This document shows positions 1-64,000 of a stretch of DNA of 64,000 nt, in pieces. How positions within the stretch are numbered: position 1 is the stretch's first letter; every line of letters begins with the position of its first letter. A program made the translations under genes and the position numbers. This stretch comes from a virus. Location: the UHGV virus genome UHGV-0134778. One strand, 5' to 3'. Under the pieces are notes generated by a model that was not told the DNA's origin, made no database searches, and saw only the letters and a list, made by a program, of their open reading frames with translations.

Positions 1-114
1 TGCCTCTAGGATCACCCAAGACATGTGCTCTGATATGTTTAACAGATACCTTGCATTTAAGGCCAACATAAACCCAGACGAAATTTCCAAAATTAAAACA
101 AGGAGAGCTAAATA

Positions 115-1098
115 ATGCTAAAACTGTGCACTGCAAAGATTATTGCCGACAGTATTTCCGAGAAAGGTAAGCGTATCACCACTTTTGAGCTAGAGTATCC
201 TCGAATTATTCACTCAGAGCTTATGACACATCGAGTGTTCAGCCGAAACGCCATGTCTTCTCGCGCAGTTCCTGTCGGTAAGATGCTGCAGCAGATCGTG
301 GAGAATCCGGCAATGCCAGTTCGCTTCGGTGTAAATAAGCGAGGGATGGAAGATGGTGGGGAACACGATCAAAAGATCCGTGTAGAGTACACTGACATGG
401 AGCTAACCCCTGAAGAGTTTTGGAAAGAAGCTGCAAAAAACGCCGCTTGGCATGCAGAGAAGTTCGCCCTTGCTGGTTACCATAAACAAGTATGTAACCG
501 CTTAGTGGAGCCGTTTCAGCGCATGAAAACAGTTGTAACAAGCACAGAGTGGAATAATTTTTTCCATCTCCGTTGCTGGCACGATGCGGATCCTACGATT
601 CAGATGTTGGCTAATTGTATGTGGGAAGCTCTTGTGAATAGCACTCCTGAAATCCTTAAACCAGGTCAATGGCACACTCCATATGTAGAGCACGTTTATT
701 TGGACGGAGAGTTTAACTACGCTGTACGTGACACAGAAGGGAAGCTATGCATTCTCGATACTAAAGAAGCCCTATCTATTAGTGCTAGTTGCTGTGCACA
801 AGTATCTTATCGAAATATTGACAGCACGTTTGAAAAGGCAGACAGTGTGGCTAAAAAATTGATTGGCGGGGATCGTATTCATGCAAGCCCTTACGAGCAC
901 CAGGCAACACCTATGGATCACGATAACGCAATGGAACGTTTAAACTACTACCTGTCTTCATGTGAAATCACACAGGACAGCTGTGTTTGGCAGGAAGGTG
1001 TAACCCATCAAGACCGTGATGGTAAATTCTGGTCTGCCAACTTTTGTGGGTGGGTTCAGCACAGACAGCTGCTTAATAACCACTTCATGAAAGGTTAA
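115..1098 (+). CDS. thyX: FAD-dependent thymidylate synthase, ThyX family (327 aa)
   Basis: ThyX-like signature THRVFSRNAMSSR (cf. RHRxxSxxxxSxR) and a later NFFHLRxxxxA motif; AGGAGA about 8 nt upstream of ATG. Confidence 0.7.
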   Translation: MLKLCTAKIIADSISEKGKRITTFELEYPRIIHSELMTHRVFSRNAMSSRAVPVGKMLQQIVENPAMPVRFGVNKRGMEDGGEHDQKIRVEYTDMELTPEEFWKEAAKNAAWHAEKFALAGYHKQVCNRLVEPFQRMKTVVTSTEWNNFFHLRCWHDADPTIQMLANCMWEALVNSTPEILKPGQWHTPYVEHVYLDGEFNYAVRDTEGKLCILDTKEALSISASCCAQVSYRNIDSTFEKADSVAKKLIGGDRIHASPYEHQATPMDHDNAMERLNYYLSSCEITQDSCVWQEGVTHQDRDGKFWSANFCGWVQHRQLLNNHFMKG

Positions 1099-1127
1099 TC
1101 CTATCACAGCGATAGGTAACTTTTGTG

Positions 1128-1156
1128 TTGACTAATAGTATTAGATAATCTATAAT
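1128..1156 (+). promoter_or_regulatory. sigma70-like promoter, TTGACT-N17-TATAAT
   Basis: Read directly: -35 TTGACT at 1128-1133, 17-nt spacer, -10 TATAAT at 1151-1156; followed by a 5' stem-loop GGCTCAC/GTGAGCC at 1161-1181. Confidence 0.6.
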
Positions 1157-1196
1157 AATGGCTCACTTTGTTGGTGAGCCAGAAATGGAGACAGGT

Positions 1197-1658
1197 ATGA
1201 GTAATGTTATGATTCCTAAAAAGACATTTATTTCAGTTACTTTAGATTTCCTATCTACTGTTCCCGGATTTAACGTTCGCACACGAAACGGTCTCCGAGC
1301 TGCACTCTTTGCTGTAGGGTTTGATTTAAAAAATATTGATGTTCTTCGTGGAAAAAACGTTCGATGCAAAAATAAGCCAACACATTATAGAAAGGCAGAT
1401 GTATTTGCTGGTGTCATGCGTGCAGACTTTAGATACCCGCAAATGTATAACGGTGTAGATATTTTAGATGTAGATAAAGCACCCGATGAGGCAATGCTTG
1501 TTCAAGATCTTCCCTATGATATCCCTGTAGAAGATCGTGTTAATGTAAGAAAGTATACAAAACAATCTGAAAAGGCTGAAGATATTCATATTGTTGATGA
1601 ACCTTTCAATTTTGAAGATCTGCATCGCCTGGAAAAATTATTCGGTATTGAAAGCTAA
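1197..1658 (+). CDS. hypothetical protein (track ORF 1158..1658; start moved to internal ATG)
   Basis: Track ATG at 1158 lies upstream of the predicted transcription start; ATG at 1197 has GGAGACAGG RBS. Confidence 0.5.
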   Translation: MSNVMIPKKTFISVTLDFLSTVPGFNVRTRNGLRAALFAVGFDLKNIDVLRGKNVRCKNKPTHYRKADVFAGVMRADFRYPQMYNGVDILDVDKAPDEAMLVQDLPYDIPVEDRVNVRKYTKQSEKAEDIHIVDEPFNFEDLHRLEKLFGIES

Positions 1659-1668
1659 GGTGGTGAAG

Positions 1669-1899
1669 ATGAGTCATAACTCCAAGTGGAAGGATCTTGG
1701 TTTTGCAAGTCGGGCAGAATATGTTGGTTGGCTTTGGTTCAACGGTCTGACAAACGATATTAAAATGTATGATGATGTTTACTATGACGAGTATACAGGT
1801 AAAATTATAAATATCTCTGTAGAAGAGGATACCTTTGTCCAGCAAGATACTGATACCTGCCTTGATAAATACGTTGATGAAGTGGAGGAAGCAAATTGA
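1669..1899 (+). CDS. hypothetical protein (77 aa; trimmed from track ORF 1591..1899)
   Basis: ATG at 1669 preceded by AAGGTGG; stop overlaps nrdA start. Confidence 0.5.
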   Translation: MSHNSKWKDLGFASRAEYVGWLWFNGLTNDIKMYDDVYYDEYTGKIINISVEEDTFVQQDTDTCLDKYVDEVEEAN

Positions 1900-4211
1900 T
1901 CACCAAGGTAATTAAAAGCAACGGATGTGAAGTGGCATTCGATCCAGAACGTTTAAATAAGGCGGCTATTTTCGGTGACGACGGTAACGGCAATTGGTCA
2001 CATATTGCACTGGATGCATACAAGCGGCTGTATGATGGATGTACAACCAAAGAAGTTAACCAAGCTATTATAGACTCTTGTGTTAGCCGTAAAGACGAAG
2101 CACATTCCCGTATGGCTGGTCGTGTTCTTATTGGTCAGATTTATAAAGAGGCTTTTGGAGGGTTTACAAAGATCCCTTCCTTACCATCATTTTACAATAC
2201 CATGGTTGAGAAAGGGTATTGGGAGGATATGGGTTATAGCTTTACCGAGCTAAACACTTTAGACGCTGTTATTGACCACAGTAAAGATCTCGGTTATGGC
2301 TATGCAGTCCTTAAACAGTTTCGAGACAAATACGGGATCAAGGATACTCTTAAAGACACCCTGTTCGAATCTCCACAGATGATGTTTATGGGGATAGCGA
2401 TGGCTGTCATGAAAAATATGCCGAAAGAACGCCGTATTGACGATGTTGTAAAATTATACACTTATCTGTCAGACTTAAAGATCAATGCCCCGACACCGTA
2501 CTTAAACGGGCTGCGCACAGGCAAGACAGGGTATGCATCTTGTTGTGTAATAAAAGCTGACGATACAGCAAAATCTATTGGTGTGGCACGTGAAGTTGCA
2601 TACACAATGACGGTTAACCAAGCAGGTATTGGCTACTATTTATCATCAAGATCTGCAGGTGATGGTGTTCGTGGTAACACTATTAAACATATGGGCAAGA
2701 TTCCATATTATCGAGGTATTGATGCTGGGGTTAAGGAGAACAGACAACAATCACGTGGCGGTTCTGCAACAGTATCATTCCTTGCACTGGACCCGCAGAT
2801 TGATGAGCTAATCCGTTTGAGAAACCCTATGACTGTTGCTTCAAAAAGAATCAACACCATGGACTACTCTATAGGTATTAATAGGTCGTTTATCAACCGT
2901 GTGGCTAAAAATTTAGATTGGATGCTTGTTTCTTATAAGCACGCGCCTCAACTGCATGAAGGTATCTTCACCATGTCTATGGAGGAGTTTGATGCCGAGG
3001 TTGATCGTATCGCTAAAGATGACAGTATTCCTAAAACATGGATCCGAGCTAGAGATCTTGCTGTTGAGCTGATCACGCAGCGCACCGAGGTTGGAAGGTT
3101 GTACGTATACTGGACAGATGAGATGAATAGACATACACCTTTTAAAGATGTGATCTATTCAAGTAACCTGTGTGCAGAAATAGCCCTCCCGACAAAAGGC
3201 TATTCAGATATGCGTAATATCTTCAAGTACGATGTTGATGATGGCGAAGTTGCATTGTGCTTCCTGTCATCTCTTGTAGCTGGAAGGGTTACCCCAGAGG
3301 AGTATGAGGATGTTGCATACTACACGGTGCTTATGATTGACAATGTTATGGAAATCATGACATATCCGTATGAAAATATGGAGAGCACTGTTAAAAAACG
3401 CAGATCCATCGGGGTTGGCCTTACCAATGTTGCACATTTTATTGCCAGCCACAAGGTTGCTTACGGGTCTCCTGAAAGTAAACAGCTTGTTCACGATCTT
3501 GCAGAGCTCCACAGCTACAGCTTGCATAAGGCAAGTTTACGATTGGCAAAAGAGCGGGGTGTCTGTGAGTGGATGCATAAAACAAAATACCCGGAGGGTT
3601 GGTTACCAATCGACACTTATAACAAAGAGGTCGATAGTGTGGTGAAAGATCCTTCTCTTAAGCAGGATTGGGAAGGGTTACGTAAAGAAATCATTGAAAA
3701 TGGTGGGCTACGTAATAGCGTTCTTGAAGCATATATGCCTAATGAAAGCTCTTCGCTGGCAACAAACACCACTAACGGGGTTTATCCTGTCCGTGAGCAC
3801 ATTATCTTTAAAAAGTCGCCACAAGGGCAGGTGCTGTTTATCGTTCCTGAATATGATGAACTGAAAGAGTATTATACCTCGGCTTGGGACGTTGATACTA
3901 ACGACATGATTGATATGTATGCTGTGATTCAAAAATTCACAGGACAGGCAATTAGTGCTGACCTATATATTGATTACACCAAGTTGAAAGATGGTAAAAT
4001 TTCAATGAAGGAGCAGCTGGGGTATCTTATCCGTGCTACTAAATTCGGGATGAAGACATGGTATTACTTAAACTCTCGGGTTGGTGCTGGTGACTCTTTG
4101 ACAGAGGAGCTCCACGCGAAGAAACAGGCTGAAGATGAAACCAGAAAGAACTATCCTTTGATTGCAGATAGTTCAGTTGAAGATCCATATTGCGAAAGTT
4201 GTGCACTGTAA
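1896..4211 (+). CDS. nrdA: ribonucleoside-diphosphate reductase large subunit, class I (771 aa)
   Basis: N-terminal ATP-cone (VIKSNGCEVAFDPERLNKA), NLCAEIALPT active-site motif, C-terminal CESC pair; TTG start with GGAGGA RBS. Confidence 0.9.
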   Translation: MITKVIKSNGCEVAFDPERLNKAAIFGDDGNGNWSHIALDAYKRLYDGCTTKEVNQAIIDSCVSRKDEAHSRMAGRVLIGQIYKEAFGGFTKIPSLPSFYNTMVEKGYWEDMGYSFTELNTLDAVIDHSKDLGYGYAVLKQFRDKYGIKDTLKDTLFESPQMMFMGIAMAVMKNMPKERRIDDVVKLYTYLSDLKINAPTPYLNGLRTGKTGYASCCVIKADDTAKSIGVAREVAYTMTVNQAGIGYYLSSRSAGDGVRGNTIKHMGKIPYYRGIDAGVKENRQQSRGGSATVSFLALDPQIDELIRLRNPMTVASKRINTMDYSIGINRSFINRVAKNLDWMLVSYKHAPQLHEGIFTMSMEEFDAEVDRIAKDDSIPKTWIRARDLAVELITQRTEVGRLYVYWTDEMNRHTPFKDVIYSSNLCAEIALPTKGYSDMRNIFKYDVDDGEVALCFLSSLVAGRVTPEEYEDVAYYTVLMIDNVMEIMTYPYENMESTVKKRRSIGVGLTNVAHFIASHKVAYGSPESKQLVHDLAELHSYSLHKASLRLAKERGVCEWMHKTKYPEGWLPIDTYNKEVDSVVKDPSLKQDWEGLRKEIIENGGLRNSVLEAYMPNESSSLATNTTNGVYPVREHIIFKKSPQGQVLFIVPEYDELKEYYTSAWDVDTNDMIDMYAVIQKFTGQAISADLYIDYTKLKDGKISMKEQLGYLIRATKFGMKTWYYLNSRVGAGDSLTEELHAKKQAEDETRKNYPLIADSSVEDPYCESCAL

Positions 4212-4215
4212 TTTA

Positions 4216-4238
4216 AAAAGGGGCTTCGGCCCCATTTT
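4216..4238 (+). terminator. intrinsic terminator/attenuator between nrdA and nrdB
   Basis: GGGGC-TTCG-GCCCC hairpin followed by ATTTT. Confidence 0.5.
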
Positions 4239-4250
4239 AGAGGTAGAATA

Positions 4251-5339
4251 ATGGCTGTATTTAATACTGAGAACACTGCTCATAAAACTGGTGATTATCC
4301 GCTGTTTTTAGGACAGCAGATGGGGATGTACGACTCTATTAACAAAAAGTACCCACAGCTGTTTGAACTATACAAAAAACAAAAAGAACAAGATTGGGCA
4401 GAGGACGAAGTAGATTTGTCACAGTCTATTTCGGATTTCGTAACATGCTCAAAGTCAACTTACGATGTGATGGTGCAGACACTTATGTGGCAATGGGAGG
4501 CAGACAGTGTTGCAGCAAGATCTATCATTTGTCTGTTTTCACCATTTATCACCAATAGTGAACTTTTCACCTTGTTGATGAAGCAGTCTGAGATTGAGGT
4601 TCTTCATGCATTAACTTACTCAGAGATTGTTAGACAATGCCTTCCTAATGCTCGTGAGATTATAGAAGAGATTCAGGAAAACCAGAACGTGCTGAGCAGA
4701 TCTGGAGTTATTGTCAAATATATGCAAGAGCTTGAGGTTATTGGTGCAAAATACCGACTGGATCCTTCCAGTGTTGAAGAGGATGTTGTACGGAAATGTA
4801 TCCTTAGAGCACTTTTTGCACTTTTAGCTCTAGAAAGTATTGAGTTTATTGCAAGTTTTGCATGTACGTTCGCAGTAGCTGAGCAAGGTATTTTTGTTCA
4901 AGTTGCACAACTCGTTCAAAAAATTATGCTTGATGAAATGCTGCATTCGAAAGGCGATTTTGCTATCATCGATATCCTGGTTGATGATCCTGCATGGGAG
5001 CAAAGCTTTCTTGAGATTAAGGGTGAGTTAAAAGAAATTCTTGACGAAGTGCGAATCAAGGAGTACGGTTGGAGTGACTATATTTTCAGCGAAGGAAGAG
5101 CAATTATAGGTCTTAACTCACCATTACTTAAAGAATGGGTTGACTATAACTGCTCACCGATTTATGATTACTACAACATCGACAAAGACTTTGTGCCGCC
5201 AACAAAGGACCCGTTACCGTTTATGCAGGTGTGGATGAAACCTTCACTGCAACAGACGGCTAACCAGGAAATGTCTAACACCGACTACCGCGTCAACACA
5301 ACTGTTAATGACGCTGAAGAAGAAATTTGGGAGTTTTAA
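4251..5339 (+). CDS. nrdB: ribonucleotide reductase small subunit, class I (362 aa)
   Basis: Di-iron ligand motifs EIEVLHALTYSE and DEMLHS; immediately after nrdA. Confidence 0.8.
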   Translation: MAVFNTENTAHKTGDYPLFLGQQMGMYDSINKKYPQLFELYKKQKEQDWAEDEVDLSQSISDFVTCSKSTYDVMVQTLMWQWEADSVAARSIICLFSPFITNSELFTLLMKQSEIEVLHALTYSEIVRQCLPNAREIIEEIQENQNVLSRSGVIVKYMQELEVIGAKYRLDPSSVEEDVVRKCILRALFALLALESIEFIASFACTFAVAEQGIFVQVAQLVQKIMLDEMLHSKGDFAIIDILVDDPAWEQSFLEIKGELKEILDEVRIKEYGWSDYIFSEGRAIIGLNSPLLKEWVDYNCSPIYDYYNIDKDFVPPTKDPLPFMQVWMKPSLQQTANQEMSNTDYRVNTTVNDAEEEIWEF

Positions 5340-5342
5340 TAT

Positions 5343-5621
5343 ATGAGTTGTGAAAAATCTTTTTTCATTATCATCTACGGTAAGGATAACTGCCCACATT
5401 GTGTAAGAGCAAAAGAATTTGCAGTAAGCAAAGGTATACCTTTCGTATACAAGACGCTCGGTGAAGGATACACAAAAGAAGAGCTTATTGAGAAGTGTAG
5501 TCCATTTGTTCCCAGAACGTTGCCTCAGATCTTCTTGGAAAGCAACCTTGATAGTGTCCACATAGGTGGTGCTGACGATTTCATCTCTTTTGTTAAGAAT
5601 GGTCTTGGAGAGAAAAAGTGA
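5343..5621 (+). CDS. glutaredoxin/thioredoxin-like redoxin, T4 NrdC-like (92 aa)
   Basis: CPHC active-site motif in a thioredoxin-fold-sized protein; position between nrdB and nrdD. Confidence 0.7.
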   Translation: MSCEKSFFIIIYGKDNCPHCVRAKEFAVSKGIPFVYKTLGEGYTKEELIEKCSPFVPRTLPQIFLESNLDSVHIGGADDFISFVKNGLGEKK

Positions 5622-6478
5622 AAGTTGTAAAACGGGACGGCAGAGAAGAGGTCTATAACGGAGTTAAGGTAATCAAGGCGGCAGAGTCCGCCTTACTTGA
5701 GTCTGGGCATACTGAAGAAGAAGCTTACCGGATCGCTTGTGCGGTTAATGAAGTTGTTGCCAACAATCTACCAACCGACCAGTGCACGATCTCTGTAAAA
5801 AATATCCATATCCTTGTTGAAGATGCTCTTATGGATATGGGTTTAAAATGTGCAGCCAGAGAATATATCCAGTATAGACAGACAAGAGATAATAACAGAG
5901 AGGCAGGTGGAAAACTGCTTGCAGATATTAGTGGCTTCTTGGATCGAACTTGTGATGAATTTACAAAAGAAAACGCAAATAAGCCCACTAATCATGTACA
6001 TACTCATCGTGACCTGCTTGCAGGTATCCTTAGCAAACACCTTGCATCAACACAGATACTGCCAGATCGTGTCTCCGAAGAGCACAACAAGGGATTCATC
6101 CATGTGCATGATCTTGACTATCTGATCAGTCCGTTAACAAACTGCTGTTTGGTGAATTATCCGGATATGCTGGAAAACGGATTCAACATTGGCAACGCCC
6201 ATGTCAGTAAGCCGAAGTCAATAGGGGTTGCAACAACAATCCTCAGCCAAATCTCTAGTGCAGTAGCTAGTGCTCAATATGGTGGTCAGACCATGAGCCA
6301 TATTGATCATTATCTGGCGCAGTATGCTGAAGCAACCTATGAGAAGAATCTTAAATTTTGTCAGGAACATTGGTTGCCAGATGCTGAGACTGTTGCAATG
6401 CAAATGACAGATAAAGACGTGTTTGATAGTATGCAAACTTTGCTCTACCAAATCAATACGTTAACTTCTGTCAACGGT
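5618..6478 (+). CDS. nrdD: anaerobic ribonucleotide reductase NrdD, exon 1
   Basis: ATP-cone N-terminus (KVVKRDGREEVYNGVKV); frame ends ...SVNG then TAA, which is the first codon of the intron; exon end CAACGGT pairs with intron GCCGTTG (P1, U.G at splice site). Confidence 0.8.
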
Positions 6479-7276
6479 TAACAAACTGGCCGTTGTAAAA
6501 CTCTCCTAACCTCATAAGAGGGGTCGGTAAATCCGGCTAACGGGGAACGCTAAGGCGAAAGCTATGCCAATCCCGTGACTAGTTCTTACAGGAGTTGGAA
6601 CGGTTGTAACGACTAACGAAAGGCAGAGATGCTTGACAAACATTTCTGAACCGAGTAGTGTAGGGGTTAGTTGAAATACTAACTTCGAAATGGAGAGACT
6701 CTATGAAAAAGATCATTCTTAATGGTGAAGAATCGAACTACGTGATTGATGAGGTTGGAAACGTATACGGAAAACGTGGAATGCTGCACCCCATATTGTG
6801 GGGAGGTTATGGAAAAGGTAACAAGCATGTCAAACGCCGCTATATGTATTCTTTCAACCACAAAGGTAAGAAGATTCGAATCCAAACTTCAAGGGTTGTT
6901 GCCTTGTATTGTTTGCCAGATGTCCCAGAAGACCCTGAAAACTGGGAAGTGAATCATAAAGATGGCAATACATTGAATGATCATCCGTCTAACCTGGAGT
7001 GGGTTTTGCCGGAAGATAATAAGAGACATGCTTTCCGAACAGGGCTTTGTCCAGGCAAGTGCTACAGGAAAGTGCAGGCATACCGAGGGAAAACCTTGGT
7101 GGGTGAATATCCTTCACTCTATGCCTGTGCAAAAGCCTTAAATTTGAACGTAGGGAACGTCCATAGGGCTATCGAAGGAAATGCCGAAGGTAAGCATCTC
7201 ACAATAAAGGGTTATTATCTTATTGAAGTAGAGTAAGAGATAGTCTGGCCCTGTGGAAACACAGGGGTGGAGACAG
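6479..7276 (+). mobile_element. group I self-splicing intron in nrdD (798 nt) carrying a homing endonuclease gene
   Basis: P1 pairing with U.G at 6478; intron begins with in-frame TAA; R/S-like P7 strands (GACTAG about 6576 and ATAGTCT about 7240); P9 hairpin CCCTGTG-GAAA-CACAGGG; terminal G at 7276; exon 2 begins CAG complementary to CUG 5' of the guide sequence (P10); length multiple of 3 so exons are co-frame. Confidence 0.75.
6703..7236 (+). CDS. HNH homing endonuclease, intron-encoded (177 aa)
   Basis: HNH motif EVNHKDGNTLNDHPSNLEWVLPEDNKRHA; lies wholly within the nrdD intron. Confidence 0.8.
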   Translation: MKKIILNGEESNYVIDEVGNVYGKRGMLHPILWGGYGKGNKHVKRRYMYSFNHKGKKIRIQTSRVVALYCLPDVPEDPENWEVNHKDGNTLNDHPSNLEWVLPEDNKRHAFRTGLCPGKCYRKVQAYRGKTLVGEYPSLYACAKALNLNVGNVHRAIEGNAEGKHLTIKGYYLIEVE

Positions 7277-8539
7277 CAGACTCCATTCATCACATTAAGT
7301 TTAGGACTGGATACCTCAATCTTTGGTAGAATGATTACCAAAAACTACCTGAAAGTCCACAAAATGGGTCTTGGTGAAGAACGTATCACACCTGTGTTCC
7401 CTAAGGTGTTGTTCTTCCTGGAGGAGGGTATCAACATGAACCCCGAGGATCCTAACTATGATTTGAAACGATTAGCTCTGGAATGCTCTGCAGAGCGGAT
7501 TTATCCTGACTTCGTATCTGTACCACTAAATAGAAAAGTGACAGGTTCAACAGAAGGTAATGTCACAAGCATGGGTTGCCGGAGTTTTCTTAGCAAATAC
7601 AATGACTTGGAAACAGGAGAGGAGAAATACCTTGGCAGATTTAACTTAGGTGTTGTTAGCCTTAACCTACCAATGATTGCAGCCAAAGCTAAAACGGAAG
7701 GTGTTGATTTCTTTGCAGTTCTTGACGAGTACTTGGATCTGGCCTACGAGGCTCACCTTGTAAGGGTTAACCGTCTAAAAGGAACAAAGGCAGGGCAGAA
7801 CCCCATCATGTGGTGTGAAGGAGCCCTTGCTCGCCTGGATCCTGAAGAGAGTATTGATAAACTTTTCTATGACGGGTATGCTTCCATAAGTATTGGATAT
7901 ATTGGTGTGTATGAAACCTGCCAGATTTTAGGCAGAGAGGGAGACAAGTCCTTAGCTCTTGGGATCCTTCAGCACATGAAAGACGCTTGTGATCGGTACA
8001 AAAAAGAAAGTGGTCTGGCATTCAGCTTGTACGGCACTCCTTCAGAGAGCTTGTGCTATAAGGCTGCAACATGTCTAGATCGTGAATATCCTGAAGTGTT
8101 GAAGCACGAGCACGAATACCTTACCAACAGTTTCCACCAGCCCGTGTGGATCAATAGTTCACCTTTTGACAAGTGGAAGTATGAGGAAGGTTTTGCTATG
8201 ATCTCTTCTGGCGGCAACATTGGATACATAGAAACACCTAACCTGAAAAACAACCCGGATGCTTTGGAAGCCCTTGTCGATTTCGGGTATAAACACATTA
8301 TGTATTTTGGTATTAACCAACCTGTGGATAAATGCCTTAAGTGTGGATTCTCTGGTGAGTTCAGTGCAACAGCTAAAGGCTTTGTATGCCCAGAGTGTGG
8401 AAACCATGAAGAAGGAACGATCAGCGTGATTAGACGTGTATCTGGGTATTTGTCTAGTCCAAACTCCCGTCCTTACAACAAAGGTAAGCAAGCGGAAGTT
8501 ATAGAACGGGTTAAGCACTACGGAAGTTGTGGTTGCTGA
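7277..8539 (+). CDS. nrdD: anaerobic ribonucleotide reductase NrdD, exon 2
   Basis: Glycyl-radical motif RRVSGYL near C-terminus preceded by CLKCG...CPECG zinc ribbon; the track's METQGW N-terminus (GTG at 7253) is intronic. Confidence 0.8.
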   Translation, partial: QTPFITLSLGLDTSIFGRMITKNYLKVHKMGLGEERITPVFPKVLFFLEEGINMNPEDPNYDLKRLALECSAERIYPDFVSVPLNRKVTGSTEGNVTSMGCRSFLSKYNDLETGEEKYLGRFNLGVVSLNLPMIAAKAKTEGVDFFAVLDEYLDLAYEAHLVRVNRLKGTKAGQNPIMWCEGALARLDPEESIDKLFYDGYASISIGYIGVYETCQILGREGDKSLALGILQHMKDACDRYKKESGLAFSLYGTPSESLCYKAATCLDREYPEVLKHEHEYLTNSFHQPVWINSSPFDKWKYEEGFAMISSGGNIGYIETPNLKNNPDALEALVDFGYKHIMYFGINQPVDKCLKCGFSGEFSATAKGFVCPECGNHEEGTISVIRRVSGYLSSPNSRPYNKGKQAEVIERVKHYGSCGC

Positions 8540-8602
8540 TACTTGACAAAAGCCACAAGGATGTGGCATATTGTTATCACACAGTAAACTAGGAGGTGCA
8601 GT

Positions 8603-8719
8603 ATGTCTACAGGTATTTATAAAATTTGCAAGTGCGGTTGTCATTGCAATCTTCGTTGGTGTAAGGCACTGGACGATTTTATTTGGCATTGTCCTAAATG
8701 CGATGCGGAGTACTTATGA
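8603..8719 (+). CDS. small Cys-rich zinc-ribbon-like protein (38 aa), below track cutoff
   Basis: AGGAGG 6 nt upstream of ATG; MSTGIYKICKCGCHCNLRWCKALDDFIWHCPKCDAEYL; stop overlaps nrdG start (ATGA). Confidence 0.45.
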   Translation: MSTGIYKICKCGCHCNLRWCKALDDFIWHCPKCDAEYL

Positions 8720-9189
8720 ATATTGTCGGATACACAGAAATATCCTACACCGAAGGGCCGGGTCTCAGGACGGCCTTGTGGGTATCTGGGTGCCCACACG
8801 CTTGTCCTGGTTGCTTTAATCAAGCATTTTGGTCAAAAGATAAGGGAAGAGAATTCACCGAAGAAGATTTGCAGAGAATTTTGTCAGATTTAGACAATGA
8901 ATCTATATGCGGTATTTCTTTGCTTGGTGGAGAACCTTTGGCTACGTATAATGAGCCCGGTATTATTAAACTTATGAGGAGAATTAAGGAAAAGTTTGGT
9001 GACAAGAAAACTATTCTTGTGTATACTGGGTTCACATTTGAGCATATCTCTAGTGATGTTCTTGAGCTGGCTGATATCATCATTGATGGCAAGTATGTAA
9101 AAGATTTACCAACAAAGAAACCATTCCGAGGCAGCGATAACCAAAGAATGTTTAAAAAGGTAGCAGGCGGTTGGGTTCAGGTTGACTAG
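8716..9189 (+). CDS. nrdG: anaerobic ribonucleotide reductase activating protein, radical SAM
   Basis: CPHACPGC (CxxxCxxC) radical-SAM cluster motif; GGAG RBS before ATG at 8716 (track ORF starts at 8698). Confidence 0.8.
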   Translation: MNIVGYTEISYTEGPGLRTALWVSGCPHACPGCFNQAFWSKDKGREFTEEDLQRILSDLDNESICGISLLGGEPLATYNEPGIIKLMRRIKEKFGDKKTILVYTGFTFEHISSDVLELADIIIDGKYVKDLPTKKPFRGSDNQRMFKKVAGGWVQVD

Positions 9190-9192
9190 TCG

Positions 9193-9222
9193 TTGACAAA
9201 GCTTTGGTAAGTTGGTTATAAT
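9193..9222 (+). promoter_or_regulatory. sigma70-like promoter
   Basis: TTGACA 9193-9198, 18-nt spacer, TATAAT 9217-9222. Confidence 0.55.
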
Positions 9223-9251
9223 TATCGTAATGAAAGCAGAGGAGGTGCCAA

Positions 9252-9364
9252 ATGGCTAAAAAAGCCTTGAAGAAGGCGTACAAGAAAGAGATTGCGCTTG
9301 AGCTTAAGAAAAAACACAAGCGTGAAAAGAAATGTCATGAAGATGAAGAGGGGGTGCAACAGTG
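9252..9364 (+). CDS. small highly basic protein (about 37 aa), below track cutoff
   Basis: GAGGAGG RBS then ATG; MAKKALKKAYKKEIALELKKKHKREKK...; end coordinate approximate. Confidence 0.35.
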
Positions 9365-9712
9365 ACACAAGAGCGTATTGATTTAGCCAGTAAGTTTGTA
9401 GATCTCATTTTGCCACGGTTGGTTACTCAACATGCAGACGCTATTTCTACCAATCTTGATGGCTTACGCCTAATGCTGAACCGAACAGATGATCCACGTA
9501 TTCGGGCCGATTTAGAGGCCTCTGCCAACAAACTGGAAAAGTTCTTGCAAGTAGATACGCAAGAAGCCTTGCACAAGATTATGGTGGAAGGTTTCTCTAA
9601 AGAATTCACCGTTAAAGAGCTTAAGGAGCTGATCCGCCAAGAAGAGATGAATATCCGAGTTCAGGCTGTTGCAAGCAGCATGGAAGCGGCTATTGAAAAA
9701 CTGTTGCAGTAG
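9362..9712 (+). CDS. hypothetical protein (116 aa)
   Basis: Co-oriented ORF; GTG start per track. Confidence 0.5.
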   Translation: MTQERIDLASKFVDLILPRLVTQHADAISTNLDGLRLMLNRTDDPRIRADLEASANKLEKFLQVDTQEALHKIMVEGFSKEFTVKELKELIRQEEMNIRVQAVASSMEAAIEKLLQ

Positions 9713-9750
9713 AAGTTCTTGACACATCTCAATCTGAAAGGAGTCCCAAC

Positions 9751-10539
9751 ATGGGTCGAGCTAAAGAAACAAAACGCATGCGTGATGAAGCCAAAGAGGC
9801 TCGCAAATCTGATCGTCTGCGTAAGGCTGCTGAGAAATTTGCTGACGAACGAGAGCACACAGCTCCAGCTCTCAGACCAATGAACAAAAAGCAGCAAAAG
9901 TATCTTGATTATCTAGGATCGCGTAAGATTATTATTGTAAACGGTGTGTTTGGATCCGGTAAGACATTCATGGCATCCGCATATGCAGGTGATCTTTTGC
10001 GTAAGAACGAGATTGATAAGATCATTGTTGCACGCCCTTACGTTCAGACAGGAAAGACTTCAGGGTTTAAACCTGGAAACGCAATGCAGAAACTGTGGCC
10101 CTATCTCCGAAGCATGATGGACACGATTTGTCGTCGTGTTGGCAAAGGTGCTTTTGCCGCAATGCTGGGAGATGGTCAGAACAGTCGTATCGAGATCTGT
10201 GAAGTTGAAAGCATTCGTGGTCGTAGTTTCGATGAGCGGTGCTTTGTCCTAATTGACGAGGCACAGCAAACTAACCCTGAAGAAATGTTATCAATTATCA
10301 CAAGGATCTCTGATCAGGCCACACTTGTAATCATGGGTGATAATAGCCAACGTGACATCCCTGGTAAGTCTGGGCTTGCATGGGTAACGGATTTCTTTAC
10401 TCGTCATCCAGATCCTGAGGTTGGGATGATTAGCTTTGATAGTCCAGACGATGTCGTTCGTTCTGGGTTGGGTCGTCAGATCGCACTCAATCTTATTGAG
10501 GATCGTGCAAATCATATTTGGACCCCTGTTTCCGAGTAA
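9751..10539 (+). CDS. phoH: PhoH-like ATPase (262 aa)
   Basis: Walker A GVFGSGKT, Walker B/PhoH box VLIDEAQQTNPEEM ... VIMGDNSQRDIP. Confidence 0.8.
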   Translation: MGRAKETKRMRDEAKEARKSDRLRKAAEKFADEREHTAPALRPMNKKQQKYLDYLGSRKIIIVNGVFGSGKTFMASAYAGDLLRKNEIDKIIVARPYVQTGKTSGFKPGNAMQKLWPYLRSMMDTICRRVGKGAFAAMLGDGQNSRIEICEVESIRGRSFDERCFVLIDEAQQTNPEEMLSIITRISDQATLVIMGDNSQRDIPGKSGLAWVTDFFTRHPDPEVGMISFDSPDDVVRSGLGRQIALNLIEDRANHIWTPVSE

Positions 10540-10543
10540 TACA

Positions 10544-10566
10544 GAAGGGTGGTTATTCCACCCTTA
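10544..10566 (+). terminator. stem-loop after phoH (possible terminator)
   Basis: AAGGGTGG-TTATT-CCACCCTT hairpin; weak U tract. Confidence 0.35.
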
Positions 10567-10583
10567 AATATCTAAAACAGTTG

Positions 10584-10612
10584 TTGACAAATAGGTAAGC
10601 TTTAGATATTAT
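10584..10612 (+). promoter_or_regulatory. sigma70-like promoter
   Basis: TTGACA 10584-10589, 17-nt spacer, TATTAT 10607-10612. Confidence 0.55.
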
Positions 10613-10640
10613 TATCGGACAAAACAGAGAGAAGGACAGT

Positions 10641-10952
10641 ATGGCTACAATACAAGAGAAACTGAATAAAATATACTGCCTGTTTGTCTATAACGGCGAG
10701 ACAATTTTGGCAAATAAGGGATCCAAGAATGTGTGGACCAAGGACAGCGGTGGTAATATAATTAACTTAGCGTTGCTACGTGAGCGCCGACACAGATTCT
10801 TTATCGAGTCTCGAATTATTGAAAGCAGCACTTGCTACAGAACAGGCGATAAAGTAATTGTTGACAATGATACGTGGTATGTGGTAGACTGGCAATCATT
10901 GAGCTGTGATGCTTCTGACAATCGTAAGTATTCCATAGTGATTGCTAAATAA
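10641..10952 (+). CDS. hypothetical protein (103 aa)
   Basis: Co-oriented ORF downstream of promoter. Confidence 0.5.
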   Translation: MATIQEKLNKIYCLFVYNGETILANKGSKNVWTKDSGGNIINLALLRERRHRFFIESRIIESSTCYRTGDKVIVDNDTWYVVDWQSLSCDASDNRKYSIVIAK

Positions 10953-11012
10953 AGGTAAATGTGAATCAGGTTTAAATAAATAGCTTTCAACTTCCAATAT
11001 TAAGGATTTCTC

Positions 11013-12062
11013 ATGAATTTAACACCTCGCAGAACCATGGTACACGGCATGAAAGAAAAACAGAACGGTTTCGAACCTATGAGTAATAAAATGTTTGGTA
11101 TGCCGGGCGGTATCATGGAAACATACAGCTACCCAACACCTGTTGTTGACCACGTTCTTTATATCGACGATTTGGAAGACTTACAAGACCATATGTCTCG
11201 TCTGCAGACGATCCGTATGGCTCAGCCGGAAGAAAGCATTCGGGTGATCATCAATAGCCCTGGGGGTTGCGTGCACATTGCAATGGCTTATCTGCAGGCA
11301 TTCCGAGAGTCTCAGGCAAGCGTTGTCGTACACGCTGAAGGGATGTGCTGCTCAGCAGGAACAATCTTATGGCTGGGTTGCAAAGAACGCACTGTGGCTC
11401 CGGACACAGAATTTATGTTCCACTACTATCAAGGTGGCACTTATGGTAACGGTGTGAACATGAATACTCAGGTCAGCTACTGGAAAAAACGTTTTGAACG
11501 CCTGATTGAAAAATACTACGGTGGGGTGCTGACAGAAGATGAGATCGCATCCATCACAGCTGGCGGTGAAGTGTGGTTGGATGGAGAAGAGCTGGCATCT
11601 AGAACTGGTGCTATCATCTTGGACGATGAAAACATTCAGCGCATTCAGAATGGACAGAAACCGAAAAAGCTTTTGGCAAAAAGAGATGAAGAAGGTGTGT
11701 TAGGTGAGGCAGGCCTTCCAGAGATTCACCAATGCACATCTTTGGACGAGCTGGTTCATGCTGTTGAGTCTGCAAAAGAAAATGGTATGAAAGGTGATGT
11801 TCACACTGTGTTCCTGAATCTACAGATGGAGAGTGGTGAGACCGTTAAGATTGCACTAGGTGAGATTACCTCGGAAGATCTGCAGCGATTCTCTGTGGTA
11901 GAGCTTCAGGACATTTTGTCCCAATTGAAAACTACCCTGAACGGAGGTGAAGAAGTTCAGGTGAAAGATAAGACTCGCAAGCGTCTGGTGGACAATATTA
12001 TTAAAACAGCAAAAGAGCTTAATGAAAAAATCCTGGGCGCAGGAATTGTCGAAGAAGCTTAA
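11013..12062 (+). CDS. ClpP-family serine peptidase-like protein with C-terminal extension (349 aa)
   Basis: ClpP-like motifs INSPGGCV, catalytic-Ser context GMCCSAG, His in FMFHYY; about 150 aa extra C-terminal region. Confidence 0.6.
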   Translation: MNLTPRRTMVHGMKEKQNGFEPMSNKMFGMPGGIMETYSYPTPVVDHVLYIDDLEDLQDHMSRLQTIRMAQPEESIRVIINSPGGCVHIAMAYLQAFRESQASVVVHAEGMCCSAGTILWLGCKERTVAPDTEFMFHYYQGGTYGNGVNMNTQVSYWKKRFERLIEKYYGGVLTEDEIASITAGGEVWLDGEELASRTGAIILDDENIQRIQNGQKPKKLLAKRDEEGVLGEAGLPEIHQCTSLDELVHAVESAKENGMKGDVHTVFLNLQMESGETVKIALGEITSEDLQRFSVVELQDILSQLKTTLNGGEEVQVKDKTRKRLVDNIIKTAKELNEKILGAGIVEEA

Positions 12063-12074
12063 ACATTAATTCTA

Positions 12075-12098
12075 AAGCCCTCTTCGGAGGGCTTTTAT
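12075..12098 (+). terminator. intrinsic terminator
   Basis: AGCCCTC-TTCG-GAGGGCT hairpin followed by TTTTAT. Confidence 0.55.
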
Positions 12099-12113
12099 GA
12101 TCTGGAGATTTGC

Positions 12114-12647
12114 ATGACTTGTGCTAGAAAACCTGACGAACAACGTAACGCCTATGATGAATATGTGACACCAGAGTGGTGTGCAGAAGGGTTGTATGAC
12201 CTCATTCCGTTCCCAGAAGATTGGACCTATTTGGAGCCTTGCAGGAATAGCGCCTCAGGTGTGTTCTACTCCCGTATGCCGTTAGGATCTGCATGGGGAG
12301 AAATCCAAGAAGGTGTTGACTATCTGAATACAGAATACAACCATGTTGACTGTATTATCACCAACCCGCCGTACAGCCTGGCTCGTGAGTTTGTGGACAA
12401 GGCGTTGAAAGATGCCGACGTAGTTATTATGCTTTTGCGTCTTAATTTTCTGGAAAGCAAGGCCAGATTTGAATGGTGGCTTGATAATGCCCCTACCACT
12501 GTGATCACAATATCTAAGCGTCCATCATTCCAATCGAATGGCAGAACTGACGGGCAAGCATATGCATATTTTGTGTGGGACAAGAAGAACCGTTTAGACC
12601 TACCGCCATTTATGTGGTTGGCACCTCCGGAGGCAGACTTGAAATGA
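12114..12647 (+). CDS. dam: phage Dam-type DNA N6-adenine methyltransferase (177 aa)
   Basis: NPPY catalytic motif (CIITNPPYS); N-terminal YVTPEW region typical of small phage Dam proteins. Confidence 0.65.
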   Translation: MTCARKPDEQRNAYDEYVTPEWCAEGLYDLIPFPEDWTYLEPCRNSASGVFYSRMPLGSAWGEIQEGVDYLNTEYNHVDCIITNPPYSLAREFVDKALKDADVVIMLLRLNFLESKARFEWWLDNAPTTVITISKRPSFQSNGRTDGQAYAYFVWDKKNRLDLPPFMWLAPPEADLK

Positions 12648-12928
12648 AAATGAGTGCTAAGGACAAGTTGCACCAGTTAGCGCTAAAACGTCCTGTAACT
12701 CTCCCTGACGAGCTTAACTCCATTTATGATGCGATTGTAGGGGAGATACAAAATAAGGCGTTAGCAGGCTTTCTGGGATGCGGATTTTCGATAAATCTTC
12801 CATCACACCTCTCAGACTACTTACCACACATCGTTGGGGATTTGAGGGCAGGAGGTCTGCAGGTGGATGTTGTTGGCATCTCCCCGGAGAAAAATAACAC
12901 AGTTGCCTACTTGACAGTGACCTGGTAG
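12644..12928 (+). CDS. hypothetical protein (track ORF 12575..12928 trimmed)
   Basis: ATG at 12644 overlaps dam stop (ATGA); GGAGG upstream. Confidence 0.5.
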   Translation: MKMSAKDKLHQLALKRPVTLPDELNSIYDAIVGEIQNKALAGFLGCGFSINLPSHLSDYLPHIVGDLRAGGLQVDVVGISPEKNNTVAYLTVTW

Positions 12929-12930
12929 TA

Positions 12931-13203
12931 GTGTATTTTGTTTTCAACAAGAGGGGGTCATCTATGTATAAGTCATTTTCAATCTACTCAAGACAGACAA
13001 AACACTACACAGAGATTCTGATCACTCAGAAAAAATCTGTGGAAGGTGAGTGGGAATATCATCATAAAATGTTGCGTCCAGACTGGGTTTTTGACAGGCT
13101 TATTGCTATGATCCCTCTTGGAGAAGTATACCCTCTGACAGGTCATAGGGATGCTTGGGATTTAATTGACTATATAGATTCATTTAAGGAGCCTAGATTA
13201 TGA
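12931..13203 (+). CDS. hypothetical protein (90 aa)
   Basis: Co-oriented packed ORF. Confidence 0.5.
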   Translation: MYFVFNKRGSSMYKSFSIYSRQTKHYTEILITQKKSVEGEWEYHHKMLRPDWVFDRLIAMIPLGEVYPLTGHRDAWDLIDYIDSFKEPRL

Positions 13204-13598
13204 AGATTGAGATTACTGAAGAAGGTAAGAAAGTCTCTGGTAACTATGCAACAGTTATCCGTGATGTAATGTTCGAAGTCACTAAGATTGGCACATCCAA
13301 GGTTGGTCAAACGGTGAGTGTGCAAGGTAATATCACCTCAGGAGAGAAGATATTCATCGTAATAAAAGGCCAGGACCCTGTAGAAGGGACAGTTGGACGT
13401 GGCGGATACCTGTGTATCTCTGAAGAGCCTCGCATGCTAGTTGCTGATAACTCTACAGGTAAAAAGCGGGTATGTAACACGGACGAGGTGATGATTATCT
13501 ATCCAGTCAACCCGGATGATCCGGCAACATGGATTGTGGGAAATGAAATCTTCTCTTTAGAAGAGTTATCCTTCCCAGCTCCGCGATCTGTTCAGTAA
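13200..13598 (+). CDS. hypothetical protein (132 aa)
   Basis: Co-oriented packed ORF, start overlaps previous stop. Confidence 0.55.
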   Translation: MKIEITEEGKKVSGNYATVIRDVMFEVTKIGTSKVGQTVSVQGNITSGEKIFIVIKGQDPVEGTVGRGGYLCISEEPRMLVADNSTGKKRVCNTDEVMIIYPVNPDDPATWIVGNEIFSLEELSFPAPRSVQ

Positions 13599-13637
13599 TA
13601 ATTTATCTTACCAGGGACGGTAAAAGTAGGAGGTAGC

Positions 13638-13871
13638 ATGAAAGTTAAATTTCTTACAGATTTAGGGTACCCTTCCTTGGTTGACTGTGTTGGTAAAATT
13701 GTGGAAGCAAAACGGCTATCTGCAAACGATAATGTTGTCATGGTTAAGGGAAAAGATTTACTAGCTGCAGGTGCAGAGTCTGGCAGGATCTCTCCTGACT
13801 ATACGTATTACCTGTCTTTAAGTAATCTACCAGAACGAGGCGGCAAAGGCCTTGAAGTTGTGGAGGAGTGA
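13638..13871 (+). CDS. hypothetical small acidic protein, 'VEVVEE-tail' paralog family
   Basis: MKVKFL...GKDLLAAGA...GLEVVEE; paralogous to 17196, 17413, 18925, 19287, 19555, 20359. Confidence 0.6.
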   Translation: MKVKFLTDLGYPSLVDCVGKIVEAKRLSANDNVVMVKGKDLLAAGAESGRISPDYTYYLSLSNLPERGGKGLEVVEE

Positions 13872-13876
13872 CAGGT

Positions 13877-14413
13877 ATGCTTCTGATTAACTGGGAAGAC
13901 CTCTATGGGGACAAAGACCCTGTTGCGTTTGTTGATCGTAGGTGGAGGTACACTGAAGAACAACTGGCTGCAAAAAATTTAACTGCAAAACGCAGAAAGA
14001 TCATCCAGTGCAAGTACAAATACGCACAGTTTGCTGCAAAAGTGTCTCCACAAATCGAGAGTTTTGTACTTAAATTGTATGACGAGTACCTCAAATTCAA
14101 ATTGGATTTTGTACAGGTATACCGTGCACAGGTACGTCCAGATACCAACATCTGTAGATGGAAGGTTGTTTGTGATGGTAAAGATTTGCCGCTCAGTTTG
14201 ACAATTGAGTGGCGTTGGGGGTATCATGAGTGCGGTTTGTATGATATTTGGGATGTCATTGTAGATCCTGCTAAGTACCTGAACACAGAGGAGCTGGAAT
14301 ATATCAATAAGGTTATTCTAGATATGTTTTTCAGCTACACCCATGAAAACTCTGAGAAAGAACGGGATAATTTTCTTGACACCCTCGGCAACCACCTGCA
14401 GTGTACAATTTAA
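13877..14413 (+). CDS. hypothetical protein (track ORF 13868..14413)
   Basis: ATG at 13877 with GGAGG upstream. Confidence 0.5.
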   Translation: MLLINWEDLYGDKDPVAFVDRRWRYTEEQLAAKNLTAKRRKIIQCKYKYAQFAAKVSPQIESFVLKLYDEYLKFKLDFVQVYRAQVRPDTNICRWKVVCDGKDLPLSLTIEWRWGYHECGLYDIWDVIVDPAKYLNTEELEYINKVILDMFFSYTHENSEKERDNFLDTLGNHLQCTI

Positions 14414-14431
14414 CCTACAAAGGAGGAGCCA

Positions 14432-14635
14432 ATGAGTATAGATGCTGTGCTGATAGGTTACCTGGTAGTAGCTGTTATAACAGCAGTAATCTTGGCAGGT
14501 ATATGCATCGTGTCTACCCGAAGGGTGAAGTTTGATGATTTTATCACCATCATCACTGCTGCGCCCTTTTGGCCTGTTGTTATCTTCATCGTAATAATGT
14601 GCCTAGTTGATTACCACAAGAATATCCGTAAGTAG
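14432..14635 (+). CDS. hypothetical small membrane protein (67 aa)
   Basis: Strongly hydrophobic throughout. Confidence 0.5.
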   Translation: MSIDAVLIGYLVVAVITAVILAGICIVSTRRVKFDDFITIITAAPFWPVVIFIVIMCLVDYHKNIRK

Positions 14636-14887
14636 AAAAAGGAGAGTAGGGATGGATACCGCACCTAAAACTGTTTATACTGTTCTTAAAGAGATTGCAT
14701 TCTACGCAGATCTTAGCCGGGCACCTTTATGGGAAAAGAATATGTATTTAAAATGGTGCGTGAAATTAGGGGGGCCTTCTAATGTTTCAAGCCATGTTTA
14801 TTGAAATGCTCTCTGGGGTATTACTGCTGGTAGCCATTTTAGGTGGCGCGGCGCTGATGTATAATTATCTTGAAAAAGGGGACAGTA

Positions 14888-15073
14888 ATGACAAAAAATA
14901 AATCCTTAGAACAGGCTGAAAACCTTCTCCACGAGCTGGTAAAGGAGTGGAAAGTTGAATACTCAGATTTTAATGCAAGAGAGGGGGAAGATTATTGGCC
15001 TACGGAGCGCTCAGAGGGAGAGTGGTATCAAGATTTCATAGAATGGCTATATCAGACGTGCGATGAGGGGTGA
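14888..15073 (+). CDS. hypothetical protein (track ORF 14870..15073 trimmed to ATG)
   Basis: ATG at 14888 preceded by AAAGGGGA. Confidence 0.45.
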   Translation: MTKNKSLEQAENLLHELVKEWKVEYSDFNAREGEDYWPTERSEGEWYQDFIEWLYQTCDEG

Positions 15074-15531
15074 CGATGTTTGTTAAATATGTAAAAACGT
15101 GCCTCAACAACCTTGGTAGAGAGCATTGGTACACACTGCTTGAAAAAGGAGAAATTTTAACAAAATCTGGAAAGATAACTTTGATACCTTTGGACGATAA
15201 AGACCCGTCACTACTTGTCATAGATGATTACGTTACAGGTGTGTCGTACGAGGTATCTGTGGAGAGGTTAATACGCAGATCTGGAGGTCCTTATGACCGA
15301 AGAGAGTATGTTTTCGATTCCGTTACAGAGAAGGAAGATCCGTCTCTAATGTTTAGGATGGTAATCAGGGATATGAAATCATCTATAAATAGGATCGTAA
15401 AGGACATTAAGGAGCCTTTTAGGGTAAAAGTTAAGAAGTTTTTTGATTCTAAGATCAACATACTTGCAGTTGTGCTAGGCGTAATTCAACTTCTGTTAAT
15501 TTTGCACTATTTTGAACTGTTGTTTAAGTAA
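15070..15531 (+). CDS. hypothetical protein (153 aa), hydrophobic C-terminus
   Basis: Co-oriented ORF with ATGA overlap. Confidence 0.5.
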   Translation: MTMFVKYVKTCLNNLGREHWYTLLEKGEILTKSGKITLIPLDDKDPSLLVIDDYVTGVSYEVSVERLIRRSGGPYDRREYVFDSVTEKEDPSLMFRMVIRDMKSSINRIVKDIKEPFRVKVKKFFDSKINILAVVLGVIQLLLILHYFELLFK

Positions 15532-15591
15532 TGTGCATTATGGCACAAAGGATGTGCCATAACTAAATAAACTAAGAAAGAGGTAGAGAGA

Positions 15592-15939
15592 ATGTCAAAG
15601 ATTAAATCGATATTAATGTGGGTGGCTGTTGTAGCTTTTGTAGGATACTGGACTTGGGAAACTGAATTAAAAGATATTGGGTATACCAGTCTTGAGAGTA
15701 AGGCGTGCATTGGCATAACCGATGCATTCAGGCAGAATGCTATGGATCACGAATGTGTCGATGCAGATATAGATGAGAAACTGTCTAAGGACAAAGATTT
15801 TTACCATGGTCATGCCTTGCTTGATAGTGGTGATACTGTAGAATTCTGGTCGTGGTTCCGTGAAGATGGGACAATAAAGACAGCAGTAAAGATTTCCAAC
15901 AAAGAGTTGATGCTGTTGCAGCAGAAGGAGGTGCAATGA
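15592..15939 (+). CDS. hypothetical protein with N-terminal transmembrane segment (115 aa)
   Basis: N-terminal hydrophobic helix ILMWVAVVAFVGYW; AGAGGTAGAGAG RBS. Confidence 0.5.
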   Translation: MSKIKSILMWVAVVAFVGYWTWETELKDIGYTSLESKACIGITDAFRQNAMDHECVDADIDEKLSKDKDFYHGHALLDSGDTVEFWSWFREDGTIKTAVKISNKELMLLQQKEVQ

Positions 15940-16205
15940 TCTGGATATCCTACGCTGATGGCACCATGCTGTATACTGCAGGTACTAGATATGAAGTTAA
16001 GGAGGACGATAAAAAATTTATCGTAAAAACATTTGACAAGGACGACAACCTTTTGCTAGAATTGACTTACAAGGTTGGGGATGTATCTAGCATCCAATTG
16101 GATTGCGGTCATAAAGATAACCCGCTCAAGAAACCTGGGGTAGGTAAAGCTTCAGAAGAACGCCTGTCTCGTATTGCAGAAAGCGTTTCTGCACAAAAAA
16201 TCTAA
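15936..16205 (+). CDS. hypothetical protein (89 aa)
   Basis: Overlapping start/stop with previous gene. Confidence 0.5.
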   Translation: MIWISYADGTMLYTAGTRYEVKEDDKKFIVKTFDKDDNLLLELTYKVGDVSSIQLDCGHKDNPLKKPGVGKASEERLSRIAESVSAQKI

Positions 16206-16220
16206 AAAGGGGACTAGAAA

Positions 16221-16415
16221 ATGAAAAACTTACATTTTAACACTTATTACTACAACACTTTGAATGATTTGTATTATATTGTTCGAAGTAAAAATCCTGA
16301 AACAGTCCTATTCTGCCGCGAACCTTTCAAAGGAGAGGAAGTGGAGTCTGAGATGAATGTTAGCCAGATTACCTCTTTGTTGCTCTCAGGTGCAATGGAA
16401 GAAGCAATATTCTAA
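16221..16415 (+). CDS. hypothetical protein (64 aa)
   Basis: Co-oriented packed ORF. Confidence 0.45.
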   Translation: MKNLHFNTYYYNTLNDLYYIVRSKNPETVLFCREPFKGEEVESEMNVSQITSLLLSGAMEEAIF

Positions 16416-16433
16416 ACCAGGCGGGAGGGTTTT

Positions 16434-16622
16434 ATGAAGCACTATTGTCTGTCTGGTAGGATGGGGGTGGATTGTGATTGGGTTTTCTTAAAACTTGTCA
16501 GCGTTCGAGAGTCCATCCCAGAGGAAGAGCAAGAAAGCGAGCTGATGTCATGGATCAACCATTACGGTAACACTTTTCGGCATGTTAAGGTAGAAGAGTT
16601 GCCAAGCGAGGCTGAATTATGA
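16434..16622 (+). CDS. hypothetical protein (62 aa)
   Basis: Co-oriented packed ORF. Confidence 0.45.
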   Translation: MKHYCLSGRMGVDCDWVFLKLVSVRESIPEEEQESELMSWINHYGNTFRHVKVEELPSEAEL

Positions 16623-16915
16623 AACTTTTTGAGTGGTTTAAAAAGTTTAAATATAAAGCTGTAGCCATCGTGCCGTGGTCCATTCAGTGGGTTGATGAAG
16701 GTGGTCTACCGATACCTGGTGACAAAGATACTGGGTACTGGATTATGATGGAGAACGGGTTTGGAAAGCGAAAGTATACGTGCACAAACTCTACTCGATC
16801 TGCACTTAATAGAGTGCCTGGTTACAAACTTATGGTTGTGTGGAAAATGTCAGGCGTGCCTCCAGCCAATGCTCAATTTCTTACTGACAATCCGACCACG
16901 GTAGAGGGAGATTGA
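16619..16915 (+). CDS. hypothetical protein (98 aa)
   Basis: ATGA overlap with previous gene. Confidence 0.5.
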   Translation: MKLFEWFKKFKYKAVAIVPWSIQWVDEGGLPIPGDKDTGYWIMMENGFGKRKYTCTNSTRSALNRVPGYKLMVVWKMSGVPPANAQFLTDNPTTVEGD

Positions 16916-17199
16916 TAATGAAAAAGATTAACAGTAGTGAAGTAGAGTTTAAACTTGTCGGAAAAGGCACTTACTGGGAAGTTCGTCAAAAGGTATATTT
17001 GTTCGGTCTTATTCCCTACTGGTCTAAATTCTACTGGGGAGCTAACGAGTTGGGAAGATACGCCACCAAATCAATGGCACTTATTGGTATAGCAGAGTAC
17101 ATTGCAGCCCGAGACAGGGTTGGAACCACTTATTACTACACTGCTGACGATATTCGTAACAGTGTTTACGTCCCACAACCACCTGATGGAGACCGTTGA
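16912..17199 (+). CDS. hypothetical protein (95 aa)
   Basis: ATGA overlap with previous gene. Confidence 0.5.
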   Translation: MIMKKINSSEVEFKLVGKGTYWEVRQKVYLFGLIPYWSKFYWGANELGRYATKSMALIGIAEYIAARDRVGTTYYYTADDIRNSVYVPQPPDGDR

Positions 17200-17423
17200 T
17201 GAAAGTTAAAGTTTTAGATTCAAGCTTCTATATTGGTCAGGAGCCTTTAGTAGGAAAAGTGTTTACTGCTGTCCCTAACGAAGATTACCCTGACCTTTTA
17301 AAAATAAAAGGAGCAGATCTTATTGCCGCTGGTGCATCTCAGGAATGCTTTGACAGTCAGTGGACCTATAACTTTGCCCTAGGTGAGGATGTAGAGGTAG
17401 TGGAGGACGATCATGAAGGTTAA
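17196..17423 (+). CDS. hypothetical small acidic protein, 'VEVVEE-tail' paralog
   Basis: MMKVKVLDS...GADLIAAGA...EDVEVVEDDHEG. Confidence 0.6.
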   Translation: MMKVKVLDSSFYIGQEPLVGKVFTAVPNEDYPDLLKIKGADLIAAGASQECFDSQWTYNFALGEDVEVVEDDHEG

Positions 17424-17667
17424 AATTCTTGATTCTAACGTCTACTTGGGACAATCCTTCCTGAATGGAAAGGTCGTTCCTGCGGTATACTTTGAAGGGT
17501 TGCCGTGGGATGATCCTGTGCGGCAACATCACAGTTATGTAGGCCACAACGTGGTGTTTATCTTGGGATCAGACCTGATCACCGCTGGTGCACCTGAATA
17601 TTATTTCGGGGAAGAGTCCTACTATGCCTTTGGGGTAGGGTCAGATGCAGATATTGTAGAGCTGTGA
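17413..17667 (+). CDS. hypothetical small acidic protein, 'VEVVEE-tail' paralog
   Basis: MKVKILDSNVYLGQ...SDLITAGAP...SDADIVEL. Confidence 0.6.
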   Translation: MKVKILDSNVYLGQSFLNGKVVPAVYFEGLPWDDPVRQHHSYVGHNVVFILGSDLITAGAPEYYFGEESYYAFGVGSDADIVEL

Positions 17668-17679
17668 TGGGTAACCGTT

Positions 17680-18078
17680 GTGAAAAATAAACTGTTTAAA
17701 GTTACAATGAAAATTCGCGGAGCTTGGAGCGTAAAGCAAGGGCGCATCCCAGAGTTTGAGAAAGACTTCTACGTAGTCTCCACCTCTGAAGAGGCTGCAT
17801 GCTGGCAGGCTGGATATGCCTATGCAAGAACCTGGTACGAAGGATACCAGACTGGAGGCTATGACGGAGAAATTGTCAGCAAGGGTGTGGAAGAAATTAA
17901 TGTGTTGACAAGTGAAAAAGTTTTTGTTATAGTGCATCCTGATTCTAGAGTGAAGCATTACTGGAATGCCAGAACAAAAACCTGGACACCGTTTGCAGAT
18001 TCTGCTACACCGCTTTTAAACCAGAAAGCTCTTGACTCTGCCCCAAGCTATGGGGTTGTTGAAGAAAAGATAAGCTGA
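17680..18078 (+). CDS. hypothetical protein (132 aa), paralog of 19887..20282
   Basis: Shared pattern HPxS...YW...WTP...L with 19887..20282. Confidence 0.6.
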   Translation: MKNKLFKVTMKIRGAWSVKQGRIPEFEKDFYVVSTSEEAACWQAGYAYARTWYEGYQTGGYDGEIVSKGVEEINVLTSEKVFVIVHPDSRVKHYWNARTKTWTPFADSATPLLNQKALDSAPSYGVVEEKIS

Positions 18079-18095
18079 AATAGTGGGGTACTTAC

Positions 18096-18386
18096 ATGAT
18101 GGATTTAGTTTTGGACACTGATAACACCGAATCGTTTAAAAAAGATGGTGTAATAAGCATGGACCAACCCTGCCATGCCAAGATTGACTCAAAATGGACC
18201 TACAAGTTTGACGGTGAGATCTTCGCAAATGATGAGAAGGTCGTGGATGCTGTAGCCATTTTAAACGCTTTAGGGTATGACCCTGTGAACTCATTGATCA
18301 AGGATCCTGTTGAGTTTGCAGAGTATGTTCGTAAAATGGCAGATCTTGCAGTAGATATTTTAAAAACTATCGACGACAAGCTGTAA
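18096..18386 (+). CDS. hypothetical protein (96 aa)
   Basis: Co-oriented ORF. Confidence 0.5.
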   Translation: MMDLVLDTDNTESFKKDGVISMDQPCHAKIDSKWTYKFDGEIFANDEKVVDAVAILNALGYDPVNSLIKDPVEFAEYVRKMADLAVDILKTIDDKL

Positions 18387-18392
18387 AAACTG

Positions 18393-18421
18393 TTGACACA
18401 ACACTTGATCTTTAGTATCAT
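18393..18421 (+). promoter_or_regulatory. sigma70-like promoter upstream of hpf
   Basis: TTGACA 18393-18398, 17-nt spacer, TATCAT 18416-18421; followed by stem-loop AGAGGG-TTTGGTT-CCCTCT. Confidence 0.55.
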
Positions 18422-18468
18422 TATTTTCAAAGAGGGTTTGGTTCCCTCTTCTTTAAAAGGAGCACGTT

Positions 18469-18786
18469 ATGCAGATTGAAATCACTGGCAACGTAGAGAT
18501 CACTGAAGGTATGGTGTCTTTCATTTCCCACAAAATGTCCAAACTGGAGCGTTTGCACCCATCTGCCAACTATGCACGTGTGAGTGTAAAAGTTGAAAAT
18601 GATCACCAGGAAGTTATGGCTTTTATTTTTGACAATTCTGGGAAAGAAGTTATCGCCAAAGCTAAAGGTAGCGATGCTTACGAGGCAACTGACCGTATGG
18701 TGGATGTTGCAGCACGCCAGTTGGCTAAATGCGGTGGAAAGAAAGGTAAGGGAAAAGGTAAAGTAAAGATTGACTTTTTAGATTAA
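18469..18786 (+). CDS. hpf: ribosome hibernation promoting factor / ribosome-associated inhibitor homolog (105 aa)
   Basis: Close match by eye to bacterial HPF/YfiA: MQIEITGNVEITEGM...KLERL...VSVKVEN...AKAKGSDAYEATDRMVDVAARQLAK. Confidence 0.7.
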   Translation: MQIEITGNVEITEGMVSFISHKMSKLERLHPSANYARVSVKVENDHQEVMAFIFDNSGKEVIAKAKGSDAYEATDRMVDVAARQLAKCGGKKGKGKGKVKIDFLD

Positions 18787-18795
18787 GGTGCTACA

Positions 18796-18897
18796 ATGGG
18801 CATGATTAAGAAATTAGTCCCAAATGTAGAGATTGCATGCTTTGAAATTATGTTTGCAATCGCAGTTGTAGTTAATGTGTTAGGTTACGGCTATTAA
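18796..18897 (+). CDS. small hydrophobic peptide (33 aa), below track cutoff
   Basis: AAGGTG RBS; MGMIKKLVPNVEIACFEIMFAIAVVVNVLGYGY. Confidence 0.35.
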   Translation: MGMIKKLVPNVEIACFEIMFAIAVVVNVLGYGY

Positions 18898-18924
18898 TTA
18901 TCAAATAATTGAGGAGACCTCTAA

Positions 18925-19194
18925 ATGAAAATTAAATTATTCAAAACTGAGCTGGCAGACAAAAACTGCGGACTGGTTGAAGGCATGATCGTTGAAGCAC
19001 AACCAGTTGACTACATGAAGGTGGTTCGTGATGCCCTGGGTGAAGGTTTTGATCTGATGGAGCCAGCTCTGCGAGAAGATGTCATCGAGATGGCTAAAAA
19101 GCACACACCGGAAGGTTTGGTAGTGTTTGTTGCACCAGGTAACGGGGAAGAGTTGATTGTAACTCCGGATGTGTATGAGGTTGTAGAAGAGTAA
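18925..19194 (+). CDS. hypothetical small acidic protein, 'VEVVEE-tail' paralog
   Basis: MKIKLFK...VTPDVYEVVEE. Confidence 0.6.
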   Translation: MKIKLFKTELADKNCGLVEGMIVEAQPVDYMKVVRDALGEGFDLMEPALREDVIEMAKKHTPEGLVVFVAPGNGEELIVTPDVYEVVEE

Positions 19195-19286
19195 TCCTGC
19201 TTGGGTTGGAATACTTTCCTCGACAAGAAAGGTTTATAATTATTTGTGGGAAAGGAATCCCCATCTCTTACCAGAGGTGATACTAT

Positions 19287-19550
19287 ATGATTGTTTATTT
19301 TAAAACTTCAGGTGGATACCCTGATTCTCAAAGCTTGATTGGAAAAACGTGCACAGCATACTCACCTCTTGATGAGGAGGTAAGTGGTATCCTACGAGAT
19401 ATGTATCGGATTGATCCACAAGAAGCTTTTGATCAAAACCTTGTATTTGTCAAGGGATCAGACATAAAGTCTTTGGGGGCATTCCCTGAAGCAGATGATG
19501 ATGCTGTTTATTCGTTTATGACACCTTTTGAAGCTATGGTTGTGGGGTAA
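19287..19550 (+). CDS. hypothetical small protein, related to the 'VEVVEE' family
   Basis: MIVYFKTSGGYP...VKGSDIKSLGA...; first gene of duplicated 3-gene module. Confidence 0.55.
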   Translation: MIVYFKTSGGYPDSQSLIGKTCTAYSPLDEEVSGILRDMYRIDPQEAFDQNLVFVKGSDIKSLGAFPEADDDAVYSFMTPFEAMVVG

Positions 19551-19554
19551 GAAT

Positions 19555-19887
19555 ATGAAAGTACGCTTTATTGGTGAAACAATTCCTGTGCATCTCCGGT
19601 CTCCTGAAGACTCTGCAGATCTTGCATCTCAAAAGGCGAGAGGGTATGATAAGAAAGTGATCTCAAGCAATGTAGAGCTTGAGGCCACCAGTCTGCCTGA
19701 CCCAGCTGCATTCTTCAATCATTATGGCTACTATTTTAGCAATCTGATGAATATTGGTGAGCTTGTGTTTATTAGTGGTGGAGAGATAGTTAGCAAGCTT
19801 GGTGGAGATCCGGATATCTTTCATGAAACCTGTCCTTTTGCATTTGTGGTGGGTTCAGATGTGGAAGTTATTGAGGAGGTTCGGTAA
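19555..19887 (+). CDS. hypothetical small acidic protein, 'VEVVEE-tail' paralog (track ORF 19528..19887 trimmed)
   Basis: ATG at 19555 with GGGGTAAG upstream; ...GSDVEVIEEVR. Confidence 0.55.
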   Translation: MKVRFIGETIPVHLRSPEDSADLASQKARGYDKKVISSNVELEATSLPDPAAFFNHYGYYFSNLMNIGELVFISGGEIVSKLGGDPDIFHETCPFAFVVGSDVEVIEEVR

Positions 19888-20282
19888 TGGTAAGTCTATA
19901 CCGTGTTGAGTATAGCTCGGATACTGTATACAACGTAAGAAGCAAAGATCGCAGTGATAGAGTGCAAGAAATGTATGTTCTTGCAGATAGTCCGTTATCT
20001 GCAGCGTTCAAGGCAGGAGCTCTTGCATCTCGTTGGAAATTTGAGGGTGGATCTTTCTATGAAGAAACCCTCGAAGATTCTGTTGTTATTTCTTCTGTAG
20101 AGGTTTCAACCGACTACGAAGGGAAAAAGTTCGTAATGCGGCACCCACACAGCAACATTGCGTACTACTGGGATGTTCTGAACAATGAGTGGACACCTGA
20201 TCTTCAGAAGGCCACTGTTCTAACCCCATTCCTGGCAGATAAGTTCCCACCAGAAGGTAATTTATCTGCACTGTTTCAGTAA
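19887..20282 (+). CDS. hypothetical protein (131 aa), paralog of 17680..18078
   Basis: Shared HPHS..YYW...WTP motif. Confidence 0.6.
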   Translation: MVSLYRVEYSSDTVYNVRSKDRSDRVQEMYVLADSPLSAAFKAGALASRWKFEGGSFYEETLEDSVVISSVEVSTDYEGKKFVMRHPHSNIAYYWDVLNNEWTPDLQKATVLTPFLADKFPPEGNLSALFQ

Positions 20283-20300
20283 TTTTATGCCACACAGGTG

Positions 20301-20329
20301 TTGACAACACCAACCCTGTGTGCAATAAT
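20301..20329 (+). promoter_or_regulatory. sigma70-like promoter with flanking palindrome
   Basis: TTGACA 20301-20306, 17-nt spacer, AATAAT; inverted repeat CACAGG...CCTGTG brackets the -35. Confidence 0.45.
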
Positions 20330-20358
20330 ACCTTCATCTTAACAAGATAGGAGACCGA

Positions 20359-20619
20359 TTGATGAAGATTAAATTGAAAAACCTTGAAACGGCAGAGATT
20401 CAGGAAGGTGTTGATTTCCGTTCTAAAGATGGAGACATCCTAGAGGCGAATGTCCCGACATATAAGTTGATTAAAGGTTTTGGCAACGTTCCGGAGGAGG
20501 ATATTACAGACATTCTTATGATGTTGATCCTTGACGGGACTGTGTTTGTAGGTGAAGGTGAGAACGCTATTGCAATCCCGAGCCATTTTTATGAAGTAGT
20601 TGACGAAGAGGTGCTGTAA
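20359..20619 (+). CDS. hypothetical small acidic protein, 'VEVVEE-tail' paralog
   Basis: MMKIKLKN...SHFYEVVDEEVL. Confidence 0.6.
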   Translation: MMKIKLKNLETAEIQEGVDFRSKDGDILEANVPTYKLIKGFGNVPEEDITDILMMLILDGTVFVGEGENAIAIPSHFYEVVDEEVL

Positions 20620-20970
20620 ATGAAAGTAGAGATCACAGGTTTTGATATGAATGCGGTTCCGGAAGATATTTTAGCTAAACTCCCGGAAGGTTTTGGTAAC
20701 GGTGTTGTGGTTGATGCTGTTCCTCCTACCAAAGACATCCTGCTGCAGTATGGTGTGGCAGAGGAAGATGTTGATAAAGTTCTTACAATGATGGCAATCG
20801 ACCGTGTTGTCGTTGTTAAAGGTCTTGAAGGTTTTGATAACGATCCTCTGATTATTCGTGGTGATGACTATCGTATCATCGACAACGAAGGTCAGGGGTT
20901 CTACGAACCTTCTGCTGAAGATGTTCTTAACTTACTACTGGAAGCAGGTACCGTAGAGGAGGCAGAATAA
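20620..20970 (+). CDS. hypothetical acidic protein (116 aa)
   Basis: Co-oriented; acidic C-terminus GTVEEAE. Confidence 0.5.
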   Translation: MKVEITGFDMNAVPEDILAKLPEGFGNGVVVDAVPPTKDILLQYGVAEEDVDKVLTMMAIDRVVVVKGLEGFDNDPLIIRGDDYRIIDNEGQGFYEPSAEDVLNLLLEAGTVEEAE

Positions 20971-21299
20971 TGAAAATTGATCCGTTACTGAAGGCTCGTG
21001 CAGAAAAAGCATACACTATTAAGCTGACCTCTCTGGTTCCTACTTGTCATCCAGATGTAGGTTGGCCTGAAGGTCTGGTAGAGGGGACTGTAACAGCCGC
21101 ATATCTCCCTAACATCAAATACCTCATGGAGATCTTGGAGATGGATGAGGAAACGGCAGAACAGTTCCAGTTAGACATGAAGCAAAGTGGGACTCTGGTT
21201 ATTCACGGGTGGTATAATACTAAAGATGCAGAAGATCCCCTGGTAACTTCTAATCTGGCATATGAGATCTTAGGGCCTTTGAACTTGGGGGAAGACTAA
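20970..21299 (+). CDS. hypothetical protein (109 aa)
   Basis: Co-oriented packed ORF. Confidence 0.5.
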   Translation: MKIDPLLKARAEKAYTIKLTSLVPTCHPDVGWPEGLVEGTVTAAYLPNIKYLMEILEMDEETAEQFQLDMKQSGTLVIHGWYNTKDAEDPLVTSNLAYEILGPLNLGED

Positions 21300-21586
21300 T
21301 GAAAGATTTGGTTAAGATCAAGATTAAAGACACCAATGGAGAACTCAGCCATTTTGGAATTAACGATGGTGACGAGCTGATCGCCCACCTGCCTACCAAG
21401 GAAGTTGTAAGCAAAGCGGTTGCCGGAGAAGAAGATGCAATGCAGGCTGCAGGTGTGGATGAAAACTATGTAGCAATGTGTATGTGCCGAGATCAGGTTG
21501 TTCTGTATAAAGCGTATCGACCAAATGGAGCACCTGAGTGGCTTGTTTTCCGACCCGAAGGATATGAAATTTTAGAGACGCTATGA
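21299..21586 (+). CDS. hypothetical protein (95 aa)
   Basis: Co-oriented packed ORF. Confidence 0.5.
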   Translation: MKDLVKIKIKDTNGELSHFGINDGDELIAHLPTKEVVSKAVAGEEDAMQAAGVDENYVAMCMCRDQVVLYKAYRPNGAPEWLVFRPEGYEILETL

Positions 21587-21675
21587 TAAATCTTGCCAAG
21601 GTTGCAACGGCACTGTTAATTATTTGCTGGATAGTGACCTTGGCACTATGTCTTGTATTTCATTAAGGGGGCTGT

Positions 21676-21939
21676 ATGAACATCTTGGTGTGGGTTGTAG
21701 CAGTAGCGTTTGTTGCGTGCCTCTCTTGTTGGGTTGCTGTGAGGATTTCTATAGCCACTCTTCGGAAATTAGGGTTCTCAGAGTGGGATATTAATATCCT
21801 TTCTTTTCGCAATGAGACAATCTCAGCCGCCCTGCTGTGTAAGAAGTTTAAGTGGGAACCTTGTGAGGTCATGAACTATCTAAGAACAGGAGATATTCCT
21901 GAGAGATTTAAAAAAGTTCTTGACGGCAAAGACAAATGA
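21676..21939 (+). CDS. hypothetical membrane protein (87 aa)
   Basis: N-terminal hydrophobic helix ILVWVVAVAFVACLSCWVAV. Confidence 0.5.
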   Translation: MNILVWVVAVAFVACLSCWVAVRISIATLRKLGFSEWDINILSFRNETISAALLCKKFKWEPCEVMNYLRTGDIPERFKKVLDGKDK

Positions 21940-22094
21940 TAGTATAGTGACTAACAAGAGGTGAGGAATGACTGATTTTACTGAAGCTTTAATGATGGCC
22001 TTATCTGTTTTAGCGCTATCGGTGTGTTTTGGGGCGTTATTCACATCTCTGGTTAAAGTTTTACATACCATATTCTCACCCAAGGAGCACAGTA

Positions 22095-22346
22095 ATGACG
22101 AAGATTGACTTAAATGCTGGCGACCATGTTGTTGTCAAATGCATCGGGGATTATCTTGGATTCACAATCGGCAATACTTACGAGGCAGTGGTGGCGAAGG
22201 TTTATCATGATAAAGTCCTTAGCCTTGTATTTGACTGTGATGATGACGGAGATGACCGCTACGTCTGTGAGGTGCTGGCACGTGACGATAGTGAAGACCA
22301 GAAATTCCTGGTTATCGAACTGAACGGTATTTTTGTAGAACGTTAA
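22095..22346 (+). CDS. hypothetical protein (track ORF 22029..22346 trimmed)
   Basis: ATG at 22095 preceded by AAGGAG. Confidence 0.5.
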   Translation: MTKIDLNAGDHVVVKCIGDYLGFTIGNTYEAVVAKVYHDKVLSLVFDCDDDGDDRYVCEVLARDDSEDQKFLVIELNGIFVER

Positions 22347-22374
22347 TTTAAAACAATATAAGGAGACTCTTACT

Positions 22375-22680
22375 ATGGCTAAATCTAAAGTTGAACTGTT
22401 CACCTCTCTGCCTTCTGACACTGCAGAGCGTGATCGCCTCCGTAAAACAATTGAAGAGCTGGTGGAACTTCAGCTTCAGATTAAAGATCTGAAAGACGCT
22501 ATCAAGGATATTATTCTTGTAGAGAAACAGGATCACCTGTATTCTCCTAAGTTTATCAAGTCATTGGTGGCTACCGAATTCGATATCCGCTATGAAGCTG
22601 AAAAACGTCGAGCTAAAATCGAAGAAGAGGTTGAGCACATGTCTGAAGCAGACATTCTGTTCAAACGCTCTGCAGAATAA
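22375..22680 (+). CDS. hypothetical coiled-coil protein (101 aa)
   Basis: AAGGAGA RBS; heptad-like charged sequence. Confidence 0.55.
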   Translation: MAKSKVELFTSLPSDTAERDRLRKTIEELVELQLQIKDLKDAIKDIILVEKQDHLYSPKFIKSLVATEFDIRYEAEKRRAKIEEEVEHMSEADILFKRSAE

Positions 22681-22686
22681 CAACGA

Positions 22687-22711
22687 AGAGGGGTCTTGGC
22701 CCCTCTTTTTT
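22687..22711 (+). terminator. intrinsic terminator
   Basis: GAGGGGTC-TTGG-CCCCTC hairpin followed by TTTTTT. Confidence 0.6.
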
Positions 22712-22734
22712 ACTATCTATGAAGGAGATTAGAG

Positions 22735-23061
22735 ATGCTAATGCCGATTACTGTAAAAGAACTAAATGAACGTGATGCAGGAGGCCTGTGGCCTGCACGG
22801 AAAATACGCTGCGTTTATATGAAAGAGAATCTTGAACACCTTGATCAACAGATTGCGGTTGGCGATATTTTCGAAGTTCTCTATTCTAATCGTCGCAACT
22901 GGGAAACCATTCAACCTTCCGGTTTTGTTCTTGCCAGACTTGATACCGGAGAAGTGATTATCCCTGGGCTGGATATTGTCTTCGAAATTATCCAGGAGTG
23001 GGATCCTGATAAGATTAAATATGAAGAGTTATTCGGTGAAGGTATTATCAGGCCTGTATGA
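22735..23061 (+). CDS. hypothetical protein (108 aa)
   Basis: GAAGGAGA RBS. Confidence 0.5.
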   Translation: MLMPITVKELNERDAGGLWPARKIRCVYMKENLEHLDQQIAVGDIFEVLYSNRRNWETIQPSGFVLARLDTGEVIIPGLDIVFEIIQEWDPDKIKYEELFGEGIIRPV

Positions 23062-23369
23062 GGTGGATTATGTCTACAACGACAGCTAAATACTCCTATA
23101 TGCCAGCAACCTCGGCAGAAATAGACTTCAGTTTTGATGTGTTTCCATTGTTTGAGGTGGTTCTGGCATACCCAACAATACTATCTACTCCTGAATCCCT
23201 TGTACCTGTTAAGTTGCAGAACGCTATGCATTCCATGCATTACAACAATAAATGTAGGCACAGATGGTGTCAAGACGAGGAAAAAGATCTGGAGAGTTTG
23301 AAAGATTTTGACAGTCACCTTTTGACACCTTTTAGTTACTCAAACCTAGACAAGCCTTCATGGGTATAG
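23058..23369 (+). CDS. hypothetical protein (103 aa)
   Basis: ATGA overlap with previous gene. Confidence 0.5.
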   Translation: MRWIMSTTTAKYSYMPATSAEIDFSFDVFPLFEVVLAYPTILSTPESLVPVKLQNAMHSMHYNNKCRHRWCQDEEKDLESLKDFDSHLLTPFSYSNLDKPSWV

Positions 23370-23393
23370 CAAAATATCAAATTTAAGGCACAT

Positions 23394-23420
23394 AGGACGC
23401 TATGTGGCGTCCTTTTCTTT
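23394..23420 (+). terminator. intrinsic terminator
   Basis: AGGACGC-TATGTG-GCGTCCT hairpin followed by TTTCTTT. Confidence 0.55.
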
Positions 23421-23582
23421 ATCTGGTGCACGATTCCATACCTTAAGCAGTTAATCTCATTACAGAGCGTTTAAAGGCGGCTTACAAGCAACTCTCTATT
23501 TCGAGCGTAGCGAGAACGCACGTCCGTTTTGACCCAAATCACCATACGCTCGGATTTTAACCAAACCCTCGCGGCGTTTCTG

Positions 23583-23611
23583 TTGACACATTACCGCTCC
23601 AGTGATAATAT
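23583..23611 (+). promoter_or_regulatory. sigma70-like promoter
   Basis: TTGACA 23583-23588, 17-nt spacer, TAATAT 23606-23611. Confidence 0.5.
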
Positions 23612-23631
23612 CCACACATCATTTGGAGAAT

Positions 23632-23733
23632 ATGGGATACACAATGAAAACATTGTCAGAGGTTTTGGTGGTGATCCTGATGATCATTACGTCCATAGTG
23701 GCTGTTGCCGGAATACTCACGGGTGGAACATGA
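23632..23733 (+). CDS. small hydrophobic peptide (33 aa), below track cutoff
   Basis: GGAG RBS 4 nt upstream; MGYTMKTLSEVLVVILMIITSIVAVAGILTGGT; lies inside doubtful track ORF 23529..23942. Confidence 0.4.
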   Translation: MGYTMKTLSEVLVVILMIITSIVAVAGILTGGT

Positions 23734-24063
23734 TAAACACACATGCATCTGAAGAGACATCCAAAGGAGTGACTATATGTCCCTTGGCTGAGCCAGTGAA
23801 AGAGGAAAACTTAGATTCTGAAGATTCTCCATCTTCGCTCCAGGTAGATCCTGAGGCTGATGACCTAACGTGGGAAGACATCGTAGACATCTGGTTCTCC
23901 ATTATGCCTGAGCACGAAGAGTTCAGAGGTGGCAGACTATGAAGCACCGAGCCCACACAGGTTCCTCATGCTAAAGCATGGCCTGAAGAGGCAAACGTGC
24001 ATAATTCCTGTGCATTGGAACGTATAAAACCCTGTTCACACTCTCATTTCTAGAGGAGATTTC

Positions 24064-24279
24064 ATGAAGATAGAAATATTTGGTGGAGCTGACAACACTT
24101 GTGGCCTGATTTACCTCGAATTCGATGAATCGTACCTGCCAGAAGTGTTAAACATGGATTCTGTTGCTGAGGCTTTGGGAGTAAGTCCTAAAGATCTCTA
24201 CTCTGGTGCTGAGATTGATGGTTGGGAGGAGACCATGAACATCGATTTCAGTGAAGTAGGTGATGAACCGCTGGACTGA
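24064..24279 (+). CDS. hypothetical acidic protein (71 aa), last plus-strand gene of block
   Basis: AGAGGAGA RBS upstream. Confidence 0.5.
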   Translation: MKIEIFGGADNTCGLIYLEFDESYLPEVLNMDSVAEALGVSPKDLYSGAEIDGWEETMNIDFSEVGDEPLD

Positions 24280-25802
24280 CACACAATTAGTTGCCCGGCT
24301 AAAGTGCTGGAAGCACCCATAACATCTTCCAACTAAATTTCCTACCAACACAGTTACTTACCCACCACACATGACTGTTTGCTTGTTTAGTGAGCAGTCA
24401 TCCCTTGACATTCTTGCCTATCTTGATAAAATTAAGTTCTTCTCTTTTCTTTTACCGAGTAATTCGGGTTTTCTGTTCTCTTCGGTTTGAAGGGGTATGG
24501 AGATACACCTGAGTGAACAGGGTGAACAACCGAACCTTTAGCTATGGCATTAGCATGGCGAAGCGGACGGGTGACGAAAGAGGGGCCGGAGGACACCAGT
24601 CACTGCCATATAGTATATGGGTGATAACCTGAAGAGTCTGAATAAGTGTTTAAGTACCAGTCAGAGGAAAAGGTGAATGGTAGCCGAAGGGGGAGGGGGG
24701 TTTCTTATATCTTTAATTTGTATACTTTATATACACTTGTAAACCAATTCAATTAGGATCTGTTTACCACACAAAGTGGATGGAGACAAATATCACCTAT
24801 TAAACTTGAATTATTTATAGAAAATACCACAACACTACTTAAGTCTTTGATTTTACACACAAATCCTACAGATACTCACCCTCCATATTTAACATACTTG
24901 TAACATATCCCATACTCTACCTGTCTGATCAATTTACCCAACTACATCCCCATATTTTTCCTGTCTGTACTACCCCTGCCCCGCCGGGAGTCCCGTCATA
25001 TCTGGCTTCCCAGCAAATATCACACCCACAAATATCATTGCCTGAAGAGGGTTTCATCCCATAATACACACCTTGCCTGAAGAGCGATTCATACACCAAC
25101 TAAATTTTTTAATTGACCCCTCCCCGCCGCCGGAGAGGTTGGCTTTTCCCACACAGGCCTGAAGAGTCAGCCAGAAATATCTGAACAGGCCCAGTTATAC
25201 CACGATTTTGACATGACCGACAGGAGTGCTACCCTGTCAGGAGCCGGTAGCGACTGGAGTGCTGCCAGGCGGACGAAATGGGAATACTTCTCATTCTTAT
25301 AACAATTCTCAAATATCGAGGCAGTGAGGCAAATTAATAGGTGAGGCCGTTCACACAGTGGCACAACATTTGCAACCTATCTTGTGGGGTGAATGAGAAT
25401 ACCTATCATTGTGAGAATAGTTATCATTACGGGCAATTTAACATAATACCCATTATGCGCACCACTGGCGATACATACAGGGATTGATAACATGGGTTAC
25501 TGTTTACGCACATAACAATTATATTTCTTACTATTTGTGCGGGATATAGTTAGCAACCAATAGATTAGATATTGACCTGCGGACTTCTGACCGTCCAGAC
25601 GTCTAAACGCCCACACAACAAGGGTTATACATACATTCCTGAATGTAAACAGGGCCGCAAAAATGCTACCATACCAGTTTGTAAATTTTTCATGCAGCAC
25701 TTGACAAAGAGGAGAAAAACTTGTCTGACACTTTTGCCACTTTTGACACTTTTACCTTTGACACAATATGACACAATAACGGCTGTTACTATTCCATATC
25801 TC

Positions 25803-25858
25803 ACTGTTTACGCATAGACTGTTTACGCCTGAATAGTTTACGCCCAAACTGTTTACAC
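25803..25858 (+). repeat. four tandem iteron-like repeats ACTGTTTACGC
   Basis: ACTGTTTACGC at 25803 and 25818, AGTTTACGC at 25835, ACTGTTTACAC at 25848; further copies near 25508 and 26322. Confidence 0.7.
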
Positions 25859-25869
25859 AGAGATGATGA

Positions 25870-26163
25870 GCCATGCCATTCGTTTGCATGAAAACAATTA
25901 ACAAGATAACAATTAACAAGTTAATAATCTTTCGCTGGCTATGCCAGGTGACTAGGTCACCCCTTCGGGCGTTTATATGACATAATATAAAAGCAGGGCA
26001 ACTATTAGAAGATCTATAGTTGCCTTGCTTGTTATGTCATGATTAACTAAATACAAGGCAACTATGATCTGAGTAATAGATTGCAGAAAAACTATCACGG
26101 GGGTGATGGTTACTGCTTTTATATTATGTCGCGACTCCGTCGCGCCATGCCATTCGTTTGCAT
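25870..26163. repeat. composite element: 20-bp direct repeats flanking 18-bp inverted repeats and GGCAACTAT hairpins
   Basis: DR GCCATGCCATTCGTTTGCAT at 25870 and 26144; IR GACATAATATAAAAGCAG (25979-25996) vs CTGCTTTTATATTATGTC (26113-26130); GGCAACTAT/ATAGTTGCC four times; palindromes GGTGACTAGGTCACC and GCGACTCCGTCGC. Confidence 0.7.
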
Positions 26164-26780
26164 AGTTGCCTTATTGTTACAGGTAAAATAATTACATTAT
26201 TAATTATTTCTTATCTTTCTCTTAGTCATCTAATGATTCCAGTCAGTATAGTAATGTACAGTAAACATTAGACGACTAAAGATTTCTCTGTTTATGATAA
26301 CTCATCGTGATAATTTCGGGCTGTTTACGAAAAATGTTGACACCTGAGCTGATTTATGTTATGCAGTCTACACGAATAATTATTTTATGCAGGTATTGAC
26401 TATTCCGTTATTCTGTGGTTGGAATAAATACTTTGCAGGCTATAGAATGGCGTGCGTACGTGAATTCTGAGATCTGGCGGCTATAGTTATACTCGATTTT
26501 TCGCGTAGAACACGCTTTAGATGCTGTGTAAGTGTATGACTTATAAAGATTTTTAGTTGTTGACAAGATATTGGAGATGTGCATCAGGTTAAAATTTGTG
26601 CAATAGCGGCATTACGTGCACTTTTGGGAGAGAAAACGGGTAAAAATGGACTTGCTACCACACAATGAAAAATTATGCAATAGTTATTTTCCATGTATAT
26701 TTGTACAGTATGTGGGATTGATGGCTAGTCAATTATTCCACTTGCCAGGTAGGGCCGTTTATGGTAGGAGAAGAGCAGAC

Positions 26781-26805
26781 AAAAAGAAAGGGGCCTAAGC
26801 CCCTT
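26781..26805 (-). terminator. intrinsic terminator ending the minus-strand block
   Basis: On minus strand AAGGGGC-TTAG-GCCCCTT hairpin followed by TCTTTTT. Confidence 0.6.
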
Positions 26806-26823
26806 GATAATTCAGTTAAAAAA

Positions 26824-27243
26824 TTATAATGATTCGTATATTTCAAAAATCCGATTTGCCAGGTCGTTACGGTAGCTGAATTTTTCCTCACGTTTGATCA
26901 TAAGATCTTTATAGCCGTACTCTTTAAGCACTTCATTAACTTTATGGCGGCATACTTTCATATTATCCTGCGCGTCACCAATAAATCTGTTGCTATGGTG
27001 CATGGCTTTAATTTCTTCTTCCAGGACCAGGGCAACTATGCGGACCGGATCAAGCTGATAGGCGGTAACATCCATGCGGCATTGTAAACGGCTTTTTACG
27101 TCTGCCACCGGATATACTGCAACCTCTTCCCCGTCAACATTGACAATAATTAGTTTACCATCGATTTCGAATCCTTTCGCCGCCGGACCGTGACAAAAAG
27201 CGTTATCAAAGCTATATGCCGGATTATTAGATTTAATGTTCAT
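26824..27243 (-). CDS. hypothetical protein (139 aa)
   Basis: Co-oriented minus-strand ORF. Confidence 0.55.
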   Translation of the reverse strand: MNIKSNNPAYSFDNAFCHGPAAKGFEIDGKLIIVNVDGEEVAVYPVADVKSRLQCRMDVTAYQLDPVRIVALVLEEEIKAMHHSNRFIGDAQDNMKVCRHKVNEVLKEYGYKDLMIKREEKFSYRNDLANRIFEIYESL

Positions 27244-27387
27244 GGTGTTTTTACCTCTTAGTTAATTTTCTTACAACTTCCCTTCAAAAAAGAATATAGC
27301 AAAACTGCCGATCCCTGTCAACCAGGGATAGCGTAATTTTTATGTGATCAAGGGGCTTTATTGCCCCTGACCATGTAACTTGTTGTA

Positions 27388-27651
27388 TTATTTGTTGCTC
27401 ATCCAGTTTTCCCAAGCTGCCTGATAATCTGCCTCACTACGGCGGATCTCTTCTTGCTCTTCAAGGCGGATCTCTTCTTCCAGGTACCCCAAGATGTCAG
27501 CCTTTTTAGTCTGGCGTAGCATCCAGTCATCTTTTTTGCGAGTGAAGATCTTATAAGCTTTCTCGCAAACCTCTTTTTTGCTACCTTTCTGGACTTCAAG
27601 AACACGATAAGCCATATATTGAACTAATTTGAGCTGATCAAGACGTTTCAT
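27388..27651 (-). CDS. hypothetical protein (87 aa)
   Basis: AAAGAGG RBS; upstream GC hairpin. Confidence 0.55.
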   Translation of the reverse strand: MKRLDQLKLVQYMAYRVLEVQKGSKKEVCEKAYKIFTRKKDDWMLRQTKKADILGYLEEEIRLEEQEEIRRSEADYQAAWENWMSNK

Positions 27652-27711
27652 GATGTTTACCTCTTTGTGCGGTTCTGATTAGTGGGCCTTTTGGCCCGTG
27701 TCATTATCTTA

Positions 27712-27984
27712 TTACTTATGGCGGCAGAATTCAAGCGTTTTTAATTGATAATCTTCCTCAGCTTGGAGTACGACCGCCTCGATCATTTCGTTGGCATTGT
27801 TAAAGCCATAACCTTTAGCGAACTCATCCGCGCCACCTTCGTGATCATGTTCTGCGTTCATCGCTTCCACAAAATGGAATTCCAAATTGTTGAGGTAGGG
27901 GCTTGATGTTCCGTCCTCTTTTTCGATGAGATCCCAAATAGCATTAAAACGTGATTCGACTTCTTGATTAATCCAGCTTGACAT
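27712..27984 (-). CDS. hypothetical acidic protein (90 aa)
   Basis: GGAGAGAGG RBS; upstream GC hairpin. Confidence 0.55.
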   Translation of the reverse strand: MSSWINQEVESRFNAIWDLIEKEDGTSSPYLNNLEFHFVEAMNAEHDHEGGADEFAKGYGFNNANEMIEAVVLQAEEDYQLKTLEFCRHK

Positions 27985-28201
27985 AGTGTTTTCCTCTCTC
28001 CTGGTTGTTGTGTGGGCACTTTTGCCCCTTCAAGATAAATGTTACCTCACCCCATGGCAGATGTCAACGGTTTTTATAGTTCTTATATGACAGGCAGGCC
28101 CGGTGATTGTCTCCCCCTGTTCCCAAGTGCCGCCCGTTTAATAAGAATAGCAAAAGGGGCCGAACAAGTCAACCCCAAAATCAGTACCAAAACACTTTTA
28201 T

Positions 28202-28513
28202 TTATACGGTCCGATCATTGGCCTTTGTCCAGGACCTGGCGATCCGTTTCCCGGTCACCTGGAACGGAGGCTGCATTGTGTGTAATGAGTCCAGAGTAAG
28301 GGAGGACCGTTTACGGCGTATCTTCAGGATCGCTAACGTATTGTCCATCTCACGGCCAGGTCCTGGGCGGTATGGTGTGCCTCCAGCGTTAAGGTTGATG
28401 ATCTCATGTATTGAGATCCGGCGTTGTTTTGCTTCCGCATCTTTGAAGATAGCCAGCGGAGGCGCTATGCGTTGCCGATACCAATCTAAAACGGTTGGCG
28501 TAATAGCGATCAT
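28202..28513 (-). CDS. hypothetical protein (103 aa)
   Basis: GGGGGTAAAAT RBS; preferred over antisense track ORF 28107..28562. Confidence 0.45.
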   Translation of the reverse strand: MIAITPTVLDWYRQRIAPPLAIFKDAEAKQRRISIHEIINLNAGGTPYRPGPGREMDNTLAILKIRRKRSSLTLDSLHTMQPPFQVTGKRIARSWTKANDRTV

Positions 28514-28701
28514 ATTTTACCCCCTATGTAGTCCGGTCGGTTTTTCTCTGTCATACGCTTAAGCAATTCTTGCATGTTGCTTATGGCTTGTAGTGTATCC
28601 TCTTCAAGGGATGAATCAAGATAATCAGGATCATTCTTCACCTTGCAATGATTATGATAACGCAGCACCGCCAGTACTTTTTTAACTTCTTCTGCTGTCA
28701 T
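28510..28701 (-). CDS. hypothetical protein (63 aa)
   Basis: ATGA overlap with downstream gene. Confidence 0.5.
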   Translation of the reverse strand: MTAEEVKKVLAVLRYHNHCKVKNDPDYLDSSLEEDTLQAISNMQELLKRMTEKNRPDYIGGKI

Positions 28702-28846
28702 TATTCCACCTAAAACAATGAGTTAATATATAACATTAGATCGCTGACCACCAGGACAACACTGATCAGCACATGCCTAACCATAAAGGGAAAGATCGCC
28801 AACATTGCCACCACGATCCCCATGGTAATAATTATCTTTCTCATGG

Positions 28847-29131
28847 TTAACGGTTCACGTAAGTTTTCCCGTTTACGGTTATCGGCAGATCCTCCAGGTC
28901 TGGATCTTCTTTAAGGTCGCGAGCAAGTTCACCGCACCGGACGCCCTCGAATCCGTAGTACTCTGTCGTTCCGTCCTTAAAAGTTTTTGCGGCAAGGCAT
29001 AAGCGATAAGTAACACCGATTTGATTGACGGCATGGATATCAGTTAGATCTACCTCTTTTGCCAGCTCTTTGGCCATTACAGGCGCATTAAGTCCAATAA
29101 CCAAGGCAACCACTGCGATCATCTTTTTCAT
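28847..29131 (-). CDS. hypothetical secreted protein (94 aa)
   Basis: Signal-peptide-like N-terminus MKKMIAVVALVIGLNAPVMA. Confidence 0.55.
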   Translation of the reverse strand: MKKMIAVVALVIGLNAPVMAKELAKEVDLTDIHAVNQIGVTYRLCLAAKTFKDGTTEYYGFEGVRCGELARDLKEDPDLEDLPITVNGKTYVNR

Positions 29132-29220
29132 GTTTTCTATTCTCTTTCTGTTGCGTTTAAGGCGGCGACAACCGCCTGTTTATGCTTTGTCGGTTAATAG
29201 GGCGTACGGTATAGATTAAA

Positions 29221-29445
29221 CTATGCTGTACGCTCAACTATGACAACGGCTTGAGGGATCTCACCTTCCACCACTATCAAGGCTTTTTTCTGCGTAATAG
29301 ATATCTTTACCCGCTTCAGCGTGGCGGTAAAGTCTTTCATTTCGTCACGTGGTGTTTTAGTGCAATGCCAGATCTCAGGCTTACCTATTTGCAAGCCGCG
29401 TAAAAATTCCGTTTTTCCTGTTTTGTTCGTGATCATTTGTTTCAC
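29221..29445 (-). CDS. hypothetical protein (74 aa)
   Basis: Co-oriented ORF. Confidence 0.5.
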   Translation of the reverse strand: MKQMITNKTGKTEFLRGLQIGKPEIWHCTKTPRDEMKDFTATLKRVKISITQKKALIVVEGEIPQAVVIVERTA

Positions 29446-29446
29446 C

Positions 29447-29551
29447 TTACCCGATACCGTTGGAAGACAAGATCATATTAGCCATGGTTGCAATCAGGCC
29501 AATACCCAGGGCAATAACCAGGATCACCGCATCAATTAATTTCTGTTTCAT
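29447..29551 (-). CDS. small hydrophobic peptide (34 aa), below track cutoff
   Basis: AAGAGGAAAACAAG RBS; MKQKLIDAVILVIALGIGLIATMANMILSSNGIG. Confidence 0.4.
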   Translation of the reverse strand: MKQKLIDAVILVIALGIGLIATMANMILSSNGIG

Positions 29552-29897
29552 CTTGTTTTCCTCTTCTTGTTCCAGGTGGCGGACCATTCCGCCGCCTTAT
29601 GTATTATGCTTTGTTAGATGGTTGTTTGTTGTCAAACTGTTTTAACGATAATCATCGTACGCTTTATTAACCTGGCGAATATAACATTCAAAAGCCAGAT
29701 CAATAGATTTATATTCACGGATATATTCACCATAGGAAACTACATACATTTCTATAGCCTCCTCATATGCGAGGAGAATAGAATCCAAGCCTACGATCTC
29801 AGTCTTTGCAATAATAGCCATGATTTTTTATCCTCTTTGTGGTTGGTGGGGCTTGTTGCCCCCTTTGATTTATATACTACAGTCTTATAGGGTCATG

Positions 29898-30131
29898 TCA
29901 ACTATTTTCAAAAAATTTTTCTGCTGTGATATTTTTCCCGGTAGGGTTCGCTACTTTTAAAATTCTATCATGCACCGGACGCCCGAAAGAATAAGATCCG
30001 TATACAGTAAACCAATAATCACCGTCAGGCTGTACTATTACCGCCGCATATGGTACGCCTTTTTCATTATTGCTCACAAAATAGATCACATTGCCATTAA
30101 TAGCCTCAGCGCGTTTAATTTGTTCCATCAT
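29898..30131 (-). CDS. hypothetical protein (77 aa)
   Basis: AAAGAGAGG RBS; upstream GC hairpin. Confidence 0.55.
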   Translation of the reverse strand: MMEQIKRAEAINGNVIYFVSNNEKGVPYAAVIVQPDGDYWFTVYGSYSFGRPVHDRILKVANPTGKNITAEKFFENS

Positions 30132-30187
30132 GATGATTTGCCTCTCTTTATTTTCATAATTGGGGGGCCTTTTCGGCCCCGCCAGGT

Positions 30188-30472
30188 TTATTTATTGATA
30201 GCGTGCAGCGGGAAAGGTACGCCAGGTTGATAGATAACTTTTACAACCTCATCAGGACAAAAGAAGTTGCAGAACTCACCGCAATAGGCCTCATCCTCTT
30301 TCAACTCTTCATCAACATACTCAAAAAAGTAGTCGATGCTTGGATAATCCTGGCCGGGATTATAGTCGACCATCGTTAATAGTAACTCTTGATCATTCCG
30401 TAGGATATGCATACCCGCTTTTAAGTATTTTGCTTCCATTTCTACTACATCGCCAACGGTAACAATAGCCAT
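30188..30472 (-). CDS. hypothetical acidic protein (94 aa)
   Basis: Co-oriented ORF; upstream GC hairpin. Confidence 0.55.
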   Translation of the reverse strand: MAIVTVGDVVEMEAKYLKAGMHILRNDQELLLTMVDYNPGQDYPSIDYFFEYVDEELKEDEAYCGEFCNFFCPDEVVKVIYQPGVPFPLHAINK

Positions 30473-30696
30473 GGTTTTAACTCCTATCTATCCGGTTAAT
30501 GATTGGGGGCCGCCCCCCTGATACGTCCTATTATCCATATTGTAGGGCTTGATGCAAGTACTTCTTTAAATTTTTTTAAGCGCCTTGGGGGCCGCTGTAA
30601 CGCTAAAATAATAAAGGCCATGCAACCGCATAGCCTTTATGTGATTATATCGCTTCAGGCCCTGCTAGGGGCCTTATTTTGCATCATTTGCCGGAA

Positions 30697-31017
30697 TTAT
30701 TCAGAGAAAACATCGTTCACAATAGCGATCACAATGCCGCCCACCTTGTCACGGTCAACAATGCACAAATCACCATAGATCATGTGGTAGTCTGGATGAT
30801 CTTTCACGGAATAGTCAATGAGCGTTTTCTTGTCGTCCAGCTTTGTAACTTCCATTCTCATAACGATACGAGAATCATCAAAGGCATTATTCCGAAAAGT
30901 CATAGCCTGACCACCAGGGCACCCAGTGATCTCCACTTCCACGCCGTCTACGATCTGACCATCAAAGAAATAAAGATTATTGGCGGGTATAAACATGATC
31001 ATTGCTCCTTTTTGCAC
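30697..31017 (-). CDS. hypothetical protein (106 aa)
   Basis: AAAGGAG RBS; 45-bp repeat upstream. Confidence 0.55.
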   Translation of the reverse strand: MQKGAMIMFIPANNLYFFDGQIVDGVEVEITGCPGGQAMTFRNNAFDDSRIVMRMEVTKLDDKKTLIDYSVKDHPDYHMIYGDLCIVDRDKVGGIVIAIVNDVFSE

Positions 31018-31040
31018 TGATTATTTTAACAGGGTTTAAA

Positions 31041-31085
31041 TTTACTTTATTGATGGCCCTGGAGTCAAGGCCATCTAAAAATAAA
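31041..31085 (-). repeat. 45-bp conserved intergenic repeat, copy 1 (promoter-like)
   Basis: TTTACTTTATTGATGGCCCTGGAGTCAAGGCCATCTAAAAATAAA; on minus strand contains TTGACT-N18-TAAATT and an ATGGCC/GGCCAT stem. Confidence 0.7.
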
Positions 31086-31087
31086 TT

Positions 31088-31288
31088 TTACAGATCTACA
31101 ATCTCTTTAATTCGTTTTACTGCTGCCTCAGCGCCTTGAGGGTAGAAATTATGATAACCAATCACGCGGGTAATACTGATCGCCGCTTGGTGGTCCTCGT
31201 AGTCGCCTTTGAATATTTCTTGACCATCAACCAGCACAGCAATTTTTTCTTCTTTTTTGAAGTTAATAACGCGGATATTGTTGCTCAT
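31088..31288 (-). CDS. hypothetical protein (66 aa)
   Basis: Co-oriented ORF. Confidence 0.5.
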   Translation of the reverse strand: MSNNIRVINFKKEEKIAVLVDGQEIFKGDYEDHQAAISITRVIGYHNFYPQGAEAAVKRIKEIVDL

Positions 31289-31772
31289 TTTGTTTCCCCT
31301 TTTGGAACTTTGTCTGTGTGGTGGGGAGTGTCTCCCCGTTGATTGTTATTATCCATATTCTGGACCGGATTGCAACACTCAGGAAGAAAAATTTTTTGAA
31401 AAAAGTTAGGCCCCCAGGGATCGGGGGCCGTTATCAGTTGCTTACAGCGATAAAATACATCCCTACGCCTAACAATATTTCAAGGGCGATGATCTCCAGC
31501 CATACCATAACACGGCGCGCCTTATCGGTGCGGGGCTTATCCTTGGGTGTCATCGTCTCCCTCTTTCCTCCTGTTAGTAGTGACGTGGTTTACAATGGTC
31601 CCCAGGAGTACTATCGCCACGCACATTACGAGAAAAATTATTTCTTCCGTTGTTCGGTCCATTGTTATAAAACCTCTCAAGATCAGGCCTAAAAGTAAAT
31701 CTTTCGTTATTGAATCCGTCACGCCAGGCGGCTGGCTTCAAATCTTCACTAAATGGATTAATTAACGTGGCA

Positions 31773-32144
31773 TTATTTAAACGGTTGGCCCACATATTTT
31801 CTATTCCTCTCAAATAGGCGATCCGCCTCAGTTAAACATATCTCATGGGCGTGATCTCTGGTTTTAGCTTCATCAAAAACCTGTTGTGCAAGGCTGCAAC
31901 GTAGGGAGACTGGAAGATCACTATAATAGGCGTTGACAAACGTTTGAGCGTCGTACAGGTCTGAAAATACTTTACCCTTTCTATTATTCCCCTTGTCAAC
32001 AATTGCAAGGATAACCAATACAATAGTTGCAACCACCCCCAGGAAAATAGATATAATAAACCATAAAAAGGCGGATCTTCCCATCTTGCCAGCGATCCAG
32101 GCGTTAAACAAGGCAACCAATATAGCCAAAATAATAAATTCCAT
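31773..32144 (-). CDS. hypothetical membrane protein (123 aa)
   Basis: Two hydrophobic helices at N-terminus. Confidence 0.55.
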   Translation of the reverse strand: MEFIILAILVALFNAWIAGKMGRSAFLWFIISIFLGVVATIVLVILAIVDKGNNRKGKVFSDLYDAQTFVNAYYSDLPVSLRCSLAQQVFDEAKTRDHAHEICLTEADRLFERNRKYVGQPFK

Positions 32145-32210
32145 TCTATGTACCCTCTTACAATTCTGCGTAGCAATAAGGCGGCAAATATGCCGCCGCC
32201 TGTTACCTGA

Positions 32211-32627
32211 TTAAAAATTATCGCCGTAAATCTTTCCGCTTTCTACCCATACCACCACGCGAGGCATACTATCCCACACGTCTTGTTTTAGATTGAGCGC
32301 GTGCAATTCTTCGGTGGTGCTCATACCAGGCACGGGCTGATTGTATACTGCAAAACGACCACCTGCATAATCATAGGCCAGAGTTAAATCACACTGGATC
32401 ATCTTTTTGATCATGGCGTTAAGCATAGCGTTAGCCGCATATTGGTCACGTTTTAAAGGCAACTCTTTGATTAGTTTGCGATAGTTTTCGATATGGTCGC
32501 ACACTGTTTCACGTGGAAGATCTTTCATATCTTCACGGAATGTAACCAGGTTAAACATAACGGTGTCAATAGCCTTGGTGGTGTTTTTCATGATGTTTTC
32601 CTCTTTGTTTTGTGTGGGGCAAGTCAT
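32211..32627 (-). CDS. hypothetical protein (138 aa)
   Basis: AAAGAGGAAAACATC RBS; upstream GC hairpin. Confidence 0.55.
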   Translation of the reverse strand: MTCPTQNKEENIMKNTTKAIDTVMFNLVTFREDMKDLPRETVCDHIENYRKLIKELPLKRDQYAANAMLNAMIKKMIQCDLTLAYDYAGGRFAVYNQPVPGMSTTEELHALNLKQDVWDSMPRVVVWVESGKIYGDNF

Positions 32628-32681
32628 CTCGCCCCCTTGATTTTTAATATAGCAGGTTTTTAGATTATTGCAACACTTTTC

Positions 32682-33305
32682 TTATGAAAAACTCATCTCA
32701 CCATATTCATCTACATCAAACCGCCAGTCGTTGGCCTGGATGAGGTCGATCAAGGTCTCGACTGCAAATTGTTCGTCGTAGGCATTCTCCAGATCTACGT
32801 AAACCTTGCGAGAAATTTCTCTGACCGTCTCAGTGATCAACTCTTCCAGCTCTTCAACCTTGCTTTCTTGCTTGGCGGTCAGATTCAGCCAAGTAGTATC
32901 AATGTATCCGCTTACAGTGTTTTCGTGACTATGGCGGCTATATGGATCACGCTCAACACTTGCAGATAGCTCGCCATCGTGCATTGTGCCGAACAAGTGA
33001 CGAATTGAGCGGAATTTAGTCAGAGATTTGACTTTACGCAAGAATTTTTCTAAATCAACGTTTTCAGCACTGATTGACGCGCCGTCACCCTGGCACCAAA
33101 AGCCGGACCAATGTACTTCGGTATCTTCAAGGCCATACTCTGGAAAAACATATTCTTTATAGTATTCAATCACGCTTTCTGCAAAAAAGTTATCCCCGCT
33201 GTGTTCTTCTCTTTCGCGGACCATTTCAACGGCTTTTTCTTTTTGTTCGTCGGTCAGCACGTCGAAAGATAAGTTGTAACCTGTGGTAATGTTAACGGTG
33301 GTCAT
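32682..33305 (-). CDS. hypothetical acidic protein (207 aa)
   Basis: AGGAGAAAATATC RBS; promoter and hairpin upstream. Confidence 0.6.
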   Translation of the reverse strand: MTTVNITTGYNLSFDVLTDEQKEKAVEMVREREEHSGDNFFAESVIEYYKEYVFPEYGLEDTEVHWSGFWCQGDGASISAENVDLEKFLRKVKSLTKFRSIRHLFGTMHDGELSASVERDPYSRHSHENTVSGYIDTTWLNLTAKQESKVEELEELITETVREISRKVYVDLENAYDEQFAVETLIDLIQANDWRFDVDEYGEMSFS

Positions 33306-33362
33306 GATATTTTCTCCTGTTTTCTTTATTAGTGGCGGGAAGTTTTCCCGCCTGTGTGTTTA

Positions 33363-33390
33363 ATTATACTTATTGAGATTTACTTGTCAA
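33363..33390 (-). promoter_or_regulatory. sigma70-like promoter (minus strand)
   Basis: Minus strand TTGACA (plus 33385-33390), 16-nt spacer, TATAAT (plus 33363-33368). Confidence 0.5.
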
Positions 33391-33640
33391 CACTATTTTT
33401 TAAATTATTGTGGCGTAAAATGTTCAAGATCTCTTCAACGTCATCAACACGGCGGCAATTTTTAAACGCTACCAATTGCCCCATGATTTTAATCACTGGG
33501 CGGCCTTGCCAGTGCCCCTGGAGAAAGCGCGCCTTGACTTTATCGGTGGAGCTATCACGCCACCAAATGGCCTTGTTGTTGCAGTAGTAAAAATTATTCA
33601 GGACAACATCAACCTTATCAAAATTTTTTAATTTACGCAT
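33380..33640 (-). CDS. hypothetical protein (86 aa)
   Basis: Co-oriented ORF. Confidence 0.5.
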   Translation of the reverse strand: MRKLKNFDKVDVVLNNFYYCNNKAIWWRDSSTDKVKARFLQGHWQGRPVIKIMGQLVAFKNCRRVDDVEEILNILRHNNLKNSVDK

Positions 33641-33881
33641 GGCGTTTACTCCTTTCTCTCTTTGATGTGGTTAGTATAGCTAACCTGTTTAAGATGTCAA
33701 GCTTTAAATAAAATCACTGTCAATAATATTTTTAACGCCATAAAACGGCCCTGGGCGATGTTTTCAGGTTAAGAAAGGGGATTGCATAGGTGGGGGCCTT
33801 TTTGGCGCTTATAGGGCCAACCAGGGGCGCTATTCGTAGGATAGAAATAAAAAGCCCCGCACAATGGCGGGGCGTTGGTTG

Positions 33882-34103
33882 TTATTTGTCTTTATGGCGG
33901 TATCGTTCTGCCTGTCGTTCACGTTCCAAAAGTAGGCCAGGCAATTTACGATCATAATGATTTCGCCAGATCTTTCCAAATCTTTTTGGCTTATTCAGTT
34001 TATTGTTACGCTGGCGGCGTTCCGGCAACTCTTCGGAATCATGAGGACGCTTTACAATTTTTTCGAAATTAATTTTCATAGCTTCCCCCTTTACTGATTT
34101 CAA
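33882..34103 (-). CDS. hypothetical basic protein (73 aa)
   Basis: Co-oriented ORF. Confidence 0.45.
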   Translation of the reverse strand: MKSVKGEAMKINFEKIVKRPHDSEELPERRQRNNKLNKPKRFGKIWRNHYDRKLPGLLLERERQAERYRHKDK

Positions 34104-34440
34104 TATTTGCCTGAATCGCCCGGATACGGCGTTTTATAACCTCCTGATCCGTGCAATCATATCCCCAAAAGTCTACAATTTTTGCGCCCCCAGCTTTTAA
34201 GCGGTATAGTGTTTCTTGCATCTTGTAAGCTGGGATCGGTCGTGGTGTTACCTGGTCGCCTTTCTCATCCTTGTACTTGATAATATAATCTTCATTGTCG
34301 TTGAATACCCAAAATGGGTATTCTGTAAGGGCGTTGCTCTCTTTTTCGTTTTTGGATTGGATCTTGTTTACAATTAAAGCCGTAGCAATAGCGCCAATGA
34401 TAAAACTTGCACCGCTGATCATGTTACTTTCTCCTTTCAT
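34069..34440 (-). CDS. hypothetical membrane-anchored protein (123 aa)
   Basis: N-terminal helix ISGASFIIGAIATALIV. Confidence 0.5.
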   Translation of the reverse strand: MKGESNMISGASFIIGAIATALIVNKIQSKNEKESNALTEYPFWVFNDNEDYIIKYKDEKGDQVTPRPIPAYKMQETLYRLKAGGAKIVDFWGYDCTDQEVIKRRIRAIQANIEISKGGSYEN

Positions 34441-34497
34441 GGTGTTAATAAATTATCTTTATAGATGGCCCTGCAGCCAGGACCACCGAAAAAATAA

Positions 34498-34743
34498 CTA
34501 TTTCACAATGCCTACAAAACAGATCCCGCCTTCCCCGACGTAGGCAATATCGGTCACTTTATAGTCGGTTAAGATCTGTTTATTCAGATCATTAATAAAA
34601 TCGGTCATTGCGTTGGTGTAGTTGTCTTCCATATCTAAGGCATAATCCCAGGTGTAAACCTTTTTACGTCCGAAGCCTTTTACCATGATACGGGCGCTTT
34701 TGGTGTTGGTAGGCGCATAATATTTGGTGATTAGTGCTGCCAT
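34498..34743 (-). CDS. hypothetical protein (81 aa)
   Basis: Co-oriented ORF; 45-bp repeat upstream. Confidence 0.55.
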   Translation of the reverse strand: MAALITKYYAPTNTKSARIMVKGFGRKKVYTWDYALDMEDNYTNAMTDFINDLNKQILTDYKVTDIAYVGEGGICFVGIVK

Positions 34744-34786
34744 GGTTTTAACTCCTCTGTATTAGTTCAGTGTTAACAGTGTAAAG

Positions 34787-34831
34787 TTTACTTTATTGAT
34801 GGCCCTGGAGTCAAGGCCATCTAAAAATAAA
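34787..34831 (-). repeat. 45-bp conserved intergenic repeat, copy 2
   Basis: Identical 45-mer to 31041..31085; diverged copy at about 34457..34497. Confidence 0.7.
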
Positions 34832-34832
34832 T

Positions 34833-35174
34833 TTACTCGTTTTCTTCCAGTTCTGCAAGCTCTTCTTTTGCTTCTTCCAACTCTGTCTGTAATTCCTGGT
34901 ATTCTTCATCGTCCTCAATATCCAGGCTGTCGATGTAGTCGCTAAATCCGCAGCGGTAAGCGATAGGATCTAGCTCCTTGAGGATACGCGACGGAAGAAA
35001 AGAAATGTTTCCGATCATGATTTCGCCGTAGACCTCGTCTAACCATTCATCATAGTTTTCGTCGTACTTGTCCTCGTCGATTTCAAAGTTATCGATCTTG
35101 TTCTCAAGGTCTGCGATCTGTTTTTTCAGTGCGGCAACCTGAATAGCTTTTTCTGCGGTGGTCATAGTAGTCAT
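34833..35174 (-). CDS. hypothetical acidic coiled-coil protein (113 aa)
   Basis: AAAGGAGAAAAC RBS. Confidence 0.55.
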   Translation of the reverse strand: MTTMTTAEKAIQVAALKKQIADLENKIDNFEIDEDKYDENYDEWLDEVYGEIMIGNISFLPSRILKELDPIAYRCGFSDYIDSLDIEDDEEYQELQTELEEAKEELAELEENE

Positions 35175-35225
35175 GGCGTTTTCTCCTTTTGTGTGTTCTG
35201 GGAAGTTTTCCCGTTTACGTGTTTA

Positions 35226-35253
35226 AGTATACCGATTCAGATTAGCTTGTCAA
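35226..35253 (-). promoter_or_regulatory. sigma70-like promoter (minus strand)
   Basis: Minus strand TTGACA (plus 35248-35253), 16-nt spacer, TATACT. Confidence 0.45.
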
Positions 35254-35373
35254 TTAAAAATTTAAGAAAAATTTTGCAAAACTGTTAGCGCTACTCATTA
35301 ACATTTGCGCCAGGATGTACCCGACAACGCAAACGATAATAGTTACCTTTGTGTATTGGCGTGTAGTGCTCAT
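35254..35373 (-). CDS. small hydrophobic peptide (39 aa), below track cutoff
   Basis: GGGGGG RBS; MSTTRQYTKVTIIVCVVGYILAQMLMSSANSFAKFFLNF. Confidence 0.4.
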   Translation of the reverse strand: MSTTRQYTKVTIIVCVVGYILAQMLMSSANSFAKFFLNF

Positions 35374-35408
35374 CTTAAAGCCCCCTTTTTTCGCTTAACT
35401 GAGATTAA

Positions 35409-35453
35409 TTTACTTTATTGATGGCCCTGGAGTCAAGGCCATCTAAAAATAAA
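35409..35453 (-). repeat. 45-bp conserved intergenic repeat, copy 3
   Basis: Identical 45-mer. Confidence 0.7.
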
Positions 35454-35454
35454 C

Positions 35455-35859
35455 TTAGTAAGTTTTCAGTACTTTCCCGTCCAACCTGTCAAGCTGAATC
35501 TCGATAGCTGCAGAAAACCTATTGTACACCACGTCGCCCATGGAATCCAACCAGTCTATGACGTTATATACTTGCTCTTTGTTCTTGCAGGTCCGGATCC
35601 GTTTCATGATGTAAGCCGGATCAATATTGGTACTTTCGTTAGTGTTCCCCTGTACCTGATTTGCCGTATTAGTTACATCTTTAATGGCCTTTACCACCAC
35701 CTGGAAGGGCTTTAAGGTGCCTTTTGCGTTCATCTCACGCGCTTTTGCGGCGCGGTTGTTATATGTTACACAACGGCGGCAAATGTTCACCAAATGCATG
35801 TCAATAATTTTTTCATCGTTTGCCAGTTCGTTCATGATGCGGCGTACGTTCTTATTCAT
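35455..35859 (-). CDS. hypothetical protein (134 aa)
   Basis: AAAGGAAAAAGATC RBS; upstream GC hairpin. Confidence 0.55.
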   Translation of the reverse strand: MNKNVRRIMNELANDEKIIDMHLVNICRRCVTYNNRAAKAREMNAKGTLKPFQVVVKAIKDVTNTANQVQGNTNESTNIDPAYIMKRIRTCKNKEQVYNVIDWLDSMGDVVYNRFSAAIEIQLDRLDGKVLKTY

Positions 35860-35941
35860 GATCTTTTTCCTTTGTGTTGGCGGGAAACATTCCCGCCTTT
35901 TGTGACTAGTTTACTTGAATTTTGCAGCGTGTCAACAATTT

Positions 35942-36340
35942 TTATTCGTGGGCGCATGTTACAATGTGCTTTTTATAGCCCAGGTGGTTAGCAAGTGCCG
36001 ACAAAAACTCTTCTTCATAGATCCAGCCGTTGGCAGTGATCCCCATAGCATTTAATGCGCTCTCAAGTGCTGCATTAGCTTTATCGTAGCCGTGACCGCT
36101 CGCCTTCCCGCCAGTATAACCGTACTTATTGTTCTTGTTGTCGTGAATCCAAAAAACGCAGTATTGAGTGTTCCCGCTGGCGGCGGCATAATACCGGATC
36201 TCAGCTACTTCGTGCAAATTATTGTCATCGTCCAGGCCCACCAGATTATAAGCCTTGTAAAATCCACGATCACGGCGGCAGTTCTTGACATCAGAAAAAG
36301 AAAAGTCCGCATTATCAAAATTAAAGGTAGTGGTTTTCAT
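35942..36340 (-). CDS. hypothetical protein (132 aa)
   Basis: Co-oriented ORF. Confidence 0.55.
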   Translation of the reverse strand: MKTTTFNFDNADFSFSDVKNCRRDRGFYKAYNLVGLDDDNNLHEVAEIRYYAAASGNTQYCVFWIHDNKNNKYGYTGGKASGHGYDKANAALESALNAMGITANGWIYEEEFLSALANHLGYKKHIVTCAHE

Positions 36341-36404
36341 GATTTTATCCTCTTAGTGTCTTTTGTGCTTTTAGTGTATTTGGTGTCGGACTATATGTCA
36401 ATAC

Positions 36405-36602
36405 TTATTTTTTATTAAACCAGTGGTTGATCTGTCCTTTTGTCAGGGCGCAACGATTAAGCTGTTGCCGGGTATAGCTCTGACCGCGACGGAATTTATA
36501 AAGGCCTTGCCCGTTGTTGATGGTTACGTCCACCTGGCAAATCATTTGATCGGTGACGGCCTGGCGAGTGTTGCGACGTACTTTAATTCCGTAGGCGTTC
36601 AT
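36405..36602 (-). CDS. hypothetical basic protein (65 aa)
   Basis: Co-oriented ORF. Confidence 0.45.
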   Translation of the reverse strand: MNAYGIKVRRNTRQAVTDQMICQVDVTINNGQGLYKFRRGQSYTRQQLNRCALTKGQINHWFNKK

Positions 36603-37059
36603 GATTTTTATCCTCTCTGTTAATTAGTGTGGTGTTGTTCACCTTGCGAGGATAAGAATAACAGAACTATCCGAGCTGTCAACCGTTAGTTAGAATTATT
36701 TTTTGGGCAGAATTCTCCAGCCGCCGCCACTGCCAGGTTAACCATCATTTTTTCGTACTCTTCTTTATGTTCCAACGCTCCCGCCATAGCCTTTTCAACC
36801 AGGGTGATAGCCTCAGCGTCATTAATCGCTACATTTCCAGGGGATCAAATTACCTTTCATTTTTGTACCTCCTCTTCAATTGTTACCTGCCCTGTAGCAT
36901 AGGCCTACCAGGTTTGCAAGTTTTCACTCTCTCCTACCTGGTCAGTCAGGTCCTGCCAGGCTGGCCCCGCCAGGTTGCAGCGGTTGGTGCATTATGTTAG
37001 AAAAAATTTTTGAAGAAGTGTTGACAGCGGCCCCGCCAGGTGGCACAATATACCTATCG

Positions 37060-37340
37060 AAAGGACGGCAGGCACCGGTGACGGGGGAGACAACCACCGG
37101 GGATAGGCGCTGCATAAAATGAGAACGGTTATCATTATCATTTAAAAATTTATGCAAAAAATCCTTGCTTTCTTTGTCCTGTGTGATACTATAATAACAA
37201 GCCGGGGCAACAGGGGCCGGGAGACAATCACCGGGGGTGCCCGTTATTCTGCAAACGAGAATGATTATCATTCAAAATTCTAAATGAGAACTCCTCGCAT
37301 TTAATAAATTTAATTAGCATGCTAATTACCCTCCGTAACA
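37060..37340. repeat. two tandem copies of an approximately 135-bp repeat unit
   Basis: GGGAGACAACCACCGGGG...GAGAACGGTTATCATT (37084-) vs GGGAGACAATCACCGGGG...GAGAATGATTATCATT (37219-). Confidence 0.65.
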
Positions 37341-37399
37341 ATTTCCTATAAAACAATATCTCATAAAATATTCCCATATATAAATTTTAAAAATCCATT

Positions 37400-37569
37400 T
37401 CTGAAAACGAAAAATCGATTTCGTCCCCAAAAATTTTAGGTCGAGCGCCGGAACGATTTCCAGAAAATCTGATTCAGAAAACGAAAAACAGATCGAGTAC
37501 TAAGAAATTTATCGAGAAAAATTTTCAGAAAATCAGGTATTTGAAATGAAAAACAGATCGAGTACCGAG
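37400..37569. repeat. three iteron-like direct repeats GAAAACGAAAAAC(A)GATCGAGTAC
   Basis: Copies at about 37400, 37475 and 37543 in an A-rich tract. Confidence 0.6.
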
Positions 37570-37879
37570 AGAGATGTGCCGAAACTTTCTGATAGGTAAT
37601 GGACTTATTGTTATAAAAGGTCAGAGGTAAGCTGGGAAAGTTCTGGTAGAAGGGTGAGAGTATGTGCGGAAAATCTGGAATAGTGACTTAAAGTACGGTG
37701 CGAACGATAGAATGAGCAGCACAGCTTATCGTGCCTGTCTTGAAAAAATCCATTTTAGTTTTCGATCCATTTTCTGATTTTCTAAGAATTTTAAAATATC
37801 CGGCCAGGTGAAATATCAAAAGGAGGAAATCCATTTTAGAAATCCTCCTTATGTTTGATGTGCCAGGGATTTTCAAGTA

Positions 37880-38209
37880 TCAACTATCTTTGTTTTTAGG
37901 CTTGTACATGCGTAGAGGTATAGTCTTTGTAACATTCCATCTCCCCAACCCTTCCCAGTTCCAATTGTGAGCGTGATACCCGGTTATGCATGCACTGCTG
38001 GCGTGATCATAAGCATAAGAGAACGCTATGCGAACCAGGTGGGGCCAGTCTTTCCACGGCTGTGGCCCGTAAGCCTTTCTCCAACACCGACACAAACTAA
38101 ATGTCTCAAGAATAGGCAGGATAACAAATCCATACACCACCACCAAGATGATCAGCGCAATGATTGTCAGGAATACATACCCTGCAGTTGAAATAATGAT
38201 CTCTGTCAT
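37880..38209 (-). CDS. hypothetical membrane protein (109 aa)
   Basis: N-terminal helix YVFLTIIALIILVVVYGFVILPI. Confidence 0.5.
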   Translation of the reverse strand: MTEIIISTAGYVFLTIIALIILVVVYGFVILPILETFSLCRCWRKAYGPQPWKDWPHLVRIAFSYAYDHASSACITGYHAHNWNWEGLGRWNVTKTIPLRMYKPKNKDS

Positions 38210-38409
38210 TTGTCATCCCCTTTCTTACGGATATAGATGTGAGAGCCTGCTTGTACATAAATTTCCCGACCATCTTCTGCAAAGATGTGGAATACACGGT
38301 CGCCTTCGTATTCAATACGGGATATCTTCATAACGGTCTTCCCACCCGGGATGCGGATCTCATCACCAACAGCAATGTTCCATGCAGATTTAAGCTTAAA
38401 CATCTGCAC
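38206..38409 (-). CDS. hypothetical protein (67 aa)
   Basis: ATGA overlap. Confidence 0.5.
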   Translation of the reverse strand: MQMFKLKSAWNIAVGDEIRIPGGKTVMKISRIEYEGDRVFHIFAEDGREIYVQAGSHIYIRKKGDDK

Positions 38410-38641
38410 CCTCCTTTGGGAGCTCTAACTCTGGCATAGCCATATACGCCACAACAGGGTTGTAATCAAAGTAGAAATGACCGTTAATTATCCCAGTTTT
38501 GTGGGCATAGTCACCAGATCCCGCAAGAACAATTTCGCAAACTCCGAAATCCACCTTGCCACTCTCATCTGCCATGGCTACAATATACTTTCCTAGAGGC
38601 ATGTTTTTAACGCCGTCTACAAATGTCCACCCTTTGTTCAT
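38396..38641 (-). CDS. hypothetical protein (81 aa)
   Basis: Co-oriented ORF. Confidence 0.5.
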   Translation of the reverse strand: MNKGWTFVDGVKNMPLGKYIVAMADESGKVDFGVCEIVLAGSGDYAHKTGIINGHFYFDYNPVVAYMAMPELELPKEGADV

Positions 38642-38661
38642 ACTTTATCTCCTGCACTTTC

Positions 38662-38994
38662 TTAAGGTAACCAGTAAACAATCTCGCCCTTCAGCTTCAT
38701 GTCGTTTCCAACATAGATTTCCCAGCCATCCATCTTAGCAACTGTAGGCCCAAAGTCATCCGCACCCCTTACCTCTTTCCAGGCTCCGTAGTCAGGTTGC
38801 CAGATATAGAATCCACCTTCTTTGTCCCATGCTCCGTACACTACGTTTAACAGGTTTCCCATTGCAACAATGGTGGGCCGTGGGAATAATACATCTACAG
38901 ATGCGCCACAATTTCGGGTATCTTTTAAGTTGCAATCCCAAAAGATGTCTGCCAGTGTGGCGGCGATAGCTTTACGTCTTTCTAATGTTACCAT
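38662..38994 (-). CDS. hypothetical protein (110 aa)
   Basis: Co-oriented ORF. Confidence 0.5.
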   Translation of the reverse strand: MVTLERRKAIAATLADIFWDCNLKDTRNCGASVDVLFPRPTIVAMGNLLNVVYGAWDKEGGFYIWQPDYGAWKEVRGADDFGPTVAKMDGWEIYVGNDMKLKGEIVYWLP

Positions 38995-39004
38995 AGCACA
39001 ATAC

Positions 39005-39196
39005 TCACTTGTTGTTAAGAAGTTCTAATGCTTTCTGTTTTACTTTATCAAGATCTGTTGATTCAAAAACTGTGCGATATCCCCAACTTTGCCCATAGGA
39101 GTAACTGCAATCTCCGTAACACCATTGCTCAATTTGATAGTATTCAAGGAATGGGTGCTGTCTAACTATGATACCGTCTCGATTAAAAATTACCAT
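39005..39196 (-). CDS. hypothetical protein (63 aa)
   Basis: Co-oriented ORF. Confidence 0.45.
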   Translation of the reverse strand: MVIFNRDGIIVRQHPFLEYYQIEQWCYGDCSYSYGQSWGYRTVFESTDLDKVKQKALELLNNK

Positions 39197-39259
39197 AATG
39201 TATCCCTCTCTGCTGGTTTATGTTTGTATTATACACCGCAGTTTTCAGATGTCAATCTT

Positions 39260-39511
39260 TTACAGGTTACTCCAGTATAATCGGCATTTACATTTTGGGC
39301 AATGAGGTTCTTTTATGTAATAGCCGTCAGTCTTTGGAACACTTTTTGGTGCAGTTTTAAGATTGTACCGAGTAAAACACCGGAAGCATGTTACCTCTCC
39401 GACCTGTTGATCGTTGATCCACTCACCAGAGTAAAGCTCTTTCTTGTTTCTCATAATTATCTCTCCAATCCTCTGCAATCTTCTACCAGAATCTCCAGCC
39501 AGAAAGCACAC
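39260..39511 (-). CDS. hypothetical Cys-rich protein, possible zinc finger (83 aa)
   Basis: CFRC...CPKCKC cysteine pairs. Confidence 0.45.
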   Translation of the reverse strand: MCFLAGDSGRRLQRIGEIIMRNKKELYSGEWINDQQVGEVTCFRCFTRYNLKTAPKSVPKTDGYYIKEPHCPKCKCRLYWSNL

Positions 39512-39705
39512 GGGAACACTTTGAGGATTGAATCTTTACTCGGTTCGGAAGTTCTTTTTCCATAGGGCAGGTAGAAATACCCTCCTGCAGATTCAAACAT
39601 GGCTCCTTCTGTTGTATCTATCACAGCTAGAATTAAGATTTTAGTCTCCATAGTGTTCCCCTGTCTTAGTCATTGTGGTGACTATACCACCTCAAACTCC
39701 GGCTG

Positions 39706-40164
39706 TCAACACTCTTTGTACTCCACCACGATAATATCTATATCAAAAGTGGCAAGGTTAATAACGTCCTCCACGTGTCCCCACTTCAAGCCGCCTATGC
39801 CGCACCCAATCTTAGGTATGTAGAATGGTAAAGTCGATCTCTTGAATATCTCATTTACTCGCTCAAAGCCTTTCAGAATTGAGAAATACTCAGCATTAGG
39901 TCCTGGGTAGAACTGAGTGTATAGATTGATTCCGTATACAATACCTTTCGGAGATAAGTGCTCCCACCGAGAGAACGCTCCTAGCTTACTTAGGCAACCG
40001 TAGGTAGTCGTTTTGTCAGCCGCCAATGCTTGAGGGAACTCACGGGAAATTTGTTTTGCTACACCCTTACCCATTGTGTGGAAGCAGTTACAACCGTGGA
40101 TCAGGTGACCAGCACCGCTCTTAAAAAGGGAGATTAGATCTCCCTCTACAGTATCAATAATCAC
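39706..40164 (-). CDS. macro-domain (ADP-ribose-binding/processing)-like protein (about 152 aa)
   Basis: Macro-like motifs GDLISLF, HGCNCFHTMGKGVAKQI, IPKIGCGIGGLKW; likely GTG start at 40164 with GAGGAG RBS (track ORF extends to 40263). Confidence 0.45.
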   Translation of the reverse strand: MIIDTVEGDLISLFKSGAGHLIHGCNCFHTMGKGVAKQISREFPQALAADKTTTYGCLSKLGAFSRWEHLSPKGIVYGINLYTQFYPGPNAEYFSILKGFERVNEIFKRSTLPFYIPKIGCGIGGLKWGHVEDVINLATFDIDIIVVEYKEC

Positions 40165-40579
40165 GATATGCCAGCTCCTCTTCCACAATTTCAAAAAACT
40201 CAGTCCAGCACTGTGGCATATTAGAGTTACCGAAGTGGCTTTCATAGTAAAGGTTCTCACCACTCGGAAGATAGAAATCTGTTACCTCGTAGAATCCACA
40301 ATCGTCGCACTCACCTTCTTCAAACTTGGCCTCAACCTTAATACCGAGGAAGGTGAAAAGTTTATGAATATCTTCAGTTTCGAACTCCCAGTGAATGTTG
40401 TTTTCCGCATCGGTGTAGAACTGGATCAGCAGACCATTGTCCAGTTTACCAAAATACTCTGTGAAGTAACTCCCTTCCCAGAAATCTTTATGACAAATAA
40501 TATCCATGCGTTTGCCCATAATAATGGTGTGAGCGTTTTGGGCATCGTCACGAATCAGTTTTGGCATTTCATAGATCAT
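40154..40579 (-). CDS. hypothetical acidic protein (141 aa)
   Basis: GGAGAACTAAG RBS before ATG at 40579. Confidence 0.55.
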   Translation of the reverse strand: MIYEMPKLIRDDAQNAHTIIMGKRMDIICHKDFWEGSYFTEYFGKLDNGLLIQFYTDAENNIHWEFETEDIHKLFTFLGIKVEAKFEEGECDDCGFYEVTDFYLPSGENLYYESHFGNSNMPQCWTEFFEIVEEELAYRDY

Positions 40580-40647
40580 CTTAGTTCTCCGGGTTCAACA
40601 GGTGGTGGCGCTATAGGAAGATCATAAAACATGGCGATCACATTCTC

Positions 40648-40845
40648 TTACGCAGGAATTGCTTCAAACAGGCCGTTATCGATACCATCCTTCAAGTAAA
40701 GATTATACTCTATGTCAGTATCTGTGTAAAGGGCAGCATCTAGCATTCTATCTGTGAGTCCATCCATTGGGTGGAGAAACCACCACCCACGCCAGTCAAA
40801 GTAACAACCTGGTGCATCTTCTCTCACACGGATTCGATAAATCAT
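40648..40845 (-). CDS. hypothetical protein (65 aa)
   Basis: Co-oriented ORF. Confidence 0.45.
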   Translation of the reverse strand: MIYRIRVREDAPGCYFDWRGWWFLHPMDGLTDRMLDAALYTDTDIEYNLYLKDGIDNGLFEAIPA

Positions 40846-40941
40846 GGGCAGTGGCCTCCTGTTAGTTACACATCCCAGTTTTCTTCGTTCATCACATCCT
40901 CCAGCTCTACAAGGTTATAATTGCACACCTTCCAACCAGTG

Positions 40942-41358
40942 TCAACAGAAAACTTCAACAAATTCTTCCACAGTTTTAATGTCGTGGGAAAAAGGTTTGC
41001 GGCTATAACGGGCAATAGCACTGTCAACCACCTCCCGGTACTCCAAATCTCCAGAATATTTCATGAAGCATTGCAGAGTCTCCGGACAGATAGCCAGATA
41101 GCTCCACCACCCCTCTTCGGATTGGTAGTCAAATCCCATGCTCTCCAGCCACGAAGCGTATACACCTGCACCTTCCAGCCAGTGAGTATTTTCATCAAGG
41201 AACTTGTTAACAGTCATGTGAGCTTCTAAGCATTTATCCAGCTCTTTTCCGTTAACCAGCCACGCACTGACAGTGGCACATCCAAGGTCCACAGATTGAG
41301 TTGATAAATTGTATTGATCATAGTTCTCAGGTTTAACAATGATATCTTCTAATGTCAT
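40942..41358 (-). CDS. hypothetical protein (138 aa)
   Basis: AAAGAGG RBS directly after terminator. Confidence 0.55.
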   Translation of the reverse strand: MTLEDIIVKPENYDQYNLSTQSVDLGCATVSAWLVNGKELDKCLEAHMTVNKFLDENTHWLEGAGVYASWLESMGFDYQSEEGWWSYLAICPETLQCFMKYSGDLEYREVVDSAIARYSRKPFSHDIKTVEEFVEVFC

Positions 41359-41371
41359 TTTTCAGGCCTCT

Positions 41372-41405
41372 TTATACAAAAATGCCCCACCCTTTCGGGC
41401 AGGGC
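41372..41405 (-). terminator. intrinsic terminator after SSB-like gene
   Basis: Minus strand GCCCTGCC-CGAAAG-GGTGGGGC hairpin followed by ATTTTTGTAT; identical hairpin at 51530-51551. Confidence 0.6.
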
Positions 41406-41420
41406 TATGTTAACTAGATG

Positions 41421-42647
41421 TTAAAAAGGGATGTCATCATCAAAGGTGTACTGTGCCGGATTCTGATCCATCGGGTCGTCTTCCCCATCATCTACAGGAG
41501 GAGCGTCTACAGTGTTTTGCTGTGGAGAGGCTTCCTGTTTGGCAGCTTGAGGTTCTTGATGGTCAGTGGTCCCAGCACCGTTCTTGATCCAATCATACAA
41601 CGGTTCAGCAAGATTAGTCAAGACATCTTTTGCCTCTGCAGTAATTGCTACTGCAAAATCATCAACTTTCGTTTTCTTGTCAATACGGCGACAAGCGTTC
41701 AATACCGCATTACCAACACTGGCACCTACTTCATCTTCAGTTCGGTTGGTGGCTTGAGCGTACTCTTTCTTAAGCTCGATGGTGACCACGTGCAGTGTTT
41801 TAGCCACATCTAAAGGGCTGTCAATCTTAAACCCGCGATCCAGGATGATCTGCAATGCATTGATACTGTGCCCTGTCTCTACACCGATGGGGTCGTAAGA
41901 GGATTTACGCTTACCACCAGAACCTTGTGTACCGTTCTCTGCTTTAGGCGGGTAGGCCTTGAAGCCGCTGATAATATTCCCGGTATCTTTGTCAACAATA
42001 GCCGCAACACGACCGCCAACCACCAGGTCTTTAAGCTGCTCATCGGAGACAACCATAGCACCTTCGCCAATCTTGTGGTCATTGACAGTAACCACGTTAC
42101 CAACAATCTGAGTCACATCACCATAGATGCGTAAAACGTCCTGATTGGCATTCTGCTGAGGTTTCTGCTTCTGGCCTTGTGATTGTGTGCCTTGTTGCTG
42201 TTTTTGTTGCTGTGGAGCTGCTGGAGCCTCTCCTGCCCCCAGCTTAACCATTTTAGCCAATGAGCCTTTGTAGTAGGTCTTACCGTTATGCTCATTTGCC
42301 TTTAAAGGGATATTTACGATCCATCCTGGCGTTACTGTTTCCCACTTGTCATCAATTTTAACAGAGACGGAATCTTGATGACCTGGTTTGAGCAATTTAT
42401 CACCCATGCTGATCCAAACTTCTTCACCACCTTGGAGTAGGTTATCAGAAGAATCCAGCTCAGAAATCAGTAAAGAGATGGTGTGGCTGGACTCAATTTT
42501 CTTACCTTGCCACACAGTGGTTTTAATACCTGTTGTGGGATCAGCACCTTTGATTGGCTTGATGCTGACACGTTTAATCATACCGTGAGCCAGTAAAACA
42601 GTTTCACGAGGATTCATCGGGTTGGCAAATTGTTGAATAACGCTCAT
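41421..42647 (-). CDS. putative single-stranded DNA-binding protein with SSB-type acidic C-terminal tail (about 408 aa)
   Basis: C-terminus ends DDDIPF (bacterial SSB tip); Q-rich linker; start set at ATG 42647 (GGAGACAAAT RBS); track's 457-aa N-terminus overlaps the upstream gene. Confidence 0.45.
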   Translation of the reverse strand: MSVIQQFANPMNPRETVLLAHGMIKRVSIKPIKGADPTTGIKTTVWQGKKIESSHTISLLISELDSSDNLLQGGEEVWISMGDKLLKPGHQDSVSVKIDDKWETVTPGWIVNIPLKANEHNGKTYYKGSLAKMVKLGAGEAPAAPQQQKQQQGTQSQGQKQKPQQNANQDVLRIYGDVTQIVGNVVTVNDHKIGEGAMVVSDEQLKDLVVGGRVAAIVDKDTGNIISGFKAYPPKAENGTQGSGGKRKSSYDPIGVETGHSINALQIILDRGFKIDSPLDVAKTLHVVTIELKKEYAQATNRTEDEVGASVGNAVLNACRRIDKKTKVDDFAVAITAEAKDVLTNLAEPLYDWIKNGAGTTDHQEPQAAKQEASPQQNTVDAPPVDDGEDDPMDQNPAQYTFDDDIPF

Positions 42648-43057
42648 TATTTGTCTCCTTGTTCTTCGTTGGTGTTTGCTGTGTGTGCAAACCCTGCTTG
42701 AATTAATTTGTCCTGCACTTGAGCCAACAGGCCCATTGCAAAACTTGTCGTCCCAGAAAGGGCCATTAGCATATCTCGTTGCTGAGCTACCCAACCTAAG
42801 GCATAATCCAAACGACGATATTTTTCTTCTTCGCGCAGAGCCTGGAATAACTGTTCAGCCTCTGGTTGTTGTGTGAGCTCCTGAAGTCTCCCCATGAAAG
42901 AAGAAAGTACCAGCAGAAGAGACACTTGATCTTTGCTTAACCCTAAGAAAAATTCTTGAGGTTGTTCTTGCTCGTTCATCGCAACCGACGTTTGATCGTT
43001 CATTTGTTCCATTGTGGAATCTCCGATTTTATTTGAACAACATAAAGGAGACACCAT
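42647..43057 (-). CDS. hypothetical protein (136 aa)
   Basis: Stop overlaps SSB-like start. Confidence 0.55.
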   Translation of the reverse strand: MVSPLCCSNKIGDSTMEQMNDQTSVAMNEQEQPQEFFLGLSKDQVSLLLVLSSFMGRLQELTQQPEAEQLFQALREEEKYRRLDYALGWVAQQRDMLMALSGTTSFAMGLLAQVQDKLIQAGFAHTANTNEEQGDK

Positions 43058-43094
43058 TTTAGCATCTCCTTCTGTAAATTACAACAGGTATTTG

Positions 43095-43340
43095 TTAGCC
43101 AATTACTTCGAAAGTACCCCAACTCCCGTTCAGCAGGCAGGTGATCGGATCACCATCATCGTCAATTATTTCAAAGTTTTCAACATCCAGAATATGGTCA
43201 TCGAACACAATACTTTCGTCACCACCACCAGAAACAACAGTGTATTCCTTACCTTGAGTCAAGTTTTGACACCCTTTGCCACCAAAACCTACTTCAACAC
43301 AACGTACTTTCTGTCCTGCGCGAGCAACTACTTCAGCCAT
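43095..43340 (-). CDS. hypothetical acidic protein (81 aa)
   Basis: Co-oriented ORF. Confidence 0.5.
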   Translation of the reverse strand: MAEVVARAGQKVRCVEVGFGGKGCQNLTQGKEYTVVSGGGDESIVFDDHILDVENFEIIDDDGDPITCLLNGSWGTFEVIG

Positions 43341-43357
43341 CTTAAGGTCTCCTGATA

Positions 43358-43678
43358 TTAATCGTCAAGTTCAAAATAGATTTTAACAGCTTCATCAAAG
43401 ATTGGAATCCCGATGTTGTTGATAAGCTGCCAAACTACCATATCTTTTCCTGGATCTGGGAGAATGTCAACCTTTCTCCATGCGCTGTATATCCAGTTCG
43501 GACCGCCTTCTGCACTAACTGGTAGATTTTCACCAGCTTCCTGTAGATACTTATACAGCAAAAGATATTCTGGGTACTCTAGAACACTATCTTCTGTAGT
43601 ATACAGCAGTTCACGGTATACTTTCAAGAATCCTGTTGGGTTGATGTTTTCAGTCTTCATTTGCTGCTTCTCCTGCAT
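43358..43678 (-). CDS. hypothetical protein (106 aa)
   Basis: Co-oriented ORF. Confidence 0.5.
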   Translation of the reverse strand: MQEKQQMKTENINPTGFLKVYRELLYTTEDSVLEYPEYLLLYKYLQEAGENLPVSAEGGPNWIYSAWRKVDILPDPGKDMVVWQLINNIGIPIFDEAVKIYFELDD

Positions 43679-44069
43679 TCATCAGATCTGCCATAGCGTC
43701 ACCAACGAAGAGGACAACCACGTCGTTGACAGCGTCAGCATCATCTTTATTGATGTTGCTGAATTTGGGGCACACTGCAATGACCATATAGACCCCGTTG
43801 CCCAACTGAACAGTGCGTGTAGTGCACATCAGTGTGGTGCTTGTGCCTTCTTTAAAGGCAAATCCTTGCAGACGTTCTTCCAGAGAGTCACCTGTTGATT
43901 TCAACAAGGCAAGATCTCCCAATGCGTAGGTAGTGTCCTCATAGGTAAGTCCAGAGGTCAATGTTACCTTTCCATCAGAGACTATAATAACTCCATCGGC
44001 ACCGTCAAGCTCAGAGGCTTCAAAGATATTAATATCCCAAATGTTTTTCATCACGCGCTTCCTCGTCAT
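43650..44069 (-). CDS. hypothetical protein (139 aa)
   Basis: Co-oriented ORF; start may be internal. Confidence 0.5.
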   Translation of the reverse strand: MTRKRVMKNIWDINIFEASELDGADGVIIVSDGKVTLTSGLTYEDTTYALGDLALLKSTGDSLEERLQGFAFKEGTSTTLMCTTRTVQLGNGVYMVIAVCPKFSNINKDDADAVNDVVVLFVGDAMADLMNAGEAANED

Positions 44070-44313
44070 CTAATGAGTTGAAGATTTCACCGAAGTATTC
44101 TAAGACTTCCAGCTCACGGGTGGTGCAGAAAACACAGTCCCCGTTGTCATCTTCGATAACGGCCTCTTTGCCAAGAACATCCACTTCAAATTCATCGTTT
44201 AACAGAACGGAACCTGTGTAAACTTTATCTGCCGTGCAGTCCCGAAAAGCAGAGTCCTTCTCCAAGTAGTCTGGCTTAACCTTGGCTTTAATTCGTTGAT
44301 ATTGTTTGGTCAT
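44029..44313 (-). CDS. hypothetical protein, paralog of 44377..44631 (track ORF 44029..44373 trimmed)
   Basis: Shared VKPDYLEKDSAFRDCTADKVY / LKPECVANDRAFKDCTIGTVY motif; ATG 44313 with AAAGGGGA RBS. Confidence 0.55.
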   Translation of the reverse strand: MTKQYQRIKAKVKPDYLEKDSAFRDCTADKVYTGSVLLNDEFEVDVLGKEAVIEDDNGDCVFCTTRELEVLEYFGEIFNSLDDEEARDEKHLGY

Positions 44314-44344
44314 TGCTGTGGTCCCCTTTCGTTTTGATAGGGCC

Positions 44345-44373
44345 ATCATATTAGGCCCTATCGCTGTTGTCAA
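44345..44373 (-). promoter_or_regulatory. sigma70-like promoter (minus strand)
   Basis: Minus strand TTGACA (plus 44368-44373), 17-nt spacer, TATGAT. Confidence 0.5.
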
Positions 44374-44376
44374 GTA

Positions 44377-44631
44377 TTAATGCTCAGGTTTTACAAAAAC
44401 TACTTCGTTAACAGTGCACCAGACAGAATCTCCTTCATCATCTTTAAAGGTAAGACACTGGGCTGAGTTTTCCAGCTCATCAAGTTCTTCTTGTGATAAA
44501 TAGGTCCCTTCTTCCAGAAGGGCTTTTACCAGAGGGTTCTCACAAAACTCTGCTTCATAAACTGTACCGATTGTGCAATCTTTAAAAGCTCGGTCATTTG
44601 CAACGCATTCTGGCTTCAAAGTAATTTTCAT
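44377..44631 (-). CDS. hypothetical protein (84 aa), paralog of 44029..44313
   Basis: See paralog motif. Confidence 0.55.
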   Translation of the reverse strand: MKITLKPECVANDRAFKDCTIGTVYEAEFCENPLVKALLEEGTYLSQEELDELENSAQCLTFKDDEGDSVWCTVNEVVFVKPEH

Positions 44632-44681
44632 CTTGGCGGTCTCCTTAATTATTTAAAATCAACGCTCTGTCTGTGTGGGGT

Positions 44682-44710
44682 ATCTTACATCTACCCCAAC
44701 TTGTTGTCAA
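44682..44710 (-). promoter_or_regulatory. sigma70-like promoter (minus strand)
   Basis: Minus strand TTGACA (plus 44705-44710), 17-nt spacer, TAAGAT. Confidence 0.5.
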
Positions 44711-45105
44711 CGACTATTTTCAATCATCCACCAAGGATCGAGATAAGTTTGTTGACTTTTTGCCCACTGGCAAACTTCATTGTACATCTGGATCTCTTTG
44801 TCCGTCAGTTCACGAATAGGCTCATCTATACCCTCATTTTTGTGGTAATCCCAGTCGGCATCGATTTCCCACAACCATGACTTACGATCTTCACGCTTAC
44901 GCACACAGAAGTCCCCAGGACGGCCTGCCAGTGCATTTAAGAACTCGTTCTCCGCTCTCTCCTGGAGAATACTGAGGAGCAAAACGTTGGAGCACGACCG
45001 TAAGATATGCTTCAGCTCACAATCATCGATCTCAACTTCAATACGTTGCTTGACTGTGTGGGTACCTTTTACTAACATTCTACCTCCTCTAGACGAACTC
45101 TGCAA
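44707..45105 (-). CDS. hypothetical protein (132 aa)
   Basis: Co-oriented ORF. Confidence 0.55.
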   Translation of the reverse strand: MQSSSRGGRMLVKGTHTVKQRIEVEIDDCELKHILRSCSNVLLLSILQERAENEFLNALAGRPGDFCVRKREDRKSWLWEIDADWDYHKNEGIDEPIRELTDKEIQMYNEVCQWAKSQQTYLDPWWMIENSR

Positions 45106-45283
45106 GGGTTGTGTTGTTCACTGCACCGCAGTAGATGGAGTATCCCAACCCGTTAGGGTGTAGAAACCACGGCACACCTTGATCATCCTTCACGTATACA
45201 TCTCCATTTTCCGTAAAGGGCCAATACTCTTCTCCAAGGGTAAAATACCTACTCATACCTTCAGCCAGATACTTTACTTTCAT
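45089..45283 (-). CDS. hypothetical small protein, paralog family with 45280 and 45504
   Basis: Shared pattern G..Y.V...DD.G..W(F/Y). Confidence 0.5.
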   Translation of the reverse strand: MKVKYLAEGMSRYFTLGEEYWPFTENGDVYVKDDQGVPWFLHPNGLGYSIYCGAVNNTTLAEFV

Positions 45284-45507
45284 AGATCCTCTTCAACAGC
45301 TACAAACTTGGCAAGTAGGGTGGTTCCATAGATATGATACTCACCGTTTGCCAGATGGGAGATATACCAGGAGATACCGTCCTCGTCTTCGATCATATTG
45401 TTTCTGCGATCCTTATCGTAATACACCTTGTAGGTCTTTCCTTCTTTAAAGAATGACAAGCCTGTCATCTTTTCTTCTACAAACGTAGCTTTAACCAAAG
45501 TTGTCAT
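45280..45507 (-). CDS. hypothetical small protein, paralog
   Basis: KVYYDKDRRNNMIEDEDGISWYISH. Confidence 0.5.
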   Translation of the reverse strand: MTTLVKATFVEEKMTGLSFFKEGKTYKVYYDKDRRNNMIEDEDGISWYISHLANGEYHIYGTTLLAKFVAVEEDL

Positions 45508-45788
45508 TGATCTGCCTCCTTCTTGTTGAGCCGGAACACTGCAATAATGACATTTCCAAGATGCAGTGTCAAATCATTTCCCAGATACCACAGCATCCCA
45601 CGGTCATCTTTAATGAAAGGGTAACAATCTGGTGCCTTCCAGACATTGTACACTTTCCCAACCTGAAAGAAATCAGGCCCTGTTGGGATTTTGGTGCCAG
45701 GCCACACTTGAGATACCTGAACACACTCCACCTGCATAATAACAGGAATAGTCATGGATGTAAATGTTTTTGTCGGTTCTACTACCAT
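45504..45788 (-). CDS. hypothetical small protein, paralog (track ORF 45504..45878 trimmed)
   Basis: ATG at 45788 with GAGAGGAG RBS; avoids overlap with polymerase 3' end. Confidence 0.5.
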   Translation of the reverse strand: MVVEPTKTFTSMTIPVIMQVECVQVSQVWPGTKIPTGPDFFQVGKVYNVWKAPDCYPFIKDDRGMLWYLGNDLTLHLGNVIIAVFRLNKKEADQ

Positions 45789-45837
45789 AAAAGTCTCCTC
45801 TCTGTCTAACAACACTTCCGTGTGTTGATAGTTTACA

Positions 45838-48615
45838 TTAGTGACAATCACCCCAGTTACGACCACACAAGTATTCACCTGTGATCTGGAACGGAACGCC
45901 CATCATTTTAGAAGCTTGCCAGAAGCAATGTACCACCATTTCGCCCACAGGGCTCCAGATAAGTTCAAGCTTTCCGTCATCGTTCAAGATAGGATCGTAT
46001 ACCGTATTTCCATCCCTGTCAACTACTTCGTTTCCTTCTTCATCCTTGCGTGCCTTTTTGTACTTATGACCGTCGAACACATGAAGTTTAGCCTCCTGCT
46101 GGGACTTAAATGTTTCCAGCTCTTCAATTGTGTCGAAGGTGTATACAGTTTTATACTTAGGTGTGTCAGGGACTTGAAGTTGATATTCGTCATGGTAATA
46201 AATAATACGACGAACACCCTCATCATACCATCCACGCTTCACCATCTGGTGGTGCATGAGTATCCCAACTAAGTCACACAATGATGCACCGCCATTTTGC
46301 TGATATGCATTAAGCAAAGAGTGTTTAGATCGGGTCCAAATGGCATGACCGTCAAAAGAGTAGATAAATTTCTTACCTGTTGCTTCCCAGAATTTCTCCA
46401 GATCCTCTTTACGACCCTTAAGACCTGGGTTGGCATCCCAGAGAGCGTCAATTACTCTCTGTCCCAGTTCTGGAGAGATATCTAGCATATCTGCAACTTT
46501 ATCTTTTTGTGCCCCGTACATAACCCCATACGTGACAGGCTTACCATCGTTACGAGACACCTCCCTGCCTGCTACTTTTGTATATGCCTCAGCATTGTTT
46601 TGGTGCGCATCTCCGTTACTTACAACATCATAATACAGACCGTTGTCAAACTCAAAGGCACCCCAGGCCCCGATGAGCTGCTCTAAGTTGGACCCGTCAA
46701 TACCGATCTCAAAGTATCCTGGAGGAACACCCCACAGACTACGCATCTCTTTACCCATAACCACTTTAGGAGATGGTTTAGGCATGTTTGCACAAATGCT
46801 GTGTTTCTGTCTGGAAGTGTTTGTTAATCCAGAACTTTTAGCAGGAAGCTTATGGTCAATCTTCAAACGTGGATGATTAAGAAGACCAGTATCAACCTTA
46901 TCCTCCTTGATTGGATCAAGGACCGATCTACGGTTTCGCAAGGATAACCACAAGACGATATCTTTAGCCATCTCTCCGTTCAACTTTTCAAGATTCGGAC
47001 ATAGGTGTCCAAACGTATCTTTCAGTTGCGGAGAAGTAATAAGCGCTCTGGCTTTTCTACGTATCTTCCCAAACACTTCCTTTTTAATCCTTTCTGAGTT
47101 AGGGAAGCTTCGGAACTTGTGCACGGTTGTCTGAAACTTAGCATCAGTTTTGTTCCAGAAGTTGATAATTAGGTCACAATACTCTGACTCTAAAAGCTCG
47201 TCCATATATGCATATACTCGTGCATCAACATCAGCATCAGGCAGAGCTTTCTTCTTGCTGTCCTTGGTTACATCTTTAGTTCTCCACATTGTTGGGAGCC
47301 AACCAGCGCTGATCAAATATCGCTTAATATCGTCCTGGTTGCTGATCTTCATAGGTATCTTGCAGTCAGGCATCCGCTTCTGCTGCAGATCACTTATTGC
47401 CTGATCCATTAGTTCTTTAGGTAAAGGATGTGGTGTAGAGGTTCCTTTGATATACCCCCTCAAGAAATCAGCCATCTTATCTGGGTCTTTACAGCCCATC
47501 TCTTCACACCATTTTATCCCCATTTTGCTGACATCCCCTGTGGAGGTAAATGCTCGCTTAGGAGGAGCTTTGAACTCTAAAGCGCTCATGTCCACAGGAT
47601 AGCCAAGCTTGTCTTTTAACCATTTCCAACCATTATTGGAGATTGTCCCATCCTGGTTAAACGGCTTTTCAGGGAACTTAGGCCGCTGAGACATTGATAA
47701 CTCTTTTAAAGGAAGTTGTGGTTCAACACGATCAGCGATCTCCTTCATCCACGCATCGCAGCGGTCACGTAAAGCAATAGCTCCATCTATGTCGAAATAC
47801 ACACCCTGTCGAGCCTGCAGCTCCATCAGGAAATGCTGCAGCATGCCTCGGCGTAATGCATTCTTCCAGGTAATCTTCTTGAATCCTTTAGGCTTCTCTT
47901 TGGCAGGGTCATACATAAAGTTCTGCATGTCAGATTTGCCGTAGAATACACCTTTTGATTCCGCTACCAACTCTTTCCAGAGCAACTCCTGGATGATAAC
48001 GTCCTCGAACACACGATCCACATATTTCCACAGCGGAAGCTCACGCCAGTCATCGATTTGAACTTTCTGGTTACCAAGGGCATAGCCCCATGCCATAAGG
48101 CCATGAGGTCCAACAGGCTGCATTTTCTTGGTAACTGGATTGAATACTGCGTCCGGACAACCTTTTGGCAAAGGGCGGTCAGGCCACAAGATTCGACTCA
48201 TCGCTAACGTATCAAACAGATTAACCTGGTGGTCGTTGATAGTTCCCATGCATTTAGGATCACGGAACATATCAAAATGAATACCGGATAATCTTTCCAT
48301 CAGCATAAAGTCGTAACTGTAGCAGTTATGGCAGTTCAAAGCCGTAGGTGACCAGTCTGAATTGCCTGTAAGCCAGCCTTCCAACTCTGAAAAATCTGCT
48401 ATGCGAGCCTCAAAATCTGTATAAAGGGTCTTCTTTGCCAGAATGAAGTTCTTAGCTTTCTCCACATCCTCTTCAGAGTAGTGTGTGCGGTCATTTAGAG
48501 GAAGGAACAGCATAAAACGGTTCTTATTCAGCTCTTTAAACAAACCGCAGTGATAATAAAGATCTGGGTCTTCCAGCAAGCCAGAGGCCTCAAAATCGAA
48601 CGACCACATGCTCAT
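45838..48615 (-). CDS. DNA polymerase, family A (Pol I/T7-like) with 3'-5' exonuclease domain (925 aa)
   Basis: Exo I FDFEASG; Pol A motif A IGIDGSNLEQL; motif B RNDGKPVTYGVMYGA; motif C YYHDEY. Confidence 0.85.
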   Translation of the reverse strand: MSMWSFDFEASGLLEDPDLYYHCGLFKELNKNRFMLFLPLNDRTHYSEEDVEKAKNFILAKKTLYTDFEARIADFSELEGWLTGNSDWSPTALNCHNCYSYDFMLMERLSGIHFDMFRDPKCMGTINDHQVNLFDTLAMSRILWPDRPLPKGCPDAVFNPVTKKMQPVGPHGLMAWGYALGNQKVQIDDWRELPLWKYVDRVFEDVIIQELLWKELVAESKGVFYGKSDMQNFMYDPAKEKPKGFKKITWKNALRRGMLQHFLMELQARQGVYFDIDGAIALRDRCDAWMKEIADRVEPQLPLKELSMSQRPKFPEKPFNQDGTISNNGWKWLKDKLGYPVDMSALEFKAPPKRAFTSTGDVSKMGIKWCEEMGCKDPDKMADFLRGYIKGTSTPHPLPKELMDQAISDLQQKRMPDCKIPMKISNQDDIKRYLISAGWLPTMWRTKDVTKDSKKKALPDADVDARVYAYMDELLESEYCDLIINFWNKTDAKFQTTVHKFRSFPNSERIKKEVFGKIRRKARALITSPQLKDTFGHLCPNLEKLNGEMAKDIVLWLSLRNRRSVLDPIKEDKVDTGLLNHPRLKIDHKLPAKSSGLTNTSRQKHSICANMPKPSPKVVMGKEMRSLWGVPPGYFEIGIDGSNLEQLIGAWGAFEFDNGLYYDVVSNGDAHQNNAEAYTKVAGREVSRNDGKPVTYGVMYGAQKDKVADMLDISPELGQRVIDALWDANPGLKGRKEDLEKFWEATGKKFIYSFDGHAIWTRSKHSLLNAYQQNGGASLCDLVGILMHHQMVKRGWYDEGVRRIIYYHDEYQLQVPDTPKYKTVYTFDTIEELETFKSQQEAKLHVFDGHKYKKARKDEEGNEVVDRDGNTVYDPILNDDGKLELIWSPVGEMVVHCFWQASKMMGVPFQITGEYLCGRNWGDCH

Positions 48616-48673
48616 ATACAGTTCTCCTTAAAGGGGAGGCGGTTGTACTACCCCTCCCACTCTTGGTTAAACA

Positions 48674-50752
48674 TTAAAAAGGTGTTTCGTCGTCTTCAAA
48701 ACCGGGGACGTGGTTAGAGGACGGATCATCATACTGAGGATCTTCCTGTGTGTCAACTGGGGTAACAGTAGGAGTTACAACCTTATCAGCCACAACCTTG
48801 CCCACAGGTGTTTCCACAACTGCATGATCTTGATCCTCAAACATAGCCTGAGGTCTCCAAACAACCTCCCCACCTTCTCCGTCTGTAAACATTTGCATTT
48901 CTTTATCCCAGTACCAATTGCTGGCATCGTGGAACTTGCCTGTGTGAGGATCCATAACTAAAGTGTCCGCAATACCTAGGGTTTTTGCTGGGCGGTTTTT
49001 AAGACTTACCAGTCGGACACGTCCACGGGAACGATCCACCATCTCTTCTGCTTCTACCCCAACAACTACCCAGCTGAGTTGCTCCAATCCGGCACTACCT
49101 CGAAGGTTCTCTTTTCGTACAGGGTACCAGAAAGGCAACGGATTCCCATCCTTATCCTTAGGAGGTACAATCTCTGTACGTTTCAGGTGAGCAATCACCA
49201 GGATAAACACATTAAACTGCTTACAGAACGCGGCTAGTTGAGTCATAGCCATGTCAAGTTCTTTGCGCTCATCCTTAACATTAAGCCCTGAAATCACCAT
49301 AGACAAGTGATCCAGCACAATGTAACGGCAGTGATACAGGCACACCATTTGTTTAAGCTTAGTGATCAGCTCATCCACAGGGATGGAGCCGAAATGCTTG
49401 AACACTTTGATTTTTCCGGTCTTGGCCCAAGATTGATGAATCTCAGCGTGCTCCTGGTCGGTCAGGAACTGACTGGGGTCTTCAACAAACTCTTTAACAT
49501 CAAACCCCAGCTGGTTAGCGTACAGAGAGTTGATTGCTTCCTCAGGATCCTCTTCAAGGTGAATCAGACACAGGCGATCATCCTCTTCATAATCATCAGC
49601 TTTAGGGCATGTTGGATCCATCAAGTATCTTGCAATGCAGTGTTCCAGCTTCTTGGCTATAGTTGTTTTACCACCGCCAGATGGGCCTGTTAGCATCATC
49701 AAGGTGCCTTTGTGGAGCCCTTTCAGCATCTTCTGCAATTTAGGGAACTCCGCACTGATATCCACGCCATTGGAAGTCTTCTTACGAAGAGATTCAATGG
49801 AGAAGTCTTCTAAATCAGATACAGCATCAGGCACATATTTGACTGGGTGACGGAACATGTTGACAATATCTTCCAGCTTTTTAGCCTTCAGCATGTCACG
49901 AATATCTTTTACACCATCGGGATCGTTTACCTCTCCTGGGTATTCCACGTGGTAAACGTTGTCAGCCATTAAAAATGCTGCGATATTATGTGTGGCTTCA
50001 ACACCTTTGATAACGTGTTTTTGCTTCTCTACCTCGTTAGCTGCATCGTTGTCCATTGCAAGGACCACTGTTCCATAGCTACGGATAAATTTCTCATTGT
50101 TCGCAAAAGTGTCTACGGCGTTTGCACACCCGCAGTTAATTCCAACAAAAGGCAGGCAGGGTTTTCCTGCCAGGTCTCCGCCGTTGATAACTGCATCAAT
50201 CCCATCTTGAACTTCTTTAGCCCACTGCTTCACCTTCGCTGGGGCTTTAGCATTGGTGAGAATGCCCTTCACTTGTATCTGATATGCAGCTTGCCATGCT
50301 GCAATAACATCACCCTCCCCCTCGCAGACGTTAATCTGTTTACGGTTGTTGGAGGATGCACACAGCTTTTGACCAAACATCTGAGAGTTGGCCTTTACTA
50401 TGCCAACAACTGAGAAATGGCCTCTTTGCTCTTTAGGGATTGTCCAGTCACGCTTTTTAAAGCCGGATAGATTACCGTAGCGGTCGTAATATGGGAAATA
50501 TGTTGCGGTGACCGTTACCCCGTCTTCCTGAGACAATGCTGATCGCACACCAAAATATTGTGCAGCCATCAGTCCGATATTTTGTTGTGGAACAGGGACA
50601 ATTTTAGTATTTTCTAAAACAGTCTCTACAGTTTCAACCTCTTTTTCATCACGATAGTCTCGTTTCACACTTCCCCCACTTTTATACTTAGTTGCTTTCG
50701 GGTTTGGCTCACCGAAACGGTTGTATGCAGATGCCATGAATTTACTGCCCAT
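48674..50752 (-). CDS. primase-helicase (TOPRIM + DnaB-like helicase; T7 gp4-like) (692 aa)
   Basis: TOPRIM acidic motif VCEGEGDVIAAW; Walker A GPSGGGKT; acidic C-terminal tail ending DDETPF; no N-terminal Cys4 zinc finger. Confidence 0.75.
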   Translation of the reverse strand: MGSKFMASAYNRFGEPNPKATKYKSGGSVKRDYRDEKEVETVETVLENTKIVPVPQQNIGLMAAQYFGVRSALSQEDGVTVTATYFPYYDRYGNLSGFKKRDWTIPKEQRGHFSVVGIVKANSQMFGQKLCASSNNRKQINVCEGEGDVIAAWQAAYQIQVKGILTNAKAPAKVKQWAKEVQDGIDAVINGGDLAGKPCLPFVGINCGCANAVDTFANNEKFIRSYGTVVLAMDNDAANEVEKQKHVIKGVEATHNIAAFLMADNVYHVEYPGEVNDPDGVKDIRDMLKAKKLEDIVNMFRHPVKYVPDAVSDLEDFSIESLRKKTSNGVDISAEFPKLQKMLKGLHKGTLMMLTGPSGGGKTTIAKKLEHCIARYLMDPTCPKADDYEEDDRLCLIHLEEDPEEAINSLYANQLGFDVKEFVEDPSQFLTDQEHAEIHQSWAKTGKIKVFKHFGSIPVDELITKLKQMVCLYHCRYIVLDHLSMVISGLNVKDERKELDMAMTQLAAFCKQFNVFILVIAHLKRTEIVPPKDKDGNPLPFWYPVRKENLRGSAGLEQLSWVVVGVEAEEMVDRSRGRVRLVSLKNRPAKTLGIADTLVMDPHTGKFHDASNWYWDKEMQMFTDGEGGEVVWRPQAMFEDQDHAVVETPVGKVVADKVVTPTVTPVDTQEDPQYDDPSSNHVPGFEDDETPF

Positions 50753-51506
50753 TAATTCTGCTCCTTACTGCAGGCTCGTTTGCTAAGAATACAGCTTTAG
50801 CCCAGCCACGTGGTGTGAGGCTTCGAATCATCTTCGTCCTTGCACTCTTTCCACCTAGCTTAGCGTGTTGCATAGAATAACCGCTAACCGCATCCACTAT
50901 TTGCGGGACAGGTTTTGTGGCTGGGATTATAAATCCATTGCCTATCCAACCGCAAGTTATTTTTGGGTAGGCATCACGTGGAGCTATAAATTCAGGAAAC
51001 CATGGGTTTACATCATCTTCTGGTAAATAACCGCCATAATCTGAAGGATGAAAACGATAATCAGGTTTTCGCCACAGTGTGGACATAACCCCCACAGGGT
51101 TCTCTACATGCCACGGGCAATCGTAAATCTCTCCCAACTCTTCTGCAACCCGAGCATCTTTTACAGCATTAATTTGAATCAGAGGGTCCTTAGCCAGCTT
51201 TTTCTTAAAATGTGCAGCGCCTGATACTGCTAGATGCGTGCACGGAGGAAATGCAAGAATAAAGTCTGGAGCTGGGTACATGCAAAAAGTTTCTTGAGGG
51301 AACCACGGGTCAATCCAATAATCCACGTAGTGAATGTTTGGATGATCTGTTATCACCTCTGCATAACTGCCATGGTCAGCGCCTTCTGCGTTAAAGCACA
51401 GGCACAGATATCCAGCTTTTGCCCAGTCAATGACTGCACCGCCAGATCCGTCAAATAGACTCCACACAACACCTTTGTGGTGGTGTTCTTTATAGATAAA
51501 TTTCAA
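50742..51506 (-). CDS. C5-cytosine DNA methyltransferase-like protein (about 254 aa)
   Basis: Motif I LFDGSGGA, motif IV AFPPCTHLAVSG, motif VI HVENPVG; start moved to TTG at 51506 with AGGAGA RBS because the track GTG start lies inside the terminator hairpin. Confidence 0.55.
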   Translation of the reverse strand: MKFIYKEHHHKGVVWSLFDGSGGAVIDWAKAGYLCLCFNAEGADHGSYAEVITDHPNIHYVDYWIDPWFPQETFCMYPAPDFILAFPPCTHLAVSGAAHFKKKLAKDPLIQINAVKDARVAEELGEIYDCPWHVENPVGVMSTLWRKPDYRFHPSDYGGYLPEDDVNPWFPEFIAPRDAYPKITCGWIGNGFIIPATKPVPQIVDAVSGYSMQHAKLGGKSARTKMIRSLTPRGWAKAVFLANEPAVRSRINGQ

Positions 51507-51519
51507 TTTGCTGTCTCCT

Positions 51520-51551
51520 AATGCAAAAAGCCCCACCCTTTCGGGCAGGGC
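51520..51551 (-). terminator. intrinsic terminator (same sequence as 41384-41405)
   Basis: Minus strand GCCCTGCC-CGAAAG-GGTGGGGC then TTTTTGCATT. Confidence 0.55.
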
Positions 51552-51557
51552 CTAGTG

Positions 51558-52040
51558 TTAAACCCGGATACCTATTGTATACTCGGTGGATACCAATGTC
51601 AAATCTAAATTTAAAATTTCTTGCATCTCATAGTATGCATCCAGGGTGAGATACATTTCCCCATCCTTTTCTACATACTTGTCCAAGTGCTTGAGGCATT
51701 TCGGATAACTATCAAGGGCAGCCTTTAGGCACTCAAACTCTGTGCTGTTGATGAGTCCTTCCATCTTGGCTACCCGTTCTGGGGTAACGATAGCACTGTA
51801 GTGAGATTTAGCTTCCTGGATGCAATGGGTCCAAGCATCAACTTTCTCTTCGAAAAGTCCGAAGAACTTCTTTTTGGTGAGCTTCAGATTCTTTAAGTGC
51901 TTAAGCACTCGGTTACCGATCACGGCCACATCACGAAACTTAAGGATCACTTTGTCGATATCCTCGCGGCCTATTTTCACAAAGCAAGCCTCACACATTT
52001 CAGGAGCTGCGTAACCTACTTTCCACATAAAATCTGACAT
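51558..52040 (-). CDS. hypothetical protein (160 aa)
   Basis: Co-oriented ORF. Confidence 0.55.
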   Translation of the reverse strand: MSDFMWKVGYAAPEMCEACFVKIGREDIDKVILKFRDVAVIGNRVLKHLKNLKLTKKKFFGLFEEKVDAWTHCIQEAKSHYSAIVTPERVAKMEGLINSTEFECLKAALDSYPKCLKHLDKYVEKDGEMYLTLDAYYEMQEILNLDLTLVSTEYTIGIRV

Positions 52041-52052
52041 AACACTATCCCC

Positions 52053-52451
52053 TTATTCTTCCTGAAAAGCAACGATATCATATGAACTTGCAGACGATCC
52101 TGGTGAAGAATGACTCCAGTCTAGGTCATCAGAGTAGTCAGCGTACTGTGCACCACTACGTAGTTTATATTTTACCCACTTACCTGGTGCAGGGTTTTCA
52201 CCACCTTCCCATACTTCCCAGCCTTCTGGCAGGCCGTCCTGGGGACAGTCATCCACCTCACTAATAATCTTAGGGTTTGGCACCAAGATCCCTGCAGGCT
52301 CTTCCTTCCGGATAAGTGTCCACACAACGTAGGTGTCTGAGCAGGCGCATGATAGCAAAGTATATCCACTATTCAGAACTTCTGCAAGCTCTTTTTCAGC
52401 ATCTTCCAATTTGGTTAAGTGGTATTGGATAACCTTCACACCTGTAATCAT
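52053..52451 (-). CDS. hypothetical protein (132 aa)
   Basis: Co-oriented ORF. Confidence 0.55.
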   Translation of the reverse strand: MITGVKVIQYHLTKLEDAEKELAEVLNSGYTLLSCACSDTYVVWTLIRKEEPAGILVPNPKIISEVDDCPQDGLPEGWEVWEGGENPAPGKWVKYKLRSGAQYADYSDDLDWSHSSPGSSASSYDIVAFQEE

Positions 52452-52795
52452 CAGAAACCTCCCACTTCTTCAGCAAATGCAGCTGCTGTCGTCGCTGCAT
52501 CCAGATAGGACTCTAGTTCACGGGCTGCACGTTTGTAAATTGAGTGGCGCATATCGTTTGGCAGTTTGTGGAAGTCCACCTCTTCACCGTTGTGGTAAAC
52601 ATGCACATCGGTAATTTGTCTAAATCCGTAATAGTCAACATCAGAATCACGGCACTCTGGGTCTGGCAACTGGACAACTGCCTGAGCTTCCACAGTGAAC
52701 ATCTCGTCAAGTTCGAAATCGATTTCAAAAGTGTATGGTTTATAACGTTTCATCATTTGATTGTACTCTTTATTGGTCAGACTTATCTTTCGCAA
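52451..52795 (-). CDS. hypothetical protein (114 aa)
   Basis: Overlapping stop/start. Confidence 0.5.
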   Translation of the reverse strand: MRKISLTNKEYNQMMKRYKPYTFEIDFELDEMFTVEAQAVVQLPDPECRDSDVDYYGFRQITDVHVYHNGEEVDFHKLPNDMRHSIYKRAARELESYLDAATTAAAFAEEVGGF

Positions 52796-54095
52796 TTAAG
52801 GTCGGGGTAAGTTTGTAATAACGGAAGCCACCACCACCTTCCCAGTTTACAGACTTAGAAATACCACCTTGATCTTCACCATCGATCACTTTTTCCAAGC
52901 GCGGAATAATATGGGTATGACAATGATCACCTAGCTCGATTGAGATCCAACGTCTTTTCATCTTGTGAGCTACAGCAGCAGTAGTTCCCGAACCACCGAA
53001 TGAATCCAATACCAAATCGCCTTCTCGCGTACACATTTCGAAAATCCGCTTCAAAAGCGCTTCTGGTTTTTTCCCATTTTTGAAACTAACGCCGCCTTCA
53101 TTTGCTATTCCATTCCAACTAATGTCTGTCCAAACATCAGTTATTAGTTCCGCAGGTTGCATCTCACCGTCAATTTCCAAAAGCCTGTTGGAGTAAAAGA
53201 CCATTTGCCTACCATTTGCGATATAAAATCCTTCAACATCTTCATTTGGATGTACATAAACCTTATCCCTGTCTTTCTTTGACTTCTCGATAGTTTCTTT
53301 TCTCTTTATTTTAGCTCCACCGCCAATTGCAACAGATTGAAATACACGTTCTGCATTATCAATTGCGAATTGTGCTAATTCATCATCGAATGTATCAGGC
53401 AGTTTTTTCTTGGCTTCTTTTGCATCTTTATAGCCATTGGCCTTTGCAAACGCATCGGCAATACCGCACCACGTCCAATTTTTATAATGGTCATCCGGGT
53501 TTAATAGGTATTTGTTATATCCTGTATCATACCCTTTAGGTATATAGATTTTGTTAAGCGGTTTCTTGGTGCGATCTTTTGCATATACAAGCAAAAAGTT
53601 TGCTGTGGAGAAAACTGTGGCTCCTGTTGCCTTAAATCCCGAAGGAGAATTTGTGGTCATCGATATGGTATTTAACTGATTTGCACGACCAAAAATCTCG
53701 TCCATCAAAACTTTTAAATATGCCATTTCGCAATCATCTAAGTGAACGAATATTACCCCATCATCACTTAGAAGATTACGAATTATTTCTAACCTATCCC
53801 TCATTAAGCCCAGCCAAATGGAATGCTCCAGGCTATCATCGTAGTGCTCAAAAGCCCTCCCGGTATTGAATGGTGGGTCTATGTAAACACACTTCACTTT
53901 GCCTGCATACTCTTGCTCTATCGCCTTCAATGCTAATAAGTTATCTCCAAAAATCAGTTTATTATCAAAAATATCGTTTTCGGTCACTTTCTGGCTGTGG
54001 TAAGATTTGCTAGAATCTTCTAACAAAATGTACGGCTCTAACTTTTTGCGCTCGTTTTTACCTATCCAGGTAAGTTCTAATTTGGTTTTACTCAT
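52770..54095 (-). CDS. DNA methyltransferase, beta-class amino-MTase (N6-adenine or N4-cytosine) (441 aa)
   Basis: Motif IV DPPF (VYIDPPFN) precedes motif I (LDSFGGSGTT), the beta-class order. Confidence 0.75.
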   Translation of the reverse strand: MSKTKLELTWIGKNERKKLEPYILLEDSSKSYHSQKVTENDIFDNKLIFGDNLLALKAIEQEYAGKVKCVYIDPPFNTGRAFEHYDDSLEHSIWLGLMRDRLEIIRNLLSDDGVIFVHLDDCEMAYLKVLMDEIFGRANQLNTISMTTNSPSGFKATGATVFSTANFLLVYAKDRTKKPLNKIYIPKGYDTGYNKYLLNPDDHYKNWTWCGIADAFAKANGYKDAKEAKKKLPDTFDDELAQFAIDNAERVFQSVAIGGGAKIKRKETIEKSKKDRDKVYVHPNEDVEGFYIANGRQMVFYSNRLLEIDGEMQPAELITDVWTDISWNGIANEGGVSFKNGKKPEALLKRIFEMCTREGDLVLDSFGGSGTTAAVAHKMKRRWISIELGDHCHTHIIPRLEKVIDGEDQGGISKSVNWEGGGGFRYYKLTPTLIAKDKSDQ

Positions 54096-54156
54096 CGTTT
54101 GGTGCTCTCCTTAGTTTTTGTGGGGAGGGGTGCCTCCCCTTTATACTCACATCTTA

Positions 54157-54498
54157 CTACTCAAGGTCTTCAGAGTCAAGCTCAAAAAGAATCAAACTGT
54201 GCATGCCTGCAGAGAGATTAACACACCCTGCAACAATAAGGGTTTGATAGTAAGGTTCAGCACCCTCAATATCTTCGTTAAAATCCACAACAAGGTAGTC
54301 ACCTTTGTTAAAGGTGTATTTGTCCGATGTAAACGCAAAACCTGCCCAGTCCCCTACTGCAGGATCTTTATCAGTCACCTTTGTTAGCAGTAGATCTTTT
54401 TCACGAGATCTTTTAGTAAAATCGTGAATCACAACATCCTTCTCTTCAGAAGTCGGATTGCCACACACGTAGTTAACGATATTTCTCCACAAACTCAT
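54157..54498 (-). CDS. hypothetical protein (113 aa)
   Basis: Co-oriented ORF. Confidence 0.5.
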   Translation of the reverse strand: MSLWRNIVNYVCGNPTSEEKDVVIHDFTKRSREKDLLLTKVTDKDPAVGDWAGFAFTSDKYTFNKGDYLVVDFNEDIEGAEPYYQTLIVAGCVNLSAGMHSLILFELDSEDLE

Positions 54499-55865
54499 AC
54501 GTCCCCCTTTTCTGCTCTAGTTTCAAAATCTTTCCTGACTTTCTCGTCTAAGCCAGGGAAAGTTGTATTATAAAACTCTACGACTCTCGGGTCAACAATA
54601 ATATCCACCTCTCTTAATGGACGCAACAAGTTTATTCCTTGTATCGTCTTAACCCGACTCAAGGCAACATACGTCATTCCGGGAGAGAAAGCTCCGTTCT
54701 TTCCGAGGTCTAGGTTGTAACAATCTAACGTAAGTCCTTGACTTTTATGCGATGTTACTGCGTACCCAGATTTCAAAGGAAGTTGCTCATAAGACCCGAT
54801 CACAACCCTCTCTATGAACTTCTCCATCTTCCTTTCGGCAATATTGTACCTCTGGGAAGGTTTGTACTCGTTATTCTCCCACAATCTTGGCTCAATTTCA
54901 ACCTGTGTTCCGTCTTCTAGCTCAACTACTACGGATTTGGTCTTGAATTTTACCACTGTGGCACGTGTCCCGTTAACATAATACGGAACTTTGTGAGTAG
55001 GGTCAACATCGTTTGAGGTTATCATAACCTTCATCCCTATCTTCAGCCTCATTTCCTGCTCCACAGGTAGTGTGGAAGGGAACTTACCTTTCATTTTACC
55101 AATGTAGGTCTTCTCTGGGGCCTTGATGGCATCATAGAAACGTCTGTTCACCTCCTCTGCTTGCTTATTGGTGGCACAGATGGTCAAGGCATCTGTTGGG
55201 ACACCACCATGATAGCAACGAGTGTTAAGCTCTGCTACAACCTCTTTTATGCGACGACCTTCACGAACACAGTTCAACATTGTGGCGAAGCGAACAGATT
55301 CCTGACGGAACTGGTCTACTAAGGCTATGTTGTGAAGATTAAGATCCTCCCAAGATTCTGTATAGCAACACAGGTCTGTGTGGTAGAAGTTGAAGTAGGC
55401 TTCTTTCTCCATAGAAGAGACAACTGGAGGTGCTTGGTAGAAATCTCCAAACAATAACACCTGAATGCCTCCGAAAGGTTTGTCATTTTTCCGAAGAAAG
55501 CGGAGTTTTCTATCCATCTCTATGAACTTGTCAGCACGGATCATAGAGATTTCATCGATAATCAGGATGGTAAATGCCTTGCTTTTCAGAGGCTTTGCTG
55601 TTTTTGCCCTTATTGCTGTCCAGTCTGACTCCATGCTCACACCTGCGGCAAGATCGAAAGTTCGGTGCGCTGTTGCTCCATTAACGTTTAAAGCGGCTAC
55701 CCCTGTCGGGGCAACCGTTATGCAAGAGTCTCCATACATGGACTGGATCATGTTGATAAGATATGTCTTCCCGGTTCCACCAGGTCCACTTACGAAGACA
55801 TTCTCACCGCTCATGATTGCAACAAGGGCAGCATCTGTGCCTACATCGTACTGCCCTTTTTCCAT
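54495..55865 (-). CDS. SF1B DNA helicase, Dda/RecD/Pif1-like (456 aa)
   Basis: Walker A VSGPGGTGKT, motif Ia TVAPTGVAA, C-terminal YVALSRVKT. Confidence 0.75.
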   Translation of the reverse strand: MEKGQYDVGTDAALVAIMSGENVFVSGPGGTGKTYLINMIQSMYGDSCITVAPTGVAALNVNGATAHRTFDLAAGVSMESDWTAIRAKTAKPLKSKAFTILIIDEISMIRADKFIEMDRKLRFLRKNDKPFGGIQVLLFGDFYQAPPVVSSMEKEAYFNFYHTDLCCYTESWEDLNLHNIALVDQFRQESVRFATMLNCVREGRRIKEVVAELNTRCYHGGVPTDALTICATNKQAEEVNRRFYDAIKAPEKTYIGKMKGKFPSTLPVEQEMRLKIGMKVMITSNDVDPTHKVPYYVNGTRATVVKFKTKSVVVELEDGTQVEIEPRLWENNEYKPSQRYNIAERKMEKFIERVVIGSYEQLPLKSGYAVTSHKSQGLTLDCYNLDLGKNGAFSPGMTYVALSRVKTIQGINLLRPLREVDIIVDPRVVEFYNTTFPGLDEKVRKDFETRAEKGDV

Positions 55866-57106
55866 TACGCCTCCTCGTAGATAATGTCGATAGTATTACC
55901 GTCGCGGTCAACCACGTACTCAATTGGGTCGCCATCTTTGCGCGATTCTGGAGCTACTACGATTTCGTAGCGGCATGCACGGCACTTGGCGCTGTTGTGT
56001 TGGTAAGGTACACTAACTACATCGGCAGGGTCAACCATAACCGTCATCACAGTTCCGTAGCTCTTTGCATACTCTTTGCTGGCACAGTGCAGGCCATAAG
56101 AGCATGCAGCTTCCGGATCATCCTCTACAAAGTTACGAGGCATGGATACAAAAGCCCCCTGGTATTGTGGGACTTTACCACTGTGCCAATCCACCCACTT
56201 GTCGCCGTTAAACTGAACCCCTTTGTAGCAAATGATTCGACCATCTTCTGCAATCTGAATGTCGTTTGCCTGCATAAAATCGTAGAGCATGTTTACAGAT
56301 TTTGCAGAAGGATTGCGTAGCAGGCGAACGAGGAATTTCACATAGCGGTCATCCAGTGTTCCGTCTGCATAATCTTTCTCAATTTTCTTTGCAATGGTGG
56401 ATCGCATCTCTACACCGTAGTAGTAGAGCTTACCATCTTTCATGATCAGGTTGTCTGCAAGTGTGGTGAACTCATTCTTGCGTTCCAGCCAGACAAGGAT
56501 TTCACCAATTGCCTCGTCATATTCCTGAACAGAGATATGGTCGAAGACTTTCTGGTAAACTTCCTCACTTTCACTGCGGCGAATTTCAAAAATACCTTCG
56601 TTGCAGGTGATCTGGAGGAGTTCCCCGCAAATAACCACCAAAGGCTCGATGCTTCGGGTCTGTTGCTGAGACACACTGCTCACCACCTCCAGCACCGGGT
56701 CTTTTACTTCTACTAAAGGTTCTTCTGACTTGATTGCTACCCCAGTGAACCCTACACCGTGAACAACACACAGTGGATATACCACACCCCAACGTTTAAC
56801 GGAACCTTCTCCTAAATCTAAGATCATGGCGTACTTACCGTTATCTTCCAGCCCATATCGAAATAAACGGGCCTCTTCACGGGTTTCAAAATCCTCACGG
56901 GTGTAGCAGACGCTGTCACGGTCAGGATCGAACAACTCTGGGGCACCTACTGCCAGTGTCCAGGTTGTGTTACCTTTCTCAATAGCGCATGTGAAACCCT
57001 TCTTCTCAAGCTCTGCACGGCGGTCACGTGCTTCTTTACGAGTTTTGAAATGTTCGTAGATGAAAATCATCTTGGTCTCCTTATTTGATGTTATTCTTTG
57101 TATCAA
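55865..57106 (-). CDS. rIIB: rIIB-like protein (413 aa)
   Basis: C-terminal half recalled as matching T4 rIIB: LYDFMQANDIQIAEDG, CSYGLHCASKEY, VDPADVVSVP...AKCRACRYEIVV; adjacent to rIIA. Confidence 0.7.
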   Translation of the reverse strand: MIQRITSNKETKMIFIYEHFKTRKEARDRRAELEKKGFTCAIEKGNTTWTLAVGAPELFDPDRDSVCYTREDFETREEARLFRYGLEDNGKYAMILDLGEGSVKRWGVVYPLCVVHGVGFTGVAIKSEEPLVEVKDPVLEVVSSVSQQQTRSIEPLVVICGELLQITCNEGIFEIRRSESEEVYQKVFDHISVQEYDEAIGEILVWLERKNEFTTLADNLIMKDGKLYYYGVEMRSTIAKKIEKDYADGTLDDRYVKFLVRLLRNPSAKSVNMLYDFMQANDIQIAEDGRIICYKGVQFNGDKWVDWHSGKVPQYQGAFVSMPRNFVEDDPEAACSYGLHCASKEYAKSYGTVMTVMVDPADVVSVPYQHNSAKCRACRYEIVVAPESRKDGDPIEYVVDRDGNTIDIIYEEA

Positions 57107-59063
57107 TCAGTTCACGGTATTCAATCATAGCAGGAGTGTCCCAATATTTCAAGCCTACATGCTTCAAAAGTGGATATTTCTTTTCCAATCTTGCAATATA
57201 GGCCTTCCCGCACTTAACCCGGTTGGCGATTAAGATTTTGGCACGATGATTTAGCTCACCGTACTTCCACGTGGTGCTACCTTCCCACTTGTGGAAATGT
57301 GGCCGATAACTTCCAAAATCCTGCATGGGGATAATTTTACCTAACTGTCTGTACAGGCTGTCATATGAAGTTTCATTTGCTGCGCGAGTTAGTAAGAATT
57401 TCCAAGCATCCTCTTTCAACAAATGTTCCACATTCTTCTCTGTAACATATTGGCAATCAGGATCAGTCCAAAGCAGACGAGATTCCGACACCAGGTACAG
57501 ATCTTCCCCTTCAGGAATCTGGAGTGCCGCACGCACACGGTCATAATCTTGCTGGTAGATGTTGCTCATCTGCCCTAGCCAACAACTTCCGCGTTGGATA
57601 TCCCCCTCATACGGTATGCAGTGCTTAATCTTCCTGAACTCTGCCTTAGTAATACGCTCACGCCGGAAGTAACCATCCTTCTCAAGTTTTTTAACCCAAT
57701 AGCCTGGTTCGTAACGGGTTTTGGTTTCACCTTTCTTCGTAGGTCGGCGTGGAAGCTCCGATAACAATTTGACCGTATCTGCAAAAAACGGATGGTGTGC
57801 CGCCTCTTTAAACTCTTTCACCAGATCCGTGTTACGGCAATAGAAAACGTTGCGTCCGGTAATCTCGCTTAAGTAGTTACACTTATTCCGGTTATATTTG
57901 CCGTCTCCGTCGTTAAATACTAAATAAACTCCCCGTAAGAATTCTACCTTTCCGTAGCAGGCGTAACCTATGCGGCCTTTATTTAAGCCGCCAGCGAAGA
58001 TCTCGCAGTCCCCCAAATTTCCTAGCCCTGTTTCTTCCCAGCGGTCATACATAAAATTCTTACCGAAGATGTGCCCGAACACTCCACTGTTCTTCATCAT
58101 CTCGCGTGCTTCTGAGGATGTTTTTGCTGTCTCCAGTTCTGCAACAACTTCTGCTCCACGAAGGCGAATGCCTTCTTTGACAAAAGCTTCCAAACGCTCT
58201 TGGAATCCACCATCGTCGTGACCTTCTATGGTCCATTCACGCCCTGGGTTAATATTGCAATCTCCGATAGGGATCTCTACACAAATTGCAGGATAATCTA
58301 TTAGTGTCTCCAGGAACTTAGAACGGTAAGGTTGGTGACCCATTACCACACGACTCTCGTCAGAGCTGGTATAACCCTTCAGGATGGTCATCTTCCAACC
58401 ATCTTTTTCATAATAATACTGCGCCTCTACTTTGTCTCCCTCCAGCATCTTGCTCGTCATCGGGTCGGTGACAGTGAACGGAAATTTTGCATAGCGCAGG
58501 CATGATGCAATAGCGGTGCGATATTTCAGAACATGCTCTTTCTTAACATGAAACTGAACTTTTACCCCGTTGTGCTCTTCAGTCTTCCGCTCACGGATCT
58601 TGGTGACATTTGGGATACCCTGGTCCAAGAACAATAGGTATGTGCTTTCCACACCGTTGTGCACACTGATTACATCGAAAGTGTCCACCATGCTGAACGG
58701 GGCCTTTGAACCAACACCTTTATTGCCTACCAGAGCGTTGCTGTTGCGCTTGGTCGACTCACCGAGGTTCATGAAAGTGTTACGGACCATCTCTTCTGAC
58801 ATGCCTAATCCAACGTCCTGCACAAAGAAGTATGGTTCAAGGTCTGTAGGAGAGTGAATGATGATCGGTACATCACCTCGTCCAGACTCAACATGTGAGT
58901 CCACAGCATTGAAGATCGGTTCACGGCAGCTTGCCAGTACCTTATCTTCATAAATCCCTTTGATGATTAGCCCAAAAGTCTCTTTGTTCAGAGAAATTGA
59001 TCCCCTGGTTACCTCCATATTCCCAGTTAGCACCGCTTTAGTTTCATTGCTGTTTACAATCAT
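57081..59063 (-). CDS. rIIA: rIIA-like protein with N-terminal GHKL ATPase fold (660 aa)
   Basis: Bergerat-fold motifs EPIFNAVDSH and FVQDVGLGMS; sits directly upstream of rIIB. Confidence 0.7.
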   Translation of the reverse strand: MIVNSNETKAVLTGNMEVTRGSISLNKETFGLIIKGIYEDKVLASCREPIFNAVDSHVESGRGDVPIIIHSPTDLEPYFFVQDVGLGMSEEMVRNTFMNLGESTKRNSNALVGNKGVGSKAPFSMVDTFDVISVHNGVESTYLLFLDQGIPNVTKIRERKTEEHNGVKVQFHVKKEHVLKYRTAIASCLRYAKFPFTVTDPMTSKMLEGDKVEAQYYYEKDGWKMTILKGYTSSDESRVVMGHQPYRSKFLETLIDYPAICVEIPIGDCNINPGREWTIEGHDDGGFQERLEAFVKEGIRLRGAEVVAELETAKTSSEAREMMKNSGVFGHIFGKNFMYDRWEETGLGNLGDCEIFAGGLNKGRIGYACYGKVEFLRGVYLVFNDGDGKYNRNKCNYLSEITGRNVFYCRNTDLVKEFKEAAHHPFFADTVKLLSELPRRPTKKGETKTRYEPGYWVKKLEKDGYFRRERITKAEFRKIKHCIPYEGDIQRGSCWLGQMSNIYQQDYDRVRAALQIPEGEDLYLVSESRLLWTDPDCQYVTEKNVEHLLKEDAWKFLLTRAANETSYDSLYRQLGKIIPMQDFGSYRPHFHKWEGSTTWKYGELNHRAKILIANRVKCGKAYIARLEKKYPLLKHVGLKYWDTPAMIEYRELIDTKNNIK

Positions 59064-59560
59064 TTATTGCGCTCCTTGTAGTAGATATGGCTCCCGAATT
59101 GAGCTGTCCTCTGCATCTTTTTTGCCCATTTCGGTCGTACTTTTGTTGTATGGTAGTGTGTTGCTCCGCCTGTTATATCCATAGCCATGTATGCAACATG
59201 GTTGTTATTATAGACCTTTAGAAGCATCTTTGCAAGACTTTTAGCGTGATCCCATGAATCTTTTTCTGTCACCTTAAAAGTTTTGCCGTGGTTTGTCCAC
59301 GAAAACTGGTTAGGTTGGTAGACAATCTTTCTTATAGTGTCTGGGTATTTGGGGTGAGATTTCCTGTTTAGTGTGGCAAATCCGGATGCCAGCATACCCA
59401 TCGTGCCATCCCCTCTAGCCTCCCTGTAGATATTGCATGCTAGAATGTTTTCCTTAGTATCCGACGGCTTGCAAGTGTGATATACTTTTTGTTTTGGTGC
59501 TGCAACAACAGGCAGCGATAAAAATGCGCTCAAAATAATAGCAAAGATTTTAATTTTCAC
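59060..59560 (-). CDS. secreted cell-wall hydrolase, SleB/CwlJ-like (166 aa)
   Basis: Signal peptide MKIKIFAIILSAFLSLPVVAA; motifs NIYREARGDG, ATLNR, NQFSW. Confidence 0.5.
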   Translation of the reverse strand: MKIKIFAIILSAFLSLPVVAAPKQKVYHTCKPSDTKENILACNIYREARGDGTMGMLASGFATLNRKSHPKYPDTIRKIVYQPNQFSWTNHGKTFKVTEKDSWDHAKSLAKMLLKVYNNNHVAYMAMDITGGATHYHTTKVRPKWAKKMQRTAQFGSHIYYKERNK

Positions 59561-59609
59561 AATAGCTCCAAATAGAAAATCCCCGCCGAAGCGGGGTGTG
59601 TCTTAGAAA

Positions 59610-59990
59610 TTAATCGTAGTGTGCCAAAATCTCTCCATCGTTGCAAGTCCCCTCTACGAAGTTGTGAAGATTCATGCATTCATCTTGATAGAAGAATTTA
59701 CCGCTTTTCAGCCGTAGACCAAACAACTCCGCATCTCCACGATGGCAAGCCTCTACAAGTTCATAGATTTCATACGGTAATTCCCCATCGTCATGGAAGA
59801 ACCCCGCTTTATCGTTGACATAGATGAAGAAATAGTCACTGCTGTCGCAAGCGTCCAGTATTTTAAACCAGATTTCATCCACATCTTTTTCTCGGATATC
59901 GATCACACAAGCGGAGCTGCATTCGTACTCCTTCTCCGGCTCCTCGGTCAATACCACCAAGTAGTTTCCCCGCTTACCTACTTTAGCCAT
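59610..59990 (-). CDS. hypothetical acidic protein (126 aa)
   Basis: Co-oriented ORF. Confidence 0.55.
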   Translation of the reverse strand: MAKVGKRGNYLVVLTEEPEKEYECSSACVIDIREKDVDEIWFKILDACDSSDYFFIYVNDKAGFFHDDGELPYEIYELVEACHRGDAELFGLRLKSGKFFYQDECMNLHNFVEGTCNDGEILAHYD

Positions 59991-59999
59991 ACAACCTCC

Positions 60000-61184
60000 T
60001 CAAGCTTTAGCTAAAATGGCGCTAAACTCTTCACCAAACTCTTTTACAATCTTCATCAGGTTTGGGTATGCTTTGATCAGCTGAGCAACGATCTTGTCCC
60101 TGCCTTTACCAATAAGTAAGGCATTTCCTAAGGCGTTAGGTTTCATCATCGCCATAAAGACTGAGAATACAAAGTCTCGGTTCTCATCCTTGAAATTTTC
60201 CCAAAGGAAATCAAGGAAGTTTGCCACACAGCTGACGAGATCTTCGTCGGAGATACTTGCATTTTCCATCATATTACGAATAGCGATACAACCTTCAGAC
60301 CCCAGAATCCACAAGATGTCTGGCTGCTTAGGACCTACATATTCTTTGCAGCCTCCTGCCATAATCCGACCGATTTCTGGCAAGTTTCGTTTCTTGGTGT
60401 GGTAGGTCCAAATTTCTACCGCTGCAGTGTGACCAATTGCACCTTGTAGAAGGACACGGGCCATAGCGTCAGAAATAATACCGCTGTCAAAATCGTGCAG
60501 GATGTCAGATGCAGCAACCCAAGATCGCGGTGTAGCAAAAGATGGACAATTAATCTCAGCCATGGCCTCATAATTATCGATGGCTGATGGGACTCTTTTC
60601 AGATATCCAATTACCGAGGAGTGCACCCCATTAAGGAATGCATAGTCCTCAATAAACACCTCTGCACTGCTTGTAACTTCTACAATGATAAAGCGGTTAG
60701 CTAGAGGAGCTTCGAGCGCCGAAAGAACAGCACCGTCTGTAGCACGGTTACCTGCAGCTACAAAAACAGAGCCCTTAGGAAATGCATAGGTGCCGCACTT
60801 GTGGTCGAGCATAATTTGCATTGCAACCTTCTGCAGGTAGTTATCTGCATGAGTAAGCTCATCTAGAAAGATAATTCCGCTCCAGTCCGGATCTGCAGGC
60901 CAAAATTCTGGAATTGCAAACACTGTGCGTGTAGTCCCATCCGACTCTACAGGGATAGGTAGCCCAGATAAGTCAGCAGGATCTTTATCTGACAACCGCA
61001 CGTCAACCAGGTTGTCATCTCGCTCGCCGAACATATTATCAGCAATCTGCTTCATCACCTGGCTCTTCCCCACGCCCATCGGTCCTAAAATCAGGACAGA
61101 TCGGTTATGACGCTGGGCAAATTGAATAATAGCTGGCAACTCGCGGACAGTGATTTGACCACTTTCGAATACGTTTCTTGACAT
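60000..61184 (-). CDS. AAA+ ATPase, MoxR/AAA_5-like (394 aa)
   Basis: Walker A ILGPMGVGKS, Walker B IIFLDEL. Confidence 0.6.
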   Translation of the reverse strand: MSRNVFESGQITVRELPAIIQFAQRHNRSVLILGPMGVGKSQVMKQIADNMFGERDDNLVDVRLSDKDPADLSGLPIPVESDGTTRTVFAIPEFWPADPDWSGIIFLDELTHADNYLQKVAMQIMLDHKCGTYAFPKGSVFVAAGNRATDGAVLSALEAPLANRFIIVEVTSSAEVFIEDYAFLNGVHSSVIGYLKRVPSAIDNYEAMAEINCPSFATPRSWVAASDILHDFDSGIISDAMARVLLQGAIGHTAAVEIWTYHTKKRNLPEIGRIMAGGCKEYVGPKQPDILWILGSEGCIAIRNMMENASISDEDLVSCVANFLDFLWENFKDENRDFVFSVFMAMMKPNALGNALLIGKGRDKIVAQLIKAYPNLMKIVKEFGEEFSAILAKA

Positions 61185-61453
61185 TAGTAAAAGTCCTCTA
61201 CTTGTGTGTAAGTGTTTTCAAAGTTTTCCAAAACAGACATCACATCGGATCTGTCAATATCATACGCAACTCTCCAGCCATATGCAACCCTTTCTGCTGT
61301 TGCCTCTTCTGGCGCTAGTCGTCTGCTGGCATAAAAGAGTGTTGGAGTACACTTTCTTGCTTGCCCTCTAACTTTCCCATAATAATATCTGTGAATATCT
61401 TTGTCAAAATTTAATTCTTTTTCTGCACGAAGTTCGTACTGCTGGTATAACAT
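61184..61453 (-). CDS. hypothetical protein (89 aa)
   Basis: Overlapping stop/start. Confidence 0.5.
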   Translation of the reverse strand: MLYQQYELRAEKELNFDKDIHRYYYGKVRGQARKCTPTLFYASRRLAPEEATAERVAYGWRVAYDIDRSDVMSVLENFENTYTQVEDFY

Positions 61454-61497
61454 CTCTACTGCTCCTTAAGCAGCATCCTTGCCGCCATCCCTACCCA

Positions 61498-61878
61498 CTA
61501 AAATGCAGTCCGAATCCAGACAAGGTTCTTATCTGCCCAATCATAGAGGCAAGTCATTGCACTATTGAATTGCTCACACGGAGGATAATCTTCTTCCATC
61601 TTGCGCATAGCAGAGCCTTGTGGGTAAAGCTCCCGTGCTGCAAACCACGCGTCGTAGTCATCAACGGTATCGAAGTAGTATACAACATCCTCCAACTCAG
61701 GATCGAACTTTGAACTATCAGGATCCAGCTGTTCAGGGAACTTGGAGCGTAACTTGCCAGCCACAATACTTGCCAACTCGCTAACATGTTTGTTGTCCCA
61801 CTCTACCAGTTTCCCGTCTTCAGTTATGCGTCCTAACCACTGATCATGAAGGTCAACTGTTGTCTTCCACTGGGCCAT
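61498..61878 (-). CDS. hypothetical protein (126 aa)
   Basis: Co-oriented ORF. Confidence 0.55.
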   Translation of the reverse strand: MAQWKTTVDLHDQWLGRITEDGKLVEWDNKHVSELASIVAGKLRSKFPEQLDPDSSKFDPELEDVVYYFDTVDDYDAWFAARELYPQGSAMRKMEEDYPPCEQFNSAMTCLYDWADKNLVWIRTAF

Positions 61879-61880
61879 TA

Positions 61881-62138
61881 TCAGTCTACCTCTTCTTCTC
61901 GTTGCAGTTCAAGATACCCATAGGTCTGGATATCTTCAAAGGTGTGGAACTCTCCATCTGCCGCTAAGGCACGGACAACCTGGCATAGAGTTTTATAAGG
62001 TACTTTCTCCAAACCCATATTCAGCGCAGGAAAAACCTTATCTAAGTCAACAAAATATACAAACTGTAGCTCACCAGTTTCAAAAGGCGTATCTTCGATA
62101 AACATCTTCTCGGCATTAGTTAAGATTTGCACTTTCAT
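61881..62138 (-). CDS. hypothetical acidic protein (85 aa)
   Basis: Co-oriented ORF. Confidence 0.5.
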   Translation of the reverse strand: MKVQILTNAEKMFIEDTPFETGELQFVYFVDLDKVFPALNMGLEKVPYKTLCQVVRALAADGEFHTFEDIQTYGYLELQREEEVD

Positions 62139-62494
62139 TATTCTGCCTCCTCTTCTTTTTCTTCAGCATTAGTTTCAGTACCACCCCACTCTGGAGTTTC
62201 CACCTCGACAGTAAACTCACGCACTACACGGTAATTGCCCATGAAGCGCTCCACTTCTTCAAGGCTTATGGAGAGGCCATTGGCAACCAAGTCTGCAGCA
62301 CCCTTCTCTACCAGGTAGTCCAGATTGGCTTCCAAGGCTTCAGGCTCAAACCCTGTCAATGCAATCATATAACCTTCCCCTTCATCAGGGAGGGCAATAC
62401 AGCCCAACTGATTTTCTTTAAAAAAGCAGTGACCATCACTATTGATTGGTTGCTCATTGCAGTAAATAGCTGCACGATAAGTAACTTTAGACAT
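62138..62494 (-). CDS. hypothetical acidic protein (118 aa)
   Basis: Overlapping stop/start. Confidence 0.5.
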   Translation of the reverse strand: MSKVTYRAAIYCNEQPINSDGHCFFKENQLGCIALPDEGEGYMIALTGFEPEALEANLDYLVEKGAADLVANGLSISLEEVERFMGNYRVVREFTVEVETPEWGGTETNAEEKEEEAE

Positions 62495-62506
62495 TGATAG
62501 GCCTCC

Positions 62507-62785
62507 TTAGGCAACTGTCATTTTACATTCTTGAAATTTTAGCACAAGACGGTGATTGTGTCTAGTGTCTAAAAAGATTTTTTCAACCATCAGGCACACG
62601 GTATAACCGTCTGTCTTGTTGACAACAAAATCCCCAGGGTGAGGGAGAATGTCCCCAGGATTGGGGAAACATAACCCGCTCAAGAAGGCATCATCGGTGG
62701 TGGACTTAATGGATTTCCACACACTATCTGCCTGAACATTCTCACCAACATAATATACACTACCACATGACTTCATCATAGTCAA
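62507..62785 (-). CDS. hypothetical protein (92 aa)
   Basis: Co-oriented ORF. Confidence 0.5.
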   Translation of the reverse strand: MTMMKSCGSVYYVGENVQADSVWKSIKSTTDDAFLSGLCFPNPGDILPHPGDFVVNKTDGYTVCLMVEKIFLDTRHNHRLVLKFQECKMTVA

Positions 62786-63681
62786 ATCTCCGCGTAAATT
62801 AAACTGGAATCAGTATACTTCTTTAGTGGGTAAATATCCTGTCCATAGATGCCGTCATTAAACACCTCATCTACCCAAAGGCTACACTTATATCCCATCA
62901 TCTCTAAAACACCCATCTCTTCTTCGGTAAACTTATCACCGCTCTTGCAAGATGTCAACACCTCATTCTGTACTCTTGCTACCTCGAAGCGATTATTGGC
63001 AATATCGCTATTGGCGATCAAATACTCACCTAAAGGGTGTGCGGCATTAAAGATGCACAGTGGGCGGTTGACGTAATAGTCTCCCGGTGTATAAAAATTG
63101 TTGAGATCCTTCACCAGAACATTCTTATCAGTCACTTCATTTATAACATCATGCATATCACACATCTTTATATGTTTGAGGATTCCATCCCCCATCACAA
63201 AATAAAAACTTGCTGAGACACTCTCGGCATAGATCTTACTAGATCCGTTGTAGTTGTATTTTACGCGAATGCTTACAGGGGTTTTGCCTGTCGCGTTAGC
63301 CATCATCCAAAGGAACGGAAGTTCAAACTTCTCCTCTGAGGAAACAAAAGGTGAAGTTGCCAGAGATCGGAAACCACCAGAGAAGTTGAAAGTTACAGAG
63401 CCGCTCCGGCGATATGATACCGCATATTCTACTTTTATATCGACATAGCCGTTGGAGTAAGTGTGGCCTCCATTATCCAGATATGTCCATTTATCAGATC
63501 CGGATACCAGCCTACGCTCAATAACCTTCATTACTATAGGAATTAGCGGGTTGGTACAAACCGATTTTGAAGTAGCTTTATCATCCAAAGCCTCGTAAAT
63601 TGCAGAAAGGATATCACCTGCTGAGAGATTGGTTGTGATATCTTGTTTCCACCTGGTGCTAAAACTGTTAAGATTTGCCAT
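62782..63681 (-). CDS. hypothetical protein (299 aa), first gene of minus-strand block
   Basis: Long ORF; divergent from plus-strand promoter at 63764. Confidence 0.6.
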   Translation of the reverse strand: MANLNSFSTRWKQDITTNLSAGDILSAIYEALDDKATSKSVCTNPLIPIVMKVIERRLVSGSDKWTYLDNGGHTYSNGYVDIKVEYAVSYRRSGSVTFNFSGGFRSLATSPFVSSEEKFELPFLWMMANATGKTPVSIRVKYNYNGSSKIYAESVSASFYFVMGDGILKHIKMCDMHDVINEVTDKNVLVKDLNNFYTPGDYYVNRPLCIFNAAHPLGEYLIANSDIANNRFEVARVQNEVLTSCKSGDKFTEEEMGVLEMMGYKCSLWVDEVFNDGIYGQDIYPLKKYTDSSLIYAEI

Positions 63682-63763
63682 GCGTAAGTGCTCCTATGTT
63701 AGTTTTCTTTTGAATGGGTGCACTATATCGTGGATTTAGAGTAAAGTCAACACGTTTTTCAGG

Positions 63764-63792
63764 TTGACATCTTCTCAGGCACTTGGTAAGAT
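63764..63792 (+). promoter_or_regulatory. sigma70-like promoter
   Basis: TTGACA 63764-63769, 17-nt spacer, TAAGAT 63787-63792. Confidence 0.5.
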
Positions 63793-63823
63793 TTCTCCAC
63801 CCACAGAGAACAAGAGACAACTC

Positions 63824-64000
63824 ATGAATCTTGAAAAATATTATACACCAGAAGAGTTAGAGCGCTTGCTCAAAAAATACAGACGCAAACAGAATAACGC
63901 ACGGAAACGGGATATAGAGTTCAACCTGTCATGGGAAGAATATCTCCTATTTGGTAAAAAACTTTTAGGAGAGGGAGTATGCGACTATACCCTTATACCT
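63824..64000 (+). CDS. freestanding HNH-family endonuclease, 5' fragment (runs off window)
   Basis: N-terminal pattern RKRDIEFNLSWEEYLLFGKKLLGEGVCDY resembles phage HNH endonuclease N-termini; catalytic motif not in window. Confidence 0.4.
   Translation, partial: MNLEKYYTPEELERLLKKYRRKQNNARKRDIEFNLSWEEYLLFGKKLLGEGVCDYTLIP

Follow-up and report, generated by a model that had tools for sequence, protein, structure and literature searches.

Five probable small membrane-peptide genes, putative modulators of the host envelope, in the small-gene arrays of an rV5-like Escherichia coli phage

The stretch of 64,000 nucleotides analyzed here (the window) belongs to a Vequintavirus, i.e., an rV5-like E. 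coli myophage, and five of its short open reading frames (ORFs), designated s1 to s5, probably represent independently evolved genes for small membrane peptides that might serve as accessory modulators of the host envelope or membrane. In four of them (s1, s3, s4, and s5), the substitutions bear a clear protein-coding signature, and these frames are under protein-level purifying selection. The ORFs s1 (14782..14901), s2 (18796..18897), and s3 (23632..23733) are located on the plus strand and s4 (29447..29551) and s5 (35254..35373) on the minus strand, within two convergent arrays of small and mostly orphan genes; "88 mainly small ORFs" have been reported for the corresponding region of rV5, together with sigma70-type promoters throughout the genome (PMC3606486). 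Each of the five occupies a gap between co-oriented genes and has a Shine-Dalgarno (SD) site and one transmembrane (TM)-competent segment, and they represent different families without paralogues among them. The original prediction, which gave no strands, had placed all five exactly, stop codons included.

SD strength was expressed as the energy of the anti-SD duplex, for which 45 validated long genes provided a reference median of -7.1 kcal/mol. The good SD sites that had been claimed for all five are present in s1 (-10.9 kcal/mol) and s5 (-10.7 kcal/mol), those of s3 (-6.4 kcal/mol) and s4 (-6.0 kcal/mol) are average, and that of s2 (-4.0 kcal/mol) is weak in the window. The proposal of one TM helix per peptide agrees with the apparent insertion energies of the best 19-residue segments, which range from -4.0 to +2.0 kcal/mol compared with a median of +10.3 kcal/mol for 100 non-genic ORFs (2% at ≤1.0 kcal/mol), the energies of s2 and s5 being marginal (about +2 kcal/mol), and with the single TM domain (TMD) found by TMHMM/Phobius in the rV5 orthologues of s1, s2, s4, and s5 (PMC3606486, Table S3). 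Based on charge asymmetry (positive-inside rule), an N-in/C-out topology is predicted for s2 to s5 and an N-out/C-in topology for s1. The combination of an SD energy of ≤-5 and a hydrophobic segment was found in 1/105 null ORFs (<60 aa, inside validated genes), so that finding both in five co-oriented gap ORFs is far above chance.

Synonymous and nonsynonymous (S/N) substitution patterns were evaluated in 11 to 23 related genomes and support protein coding for s1 (S33/N5, p = 2e-10), s3 (S23/N7, p = 1e-6), s4 (S47/N44 in 15 haplotypes pooled with the second allele described below, p = 5e-6), and s5 (S29/N27, p = 4e-4). The signal survives the exclusion of overlapping segments and is found in the claimed frames only, not in alternative ones. 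The view of genuine single-pass peptide genes is supported, for these four by their coding signature, while the test for s2 remained non-significant (p = 0.07 to 0.14). Conservation in related phages, which had been proposed as a check, is given for all five frames, as they are intact in more than 100 genomes, with full-length matches in 118 (s1), 118 (s2), 114 (s3), 72 (s4, plus 157 for its second allele), and 113 (s5) phage records. It is extremely improbable that s1 to s5 are functionless chance frames in AT-rich intergenic DNA. Short hydrophobic ORFs are indeed frequent (22 ORFs of <60 aa have a hydropathy peak of ≥2.0), and the coding tests of s2 and of the window-type s4 alleles alone are non-significant, but the synonymous excess of the other frames is strong and specific, each ORF is intact in 72 to 157 records, diverged alleles retain the same length, and the coincidence of SD site and TM segment is as rare as stated above.

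The five genes are already known and were hidden solely by a display cutoff of 60 codons. The claim that they had been missed by the ORF track is correct with respect to this 60-aa threshold only, because each is annotated as a CDS in at least one public relative; they are not overlooked genes either, since a PHROG family of unknown function exists for each and four are listed for rV5 as "membrane protein, 1 TMD" (ORF131, ORF145, ORF173, and ORF193; PMC3606486, Table S3, Kropinski et al. 2013). These four rV5 ORFs, Murica gp132/JES2013 gp152, and the PHROGs 15251, 15151, 34195, 14631, and 16391 (s1 to s5 in this order) are direct orthologues, with the same syntenic slots, 76 to 100% amino acid identity, and full-length HMM matches, and nothing essential differs apart from the start codon choices of s1 and s4 and the frame of s3 in rV5. 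What is novel is a frame error of rV5 ORF162 over s3, the presence of the s4 family in phi92/phAPEC8-like phages as well, and additional small TM genes.

The strongest coding signal was obtained for s1 (39 aa, MFQAMFIEMLSGVLLLVAILGGAALMYNYLEKGDSNDKK; orthologue of rV5 ORF131 and Murica gp160), in which 33 of 38 substitutions affect codon position 3. It shares 23 nt with the gene upstream and 14 nt with the one downstream (ATG at 14888), and the non-overlapping codons 9 to 35 alone yield S26/N3 (p = 8e-9). The start codon is ATG in the window and GTG in most relatives; the predicted TM segment comprises approximately residues 9 to 27 and is followed by a basic C-terminal tail. The location of s1 raises the question of whether it, and possibly other peptides of the set, takes part in lysis, be it as a partner of the holin, as an antiholin, or as a factor in lysis timing. 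Its rV5 counterpart is located two genes downstream of ORF129, the only 2-TMD protein of rV5 and annotated as "putative holin," and is followed by ORF133 and ORF134 with 1 TMD each; the genes of this cluster, which is rich in membrane proteins, overlap tightly, which suggests cotranslation. In addition, s3 shows a weak similarity to the holin model TIGR01598 (E = 0.017). However, the score of the latter (15.4 bits) is far below the curated cutoff of 39.7 bits, the holin label of ORF129 is based solely on its TM count, the rV5 endolysin (gp89) is encoded about 22 kb away, and neither s1 nor its neighbors have a lysis function in PHROGs. A lysis function is therefore unlikely.

The promoter proposed for s3 is present and conserved. 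This sigma70-like element (plus strand, 23583..23611; TTGACA-17-TAATAT with TG) is preceded by a terminator-like hairpin (23394..23413); its -35 hexamer is invariant, and its -10 hexamer reads TAGTAT in most relatives. It would serve s3 and a 70-aa gene (plus strand, 23730..23942; Murica gp131), whose full-length PHROG match is phrog_16356 of unknown function. The stop codon of s3 overlaps the ATG of this gene (ATGA), and the arrangement suggests that the two may be translationally coupled. The s3 peptide, M(GYTM)KTLSEVLVVILMIITSIVAVAGILTGGT, comprises 33 aa, or 29 aa if translation begins at an internal ATG (23644), and has the best TM score of the five (-4.0 kcal/mol). Codons 5 to 33 show S20/N4 (p = 1e-6) and codons 1 to 4 S3/N3. 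Orthologues are annotated in Murica (gp132) and JES2013 (gp152). In rV5, the sequence is covered by the frame of ORF162 (window ORF 23529..23942), for which the S9/N20 pattern and a stop (p = 0.22) indicate a wrong frame.

The strongest candidate for having a specific partner is s4 (34 aa, MKQKLIDAVILVIALGIGLIATMANMILSSNGIG; orthologue of rV5 ORF173 and Murica gp121), which is predicted to be an N-in/C-out TM peptide. The cytoplasmic half of its putative helix varies, and its C-terminal half, ATMANMILS(S/F)(N/H)GIG, is near-invariant, with changes in residues 21 to 34, i.e., the presumed periplasmic end, occurring at positions 30 and 31 only, even across two phage subfamilies. A second allele, 56% identical and exactly 34 aa long, is found at the same location, flanked by near-identical genes. 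It is present in 157 records, among them Stephanstirmvirinae, e.g., phi92 and ZCKP1; the family is shared with phi92/phAPEC8-like phages, in which it is mostly unannotated. The two alleles differ at 39/105 nucleotides, yet length, frame, and C-terminal motif are kept, and codon position 2 is the least changed; in the pooled test, alternative frames yielded p > 0.7 and 6 to 16 stops. The 46-aa start used for ORF173 in rV5 adds a 12-codon upstream extension that is not conserved. Since s4 and its neighbor are absent from some genomes, the gene is dispensable.

The same pattern of variation is that expected for a signal peptide and its mature product. Some of the peptides, s4 foremost, could accordingly be Sec-type pre-peptides rather than residents of the membrane, with the hydrophobic part being a cleaved signal sequence; in s4, cleavage at the small-x-small site T-M-A|N would free the short periplasmic peptide NMILSSNGIG. 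The n- and h-like regions of s4 vary freely, the putative c-region and the last 10 residues vary at two positions only, and small-x-small motifs are also recognizable by eye in s2 (AIA|V), s3 (AVA|G), and s5 (SSA|N). This scenario is nevertheless very unlikely, because the hydrophobic stretches of 17 to 20 residues are TM-like and not signal-like, neither a polar c-region nor a helix breaker precedes the putative cleavage sites, small-x-small motifs are common by chance within TM helices, and there is no obvious receptor or processing gene in the vicinity.

In s5 (39 aa, MSTTRQYTKVTIIVCVVGYILAQMLMSSANSFAKFFLNF; orthologue of rV5 ORF193, nom_173, and JES2013 gp180), an N-in TM segment is predicted at approximately residues 10 to 28. 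Coding support is concentrated in codons 1 to 30 (S26/N20, p = 1e-4), and codons 31 to 39 alone show no such signal (S3/N7). One base past the stop codon begins a near-consensus sigma70 promoter (minus strand, 35226..35253; TTGACA-16-TATACT, 11/12 matches) annotated in rV5 as "P192," and the last codons of s5 (KFFLNF) form its A/T-rich UP-element-like tract. Both the hexamers and the A/T tract are conserved; part of the conservation of s5 is hence unrelated to the peptide. A diverged 38-aa form is intact in a divergent IMG/VR contig.

Overlapping signals are even more prominent in s2 (33 aa, MGMIKKLVPNVEIACFEIMFAIAVVVNVLGYGY; orthologue of rV5 ORF145), which is flanked by an HPF/RaiA-like gene and the gene at 18925..19194. 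This ORF is probably a coding gene that is probably also constrained at the nucleotide level by the promoter and leader of the next gene. A sigma70-like promoter (plus strand, 18770..18797; TTGACT-16-(TGc)TACAAT, 10/12 consensus matches, extended -10) overlaps the s2 ATG with its -10 hexamer; both hexamers are invariant in relatives (-10 improved to TATAAT in a divergent contig), and the predicted transcript starts inside s2 and leads to the gene at 18925. Positions 18770 to 18924 may therefore represent a promoter and a conserved 5' leader or regulatory RNA of about 120 nt for 18925..19194, with the open frame being incidental or secondary, an explanation that we regard as a serious but rather doubtful competitor. 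Near-invariant DNA with an overlapping promoter would fit a non-peptide role equally well: the s2 body has a nucleotide diversity of 0.010 (0.7% quantile of the region), synonymous sites are also conserved in it, and the conservation extends across the spacer as far as the following start codon. The sole hypervariable stretch, codons 1 to 4, corresponds to the discriminator/+1 region of the promoter; moreover, the coding test is non-significant (S10/N8 for the whole ORF, p = 0.07), and s2 is an orphan with one 50%-identity cluster among 1.84 billion proteins. On the other hand, both the SD site (GAGGTG in relatives) and a start codon have been retained, apparently by compensation in L005, where codon 1 is ATA and codon 3 is ATG, and the few changes in codons 5 to 33 (12 in 90 nt, S7/N4) lean toward synonymous or conservative ones. 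An open TM-like frame is rare by chance (1/105), the block has no Rfam match and an unexceptional predicted RNA structure (z = -1.8), and a gene and a promoter can coexist, as exemplified by s5 and P192. The frame is intact in 118 records and 5 metagenome contigs.

With respect to function, s1 to s5 matched no functionally characterized family in Pfam, NCBIfam, PADLOC, or PHROGs, and no holin, exclusion, toxin, or defense family in particular; a role in host membrane modulation is therefore one that we only infer. Direct evidence for translation, membrane localization, or a phenotype was not found, nor was any Ribo-seq, RNA-seq, infected-cell proteomic, or functional study of vequintaviruses in the literature. 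Coding-strand promoters are numerous and conserved in the region, and host sigma70 RNA polymerase would transcribe the five genes from these many consensus-like elements of the arrays, with s3 at the head of a separate two-gene unit and s5 under a weak promoter of its own; translational coupling to neighboring genes would apply to s1 and s3. The peptides of 29 to 39 residues, approximately one hydrophobic helix with short flanks, would be integrated into the inner membrane of E. coli as single-pass helices and might modulate host envelope proteins or the membrane state during infection as accessory factors, e.g., by inhibiting or hijacking an inner-membrane protein or by excluding a superinfecting phage. 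Superinfection exclusion, lysis timing, and the inhibition of host membrane proteins are generic possibilities.

Small inner-membrane regulators that bind larger membrane proteins are established in E. coli, e.g., MgrB, AcrZ, MgtS, KdpF, and CydX. They resemble s1 to s5 in size (29 to 49 aa), the single TM helix, and the lack of any other domain, and the near-invariant helix end of s4 would fit a partner-binding surface of this kind; in contrast, the peptides studied here are phage encoded, have no known partner, and lack sequence similarity (NCBIfam). Lytic and temperate phages also have membrane proteins for superinfection exclusion or takeover that virion assembly does not require, e.g., T4 Imm and Sp, P22 SieA, and lambda SieB. 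In its dispensability in some genomes, s4 is comparable to these classic exclusion genes, but the exclusion proteins known so far are larger (about 80 to 200 aa, often with more than one TM segment) and not homologous. The lysis peptides of single-stranded RNA phages (LysM, 37 aa, targeting MurJ) and phiX174 E are tiny single-TM inhibitors of an inner-membrane enzyme and thus a proven precedent for the proposed action; they are, however, sole lysis factors of another virus class, whereas the phage studied here has a canonical endolysin, and there is no sequence similarity.

Coding support was also obtained for at least two small TM genes of the region beyond s1 to s5. The first (minus strand, 31434..31553; 39 aa, MTPKDKPRTDKARRVMVWLEIIALEILLGVGMYFIAVSN), an orthologue of rV5 ORF181 and Murica gp113 with a phrog_13629 match, is intact in all genomes and shows S30/N15 (p = 5e-7) and an SD energy of -10.3 kcal/mol. 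The second (plus strand, 21583..21666; 27 aa, MINLAKVATALLIICWIVTLALCLVFH), for which no annotation exists in the relatives inspected, overlaps the stop codon of the upstream gene (ATGA), is intact in 18/18 genomes (S25/N29, p = 1.4e-3), and has a same-length variant with about 45% identity in a divergent contig. Two weaker candidates correspond to rV5 ORF156 and ORF170, with 1 TMD each (PMC3606486, Table S3). The ORF at 21968..22108 (plus strand, 46 aa; also nom_144) is intact in all genomes, with S16/N17 (p = 0.025) and an SD energy of -7.1 kcal/mol. The weakest candidate, 28710..28844 (minus strand, 44 aa, MRKIIITMGIVVAMLAIFPFMVRHVLISVVLVVSDLMLYINSLF; also JES2013 gp160), lacks an SD signal (+0.3 kcal/mol), is intact in a fraction of 0.78 of the haplotypes (S31/N45 and 3 stops, p = 0.16), and has a best 19-residue insertion energy of -1.7 kcal/mol.

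All five short hydrophobic ORFs were found exactly where the original prediction had placed them, and the strands that it had omitted can be added: s1 (14782..14901, 39 aa), s2 (18796..18897, 33 aa) and s3 (23632..23733, 33 aa) lie on the plus strand, s4 (29447..29551, 34 aa) and s5 (35254..35373, 39 aa) on the minus strand, each in a gap between co-oriented genes. The presumed single transmembrane (TM) segment was recovered as one insertion-competent stretch per peptide, with energies of -4.0 to +2.0 kcal/mol (best 19-mer, Hessa-type sum; marginal for s2 and s5) against a median of +10.3 kcal/mol for 100 non-genic ORFs, and the rV5 orthologues of s1, s2, s4 and s5 have one transmembrane domain (TMD) by TMHMM/Phobius. 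The Shine-Dalgarno (SD) sequences had all been rated as good, which holds for s1 and s5 (anti-SD pairing energies of -10.9 and -10.7 kcal/mol) and not for s2 (-4.0); s3 (-6.4) and s4 (-6.0) are near the median of -7.1 kcal/mol of the yardstick, 45 validated long genes of the region. The promoter announced at 23583 is present (TTGACA-17-TAATAT with an extended -10) and conserved. Since a decent SD and a hydrophobic segment coincide in only 1/105 short ORFs embedded in real genes, the occurrence of five such ORFs in gaps is not due to chance. Overall, s1 to s5 are real genes for small membrane peptides, with some doubt about s2.

These genes were already known. Megablast placed the window in the genus Vequintavirus, whose rV5-like members are Escherichia coli myophages of ~136 kb, with 93 to 96% identity over 10 kb to >100 records. 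The statement that the ORFs were missed by the ORF track is correct only in terms of the 60-codon threshold of that track; all five are annotated in public relatives, with CDSs recorded at these loci for rV5, Murica, JES2013, nom, AlexBoehm and I29, and syntenic position and strand agree with the annotated CDSs of the reference genomes (for s4, the flanking genes were checked as well). GenBank has carried them from the rV5 genome onward, in which s1, s2, s4 and s5 correspond to ORF131 (39 aa), ORF145 (33 aa), ORF173 (46 aa) and ORF193 (39 aa), four genes labeled "membrane protein, 1 TMD" in 2013 (PMC3606486, Table S3), and s3 equals Murica gp132 and JES2013 gp152 (29-aa form). Each peptide matches one PHROG HMM over its full length, i.e., 15251 (s1, E = 1.4e-30), 15151 (s2, 5e-26), 34195 (s3, 1.7e-19), 14631 (s4, 4.7e-23) and 16391 (s5, 3.8e-31), and none of these families has an assigned function. 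The distinct PHROGs and the absence of any mutual similarity rule out that the five are paralogues; as far as sequence comparison tells, the small TM peptides of this region are a class and not a family. A tblastn search with s1, s2, s3 and s5 at E <= 1 returned nothing beyond Vequintavirus, and IMG/VR scans anchored on two neighboring genes yielded two and two close loci, the remainder being unrelated distant matches.

Coding was tested by the substitution pattern. The homologous region was gathered from 17 to 23 genomes, taken from public phage records, from one IMG/VR contig and from metagenome contigs, the distinct haplotypes of each ORF were joined by a minimum-spanning tree, substitutions were classed as synonymous (S) or nonsynonymous (N) in all six frames, and the synonymous fraction was compared with a mutation-matched Monte Carlo expectation. 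Conservation across related phages had been proposed as a check, and the claimed frames are indeed kept intact among the relatives. For s1, s3, s4 and s5, a synonymous excess is found in the claimed frame only and survives the removal of overlaps. In s1, 33 of 38 changes fall on codon position 3 (S33/N5, p = 2e-10), and the portion without neighbor overlap still gives p = 8e-9. The s1 stop is lost in two "UNVERIFIED" records (L023 and L024, Campylobacter phages C9 and A112b) by one extra base in a poly-A run that doubles as the start of the gene downstream; a sequencing error in this homopolymer is the probable cause. Some two dozen rV5-like genomes have been deposited as "Campylobacter phage" with C. 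jejuni as the host, a label that looks doubtful for E. coli-type vequintaviruses.

The s3 frame (S23/N7, p = 1e-6) competes with the N-terminal third of rV5 ORF162, a long overlapping frame in which the same locus shows S9/N20 and a stop; since the substitutions favor s3, its frame is the real one and the ORF162 reading of the locus is rejected. ORF162 (101 aa; NC_011041, 103372-103677; window 23529-23942, +) consists of a 70-aa gene plus an upstream extension that crosses s3 out of frame, and the rV5 reference annotation is thus probably wrong across s3. Codons 5 to 33 carry the entire s3 signal (S20/N4) and codons 1 to 4 none (S3/N3), and translation may in fact begin at the inner ATG (23644). 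The s3 stop overlaps the ATG of the 70-aa gene (ATGA), and the pair is preceded by a terminator-like hairpin and then by the conserved promoter. For s5 (S29/N27, p = 4e-4), the signal resides in codons 1 to 30 (p = 1e-4); the last nine codons show none and coincide with an A/T-rich tract directly upstream of a near-consensus promoter, the rV5 "P192" promoter, whose -35 element starts one base after the s5 stop.

The case of s2 is different. The ORF is intact in 118/118 records and in every metagenome contig (a single metagenome scan added five contigs, near-identical at s2), its SD is conserved, and the one genome with ATA at codon 1 has ATG at codon 3. The coding test remained at p = 0.07 to 0.14 because there were almost no substitutions to count: codons 5 to 33 hold 12 changes in 90 nt among 19 haplotypes (S7/N4), codons 1 to 4 hold 13 changes in 12 nt. 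The nucleotide diversity of the s2 body (0.010) corresponds to the 0.7% quantile of all 100-nt windows of the 23-kb region, far below that of the coding neighbors (~0.05), and the conservation extends up to the start codon of the next gene. The s2 ATG coincides in part with a sigma70-like promoter of the extended -10 type (TTGACT-16-TGcTACAAT, 18770-18797, +); this promoter is invariant in the relatives, and the -10 reads TATAAT in the most divergent contig. Transcription from it would begin within s2 and supply the gene that follows. On the antisense strand near s2 there are only weak promoter-like matches (9/12), the block has no Rfam match, and its RNA fold is unremarkable (z = -1.8). The peptide is an orphan, with one real cluster in 1.84 billion representative proteins in an exhaustive HMMER search. 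On these grounds, translation of s2 is probable and would draw on read-through from the operon of the HPF-like gene, and its sequence is, judged by its variation, also constrained as promoter and leader. The block may be a dual-use element in which a small ORF, a start-codon promoter and an ultraconserved leader are superimposed; if so, translation of the peptide and expression of the downstream gene would be mechanistically linked. The gene immediately upstream (18469-18786, +) encodes an HPF/RaiA-like ribosome hibernation factor, and the gene after s2 (18925-19194, +) is labeled "sigma 54 modulation factor" in some records.

The window-type alleles of s4 alone (S4/N9) left the coding test without power. 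Local tblastn without low-complexity filtering detected a second allele, which is 56% identical, exactly 34 aa long and found at the corresponding position in an IMG/VR contig, where the flanking genes are 96 to 100% identical between the allele types; its DNA differs from the window at 39/105 positions, least often at codon position 2. The second allele is present in 157 phage records, including the vequintaviruses FV3 and slur16 and the ~150-kb Stephanstirmvirinae (phi92, ZCKP1, phAPEC8-like). Pooling of 15 haplotypes resulted in S47/N44 with p = 5e-6 in the s4 frame, compared to p > 0.7 and 6 to 16 stop-creating changes in the two other frames. The 12-codon upstream extension of the rV5 start is encoded by a GC-rich hairpin and is missing in half of the alleles; the 34-aa form is therefore correct and the 46-aa start is ruled out. 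A protein homologue search with the extended 46-aa query had found vequintavirus proteins only. Some genomes lack s4 together with its downstream neighbor. The s4-type gene is unannotated in phi92 (L026, NC_023693, 772-873), between gp244 and gp245, in ZCKP1 (L030, 773-874) and in most other Stephanstirmvirinae records. Since the surrounding genes differ between phages, it moves as its own small unit.

Every s4 allele encodes 34 aa, the N-terminal helix half is freely variable, and the last 14 residues are near-invariant over Vequintavirinae and the phi92/phAPEC8-like Stephanstirmvirinae, with residues 21 to 34 always reading ATMANMILS(S/F)(N/H)GIG. A possible reading is a Sec-dependent pre-peptide (Phr/AimP-like) cleaved at TMA|N, a site that was seen by eye; the conservation pattern would fit, but the hydrophobic stretch has the length of a TM segment, unlike that of a pre-peptide. 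For a membrane-spanning s4, the near-invariant periplasmic end of the predicted helix offers the clearest hint of a specific partner. Instead of anchoring generically in the membrane, s4 may act as a specific effector; it could lock onto one host inner-membrane protein with its helix-end motif, or it could be a precursor, similar to a signal peptide, from which a periplasmic decapeptide is set free. Such an effector role of s4 and the dual use of the s2 block are both considered unlikely.

Application of the same test to all 276 ORFs of at least 25 aa revealed two extra small TM genes that the coding test supports, plus two candidates that it supports less well. The first is a 39-aa gene at 31434..31553 (-; p = 5e-7), the orthologue of rV5 ORF181. 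The second, at 21583..21666 (+; p = 1.4e-3), encodes 27 aa (MINLAKVATALLIICWIVTLALCLVFH), overlaps the upstream stop by ATGA and is followed by the gene of an 87-aa membrane protein; it is intact in 18/18 genomes, including a ~45%-identical variant of unchanged length, and carries no annotation in rV5, Murica, nom, I29 and AlexBoehm. The candidates are orthologues of rV5 ORF156 (46 aa, 21968..22108, +; p = 0.025) and, with the weakest support, of ORF170 (44 aa, 28710..28844, -; p = 0.16).

With respect to function, the suggestion of superinfection exclusion, lysis timing or inhibition of host membrane proteins stays generic. Precedents come from bacteria, with their small membrane-protein regulators, and from phages, with exclusion proteins and with single-gene lysis peptides that act as inhibitors of MurJ or MraY. 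By analogy with these systems, the best inference is that s1 to s5 would be accessory peptides that span the inner membrane once and bind or disturb proteins of the host envelope. The charges on either side of the hydrophobic segment are asymmetric, and according to the positive-inside rule, s2 to s5 are predicted to be N-in/C-out and s1 N-out/C-in. The transcription units of s1 to s5 are rich in consensus-like sigma70 promoters, and expression by the host polymerase is therefore likely; sigma70-type promoters were noted genome-wide by the rV5 authors (PMC3606486). Searches with the five peptides gave only subthreshold noise in Pfam, NCBIfam and PADLOC, no match to type I toxin families (Hok, TisB, Ldr, Ibs, etc.) in NCBIfam/Pfam, and no exclusion or antidefense family in PADLOC, Pfam or the functionally named PHROGs; none of the adjoining genes has an assigned function. 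No lysis annotation was found in Pfam or PHROG, and among the holin models only s3 scored, with 15.4 bits against TIGR01598 (cutoff, 39.7). A lysis role of s1 is possible in view of rV5 ORF129, which is encoded two genes upstream, is called a "putative holin" and is the sole protein with 2 TMDs; this label is based on the TM count alone, and s1 is not linked to a lysis cassette, the rV5 endolysin gp89 being located at 71.5 kb and ORF131 (s1) at 94.4 kb, i.e., ~22 kb away. The tight overlapping cluster around s1 (14432-15939, +) is rich in membrane proteins and includes ORF129, s1, ORF133 (151 to 153 aa, 1 TMD; virion-associated by mass spectrometry in rV5) and ORF134 (115 aa, 1 TMD); it may constitute a functional membrane module. 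The vequintavirus literature contained no transcriptome, Ribo-seq, proteomic, localization or functional study that we could find, the Murica announcement does not mention lysis or membrane genes, and the "proteomics" paper on O177 phages reports in silico work only.

The results on s1 to s5 carry little weight as a discovery and leave the current understanding unchanged, and their contribution is the evolutionary evidence that four tiny "hypothetical" ORFs are truly protein coding. By-products are the corrected s3 frame, the s4 family, which crosses subfamilies and mostly lacks annotation, the s2 locus with its overlay of promoter, leader and ORF, and the unannotated 27-aa TM gene at 21583. 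A single 34-residue family passes between two large groups of coliphages that are candidates for therapy, and in one of these groups it usually goes without annotation. Phage cocktails make wide use of rV5-like and phi92-like phages, and small membrane peptides therefore deserve attention if they possibly alter host envelope function or exclude other phages.

The five genes are distributed over two small-gene arrays, on the plus strand up to ~24.3 kb and on the minus strand from ~26.8 kb, which converge on a 2.5-kb stretch without ORFs (24300-26800) that matches the "non-coding" box of rV5. It contains a sharp GC-skew swing (24800-25200), three to four copies of iteron-like 15-nt tandem repeats (GTTTACGC plus 7 nt, 25806-25856), a perfect 18-nt inverted repeat (25979-25996/26113-26130) with a second pair nested inside (25991-26005/26016-26030), and an AT-rich block (26000-26600, GC 0.34). 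The stretch resembles a replication origin or a packaging region. Conservation in the 23-kb region is highest in two 100-nt windows, both noncoding (24430-24529 and 24570-24669; diversity, 0.006 to 0.008), which come immediately after a near-consensus promoter (TTGACA-16-TAAAAT with TG, 24405-24432, +). Positions 24405-24690 (+) are a candidate for a conserved noncoding RNA, with a predicted fold of z = -2.3 and no match in Rfam. Rfam at a permissive threshold gave zero matches at any of the small ORFs and a single weak one at 32589-32660, far under the gathering score, and a tRNA search of the window found none. The ends or starts of several public records fall near window position 25725.

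What the first reader, a model, noticed from the sequence alone, without database searches (positions are those of the whole stretch)
18469..18786. Phage-encoded ribosome hibernation factor (HPF/RaiA) homolog with its own promoter
The 105-aa protein matches the HPF/YfiA family along its whole length by eye (MQIEITGN-EITEG...KLERL...V-VKVEN...AKGSDAYEATDRMVDVAARQLAK), and a TTGACA-N17-TATCAT promoter lies immediately upstream. A phage copy could modulate host translation during infection; this is an uncommon auxiliary gene.
Basis: partly seen in the sequence, partly recalled or inferred. Interest (0 to 1): 0.65.

Follow-up and report, generated by a model that had tools for sequence, protein, structure and literature searches.

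The report
Known rV5-phage HPF homolog gene
The gene is a real phage copy of the bacterial ribosome-hibernation factor HPF with a host-type promoter, but it is the already annotated, published and once-tested gp139/ORF144 of rV5-like coliphages, so it is a correct but not a new finding.

Summary
Window 18469-18786 (+) encodes a 105-aa protein. It passes the curated cut-offs of Pfam PF02482 and TIGR00741 (HPF/YfiA). [quoted passage not shown] TTGACA-N17-TATCAT lies at 18393-18421. The window is an rV5-like Vequintavirus. The RefSeq rV5 record already annotates both this gene (ORF144/gp139) and this promoter (P144). Mizuno et al. 2019 described the rV5 HPF and expressed it in E. coli. They did not find it in high-salt-washed 70S/100S ribosomes and saw no effect on 100S. 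It is under strong purifying selection (dN/dS 0-0.13). It keeps part of the ribosome-contact set (K23, K26, R83, K87, K91) and has lost other contacts (R17, T53, H55, K80, K89). In place of the end of helix alpha2 it carries a disordered, variable, lysine-rich tail. My best guess is a salt-sensitive, RaiA-like binder of idle host ribosomes. Function during infection is untested. Novelty: already known. Interest: low.

The parts
18393..18398 (+). -35 hexamer TTGACA of the sigma70-type promoter (rV5 'P144')
   Evidence: Invariant in all sampled rV5-type genomes although the spacer varies. Annotated as 'Sigma70-type promoter; P144' in NC_011041 and predicted by PhagePromoter in phage Gotham.
18416..18421 (+). 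-10 hexamer TATCAT (17-nt spacer after the -35)
18430..18450 (+). 7-bp hairpin AAGAGGG-N7-CCCTCTT at the predicted 5' end of the transcript. Its significance is doubtful.
   Evidence: MFE -11.3 kcal/mol but z = -1.0 against shuffles. One stem pair is lost in V18/Murica/A6-1, and the hairpin is absent in the L003 and L006 lineages.
18457..18462 (+). Shine-Dalgarno AAGGAG, 6 nt upstream of the ATG
   Evidence: read directly from the sequence
18469..18786 (+). CDS, 105 aa: HPF/YfiA-family protein, ortholog of rV5 ORF144/gp139 (YP_002003641, ABI79209)
18469..18735 (+). [quoted passage not shown]
   Evidence: AF2 pLDDT is 84-97 in the 10-residue blocks covering residues 1-80 and 79 for residues 81-90. 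Foldseek gives rmsd 1.0-1.2 A to V. cholerae and E. coli HPF.
18736..18783 (+). Residues 90-105: disordered Lys/Gly-rich tail GKKGKGKGKVKIDFLD. It is not homologous to the HPF or RaiA C-termini.
   Evidence: pLDDT <50. Net charge of residues 88-105 is +4. The tail is altered or truncated in APECc02 and Murica and has a different sequence, still basic, in P0004 and P0029.
18770..18797 (+). Second promoter-like site, TTGACT-N16-TACAAT with TG, overlapping the 3' end of the CDS. It would drive the downstream small genes.
   Evidence: Equivalent TTTACA...TATAAT or TACACT sites follow the gene in L003 and L006.

Best explanation
This is the Vequintavirus (rV5-like coliphage) ortholog of rV5 ORF144/gp139. 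It is a short-HPF-derived member of the HPF/YfiA (Ribosomal_S30AE) family, captured once from a gammaproteobacterial host by an ancestor of these phages and kept since. I put this identity at about 0.97. Shown here: the domain, the fold, conserved gene order, purifying selection and the sigma70-type promoter. Inferred mechanism, at about 0.5: host RNA polymerase transcribes the gene from P144 within the block of small, presumably early, genes. The protein then binds vacant host 30S/70S in the tRNA/mRNA channel through the retained basic residues (E. coli numbering K23, K26, Q29->R, R83, K87, K91) plus the polybasic tail. It has lost K80, K89, the uS9-contacting H55, and T53. It also carries a C-terminal extension leaving helix alpha2 at the point where the RaiA tail heads toward the RMF site. 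For these reasons I expect weaker, salt-sensitive, RaiA-like binding. Such binding would hold and protect idle ribosomes as 70S and compete with host RMF/HPF/RaiA, rather than promote 100S dimers. The confidence value below refers to this mechanism.
For: Family membership. Fold. Closer to short HPF than to RaiA: NCBIfam HPF model 55.8 bits against RaiA model 17.6 bits, and 41-45% identity to Enterobacterales HPFs. Retained and lost contact residues were mapped on the contact list of bioRxiv 10.1101/2025.10.07.680626. That paper also reports that the YfiA tail runs toward the RMF site. The phage proteins are more basic than E. coli HPF, pI 8.7-9.7 against 6.5. Selection: 0 nonsynonymous against 15 synonymous changes between the window and rV5, and dN/dS of 0-0.13 within the clade. 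Three lineages at 100/64/56% identity keep the gene at the same position in the gene array. Promoter. No RMF homolog was found in any phage record. No increase in 100S was seen when rV5 HPF was expressed in E. coli (Mizuno 2019).
Against: Mizuno 2019 found rV5 HPF peptides in crude extract but none in sucrose-gradient 70S/100S fractions. The ribosomes were washed at high stringency and the cells were not infected or in stationary phase, and the authors themselves list these as possible causes. Five residues that contact the ribosome in E. coli, E. hormaechei or P. aeruginosa HPF are replaced in all three phage lineages. K80 and K89 are K or R in most of the 25 diverse bacterial homologs compared. 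Early expression is inferred only from position and promoter type. I found no transcriptome data. The L006 lineage has no promoter of its own, so the dedicated promoter is not essential.
Confidence: 0.5

Rival explanations
1. Classical HPF activity. The phage protein cooperates with host RMF to convert ribosomes into 100S dimers, or simply blocks initiation, and so contributes to shut-off of host translation.
For: The closest characterised relatives are short HPFs. The short form lacks the long-HPF dimerisation domain, so it would need RMF, which the host supplies.
Against: Expression of rV5 HPF in E. coli did not change the 100S peak. The uS9-contact residue H55 and the basic-track residues K80 and K89 are lost. 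No phage RMF exists. A global initiation block would also hit phage mRNAs. The extra C-terminal tail resembles the RaiA arrangement, which antagonises RMF.
Confidence: 0.15
2. Neofunctionalised HPF fold. [quoted passage not shown]
For: It was absent from ribosome fractions despite being expressed. Several canonical contact residues are eroded in all phage lineages, while phage-specific residues are fixed (HP30-31, AKAKG63-67, DAYEATD69-75). It has a long branch, at most 45% identity to any bacterial HPF.
Against: K23, K26, R83 and K87 are invariant in the three phage lineages, and the Q29 position is R in all three; these are the residues that touch 16S rRNA. No alternative partner is suggested by any search. 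The neighbouring genes have no Pfam hits to hint at a system. High-salt washing is known to strip hibernation factors (my own knowledge, and the authors' own caveat).
Confidence: 0.2
3. A decaying or neutral hitch-hiker gene with no function.
For: The C-terminal tail is altered or truncated in some isolates (APECc02, Murica). JES2013 has a GTG start.
Against: dN/dS is 0-0.13 in the core. The reading frame is intact in 119 phage records. The gene is retained at the same position in lineages diverged to 56% identity. The Shine-Dalgarno and promoter hexamers are conserved.
Confidence: 0.03

Closest known systems
rV5 ORF144 / gp139 (YP_002003641, ABI79209), the 'HPF' of Escherichia phage rV5 (Kropinski 2013, PMC3606486; Mizuno 2019, PMC6375957)
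   Same: 100% identical over residues 1-103. Same upstream promoter (P144), same neighbours, same genome type.
   Different: Only the last two residues differ: LD here (as in ECP26) against GE in rV5.
Short HPF (YhbH) of E. coli and other gammaproteobacteria (PDB 2rql, 4v8h, 6h4n, 4hei)
   Same: Same PF02482 domain and fold at rmsd 1.0-1.2 A. 41-45% identity. No long-HPF C-terminal domain. K23, K26, R83, K87, K91 and E60 are kept.
   Different: Scores 55.8 bits against the 125-bit cut-off of the E. coli-type equivalog model. R17V, T53F, H55F, K80V and K89G substitutions. One-residue deletion at N8/N9. A 16-residue Lys/Gly tail replaces HKDKLKQH. pI 8.7 against 6.5. Sits among phage small genes behind a sigma70 promoter rather than in the rpoN operon. 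No effect on 100S when expressed.
RaiA / YfiA / protein Y (PDB 4v8i, 1n3g, 4v4g)
   Same: Same fold. Has a flexible C-terminal extension beyond helix alpha2, the feature by which YfiA approaches the RMF site.
   Different: Only 17.6 bits against the 158-bit cut-off of the RaiA equivalog model, and 20-24% identity in structural alignments. The tail is polybasic. From my own recollection, not checked here, the E. coli YfiA tail ends acidic.
Other phage HPF-family genes (Cronobacter phage GAP32, Xanthomonas jumbo phage XaC1, PHROG 8990)
   Same: Phage-borne S30AE-domain proteins in large myovirus genomes.
   Different: These are separate acquisitions. The window protein falls in its own PHROG 12469 (E=2e-70), which is labelled 'unknown function', and matches PHROG 8990 only at 1.5e-6. 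GAP32 was not recovered by tblastn at E<=1e-3.

Membership tests
HPF/YfiA superfamily (Pfam PF02482 Ribosomal_S30AE; TIGR00741) | Sequence scores above the curated family thresholds | tested here: met
   PF02482 48.3 bits against 23.7. TIGR00741 45.9 bits against 40.9.
HPF/YfiA superfamily | [quoted passage not shown] | tested here: met
   AF2 pLDDT 84, with secondary-structure elements in the right order. The top 36 Foldseek PDB hits are all HPF/YfiA/pY, with TM up to 0.93 and rmsd 1.0-1.2 A. This rests on a predicted structure, not a solved one.
HPF/YfiA superfamily | Basic track on helix alpha2 that contacts 16S rRNA (E. coli K80, R83, K87, K89, K91) | tested here: inconclusive
   3 of 5 are kept in the window protein (R83, K87, K91). 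K80 is V and K89 is G. The P0004 and P0029 lineages keep only R83 and K87. Contact list.
HPF/YfiA superfamily | Binds the 30S subunit in the A/P-site channel of vacant ribosomes | not testable with these tools
   The only experiment is in Mizuno 2019, where rV5 HPF was not detected in high-salt-washed 70S/100S. The authors considered this negative result inconclusive.
Short HPF (E. coli YhbH type, NCBIfam NF007780 equivalog) | Equivalog-level sequence score | tested here: not met
   55.8 bits against a cut-off of 125. It is the best-scoring subfamily model but is far below equivalog level.
Short HPF (E. coli YhbH type) | Single domain of about 95 aa without the long-HPF dimerisation domain | tested here: met
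   105 aa. Residues 90-105 are disordered and no second domain is present.
Short HPF (E. coli YhbH type) | His/Arg55-Glu60 pair contacting the uS9 C-terminus; T53/H62 motif at m2G966 | tested here: not met
   H55 is F in all three phage lineages. T53 is F or R. E60 is kept only in the rV5 type. H62 is I, M or L.
Short HPF (E. coli YhbH type) | Promotes 100S formation together with RMF | not testable with these tools
   Published expression test: no discernible effect on 100S. No RMF homolog was found in any phage record.
RaiA / YfiA | Equivalog-level sequence score (NF007654) | tested here: not met
   17.6 bits against a cut-off of 158. The RefSeq product name 'ribosome-associated translation inhibitor RaiA' is therefore a family-level label only.
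Long HPF (Firmicutes type) | C-terminal dimerisation domain, total length about 180-190 aa | tested here: not met
   The protein is 105 aa. Matches to long HPFs cover only their N-terminal domain.

The most novel reading that the evidence does not exclude
The Vequintavirus HPF may have evolved into an anti-hibernation factor. It would be a low-affinity, RMF-incompatible occupant of the HPF/RaiA site, having lost K80, K89 and H55 and gained a polybasic tail. It would displace host HPF/RaiA/RMF and let the phage re-awaken hibernating ribosomes when it infects starved or stationary-phase gut E. coli. Alternatively, it may have left the ribosome altogether for a new RNA or protein target.
Probability: 0.2. 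Interest if true: 0.6.

Novelty: already known. Interest (0 to 1): 0.15.

Why it matters
Phage-encoded translation factors are of real interest, and the role of HPF copies in phages is still unresolved. The single published test was negative but not decisive. Even so, this gene, its family assignment and its promoter have been in the rV5 reference annotation for years and were the subject of a 2019 paper. This scan hit therefore adds no new entity. The useful additions are comparative. The gene is a fixed, selected part of the small-gene block in at least three divergent rV5-like lineages. The pattern of kept and lost ribosome-contact residues, together with the variable polybasic tail, gives a concrete, testable reason why it may behave unlike host HPF.

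Tried and rejected
1. 5'-UTR hairpin 18430-18450 as a regulatory or terminator element. Its energy is not distinguishable from shuffles (z = -1.0), it is weakened in V18-type phages, and it is absent in the two divergent lineages. I do not claim it as functional.

2. Rfam scan of 17.5-27.5 kb found no family.

3. The word-indexed protein search with the single sequence found only phage relatives. The exhaustive search found only 22 hits at E<=1e-3 because of the large database size. One of them, P0122 (1160 aa, 8 stretches), is a repeat-driven spurious hit and not an HPF.

4. A second 'sigma 54 modulation factor' is annotated next door in ECP26, APECc02 and A6-1. The 89-aa product of 18925-19194 has no Pfam hit, so I treat this as a shifted or propagated mis-annotation and not a second HPF.

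5. A search for a phage RMF partner found no match in 50,697 phage records.

6. Literature searches for transcriptomics of rV5-like phages, or for any functional follow-up of the phage HPF after 2019, found nothing relevant.

7. dN/dS between the three deep lineages could not be computed because synonymous sites are saturated.

Full report
**The observation**

An AAGGAG Shine-Dalgarno lies at 18457-18462. TTGACA (18393-18398), a 17-nt spacer and TATCAT (18416-18421) lie 47 nt upstream of the ATG, which is an 11/12 match to the sigma70 consensus. This promoter match is not an isolated chance hit. Sites matching 11/12 or better occur 21 times in the 64-kb window against 1.3 +/- 1.1 in Markov-1 simulated sequences. 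All 21 point the same way as the local genes: + strand up to 24.4 kb and - strand from 27.3 kb onward.

**Family assignment**

- Pfam PF02482 (Ribosomal_S30AE) matches at E=1.8e-12 and 48.3 bits against a gathering score of 23.7, over profile positions 1-83 of 88.
- NCBIfam TIGR00741 (HPF/YfiA family) scores 45.9 bits against a cut-off of 40.9.
- The E. coli-type HPF equivalog model is the best subfamily model but stays far below its cut-off (55.8 against 125). The RaiA model scores 17.6 against 158.
- phmmer against PDB sequences ranks E. coli HPF (2rql, 4v8h, 6h4n) first at E about 5e-12, aligned over residues 1-89.
- An AlphaFold2 model was built on a 67-sequence alignment. It has mean pLDDT 84 and the elements E2-7, H13-29, E33-43, E46-55, E60-67 and H70-89, followed by a disordered tail at 90-105.
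- Foldseek against the PDB returns only HPF/YfiA/pY proteins in its 36 best hits. V. cholerae HPF 4hei is first (TM 0.91, rmsd 1.0 A), and ribosome-bound E. coli HPF 6h4n_x aligns at rmsd 1.2 A.

**What the window is, and prior knowledge**

The 4-kb surroundings are 92-97% identical to about 120 Vequintavirus (rV5-like) genomes. The protein is found at 96-100% identity in 118 of 119 matching phage records. Most annotated records call it 'sigma 54 modulation factor', 'RaiA', 'ribosome hibernation factor' or 'hypothetical protein'.

The RefSeq rV5 record annotates the gene as ORF144/gp139, 'similar to Klebsiella oxytoca probable sigma(54) modulation protein'. Kropinski et al. 2013 (PMC3606486) describe 33 sigma70-like promoters in rV5 and a block of 88 mainly small ORFs at 92269-121323. 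By its coordinates in the record (98197-98514), this gene lies inside that block.

Mizuno et al. 2019 (PMC6375957) list the rV5, FV3, JES-2013 and FFH2 proteins as phage HPFs and place them among gammaproteobacterial HPFs. They proposed that viral HPF might compete with the cellular protein to prevent ribosome dimerisation. They also expressed rV5 HPF from pBAD24 in E. coli. Its peptides were seen in crude extract but not in high-salt-washed 70S or 100S fractions, and the 100S peak did not change. They name growth phase, salt stripping or genuine loss of binding as possible causes. Mathieu et al. 2020 again list hpf as an rV5 auxiliary gene. The finding is therefore correct but already known.

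- *Single, old acquisition.* Two further lineages of rV5-like phages are known only from assemblies. They carry a 103-aa (P0004, 64% identity) and a 104-aa (P0029, 56% identity) version at the same position in the same array of small genes. Neighbouring genes have diverged to a similar degree (27-90% identity). No bacterial HPF exceeds 45% identity.
- *Selection.* Within the rV5 clade the core shows, for example, 0 nonsynonymous against 15 synonymous differences between the window and rV5. dN/dS is 0-0.13.
- *Promoter.* Both hexamers are invariant in all sampled rV5-type genomes while the spacer varies. A TTGACA is retained in the P0004 lineage. The P0029 lineage has only a 33-nt intergenic gap and no promoter of its own. 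The dedicated promoter is therefore real-looking but dispensable.
- *Contact residues.* I used the HPF-ribosome contacts listed for E. coli, E. hormaechei and P. aeruginosa in bioRxiv 10.1101/2025.10.07.680626. The phage proteins keep K23, K26, R83 and K87, have Arg in place of Q29, and (rV5 type only) keep E60 and K91. All three lineages have replaced R17 (V), T53 (F or R), H55 (F; this is the uS9 contact), K80 (V, T or I) and K89 (G, S or N). In 25 diverse bacterial family members, K80 and K89 are K or R in most.
- *Tail.* Helix alpha2 ends at residue 89. It is followed by a disordered basic tail that differs in sequence between lineages. The tail is altered or truncated in some isolates: APECc02 ends ...KCGRKKGKGERQSKD and Murica ends ...GKGKAK.
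- *Charge.* The phage proteins are more basic than E. coli HPF, with pI 8.7-9.7 against 6.5.
- *RMF.* No RMF homolog exists in any of 50,697 phage records.

**Mechanism**

Shown: an HPF-family fold, a selected gene, and a host-type promoter in the small-gene block.

Inferred: the protein is made early by host RNA polymerase and acts on host ribosomes. I commit to the following model at a probability of about 0.5. The protein still binds the 30S tRNA/mRNA channel of idle ribosomes through the retained alpha1/alpha2 basic residues and the polybasic tail. Binding is weaker and more salt-sensitive than that of host HPF. Because a C-terminal extension leaves alpha2 where the YfiA tail heads toward the RMF site, it behaves like RaiA. 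That is, it keeps ribosomes as protected 70S monomers and competes with RMF/HPF-driven 100S formation. This model fits the absence of a 100S effect and is compatible with the loss of the protein during high-salt washing.

The rival models are:

- classical 100S promotion or host translation shut-off (0.15);
- a neofunctionalised fold that no longer targets the ribosome (0.2);
- a neutral remnant (0.03, contradicted by the selection data).

**Comparison and verdict**

The protein is a member of the HPF/YfiA superfamily; the sequence and fold tests were met. It is derived from short HPF. It is not an equivalog of E. coli HPF or of RaiA, since those equivalog thresholds were tested and not met. 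It is not a long HPF. It is identical over residues 1-103 to a published protein. Novelty: already known. Interest is low, at 0.15. The residual interest lies in the still-open question of what a phage does with an HPF. The residue pattern described above makes that question more testable.

Noticed in passing
window 18925-19194 (+): The 89-aa gene just downstream is labelled 'sigma 54 modulation factor' in several GenBank records (ECP26, APECc02, A6-1). It has no Pfam hit at E<=1. This looks like a shifted or propagated mis-annotation. Conversely, the true HPF gene is labelled 'ATP-dependent protease La type I' in the O177 and bov phage records.
   Followed up: yes
window 18736-18783 (tail of the HPF CDS); L010, L011: The tail-coding segment (GGKKGKGKGK) is altered or truncated in some isolates (APECc02, Murica). 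V18-type phages carry an extra Asn codon at GN(N)VEIT, which restores the E. coli-like spacing.
   Followed up: partly
window about 23950-26820: A stretch of about 2.8 kb has almost no ORFs, and gene orientation switches there from + to -. By its offset from the HPF gene it appears to correspond to the 'non-coding' region 104013-106618 reported for rV5. It contains three 15-nt-spaced GTTTACGC... repeats (25806-25856), four copies of GCCTGAAGAG, and nested inverted repeats at 25979-26179. These are iteron-like features, so it could be a replication origin. No Rfam hit and no tRNA.
   Followed up: partly
window 17196-17423, 17413-17667, 19528-19887; and 17680-18078 against 19887-20282: The small-gene array contains paralog families (40%, 30% and 26% identity pairs). 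The 17680-18078 copy has no counterpart at that position in the divergent L003 and L006 lineages, where its best match is the 19887-20282 ortholog. This suggests a lineage-specific duplication. None has a Pfam hit.
   Followed up: partly
phage database records MG0656xx: Eighteen records named 'Campylobacter phage' with host C. jejuni are 94-95% identical to this E. coli rV5-like region and carry the same HPF gene. Their host labels look doubtful.
   Followed up: no
window 18796-18897 (+): A 33-aa ORF (MGMIKKLVPNVEIACFEIMFAIAVVVNVLGYGY) lies directly after the HPF gene and behind its own promoter-like site at 18770-18797. It looks hydrophobic by eye. It is annotated as ORF145 in rV5 and as 'putative membrane protein' in one record.
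   Followed up: no
PHROGs library: The family holding this protein, phrog_12469, is labelled 'unknown function' although its members pass the Pfam and TIGRFAM HPF thresholds. The annotated S30AE PHROG (8990) is a different family.
   Followed up: yes

Follow-up and report, generated by a model that had tools for sequence, protein, structure and literature searches.

In lambda (the cosB R sites) and in P1 and SPP1 (the pac repeats), several copies of a short word adjoin the site at which terminase cuts. These arrays lie within ~100–200 bp of the cut, some of their copies are inverted, and the binding protein is known. In phage T7, five same-strand copies of the heptamer CCTAAAG are grouped around the terminal repeat; these short repeats were reportedly named SRL and SRR by Dunn and Studier, and to our knowledge their function has not been firmly established. 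T7 packaging needs a pac site beside the terminal repeat, and maturation begins when RNA polymerase pauses at the concatemer junction (PMC13236587, PMC3276506).

The window analysed here, a 64,000-nucleotide stretch of the virus genome UHGV-0134778, is that of an rV5-like E. coli phage (Vequintavirus), a group that is among the most often isolated coliphages and is used in therapy and biocontrol cocktails. Its array of the 9-mer CCTGAAGAG sits in a noncoding gap of Vequintavirus (~2.6 kb), which is known in the rV5 literature as a 2.6-kb “non-coding” box (PMC3606486, PMC4591320) and has been left blank in annotation since 2013. What is new here is that this box holds the genome ends, flanked by selected cis elements (the CCTGAAGAG array and AAATATC), together with a conserved RNA gene candidate. 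In the literature that we found on this locus, neither the array, nor the AAATATC elements, nor the RNA candidate is mentioned.

An earlier note on this DNA, made from the letters alone, had reported five same-strand copies of a motif written as (T/G)GCCTGAAGAG. The five positions and the strand proved correct, and the pattern itself fits four of them: GCCTGAAGAG is exact at 23981, 25040, 25075 and 25157, all on the plus strand (0.16 occurrences expected per window on both strands; 0 of 100 shuffles reached four), but the copy at 24627 is ACCTGAAGAG, a single plus-strand occurrence that does not match it. The word common to all five is CCTGAAGAG (Table 1), with irregular spacings of 35, 82, 413 and 646 nt. 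It occurs seven times in the whole window, always on the plus strand, against 0.64 expected, the two further copies (409 and 7841) lying inside long plus-strand ORFs; unrelated metagenome DNA, counted on both strands together, has a background of 1.28 copies per 100 kb. The complete genome of the relative ECP2309 holds eight plus-strand copies and one minus-strand copy. Five of these nine, all on the plus strand, fall in its last 1.72 kb, against ~0.6–0.9 expected per strand over the entire genome, and the other three plus-strand copies lie within coding sequences according to the annotation tables. The genome-scale count on both strands, which the earlier note had put forward as a check, thus came out clustered and above chance, and the shuffles and background counts rule out a chance origin of the array. 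Since the word is repeated on one strand and is letter-perfect in distant relatives, the array is a real signal: strand-specific, clustered and under selection.

Table 1. Sequence features in and around the noncoding gap, in window coordinates.
Feature	Position	Strand	Remarks
CCTGAAGAG copy 1	23982–23990	+	In the gap before the last plus-strand gene (24064–24279)
Sigma-70-type promoter, TTGACA-16-TAAAAT with TG	24405–24432	+	11 of 12 consensus positions; reads toward the DTR
Candidate structured noncoding RNA, ~270 nt	24440–24711	+	Ends inferred
CCTGAAGAG copy 2 (ACCTGAAGAG)	24628–24636	+	Within the structured RNA candidate
C-rich, G-poor tract holding copies 3–5	24711–25170	+	C 27.8%, G 12.6%, pyrimidine 57%
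Two CAAATATC elements	25014–25036	+	Further copies at 24787, 25174 (GAAATATC) and 25310 (inside the DTR)
CCTGAAGAG copy 3	25041–25049	+	CAAATATC five bases upstream
CCTGAAGAG copy 4	25076–25084	+	Exact match
CCTGAAGAG copy 5	25158–25166	+	Nearest the DTR, which begins 101 nt after the motif ends
Indel-variable stretch (hairpin modules)	25215–25250		Between copy 5 and the DTR
Direct terminal repeat (DTR), physical genome ends, 458 bp	25268–25725		Deposited genomes and PhageTerm report
TGACAC(TTTT) repeats	25726–25775	+	Directly right of the DTR
ACTGTTTACGC repeats, 15-nt spacing	25803–25859	+	One more copy at 25499

The sequence around the copies had been described as strongly C/T-rich on the plus strand, which is only partly right. 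A C-rich tract does hold copies 3–5, but at 57% pyrimidine it stands out for its excess of C over G, and the description fails for copy 2, which lies in a G-rich stretch (31% G), and for copy 1, which lies in ordinary intergenic sequence. A coding-repeat interpretation was rejected on the grounds that no conserved ORF covers copies 3–5, that copies 3 and 4, 35 nt apart, are not in frame with each other and that indel lengths are not multiples of three. No tRNA was found, and the proteins flanking the array yielded no Pfam domains. A nearby 101-aa protein (22375–22680) matches a PHROG “transcriptional regulator” family, PHROG-639; the label “DNA translocase FtsK”, attached in some records to a nearby 87-aa protein, was set aside as lacking Pfam support.

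The position of the genome ends follows from deposited relatives. Phage LL12 has a 459-bp terminal redundancy within the noncoding gap, as determined by PhageTerm (PMC6658697), and this repeat maps to the DTR interval of Table 1 at 95.9% identity. In ECP2309 the two ends of the record are identical 459-bp copies of the repeat, and YN3, Gotham and other records begin or finish with DTR sequence; in the present assembly the repeat is collapsed to a single copy. Given this placement, the starts of copies 3–5 precede the right-hand DTR by 227, 192 and 110 nt, and the array therefore ends ~100 bp short of it. In ECP2309 the start of the last copy precedes the DTR by 77 nt, and in the related locus L142 by about 130 nt, the distances ranging from 77 to 133 nt over the lineages examined. 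CCTGAAGAG is absent on either strand from 25268–26900, covering the DTR and its right flank, which are occupied instead by AAATATC, TGACAC and ACTGTTTACGC.

Conservation separates the motif sharply from its surroundings. At the five sites, 0 of 45 columns of the CCTGAAGAG core vary in 16 genomes, whereas 37–41% of the neighbouring columns do so outside the motifs in the tract 24711–25170; the bases flanking the core vary freely, and the invariance of copies 3–5 alone has P ~6e-7 to 4e-6. In a divergent clade, the gap can be aligned only in patches of 76–81% identity, yet 2–6 exact same-strand copies are present. Copy 1 keeps its relative place there, 67–83 nt before a start codon, and a homologous copy 3 is retained. 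Copy 2, invariant in the 16 genomes, is exact in L142 and L147, has been lost through a 25-nt deletion in L149, L151 and L156, and becomes CCTGAAAAG in L209. Copy 4 is inexact in L148 and reads TCTGAAGAG in L209; without a clear counterpart in the divergent clade, it is therefore the least constant of the five. No inverted CCTGAAGAG occurs nearby in L147 and L149, the members of this clade checked for it, and L142 has one ~0.4 kb to the right of its presumptive DTR. A metagenome scan, for which the pattern was too short, gave four relevant loci among at least 120 listed; the BME3 record, in which the repeat is mis-assembled or multi-copy, was of little use. A viral-contig scan for two CCTGAAGAG copies returned mostly unrelated repeats.

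We tentatively favour, at somewhat less than even confidence, the view that the CCTGAAGAG copies are cis-acting sites recognised by a single sequence-specific protein, which would act at the concatemer junction or the genome end. Recognition sites were among the roles that the earlier note had listed, and they are the best supported of these, the motif being strand-specific, under strong purifying selection and clustered beside the physical genome end. A conserved host-type promoter reads toward the array. The protein would probably be phage-encoded and would most likely help the packaging machinery to find or process the concatemer junction, a helper role for which pac or cosB-type repeats offer a parallel. 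We infer all three elements of this reading from sequence: that a protein binds CCTGAAGAG, that its target is DNA rather than RNA, and that the process is packaging or end formation. Several findings speak against it. Copies 1 and 2, at 1.29 and 0.64 kb from the DTR, are far away for a packaging signal, and no copy lies inside the DTR or to its right, unlike the T7 heptamers. Because the distance of the last copy, the copy number and the spacing all vary, the array has no fixed geometry relative to the cut site. In addition, every copy lies on the strand that is transcribed, and the motif is found only where plus-strand transcription enters the DTR, which would fit a role in RNA or transcription as well.

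The neighbouring repeats offer another candidate for the packaging signal. All CAAATATC-type copies upstream of the DTR fall in invariant blocks, and related GGCAA(N)AATATC elements adjoin the DTR in phi92-like and phAPEC8-like phages. These phages lack CCTGAAGAG, though they have the DTR-boundary sequence and the AAATATC elements in common with the present phage. Since AAATATC is more widely conserved than CCTGAAGAG, the true signal for terminase may lie in the AAATATC elements. Beyond the DTR, on its far side, there is AT-rich and inverted-repeat sequence. The divergent clade has a ACTGTTTCCAC array related to the ACTGTTTACGC repeats.

The precise DTR boundary also bears on a suggestion of the earlier note that the copies are nick sites. 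Site-specific single-strand nicks, or recognition by a nicking or homing enzyme, would suit the strict strand specificity of CCTGAAGAG, which contains the type IIS/IIG-like words CTGAAG and GAAGAG, and DTR formation in the T7 model needs nicks near the repeat boundaries. The copies lie 110–1286 nt from the boundary, however, and therefore cannot be the end-forming cuts. They are also clustered, whereas known phage nick motifs, such as those of the T5 or phiKMV type, are dispersed along the genome, and CTGAAG and GAAGAG show no comparable strand bias genome-wide, which likewise disposes of an orientation bias of restriction sites. We regard nicking as very unlikely.

Upstream of copy 2, the hexamers of the sigma-70-type promoter are invariant in the 16 genomes, and in the divergent clade its place is taken by TTGCAA-17-TATAAT. 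The candidate RNA that follows is nearly invariant: over 24394–24705, 15 of 312 columns vary, as compared with 13.9% in neighbouring coding sequence. RNAalifold predicted 51 pairs, nine of them with compensatory double changes, and 98.4% of cells were paired, against 47–56% when the partners were slid. Taken alone, the single-sequence fold is not significant (z = -1.2); it is the comparison between clades that supports the predicted structure. In this model, a G-run pairs with a 5' pyrimidine leader, with pair-preserving single-base changes, and copy 2 lies in an unpaired linker. Rfam gave no match in the window at gathering thresholds and no relevant match in 23800–26900 at E up to 10.

The main rival reading, possible if rather doubtful, is that CCTGAAGAG acts as RNA, with CCUGAAGAG serving as a binding or cleavage site on plus-strand transcripts, namely the end of the long plus-strand operon, the RNA from the promoter at 24405 and read-through into the C-rich tract. 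The word could then help to sequester an RNA-binding protein, as a sponge or decoy, or could be a signal for processing, termination or anti-termination; processing sites were one of the suggestions of the earlier note. Every copy lies on the same strand as the transcripts of the plus-strand gene block and of the 24405–24432 promoter. In both clades the 5' untranslated region of the last gene contains copy 1, and copy 2, in the linker of an RNA candidate supported by covariation, is exact in both clades wherever it is present. The C-rich, G-poor tract would yield unstructured, Rho-accessible RNA, and a strict core with variable number and spacing resembles CsrB-type sponge RNAs; related subfamilies without plus-strand transcription into the DTR also lack the motif. 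On the other hand, L142 has an HNH endonuclease gene, on the opposite strand and with a promoter of its own, between the RNA element and copies 3'–5'; this gene splits the putative transcript, which argues against one transcript carrying all copies. Copy 2 has been deleted in three natural variants with the rest of the RNA intact, in every lineage the array keeps to the DTR boundary, and the plus-strand transcript over 24711–25267 is itself putative. By inspection, CCTGAAGAG has no consistent hairpin or loop presentation, and any hairpin displaying it in a loop was rejected, as the flanks pair inconsistently.

Individual RNA and DNA signals were also compared with the copies and rejected. A lambda-type nut boxB hairpin has a pentaloop, GAAGA or GAAAA, that is closed by a conserved 5-bp stem. 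The CCUGAAGA stretch resembles the 5' arm and loop of nutL boxB, but on inspection none of the five copies has a conserved 3' arm. CUGAAGA fits the CUGANGA core of a hammerhead ribozyme, but the other core parts are missing; only copy 2 has, by inspection, a stem II and a GAAA-like layout (with a G-G mismatch), without a stem I partner, and Rfam gave no hammerhead match even at E up to 10. Likenesses to sigma-54, IHF, CsrA, ops and Chi sites gave no consistent match by eye. A real Chi site is located 3.3 kb away.

If the candidate RNA and the array belong together, they might constitute a single RNA-dependent module at the end of the genome, the 9-mer being a docking word common to RNA and DNA. 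We consider this improbable. Such a module could act in concatemer-junction processing or packaging, in a role like that of phi29 pRNA but in a terminase-using myovirus; or the RNA could prime replication through an R-loop at its G-run, as in ColE1 or at mitochondrial CSBII.

A replication origin in the gap is an unlikely reading as well, if not quite so remote. The copies would be iterons or initiator-binding sites, and the G-rich transcript from the 24405 promoter, ending in GGGGGAGGGGGG, would prime via an R-loop on the models of ColE1 RNA II, T4 oriF/oriG and mitochondrial LSP-CSBII. The gap does hold several same-strand direct-repeat families, inverted repeats and AT-rich stretches, the non-template strand is G-rich downstream of the strong, conserved promoter and keeps the GGGNAGGG pattern in both clades, and three consensus DnaA boxes lie in direct orientation within the presumptive DTR of the divergent clade. 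However, no DnaA box occurs in this window's gap, and the spacings of the copies lack helical phasing. Pairing with the pyrimidine leader explains the conservation of the G-run as an RNA helix, no initiator gene is adjacent and the neighbouring proteins have no initiator domain, and the GC-skew switch at this place is accounted for by gene orientation.

Promoters for a non-sigma70 polymerase, another suggestion of the earlier note, found no support. The copies might be elements for such a polymerase, or for a phage-modified one, on the plus strand, or operator or -35 elements of minus-strand promoters. CATAAT does lie 9–10 nt downstream of copies 1 and 3, the arrangement TTGCCT-16-CATAAT scoring 9/12, and by inspection the reverse complement of one copy in L142 overlaps a good minus-strand promoter (TTGACT-17-TATATT) before the HNH gene. 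Yet the copies cluster in the last ~1.3–1.7 kb and not before genes: elsewhere in the ECP2309 genome the word is not upstream of genes, and no gene follows copies 2–5 on either strand. Neither copies 2, 4 and 5 nor the divergent clade preserve the -10-like elements, and no such element keeps a constant distance from the motif in the two clades. Sigma-70 promoters, whether on the plus or the minus strand, were likewise rejected, as only some copies qualify and those are unconserved. In the published analysis of rV5, moreover, the promoters found were all of the sigma70 type, apart from a late-promoter motif unlike the present one, and the T4 late-transcription proteins gp33, gp45 and gp55 were found to have no homologues (PMC3606486). 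A promoter role is accordingly very improbable.

Overall, these results provide concrete targets for defining the packaging signal of rV5-like phages, which is needed for engineering, for transducing particles and for correct database termini.

Compared with known systems, the array shares something with several of them. CsrB/RsmZ-type sponge RNAs carry many short conserved words, variable in number and spacing, on a noncoding transcript; in contrast, hairpin loops do not present CCTGAAGAG, the noncoding promoter lies downstream of one copy, and the putative transcript is broken in L142. With DnaA boxes and iterons it has in common a strict, asymmetric 9-mer in several copies within a repeat-rich noncoding region, but it lacks their phasing and an adjacent initiator gene. 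As in lambda cosB, P1 and SPP1, several copies of a short word stand beside a genome end, although there the small terminase subunit is known to bind and here binding is putative. Two other phages likewise repeat a different word on one strand in the 170–260 bp before their DTR: TCGGCAA four times in the phi92-like L144, and TCATGGCAA three times in Phapecoctavirus Mt1B1_P17. The closest known parallel is the CCTAAAG repeats of T7. The two differ in that the T7 heptamers also occur inside the terminal repeat and on its other flank, that T7 uses its own RNA polymerase whereas the promoter here is of the host sigma-70 type, and that the present array spans 1.3 kb, with one copy inside an RNA gene candidate. 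They agree in having several irregularly spaced copies on one strand, and in both a promoter reads toward the end in question, phiOR toward the right end of T7 and the upstream promoter here toward the DTR. The rV5-like phages thereby offer a second, independent system for the question of what short repeats beside T7-type terminal repeats do.

The 64-kb window holds four exact copies of the word GCCTGAAGAG (23981, 25040, 25075 and 25157), all on the plus strand, against a chance expectation of ~0.16; none of 100 shuffles reached four. The earlier note had reported five same-strand copies, and the fifth site, at 24627, reads ACCTGAAGAG; the word common to all five sites is therefore the 9-mer CCTGAAGAG, for which the count of five stands, while the longer word is found at four. 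Across the whole window CCTGAAGAG has seven plus-strand copies and none on the minus strand (0.64 expected), two of them (409 and 7841) within long plus-strand ORFs, and its background rate in ~0.7 Mb of unrelated metagenome DNA is 1.28 per 100 kb, both strands counted. The clustering of five copies within 1.2 kb is far beyond chance. Their supposedly strongly C/T-rich setting was borne out in part: pyrimidines make up 57% of 24711–25170, but the peculiarity is one of C (27.8%) over G (12.6%), and this tract holds copies 3–5 only, copy 1 lying outside it and copy 2 within a G-rich stretch.

The region is 92–95% identical to ~120 rV5-like coliphages of the genus Vequintavirus. About 19 GenBank records named "Campylobacter phage" (MG0656xx, one marked UNVERIFIED) are also ~87–94% identical to it and probably represent rV5-like genomes that were mislabelled or are contaminants. 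Since the last plus-strand gene ends at 24279 and minus-strand genes start past ~26400–26824, the motif falls within a ~2.6-kb "non-coding" box flanked by convergent gene blocks, which the rV5 paper drew without further comment, having expected terminators there and found none (PMC3606486; gap also in PMC4591320). For phage LL12, PhageTerm predicted a terminal redundancy inside this gap, 459 bp long and non-permuted (PMC6658697), and that segment maps onto the window with 95.9% identity. Phage ECP2309 has an identical 459-bp copy at each record end, YN3 has the repeat at both ends of its record, Gotham has it annotated as a repeat region at the record end, and several other deposited records start exactly at its boundary. 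The direct terminal repeat (DTR) is therefore collapsed to one copy in the window's assembly. In the virion, 227, 192 and 110 nt separate the starts of copies 3, 4 and 5 from the right-hand DTR, and copies 2 and 1 lie 0.64 and 1.29 kb ahead of it.

In the whole-genome count that the earlier note had proposed, the complete ECP2309 genome (136,863 bp) carries CCTGAAGAG eight times on the plus strand and once on the minus strand (~0.6–0.9 expected per strand). As five of the eight fall within the final 1.72 kb, the motif is local to the right end of the genome rather than a signal dispersed over all of it; the other three lie inside annotated coding sequences. Earlier publications cover the gap and the position of the DTR; as far as the literature shows, none describes the CCTGAAGAG array, the AAATATC elements or the RNA candidate discussed below.

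Positions of sequence features in the window and in relatives
Feature	Position	Strand	Remark
CCTGAAGAG, copies 1–5	23982, 24628, 25041, 25076, 25158	+	
Chi site GCTGGTGG	22458	+	3.3 kb from right genome end
TTGACA-16-TAAAAT with upstream TG	24405–24432	+	sigma-70 promoter
RNA candidate	24440–24711	+	~270 nt; ends inferred
Hairpin and U-run	24455–24477	+	~15 nt past predicted transcription start
(C/G)AAATATC	24787, 25014, 25029, 25174, 25310	+	last copy ~43 nt inside DTR
Indel-variable stretch	25215–25250		between copy 5 and DTR
LL12 459-bp segment (DTR)	25268–25725		
Tandem TGAGAATAnnTATCATT	25394–25428		inside DTR
TGACAC(TTTT), 4–5 copies	25726–25775	+	right of DTR
ACTGTTTACGC, 4 copies at 15-nt spacing	25803–25859	+	right of DTR; one more at 25499
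Perfect 20-nt direct repeat GCCATGCCATTCGTTTGCAT	25870, 26144		
Palindrome/inverted-repeat cluster on ATAGTTGCC	25988–26179		
HNH_3 homing-endonuclease ORF, 256 aa	L142 7716–8486	+ in locus, opposite to motif	Pfam E = 1.6e-18
DnaA boxes	L142 (reverse complement) 3534–3573; L147 11959–11998; L149 9457–9496		

In an alignment of 16 genomes over 23900–25330, all 45 motif columns are invariant, against 37–41% variable columns in the rest of the tract (P ~6e-7 to 4e-6 for the invariance of copies 3–5 alone). Outside the core, the preceding base can be G, A or T, and the following bases vary too. In a divergent clade of IMG/VR (L142, L147, L149) and metagenome (L151, L156) contigs, alignment of the gap to the window is limited to short patches (76–81% identity), yet two to six exact same-strand copies are spread across the matching 1.3–1.9 kb before the presumptive DTR, which is stronger evidence of selection than the 16-genome alignment. 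Three motif positions are constant in both clades: ahead of the last plus-strand gene, after a CACAAATATCA element, and, for the last copy, ~80–130 nt before the DTR, with a small AAAUAU-loop hairpin after it. Copies 2 and 4 are dispensable in nature: L149, L151 and L156 have lost copy 2 through a deletion of 25 nt, and in L209 it reads CCTGAAAAG; copy 4 is inexact in L148 and reads TCTGAAGAG in L209. Between copy 5 and the DTR, close relatives differ by indels of hairpin-forming modules; the sequence at the DTR start, GGCGGACGAAATGGG, is conserved.

Several identities were rejected. No ORF is kept across copies 3–5 and their spacing is out of frame, which excludes a coding repeat; searches found no tRNA and no Rfam match even at E up to 10. 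CUGAAGA fits the hammerhead core CUGANGA, but the other core elements are absent, and CCUGAAGA resembles the arm and loop of lambda nutL boxB, but the 3' arm is absent. A promoter element is highly improbable: a sigma-70-like −10 element is seen after copies 1 and 3 alone and has no conserved counterpart in the divergent clade, CCTGAAGAG does not stand ahead of genes elsewhere in ECP2309, and the promoters described in the rV5 paper are all of host type, alongside a different late motif (PMC3606486). A nick site, also highly improbable, is the least likely of the functions considered.

Upstream of the C-rich tract, 24394–24705 is nearly invariant (15 of 312 columns vary among 16 genomes, against 13.9% in the adjoining gene). 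It opens with the region's best sigma-70 promoter, which points toward the DTR. The divergent clade carries a promoter as well (TTGCAA-17-TATAAT), along with a ~280-nt homologue of the element that has many substitutions. RNAalifold on six sequences predicted 51 pairs, of which nine show compensatory double changes, including a terminal stem of the 5' pyrimidine leader with a 3' G-run (in which GGGNAGGG is kept in both clades), a first hairpin with three of four pairs exchanged between clades, and a long-range helix of UAUGGCA with UGCCAUA. In this predicted structure 98.4% of cells pair, compared with 47–56% when partners were slid, and nine double-change pairs compare with zero to three in the slid controls, for what are effectively two lineages and a structure scored on the alignment it was derived from. 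Folded as a single sequence, the element gives no significant result (z = −1.2), and neither an Rfam match nor a description in the literature was found for this RNA candidate. The small hairpin with a U-run near the candidate's start may act as an attenuator or form its first helix; in the divergent clade, compensatory changes replace the hairpin's stem.

Copy 2 falls in a predicted unpaired linker of this RNA. Action of CCTGAAGAG at the RNA or transcription level is less probable than the DNA-level reading proposed below, and gains weight from the motif's confinement to a lineage whose plus-strand transcription enters the DTR. In L142 the RNA element is separated from the counterparts of copies 3–5 (3'–5') and the C-rich tract by an inserted opposite-strand HNH homing-endonuclease gene, which favours a DNA-level role and disfavours one uninterrupted RNA bearing all copies; TTGACT-17-TATATT, the likely promoter of this gene, by inspection overlaps the reverse complement of one CCTGAAGAG copy. 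An RNA-dependent module at the genome terminus appears very unlikely.

The (C/G)AAATATC copies upstream of the DTR sit in invariant blocks of the 16-genome alignment. A phi92-like contig (L144) and the phAPEC8-like Phapecoctavirus Mt1B1_P17 have a DTR-boundary sequence in common with the window phage, a related GGCAA(N)AATATC just before the DTR and CAAATATC ~43 nt inside it; the AAATATC elements are therefore more widely conserved than CCTGAAGAG. Both lack CCTGAAGAG itself, and their DTRs are preceded instead by their own same-strand repeats, TCGGCAA four times (L144) and TCATGGCAA three times (Mt1B1_P17). The window's tandem TGAGAATAnnTATCATT also occurs in the DTRs of the phi92-like BME3 and L144 and of Mt1B1_P17.

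To the right of the DTR, palindromes and AT-rich DNA lie beyond the repeat arrays, and a ACTGTTTCCAC array in the divergent clade is related to that of ACTGTTTACGC. The Chi site is oriented for recognition by RecBCD entering from the right end, and ECP2309 has four Chi sites, on the plus strand only. In the divergent clade, three consensus DnaA boxes (TTATCCACA) lie in direct orientation within the presumptive DTR; the window's own gap has none. An origin or iteron role for CCTGAAGAG, to which these boxes, the repeat-rich setting and the G-rich predicted transcript would lend weight, is unlikely.

An asymmetric, strict 9-mer with free flanks, variable number and spacing, no consistent RNA hairpin and anchoring at the DTR boundary across lineages fits best with docking sites, at which one sequence-specific protein would bind at the genome end. 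Recognition of the concatemer junction or genome end by such a DNA-binding protein is proposed tentatively: copies 1 and 2 are distant from the cut, copy-to-DTR distances vary, no copy lies inside the DTR, and the AAATATC elements, being more widely conserved, may be the true terminase signal. The array introduces no new principle, but it is a genuine signal under selection, in a phage genus of practical importance, and leads straight to experiments.

The closest known parallel is phage T7, in whose record promoter phiOR (39229) points to the right end and five CCTAAAG copies share one strand (39671–39837) around the start of the terminal repetition. According to Dunn and Studier, this repetition reportedly starts at 39778. 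In T7, a pac site beside the terminal repeat is required for packaging, and RNA polymerase pausing at the concatemer junction initiates maturation (PMC13236587, PMC3276506). In kind, a same-strand array of short repeats adjoining a terminal repeat is already known from T7.
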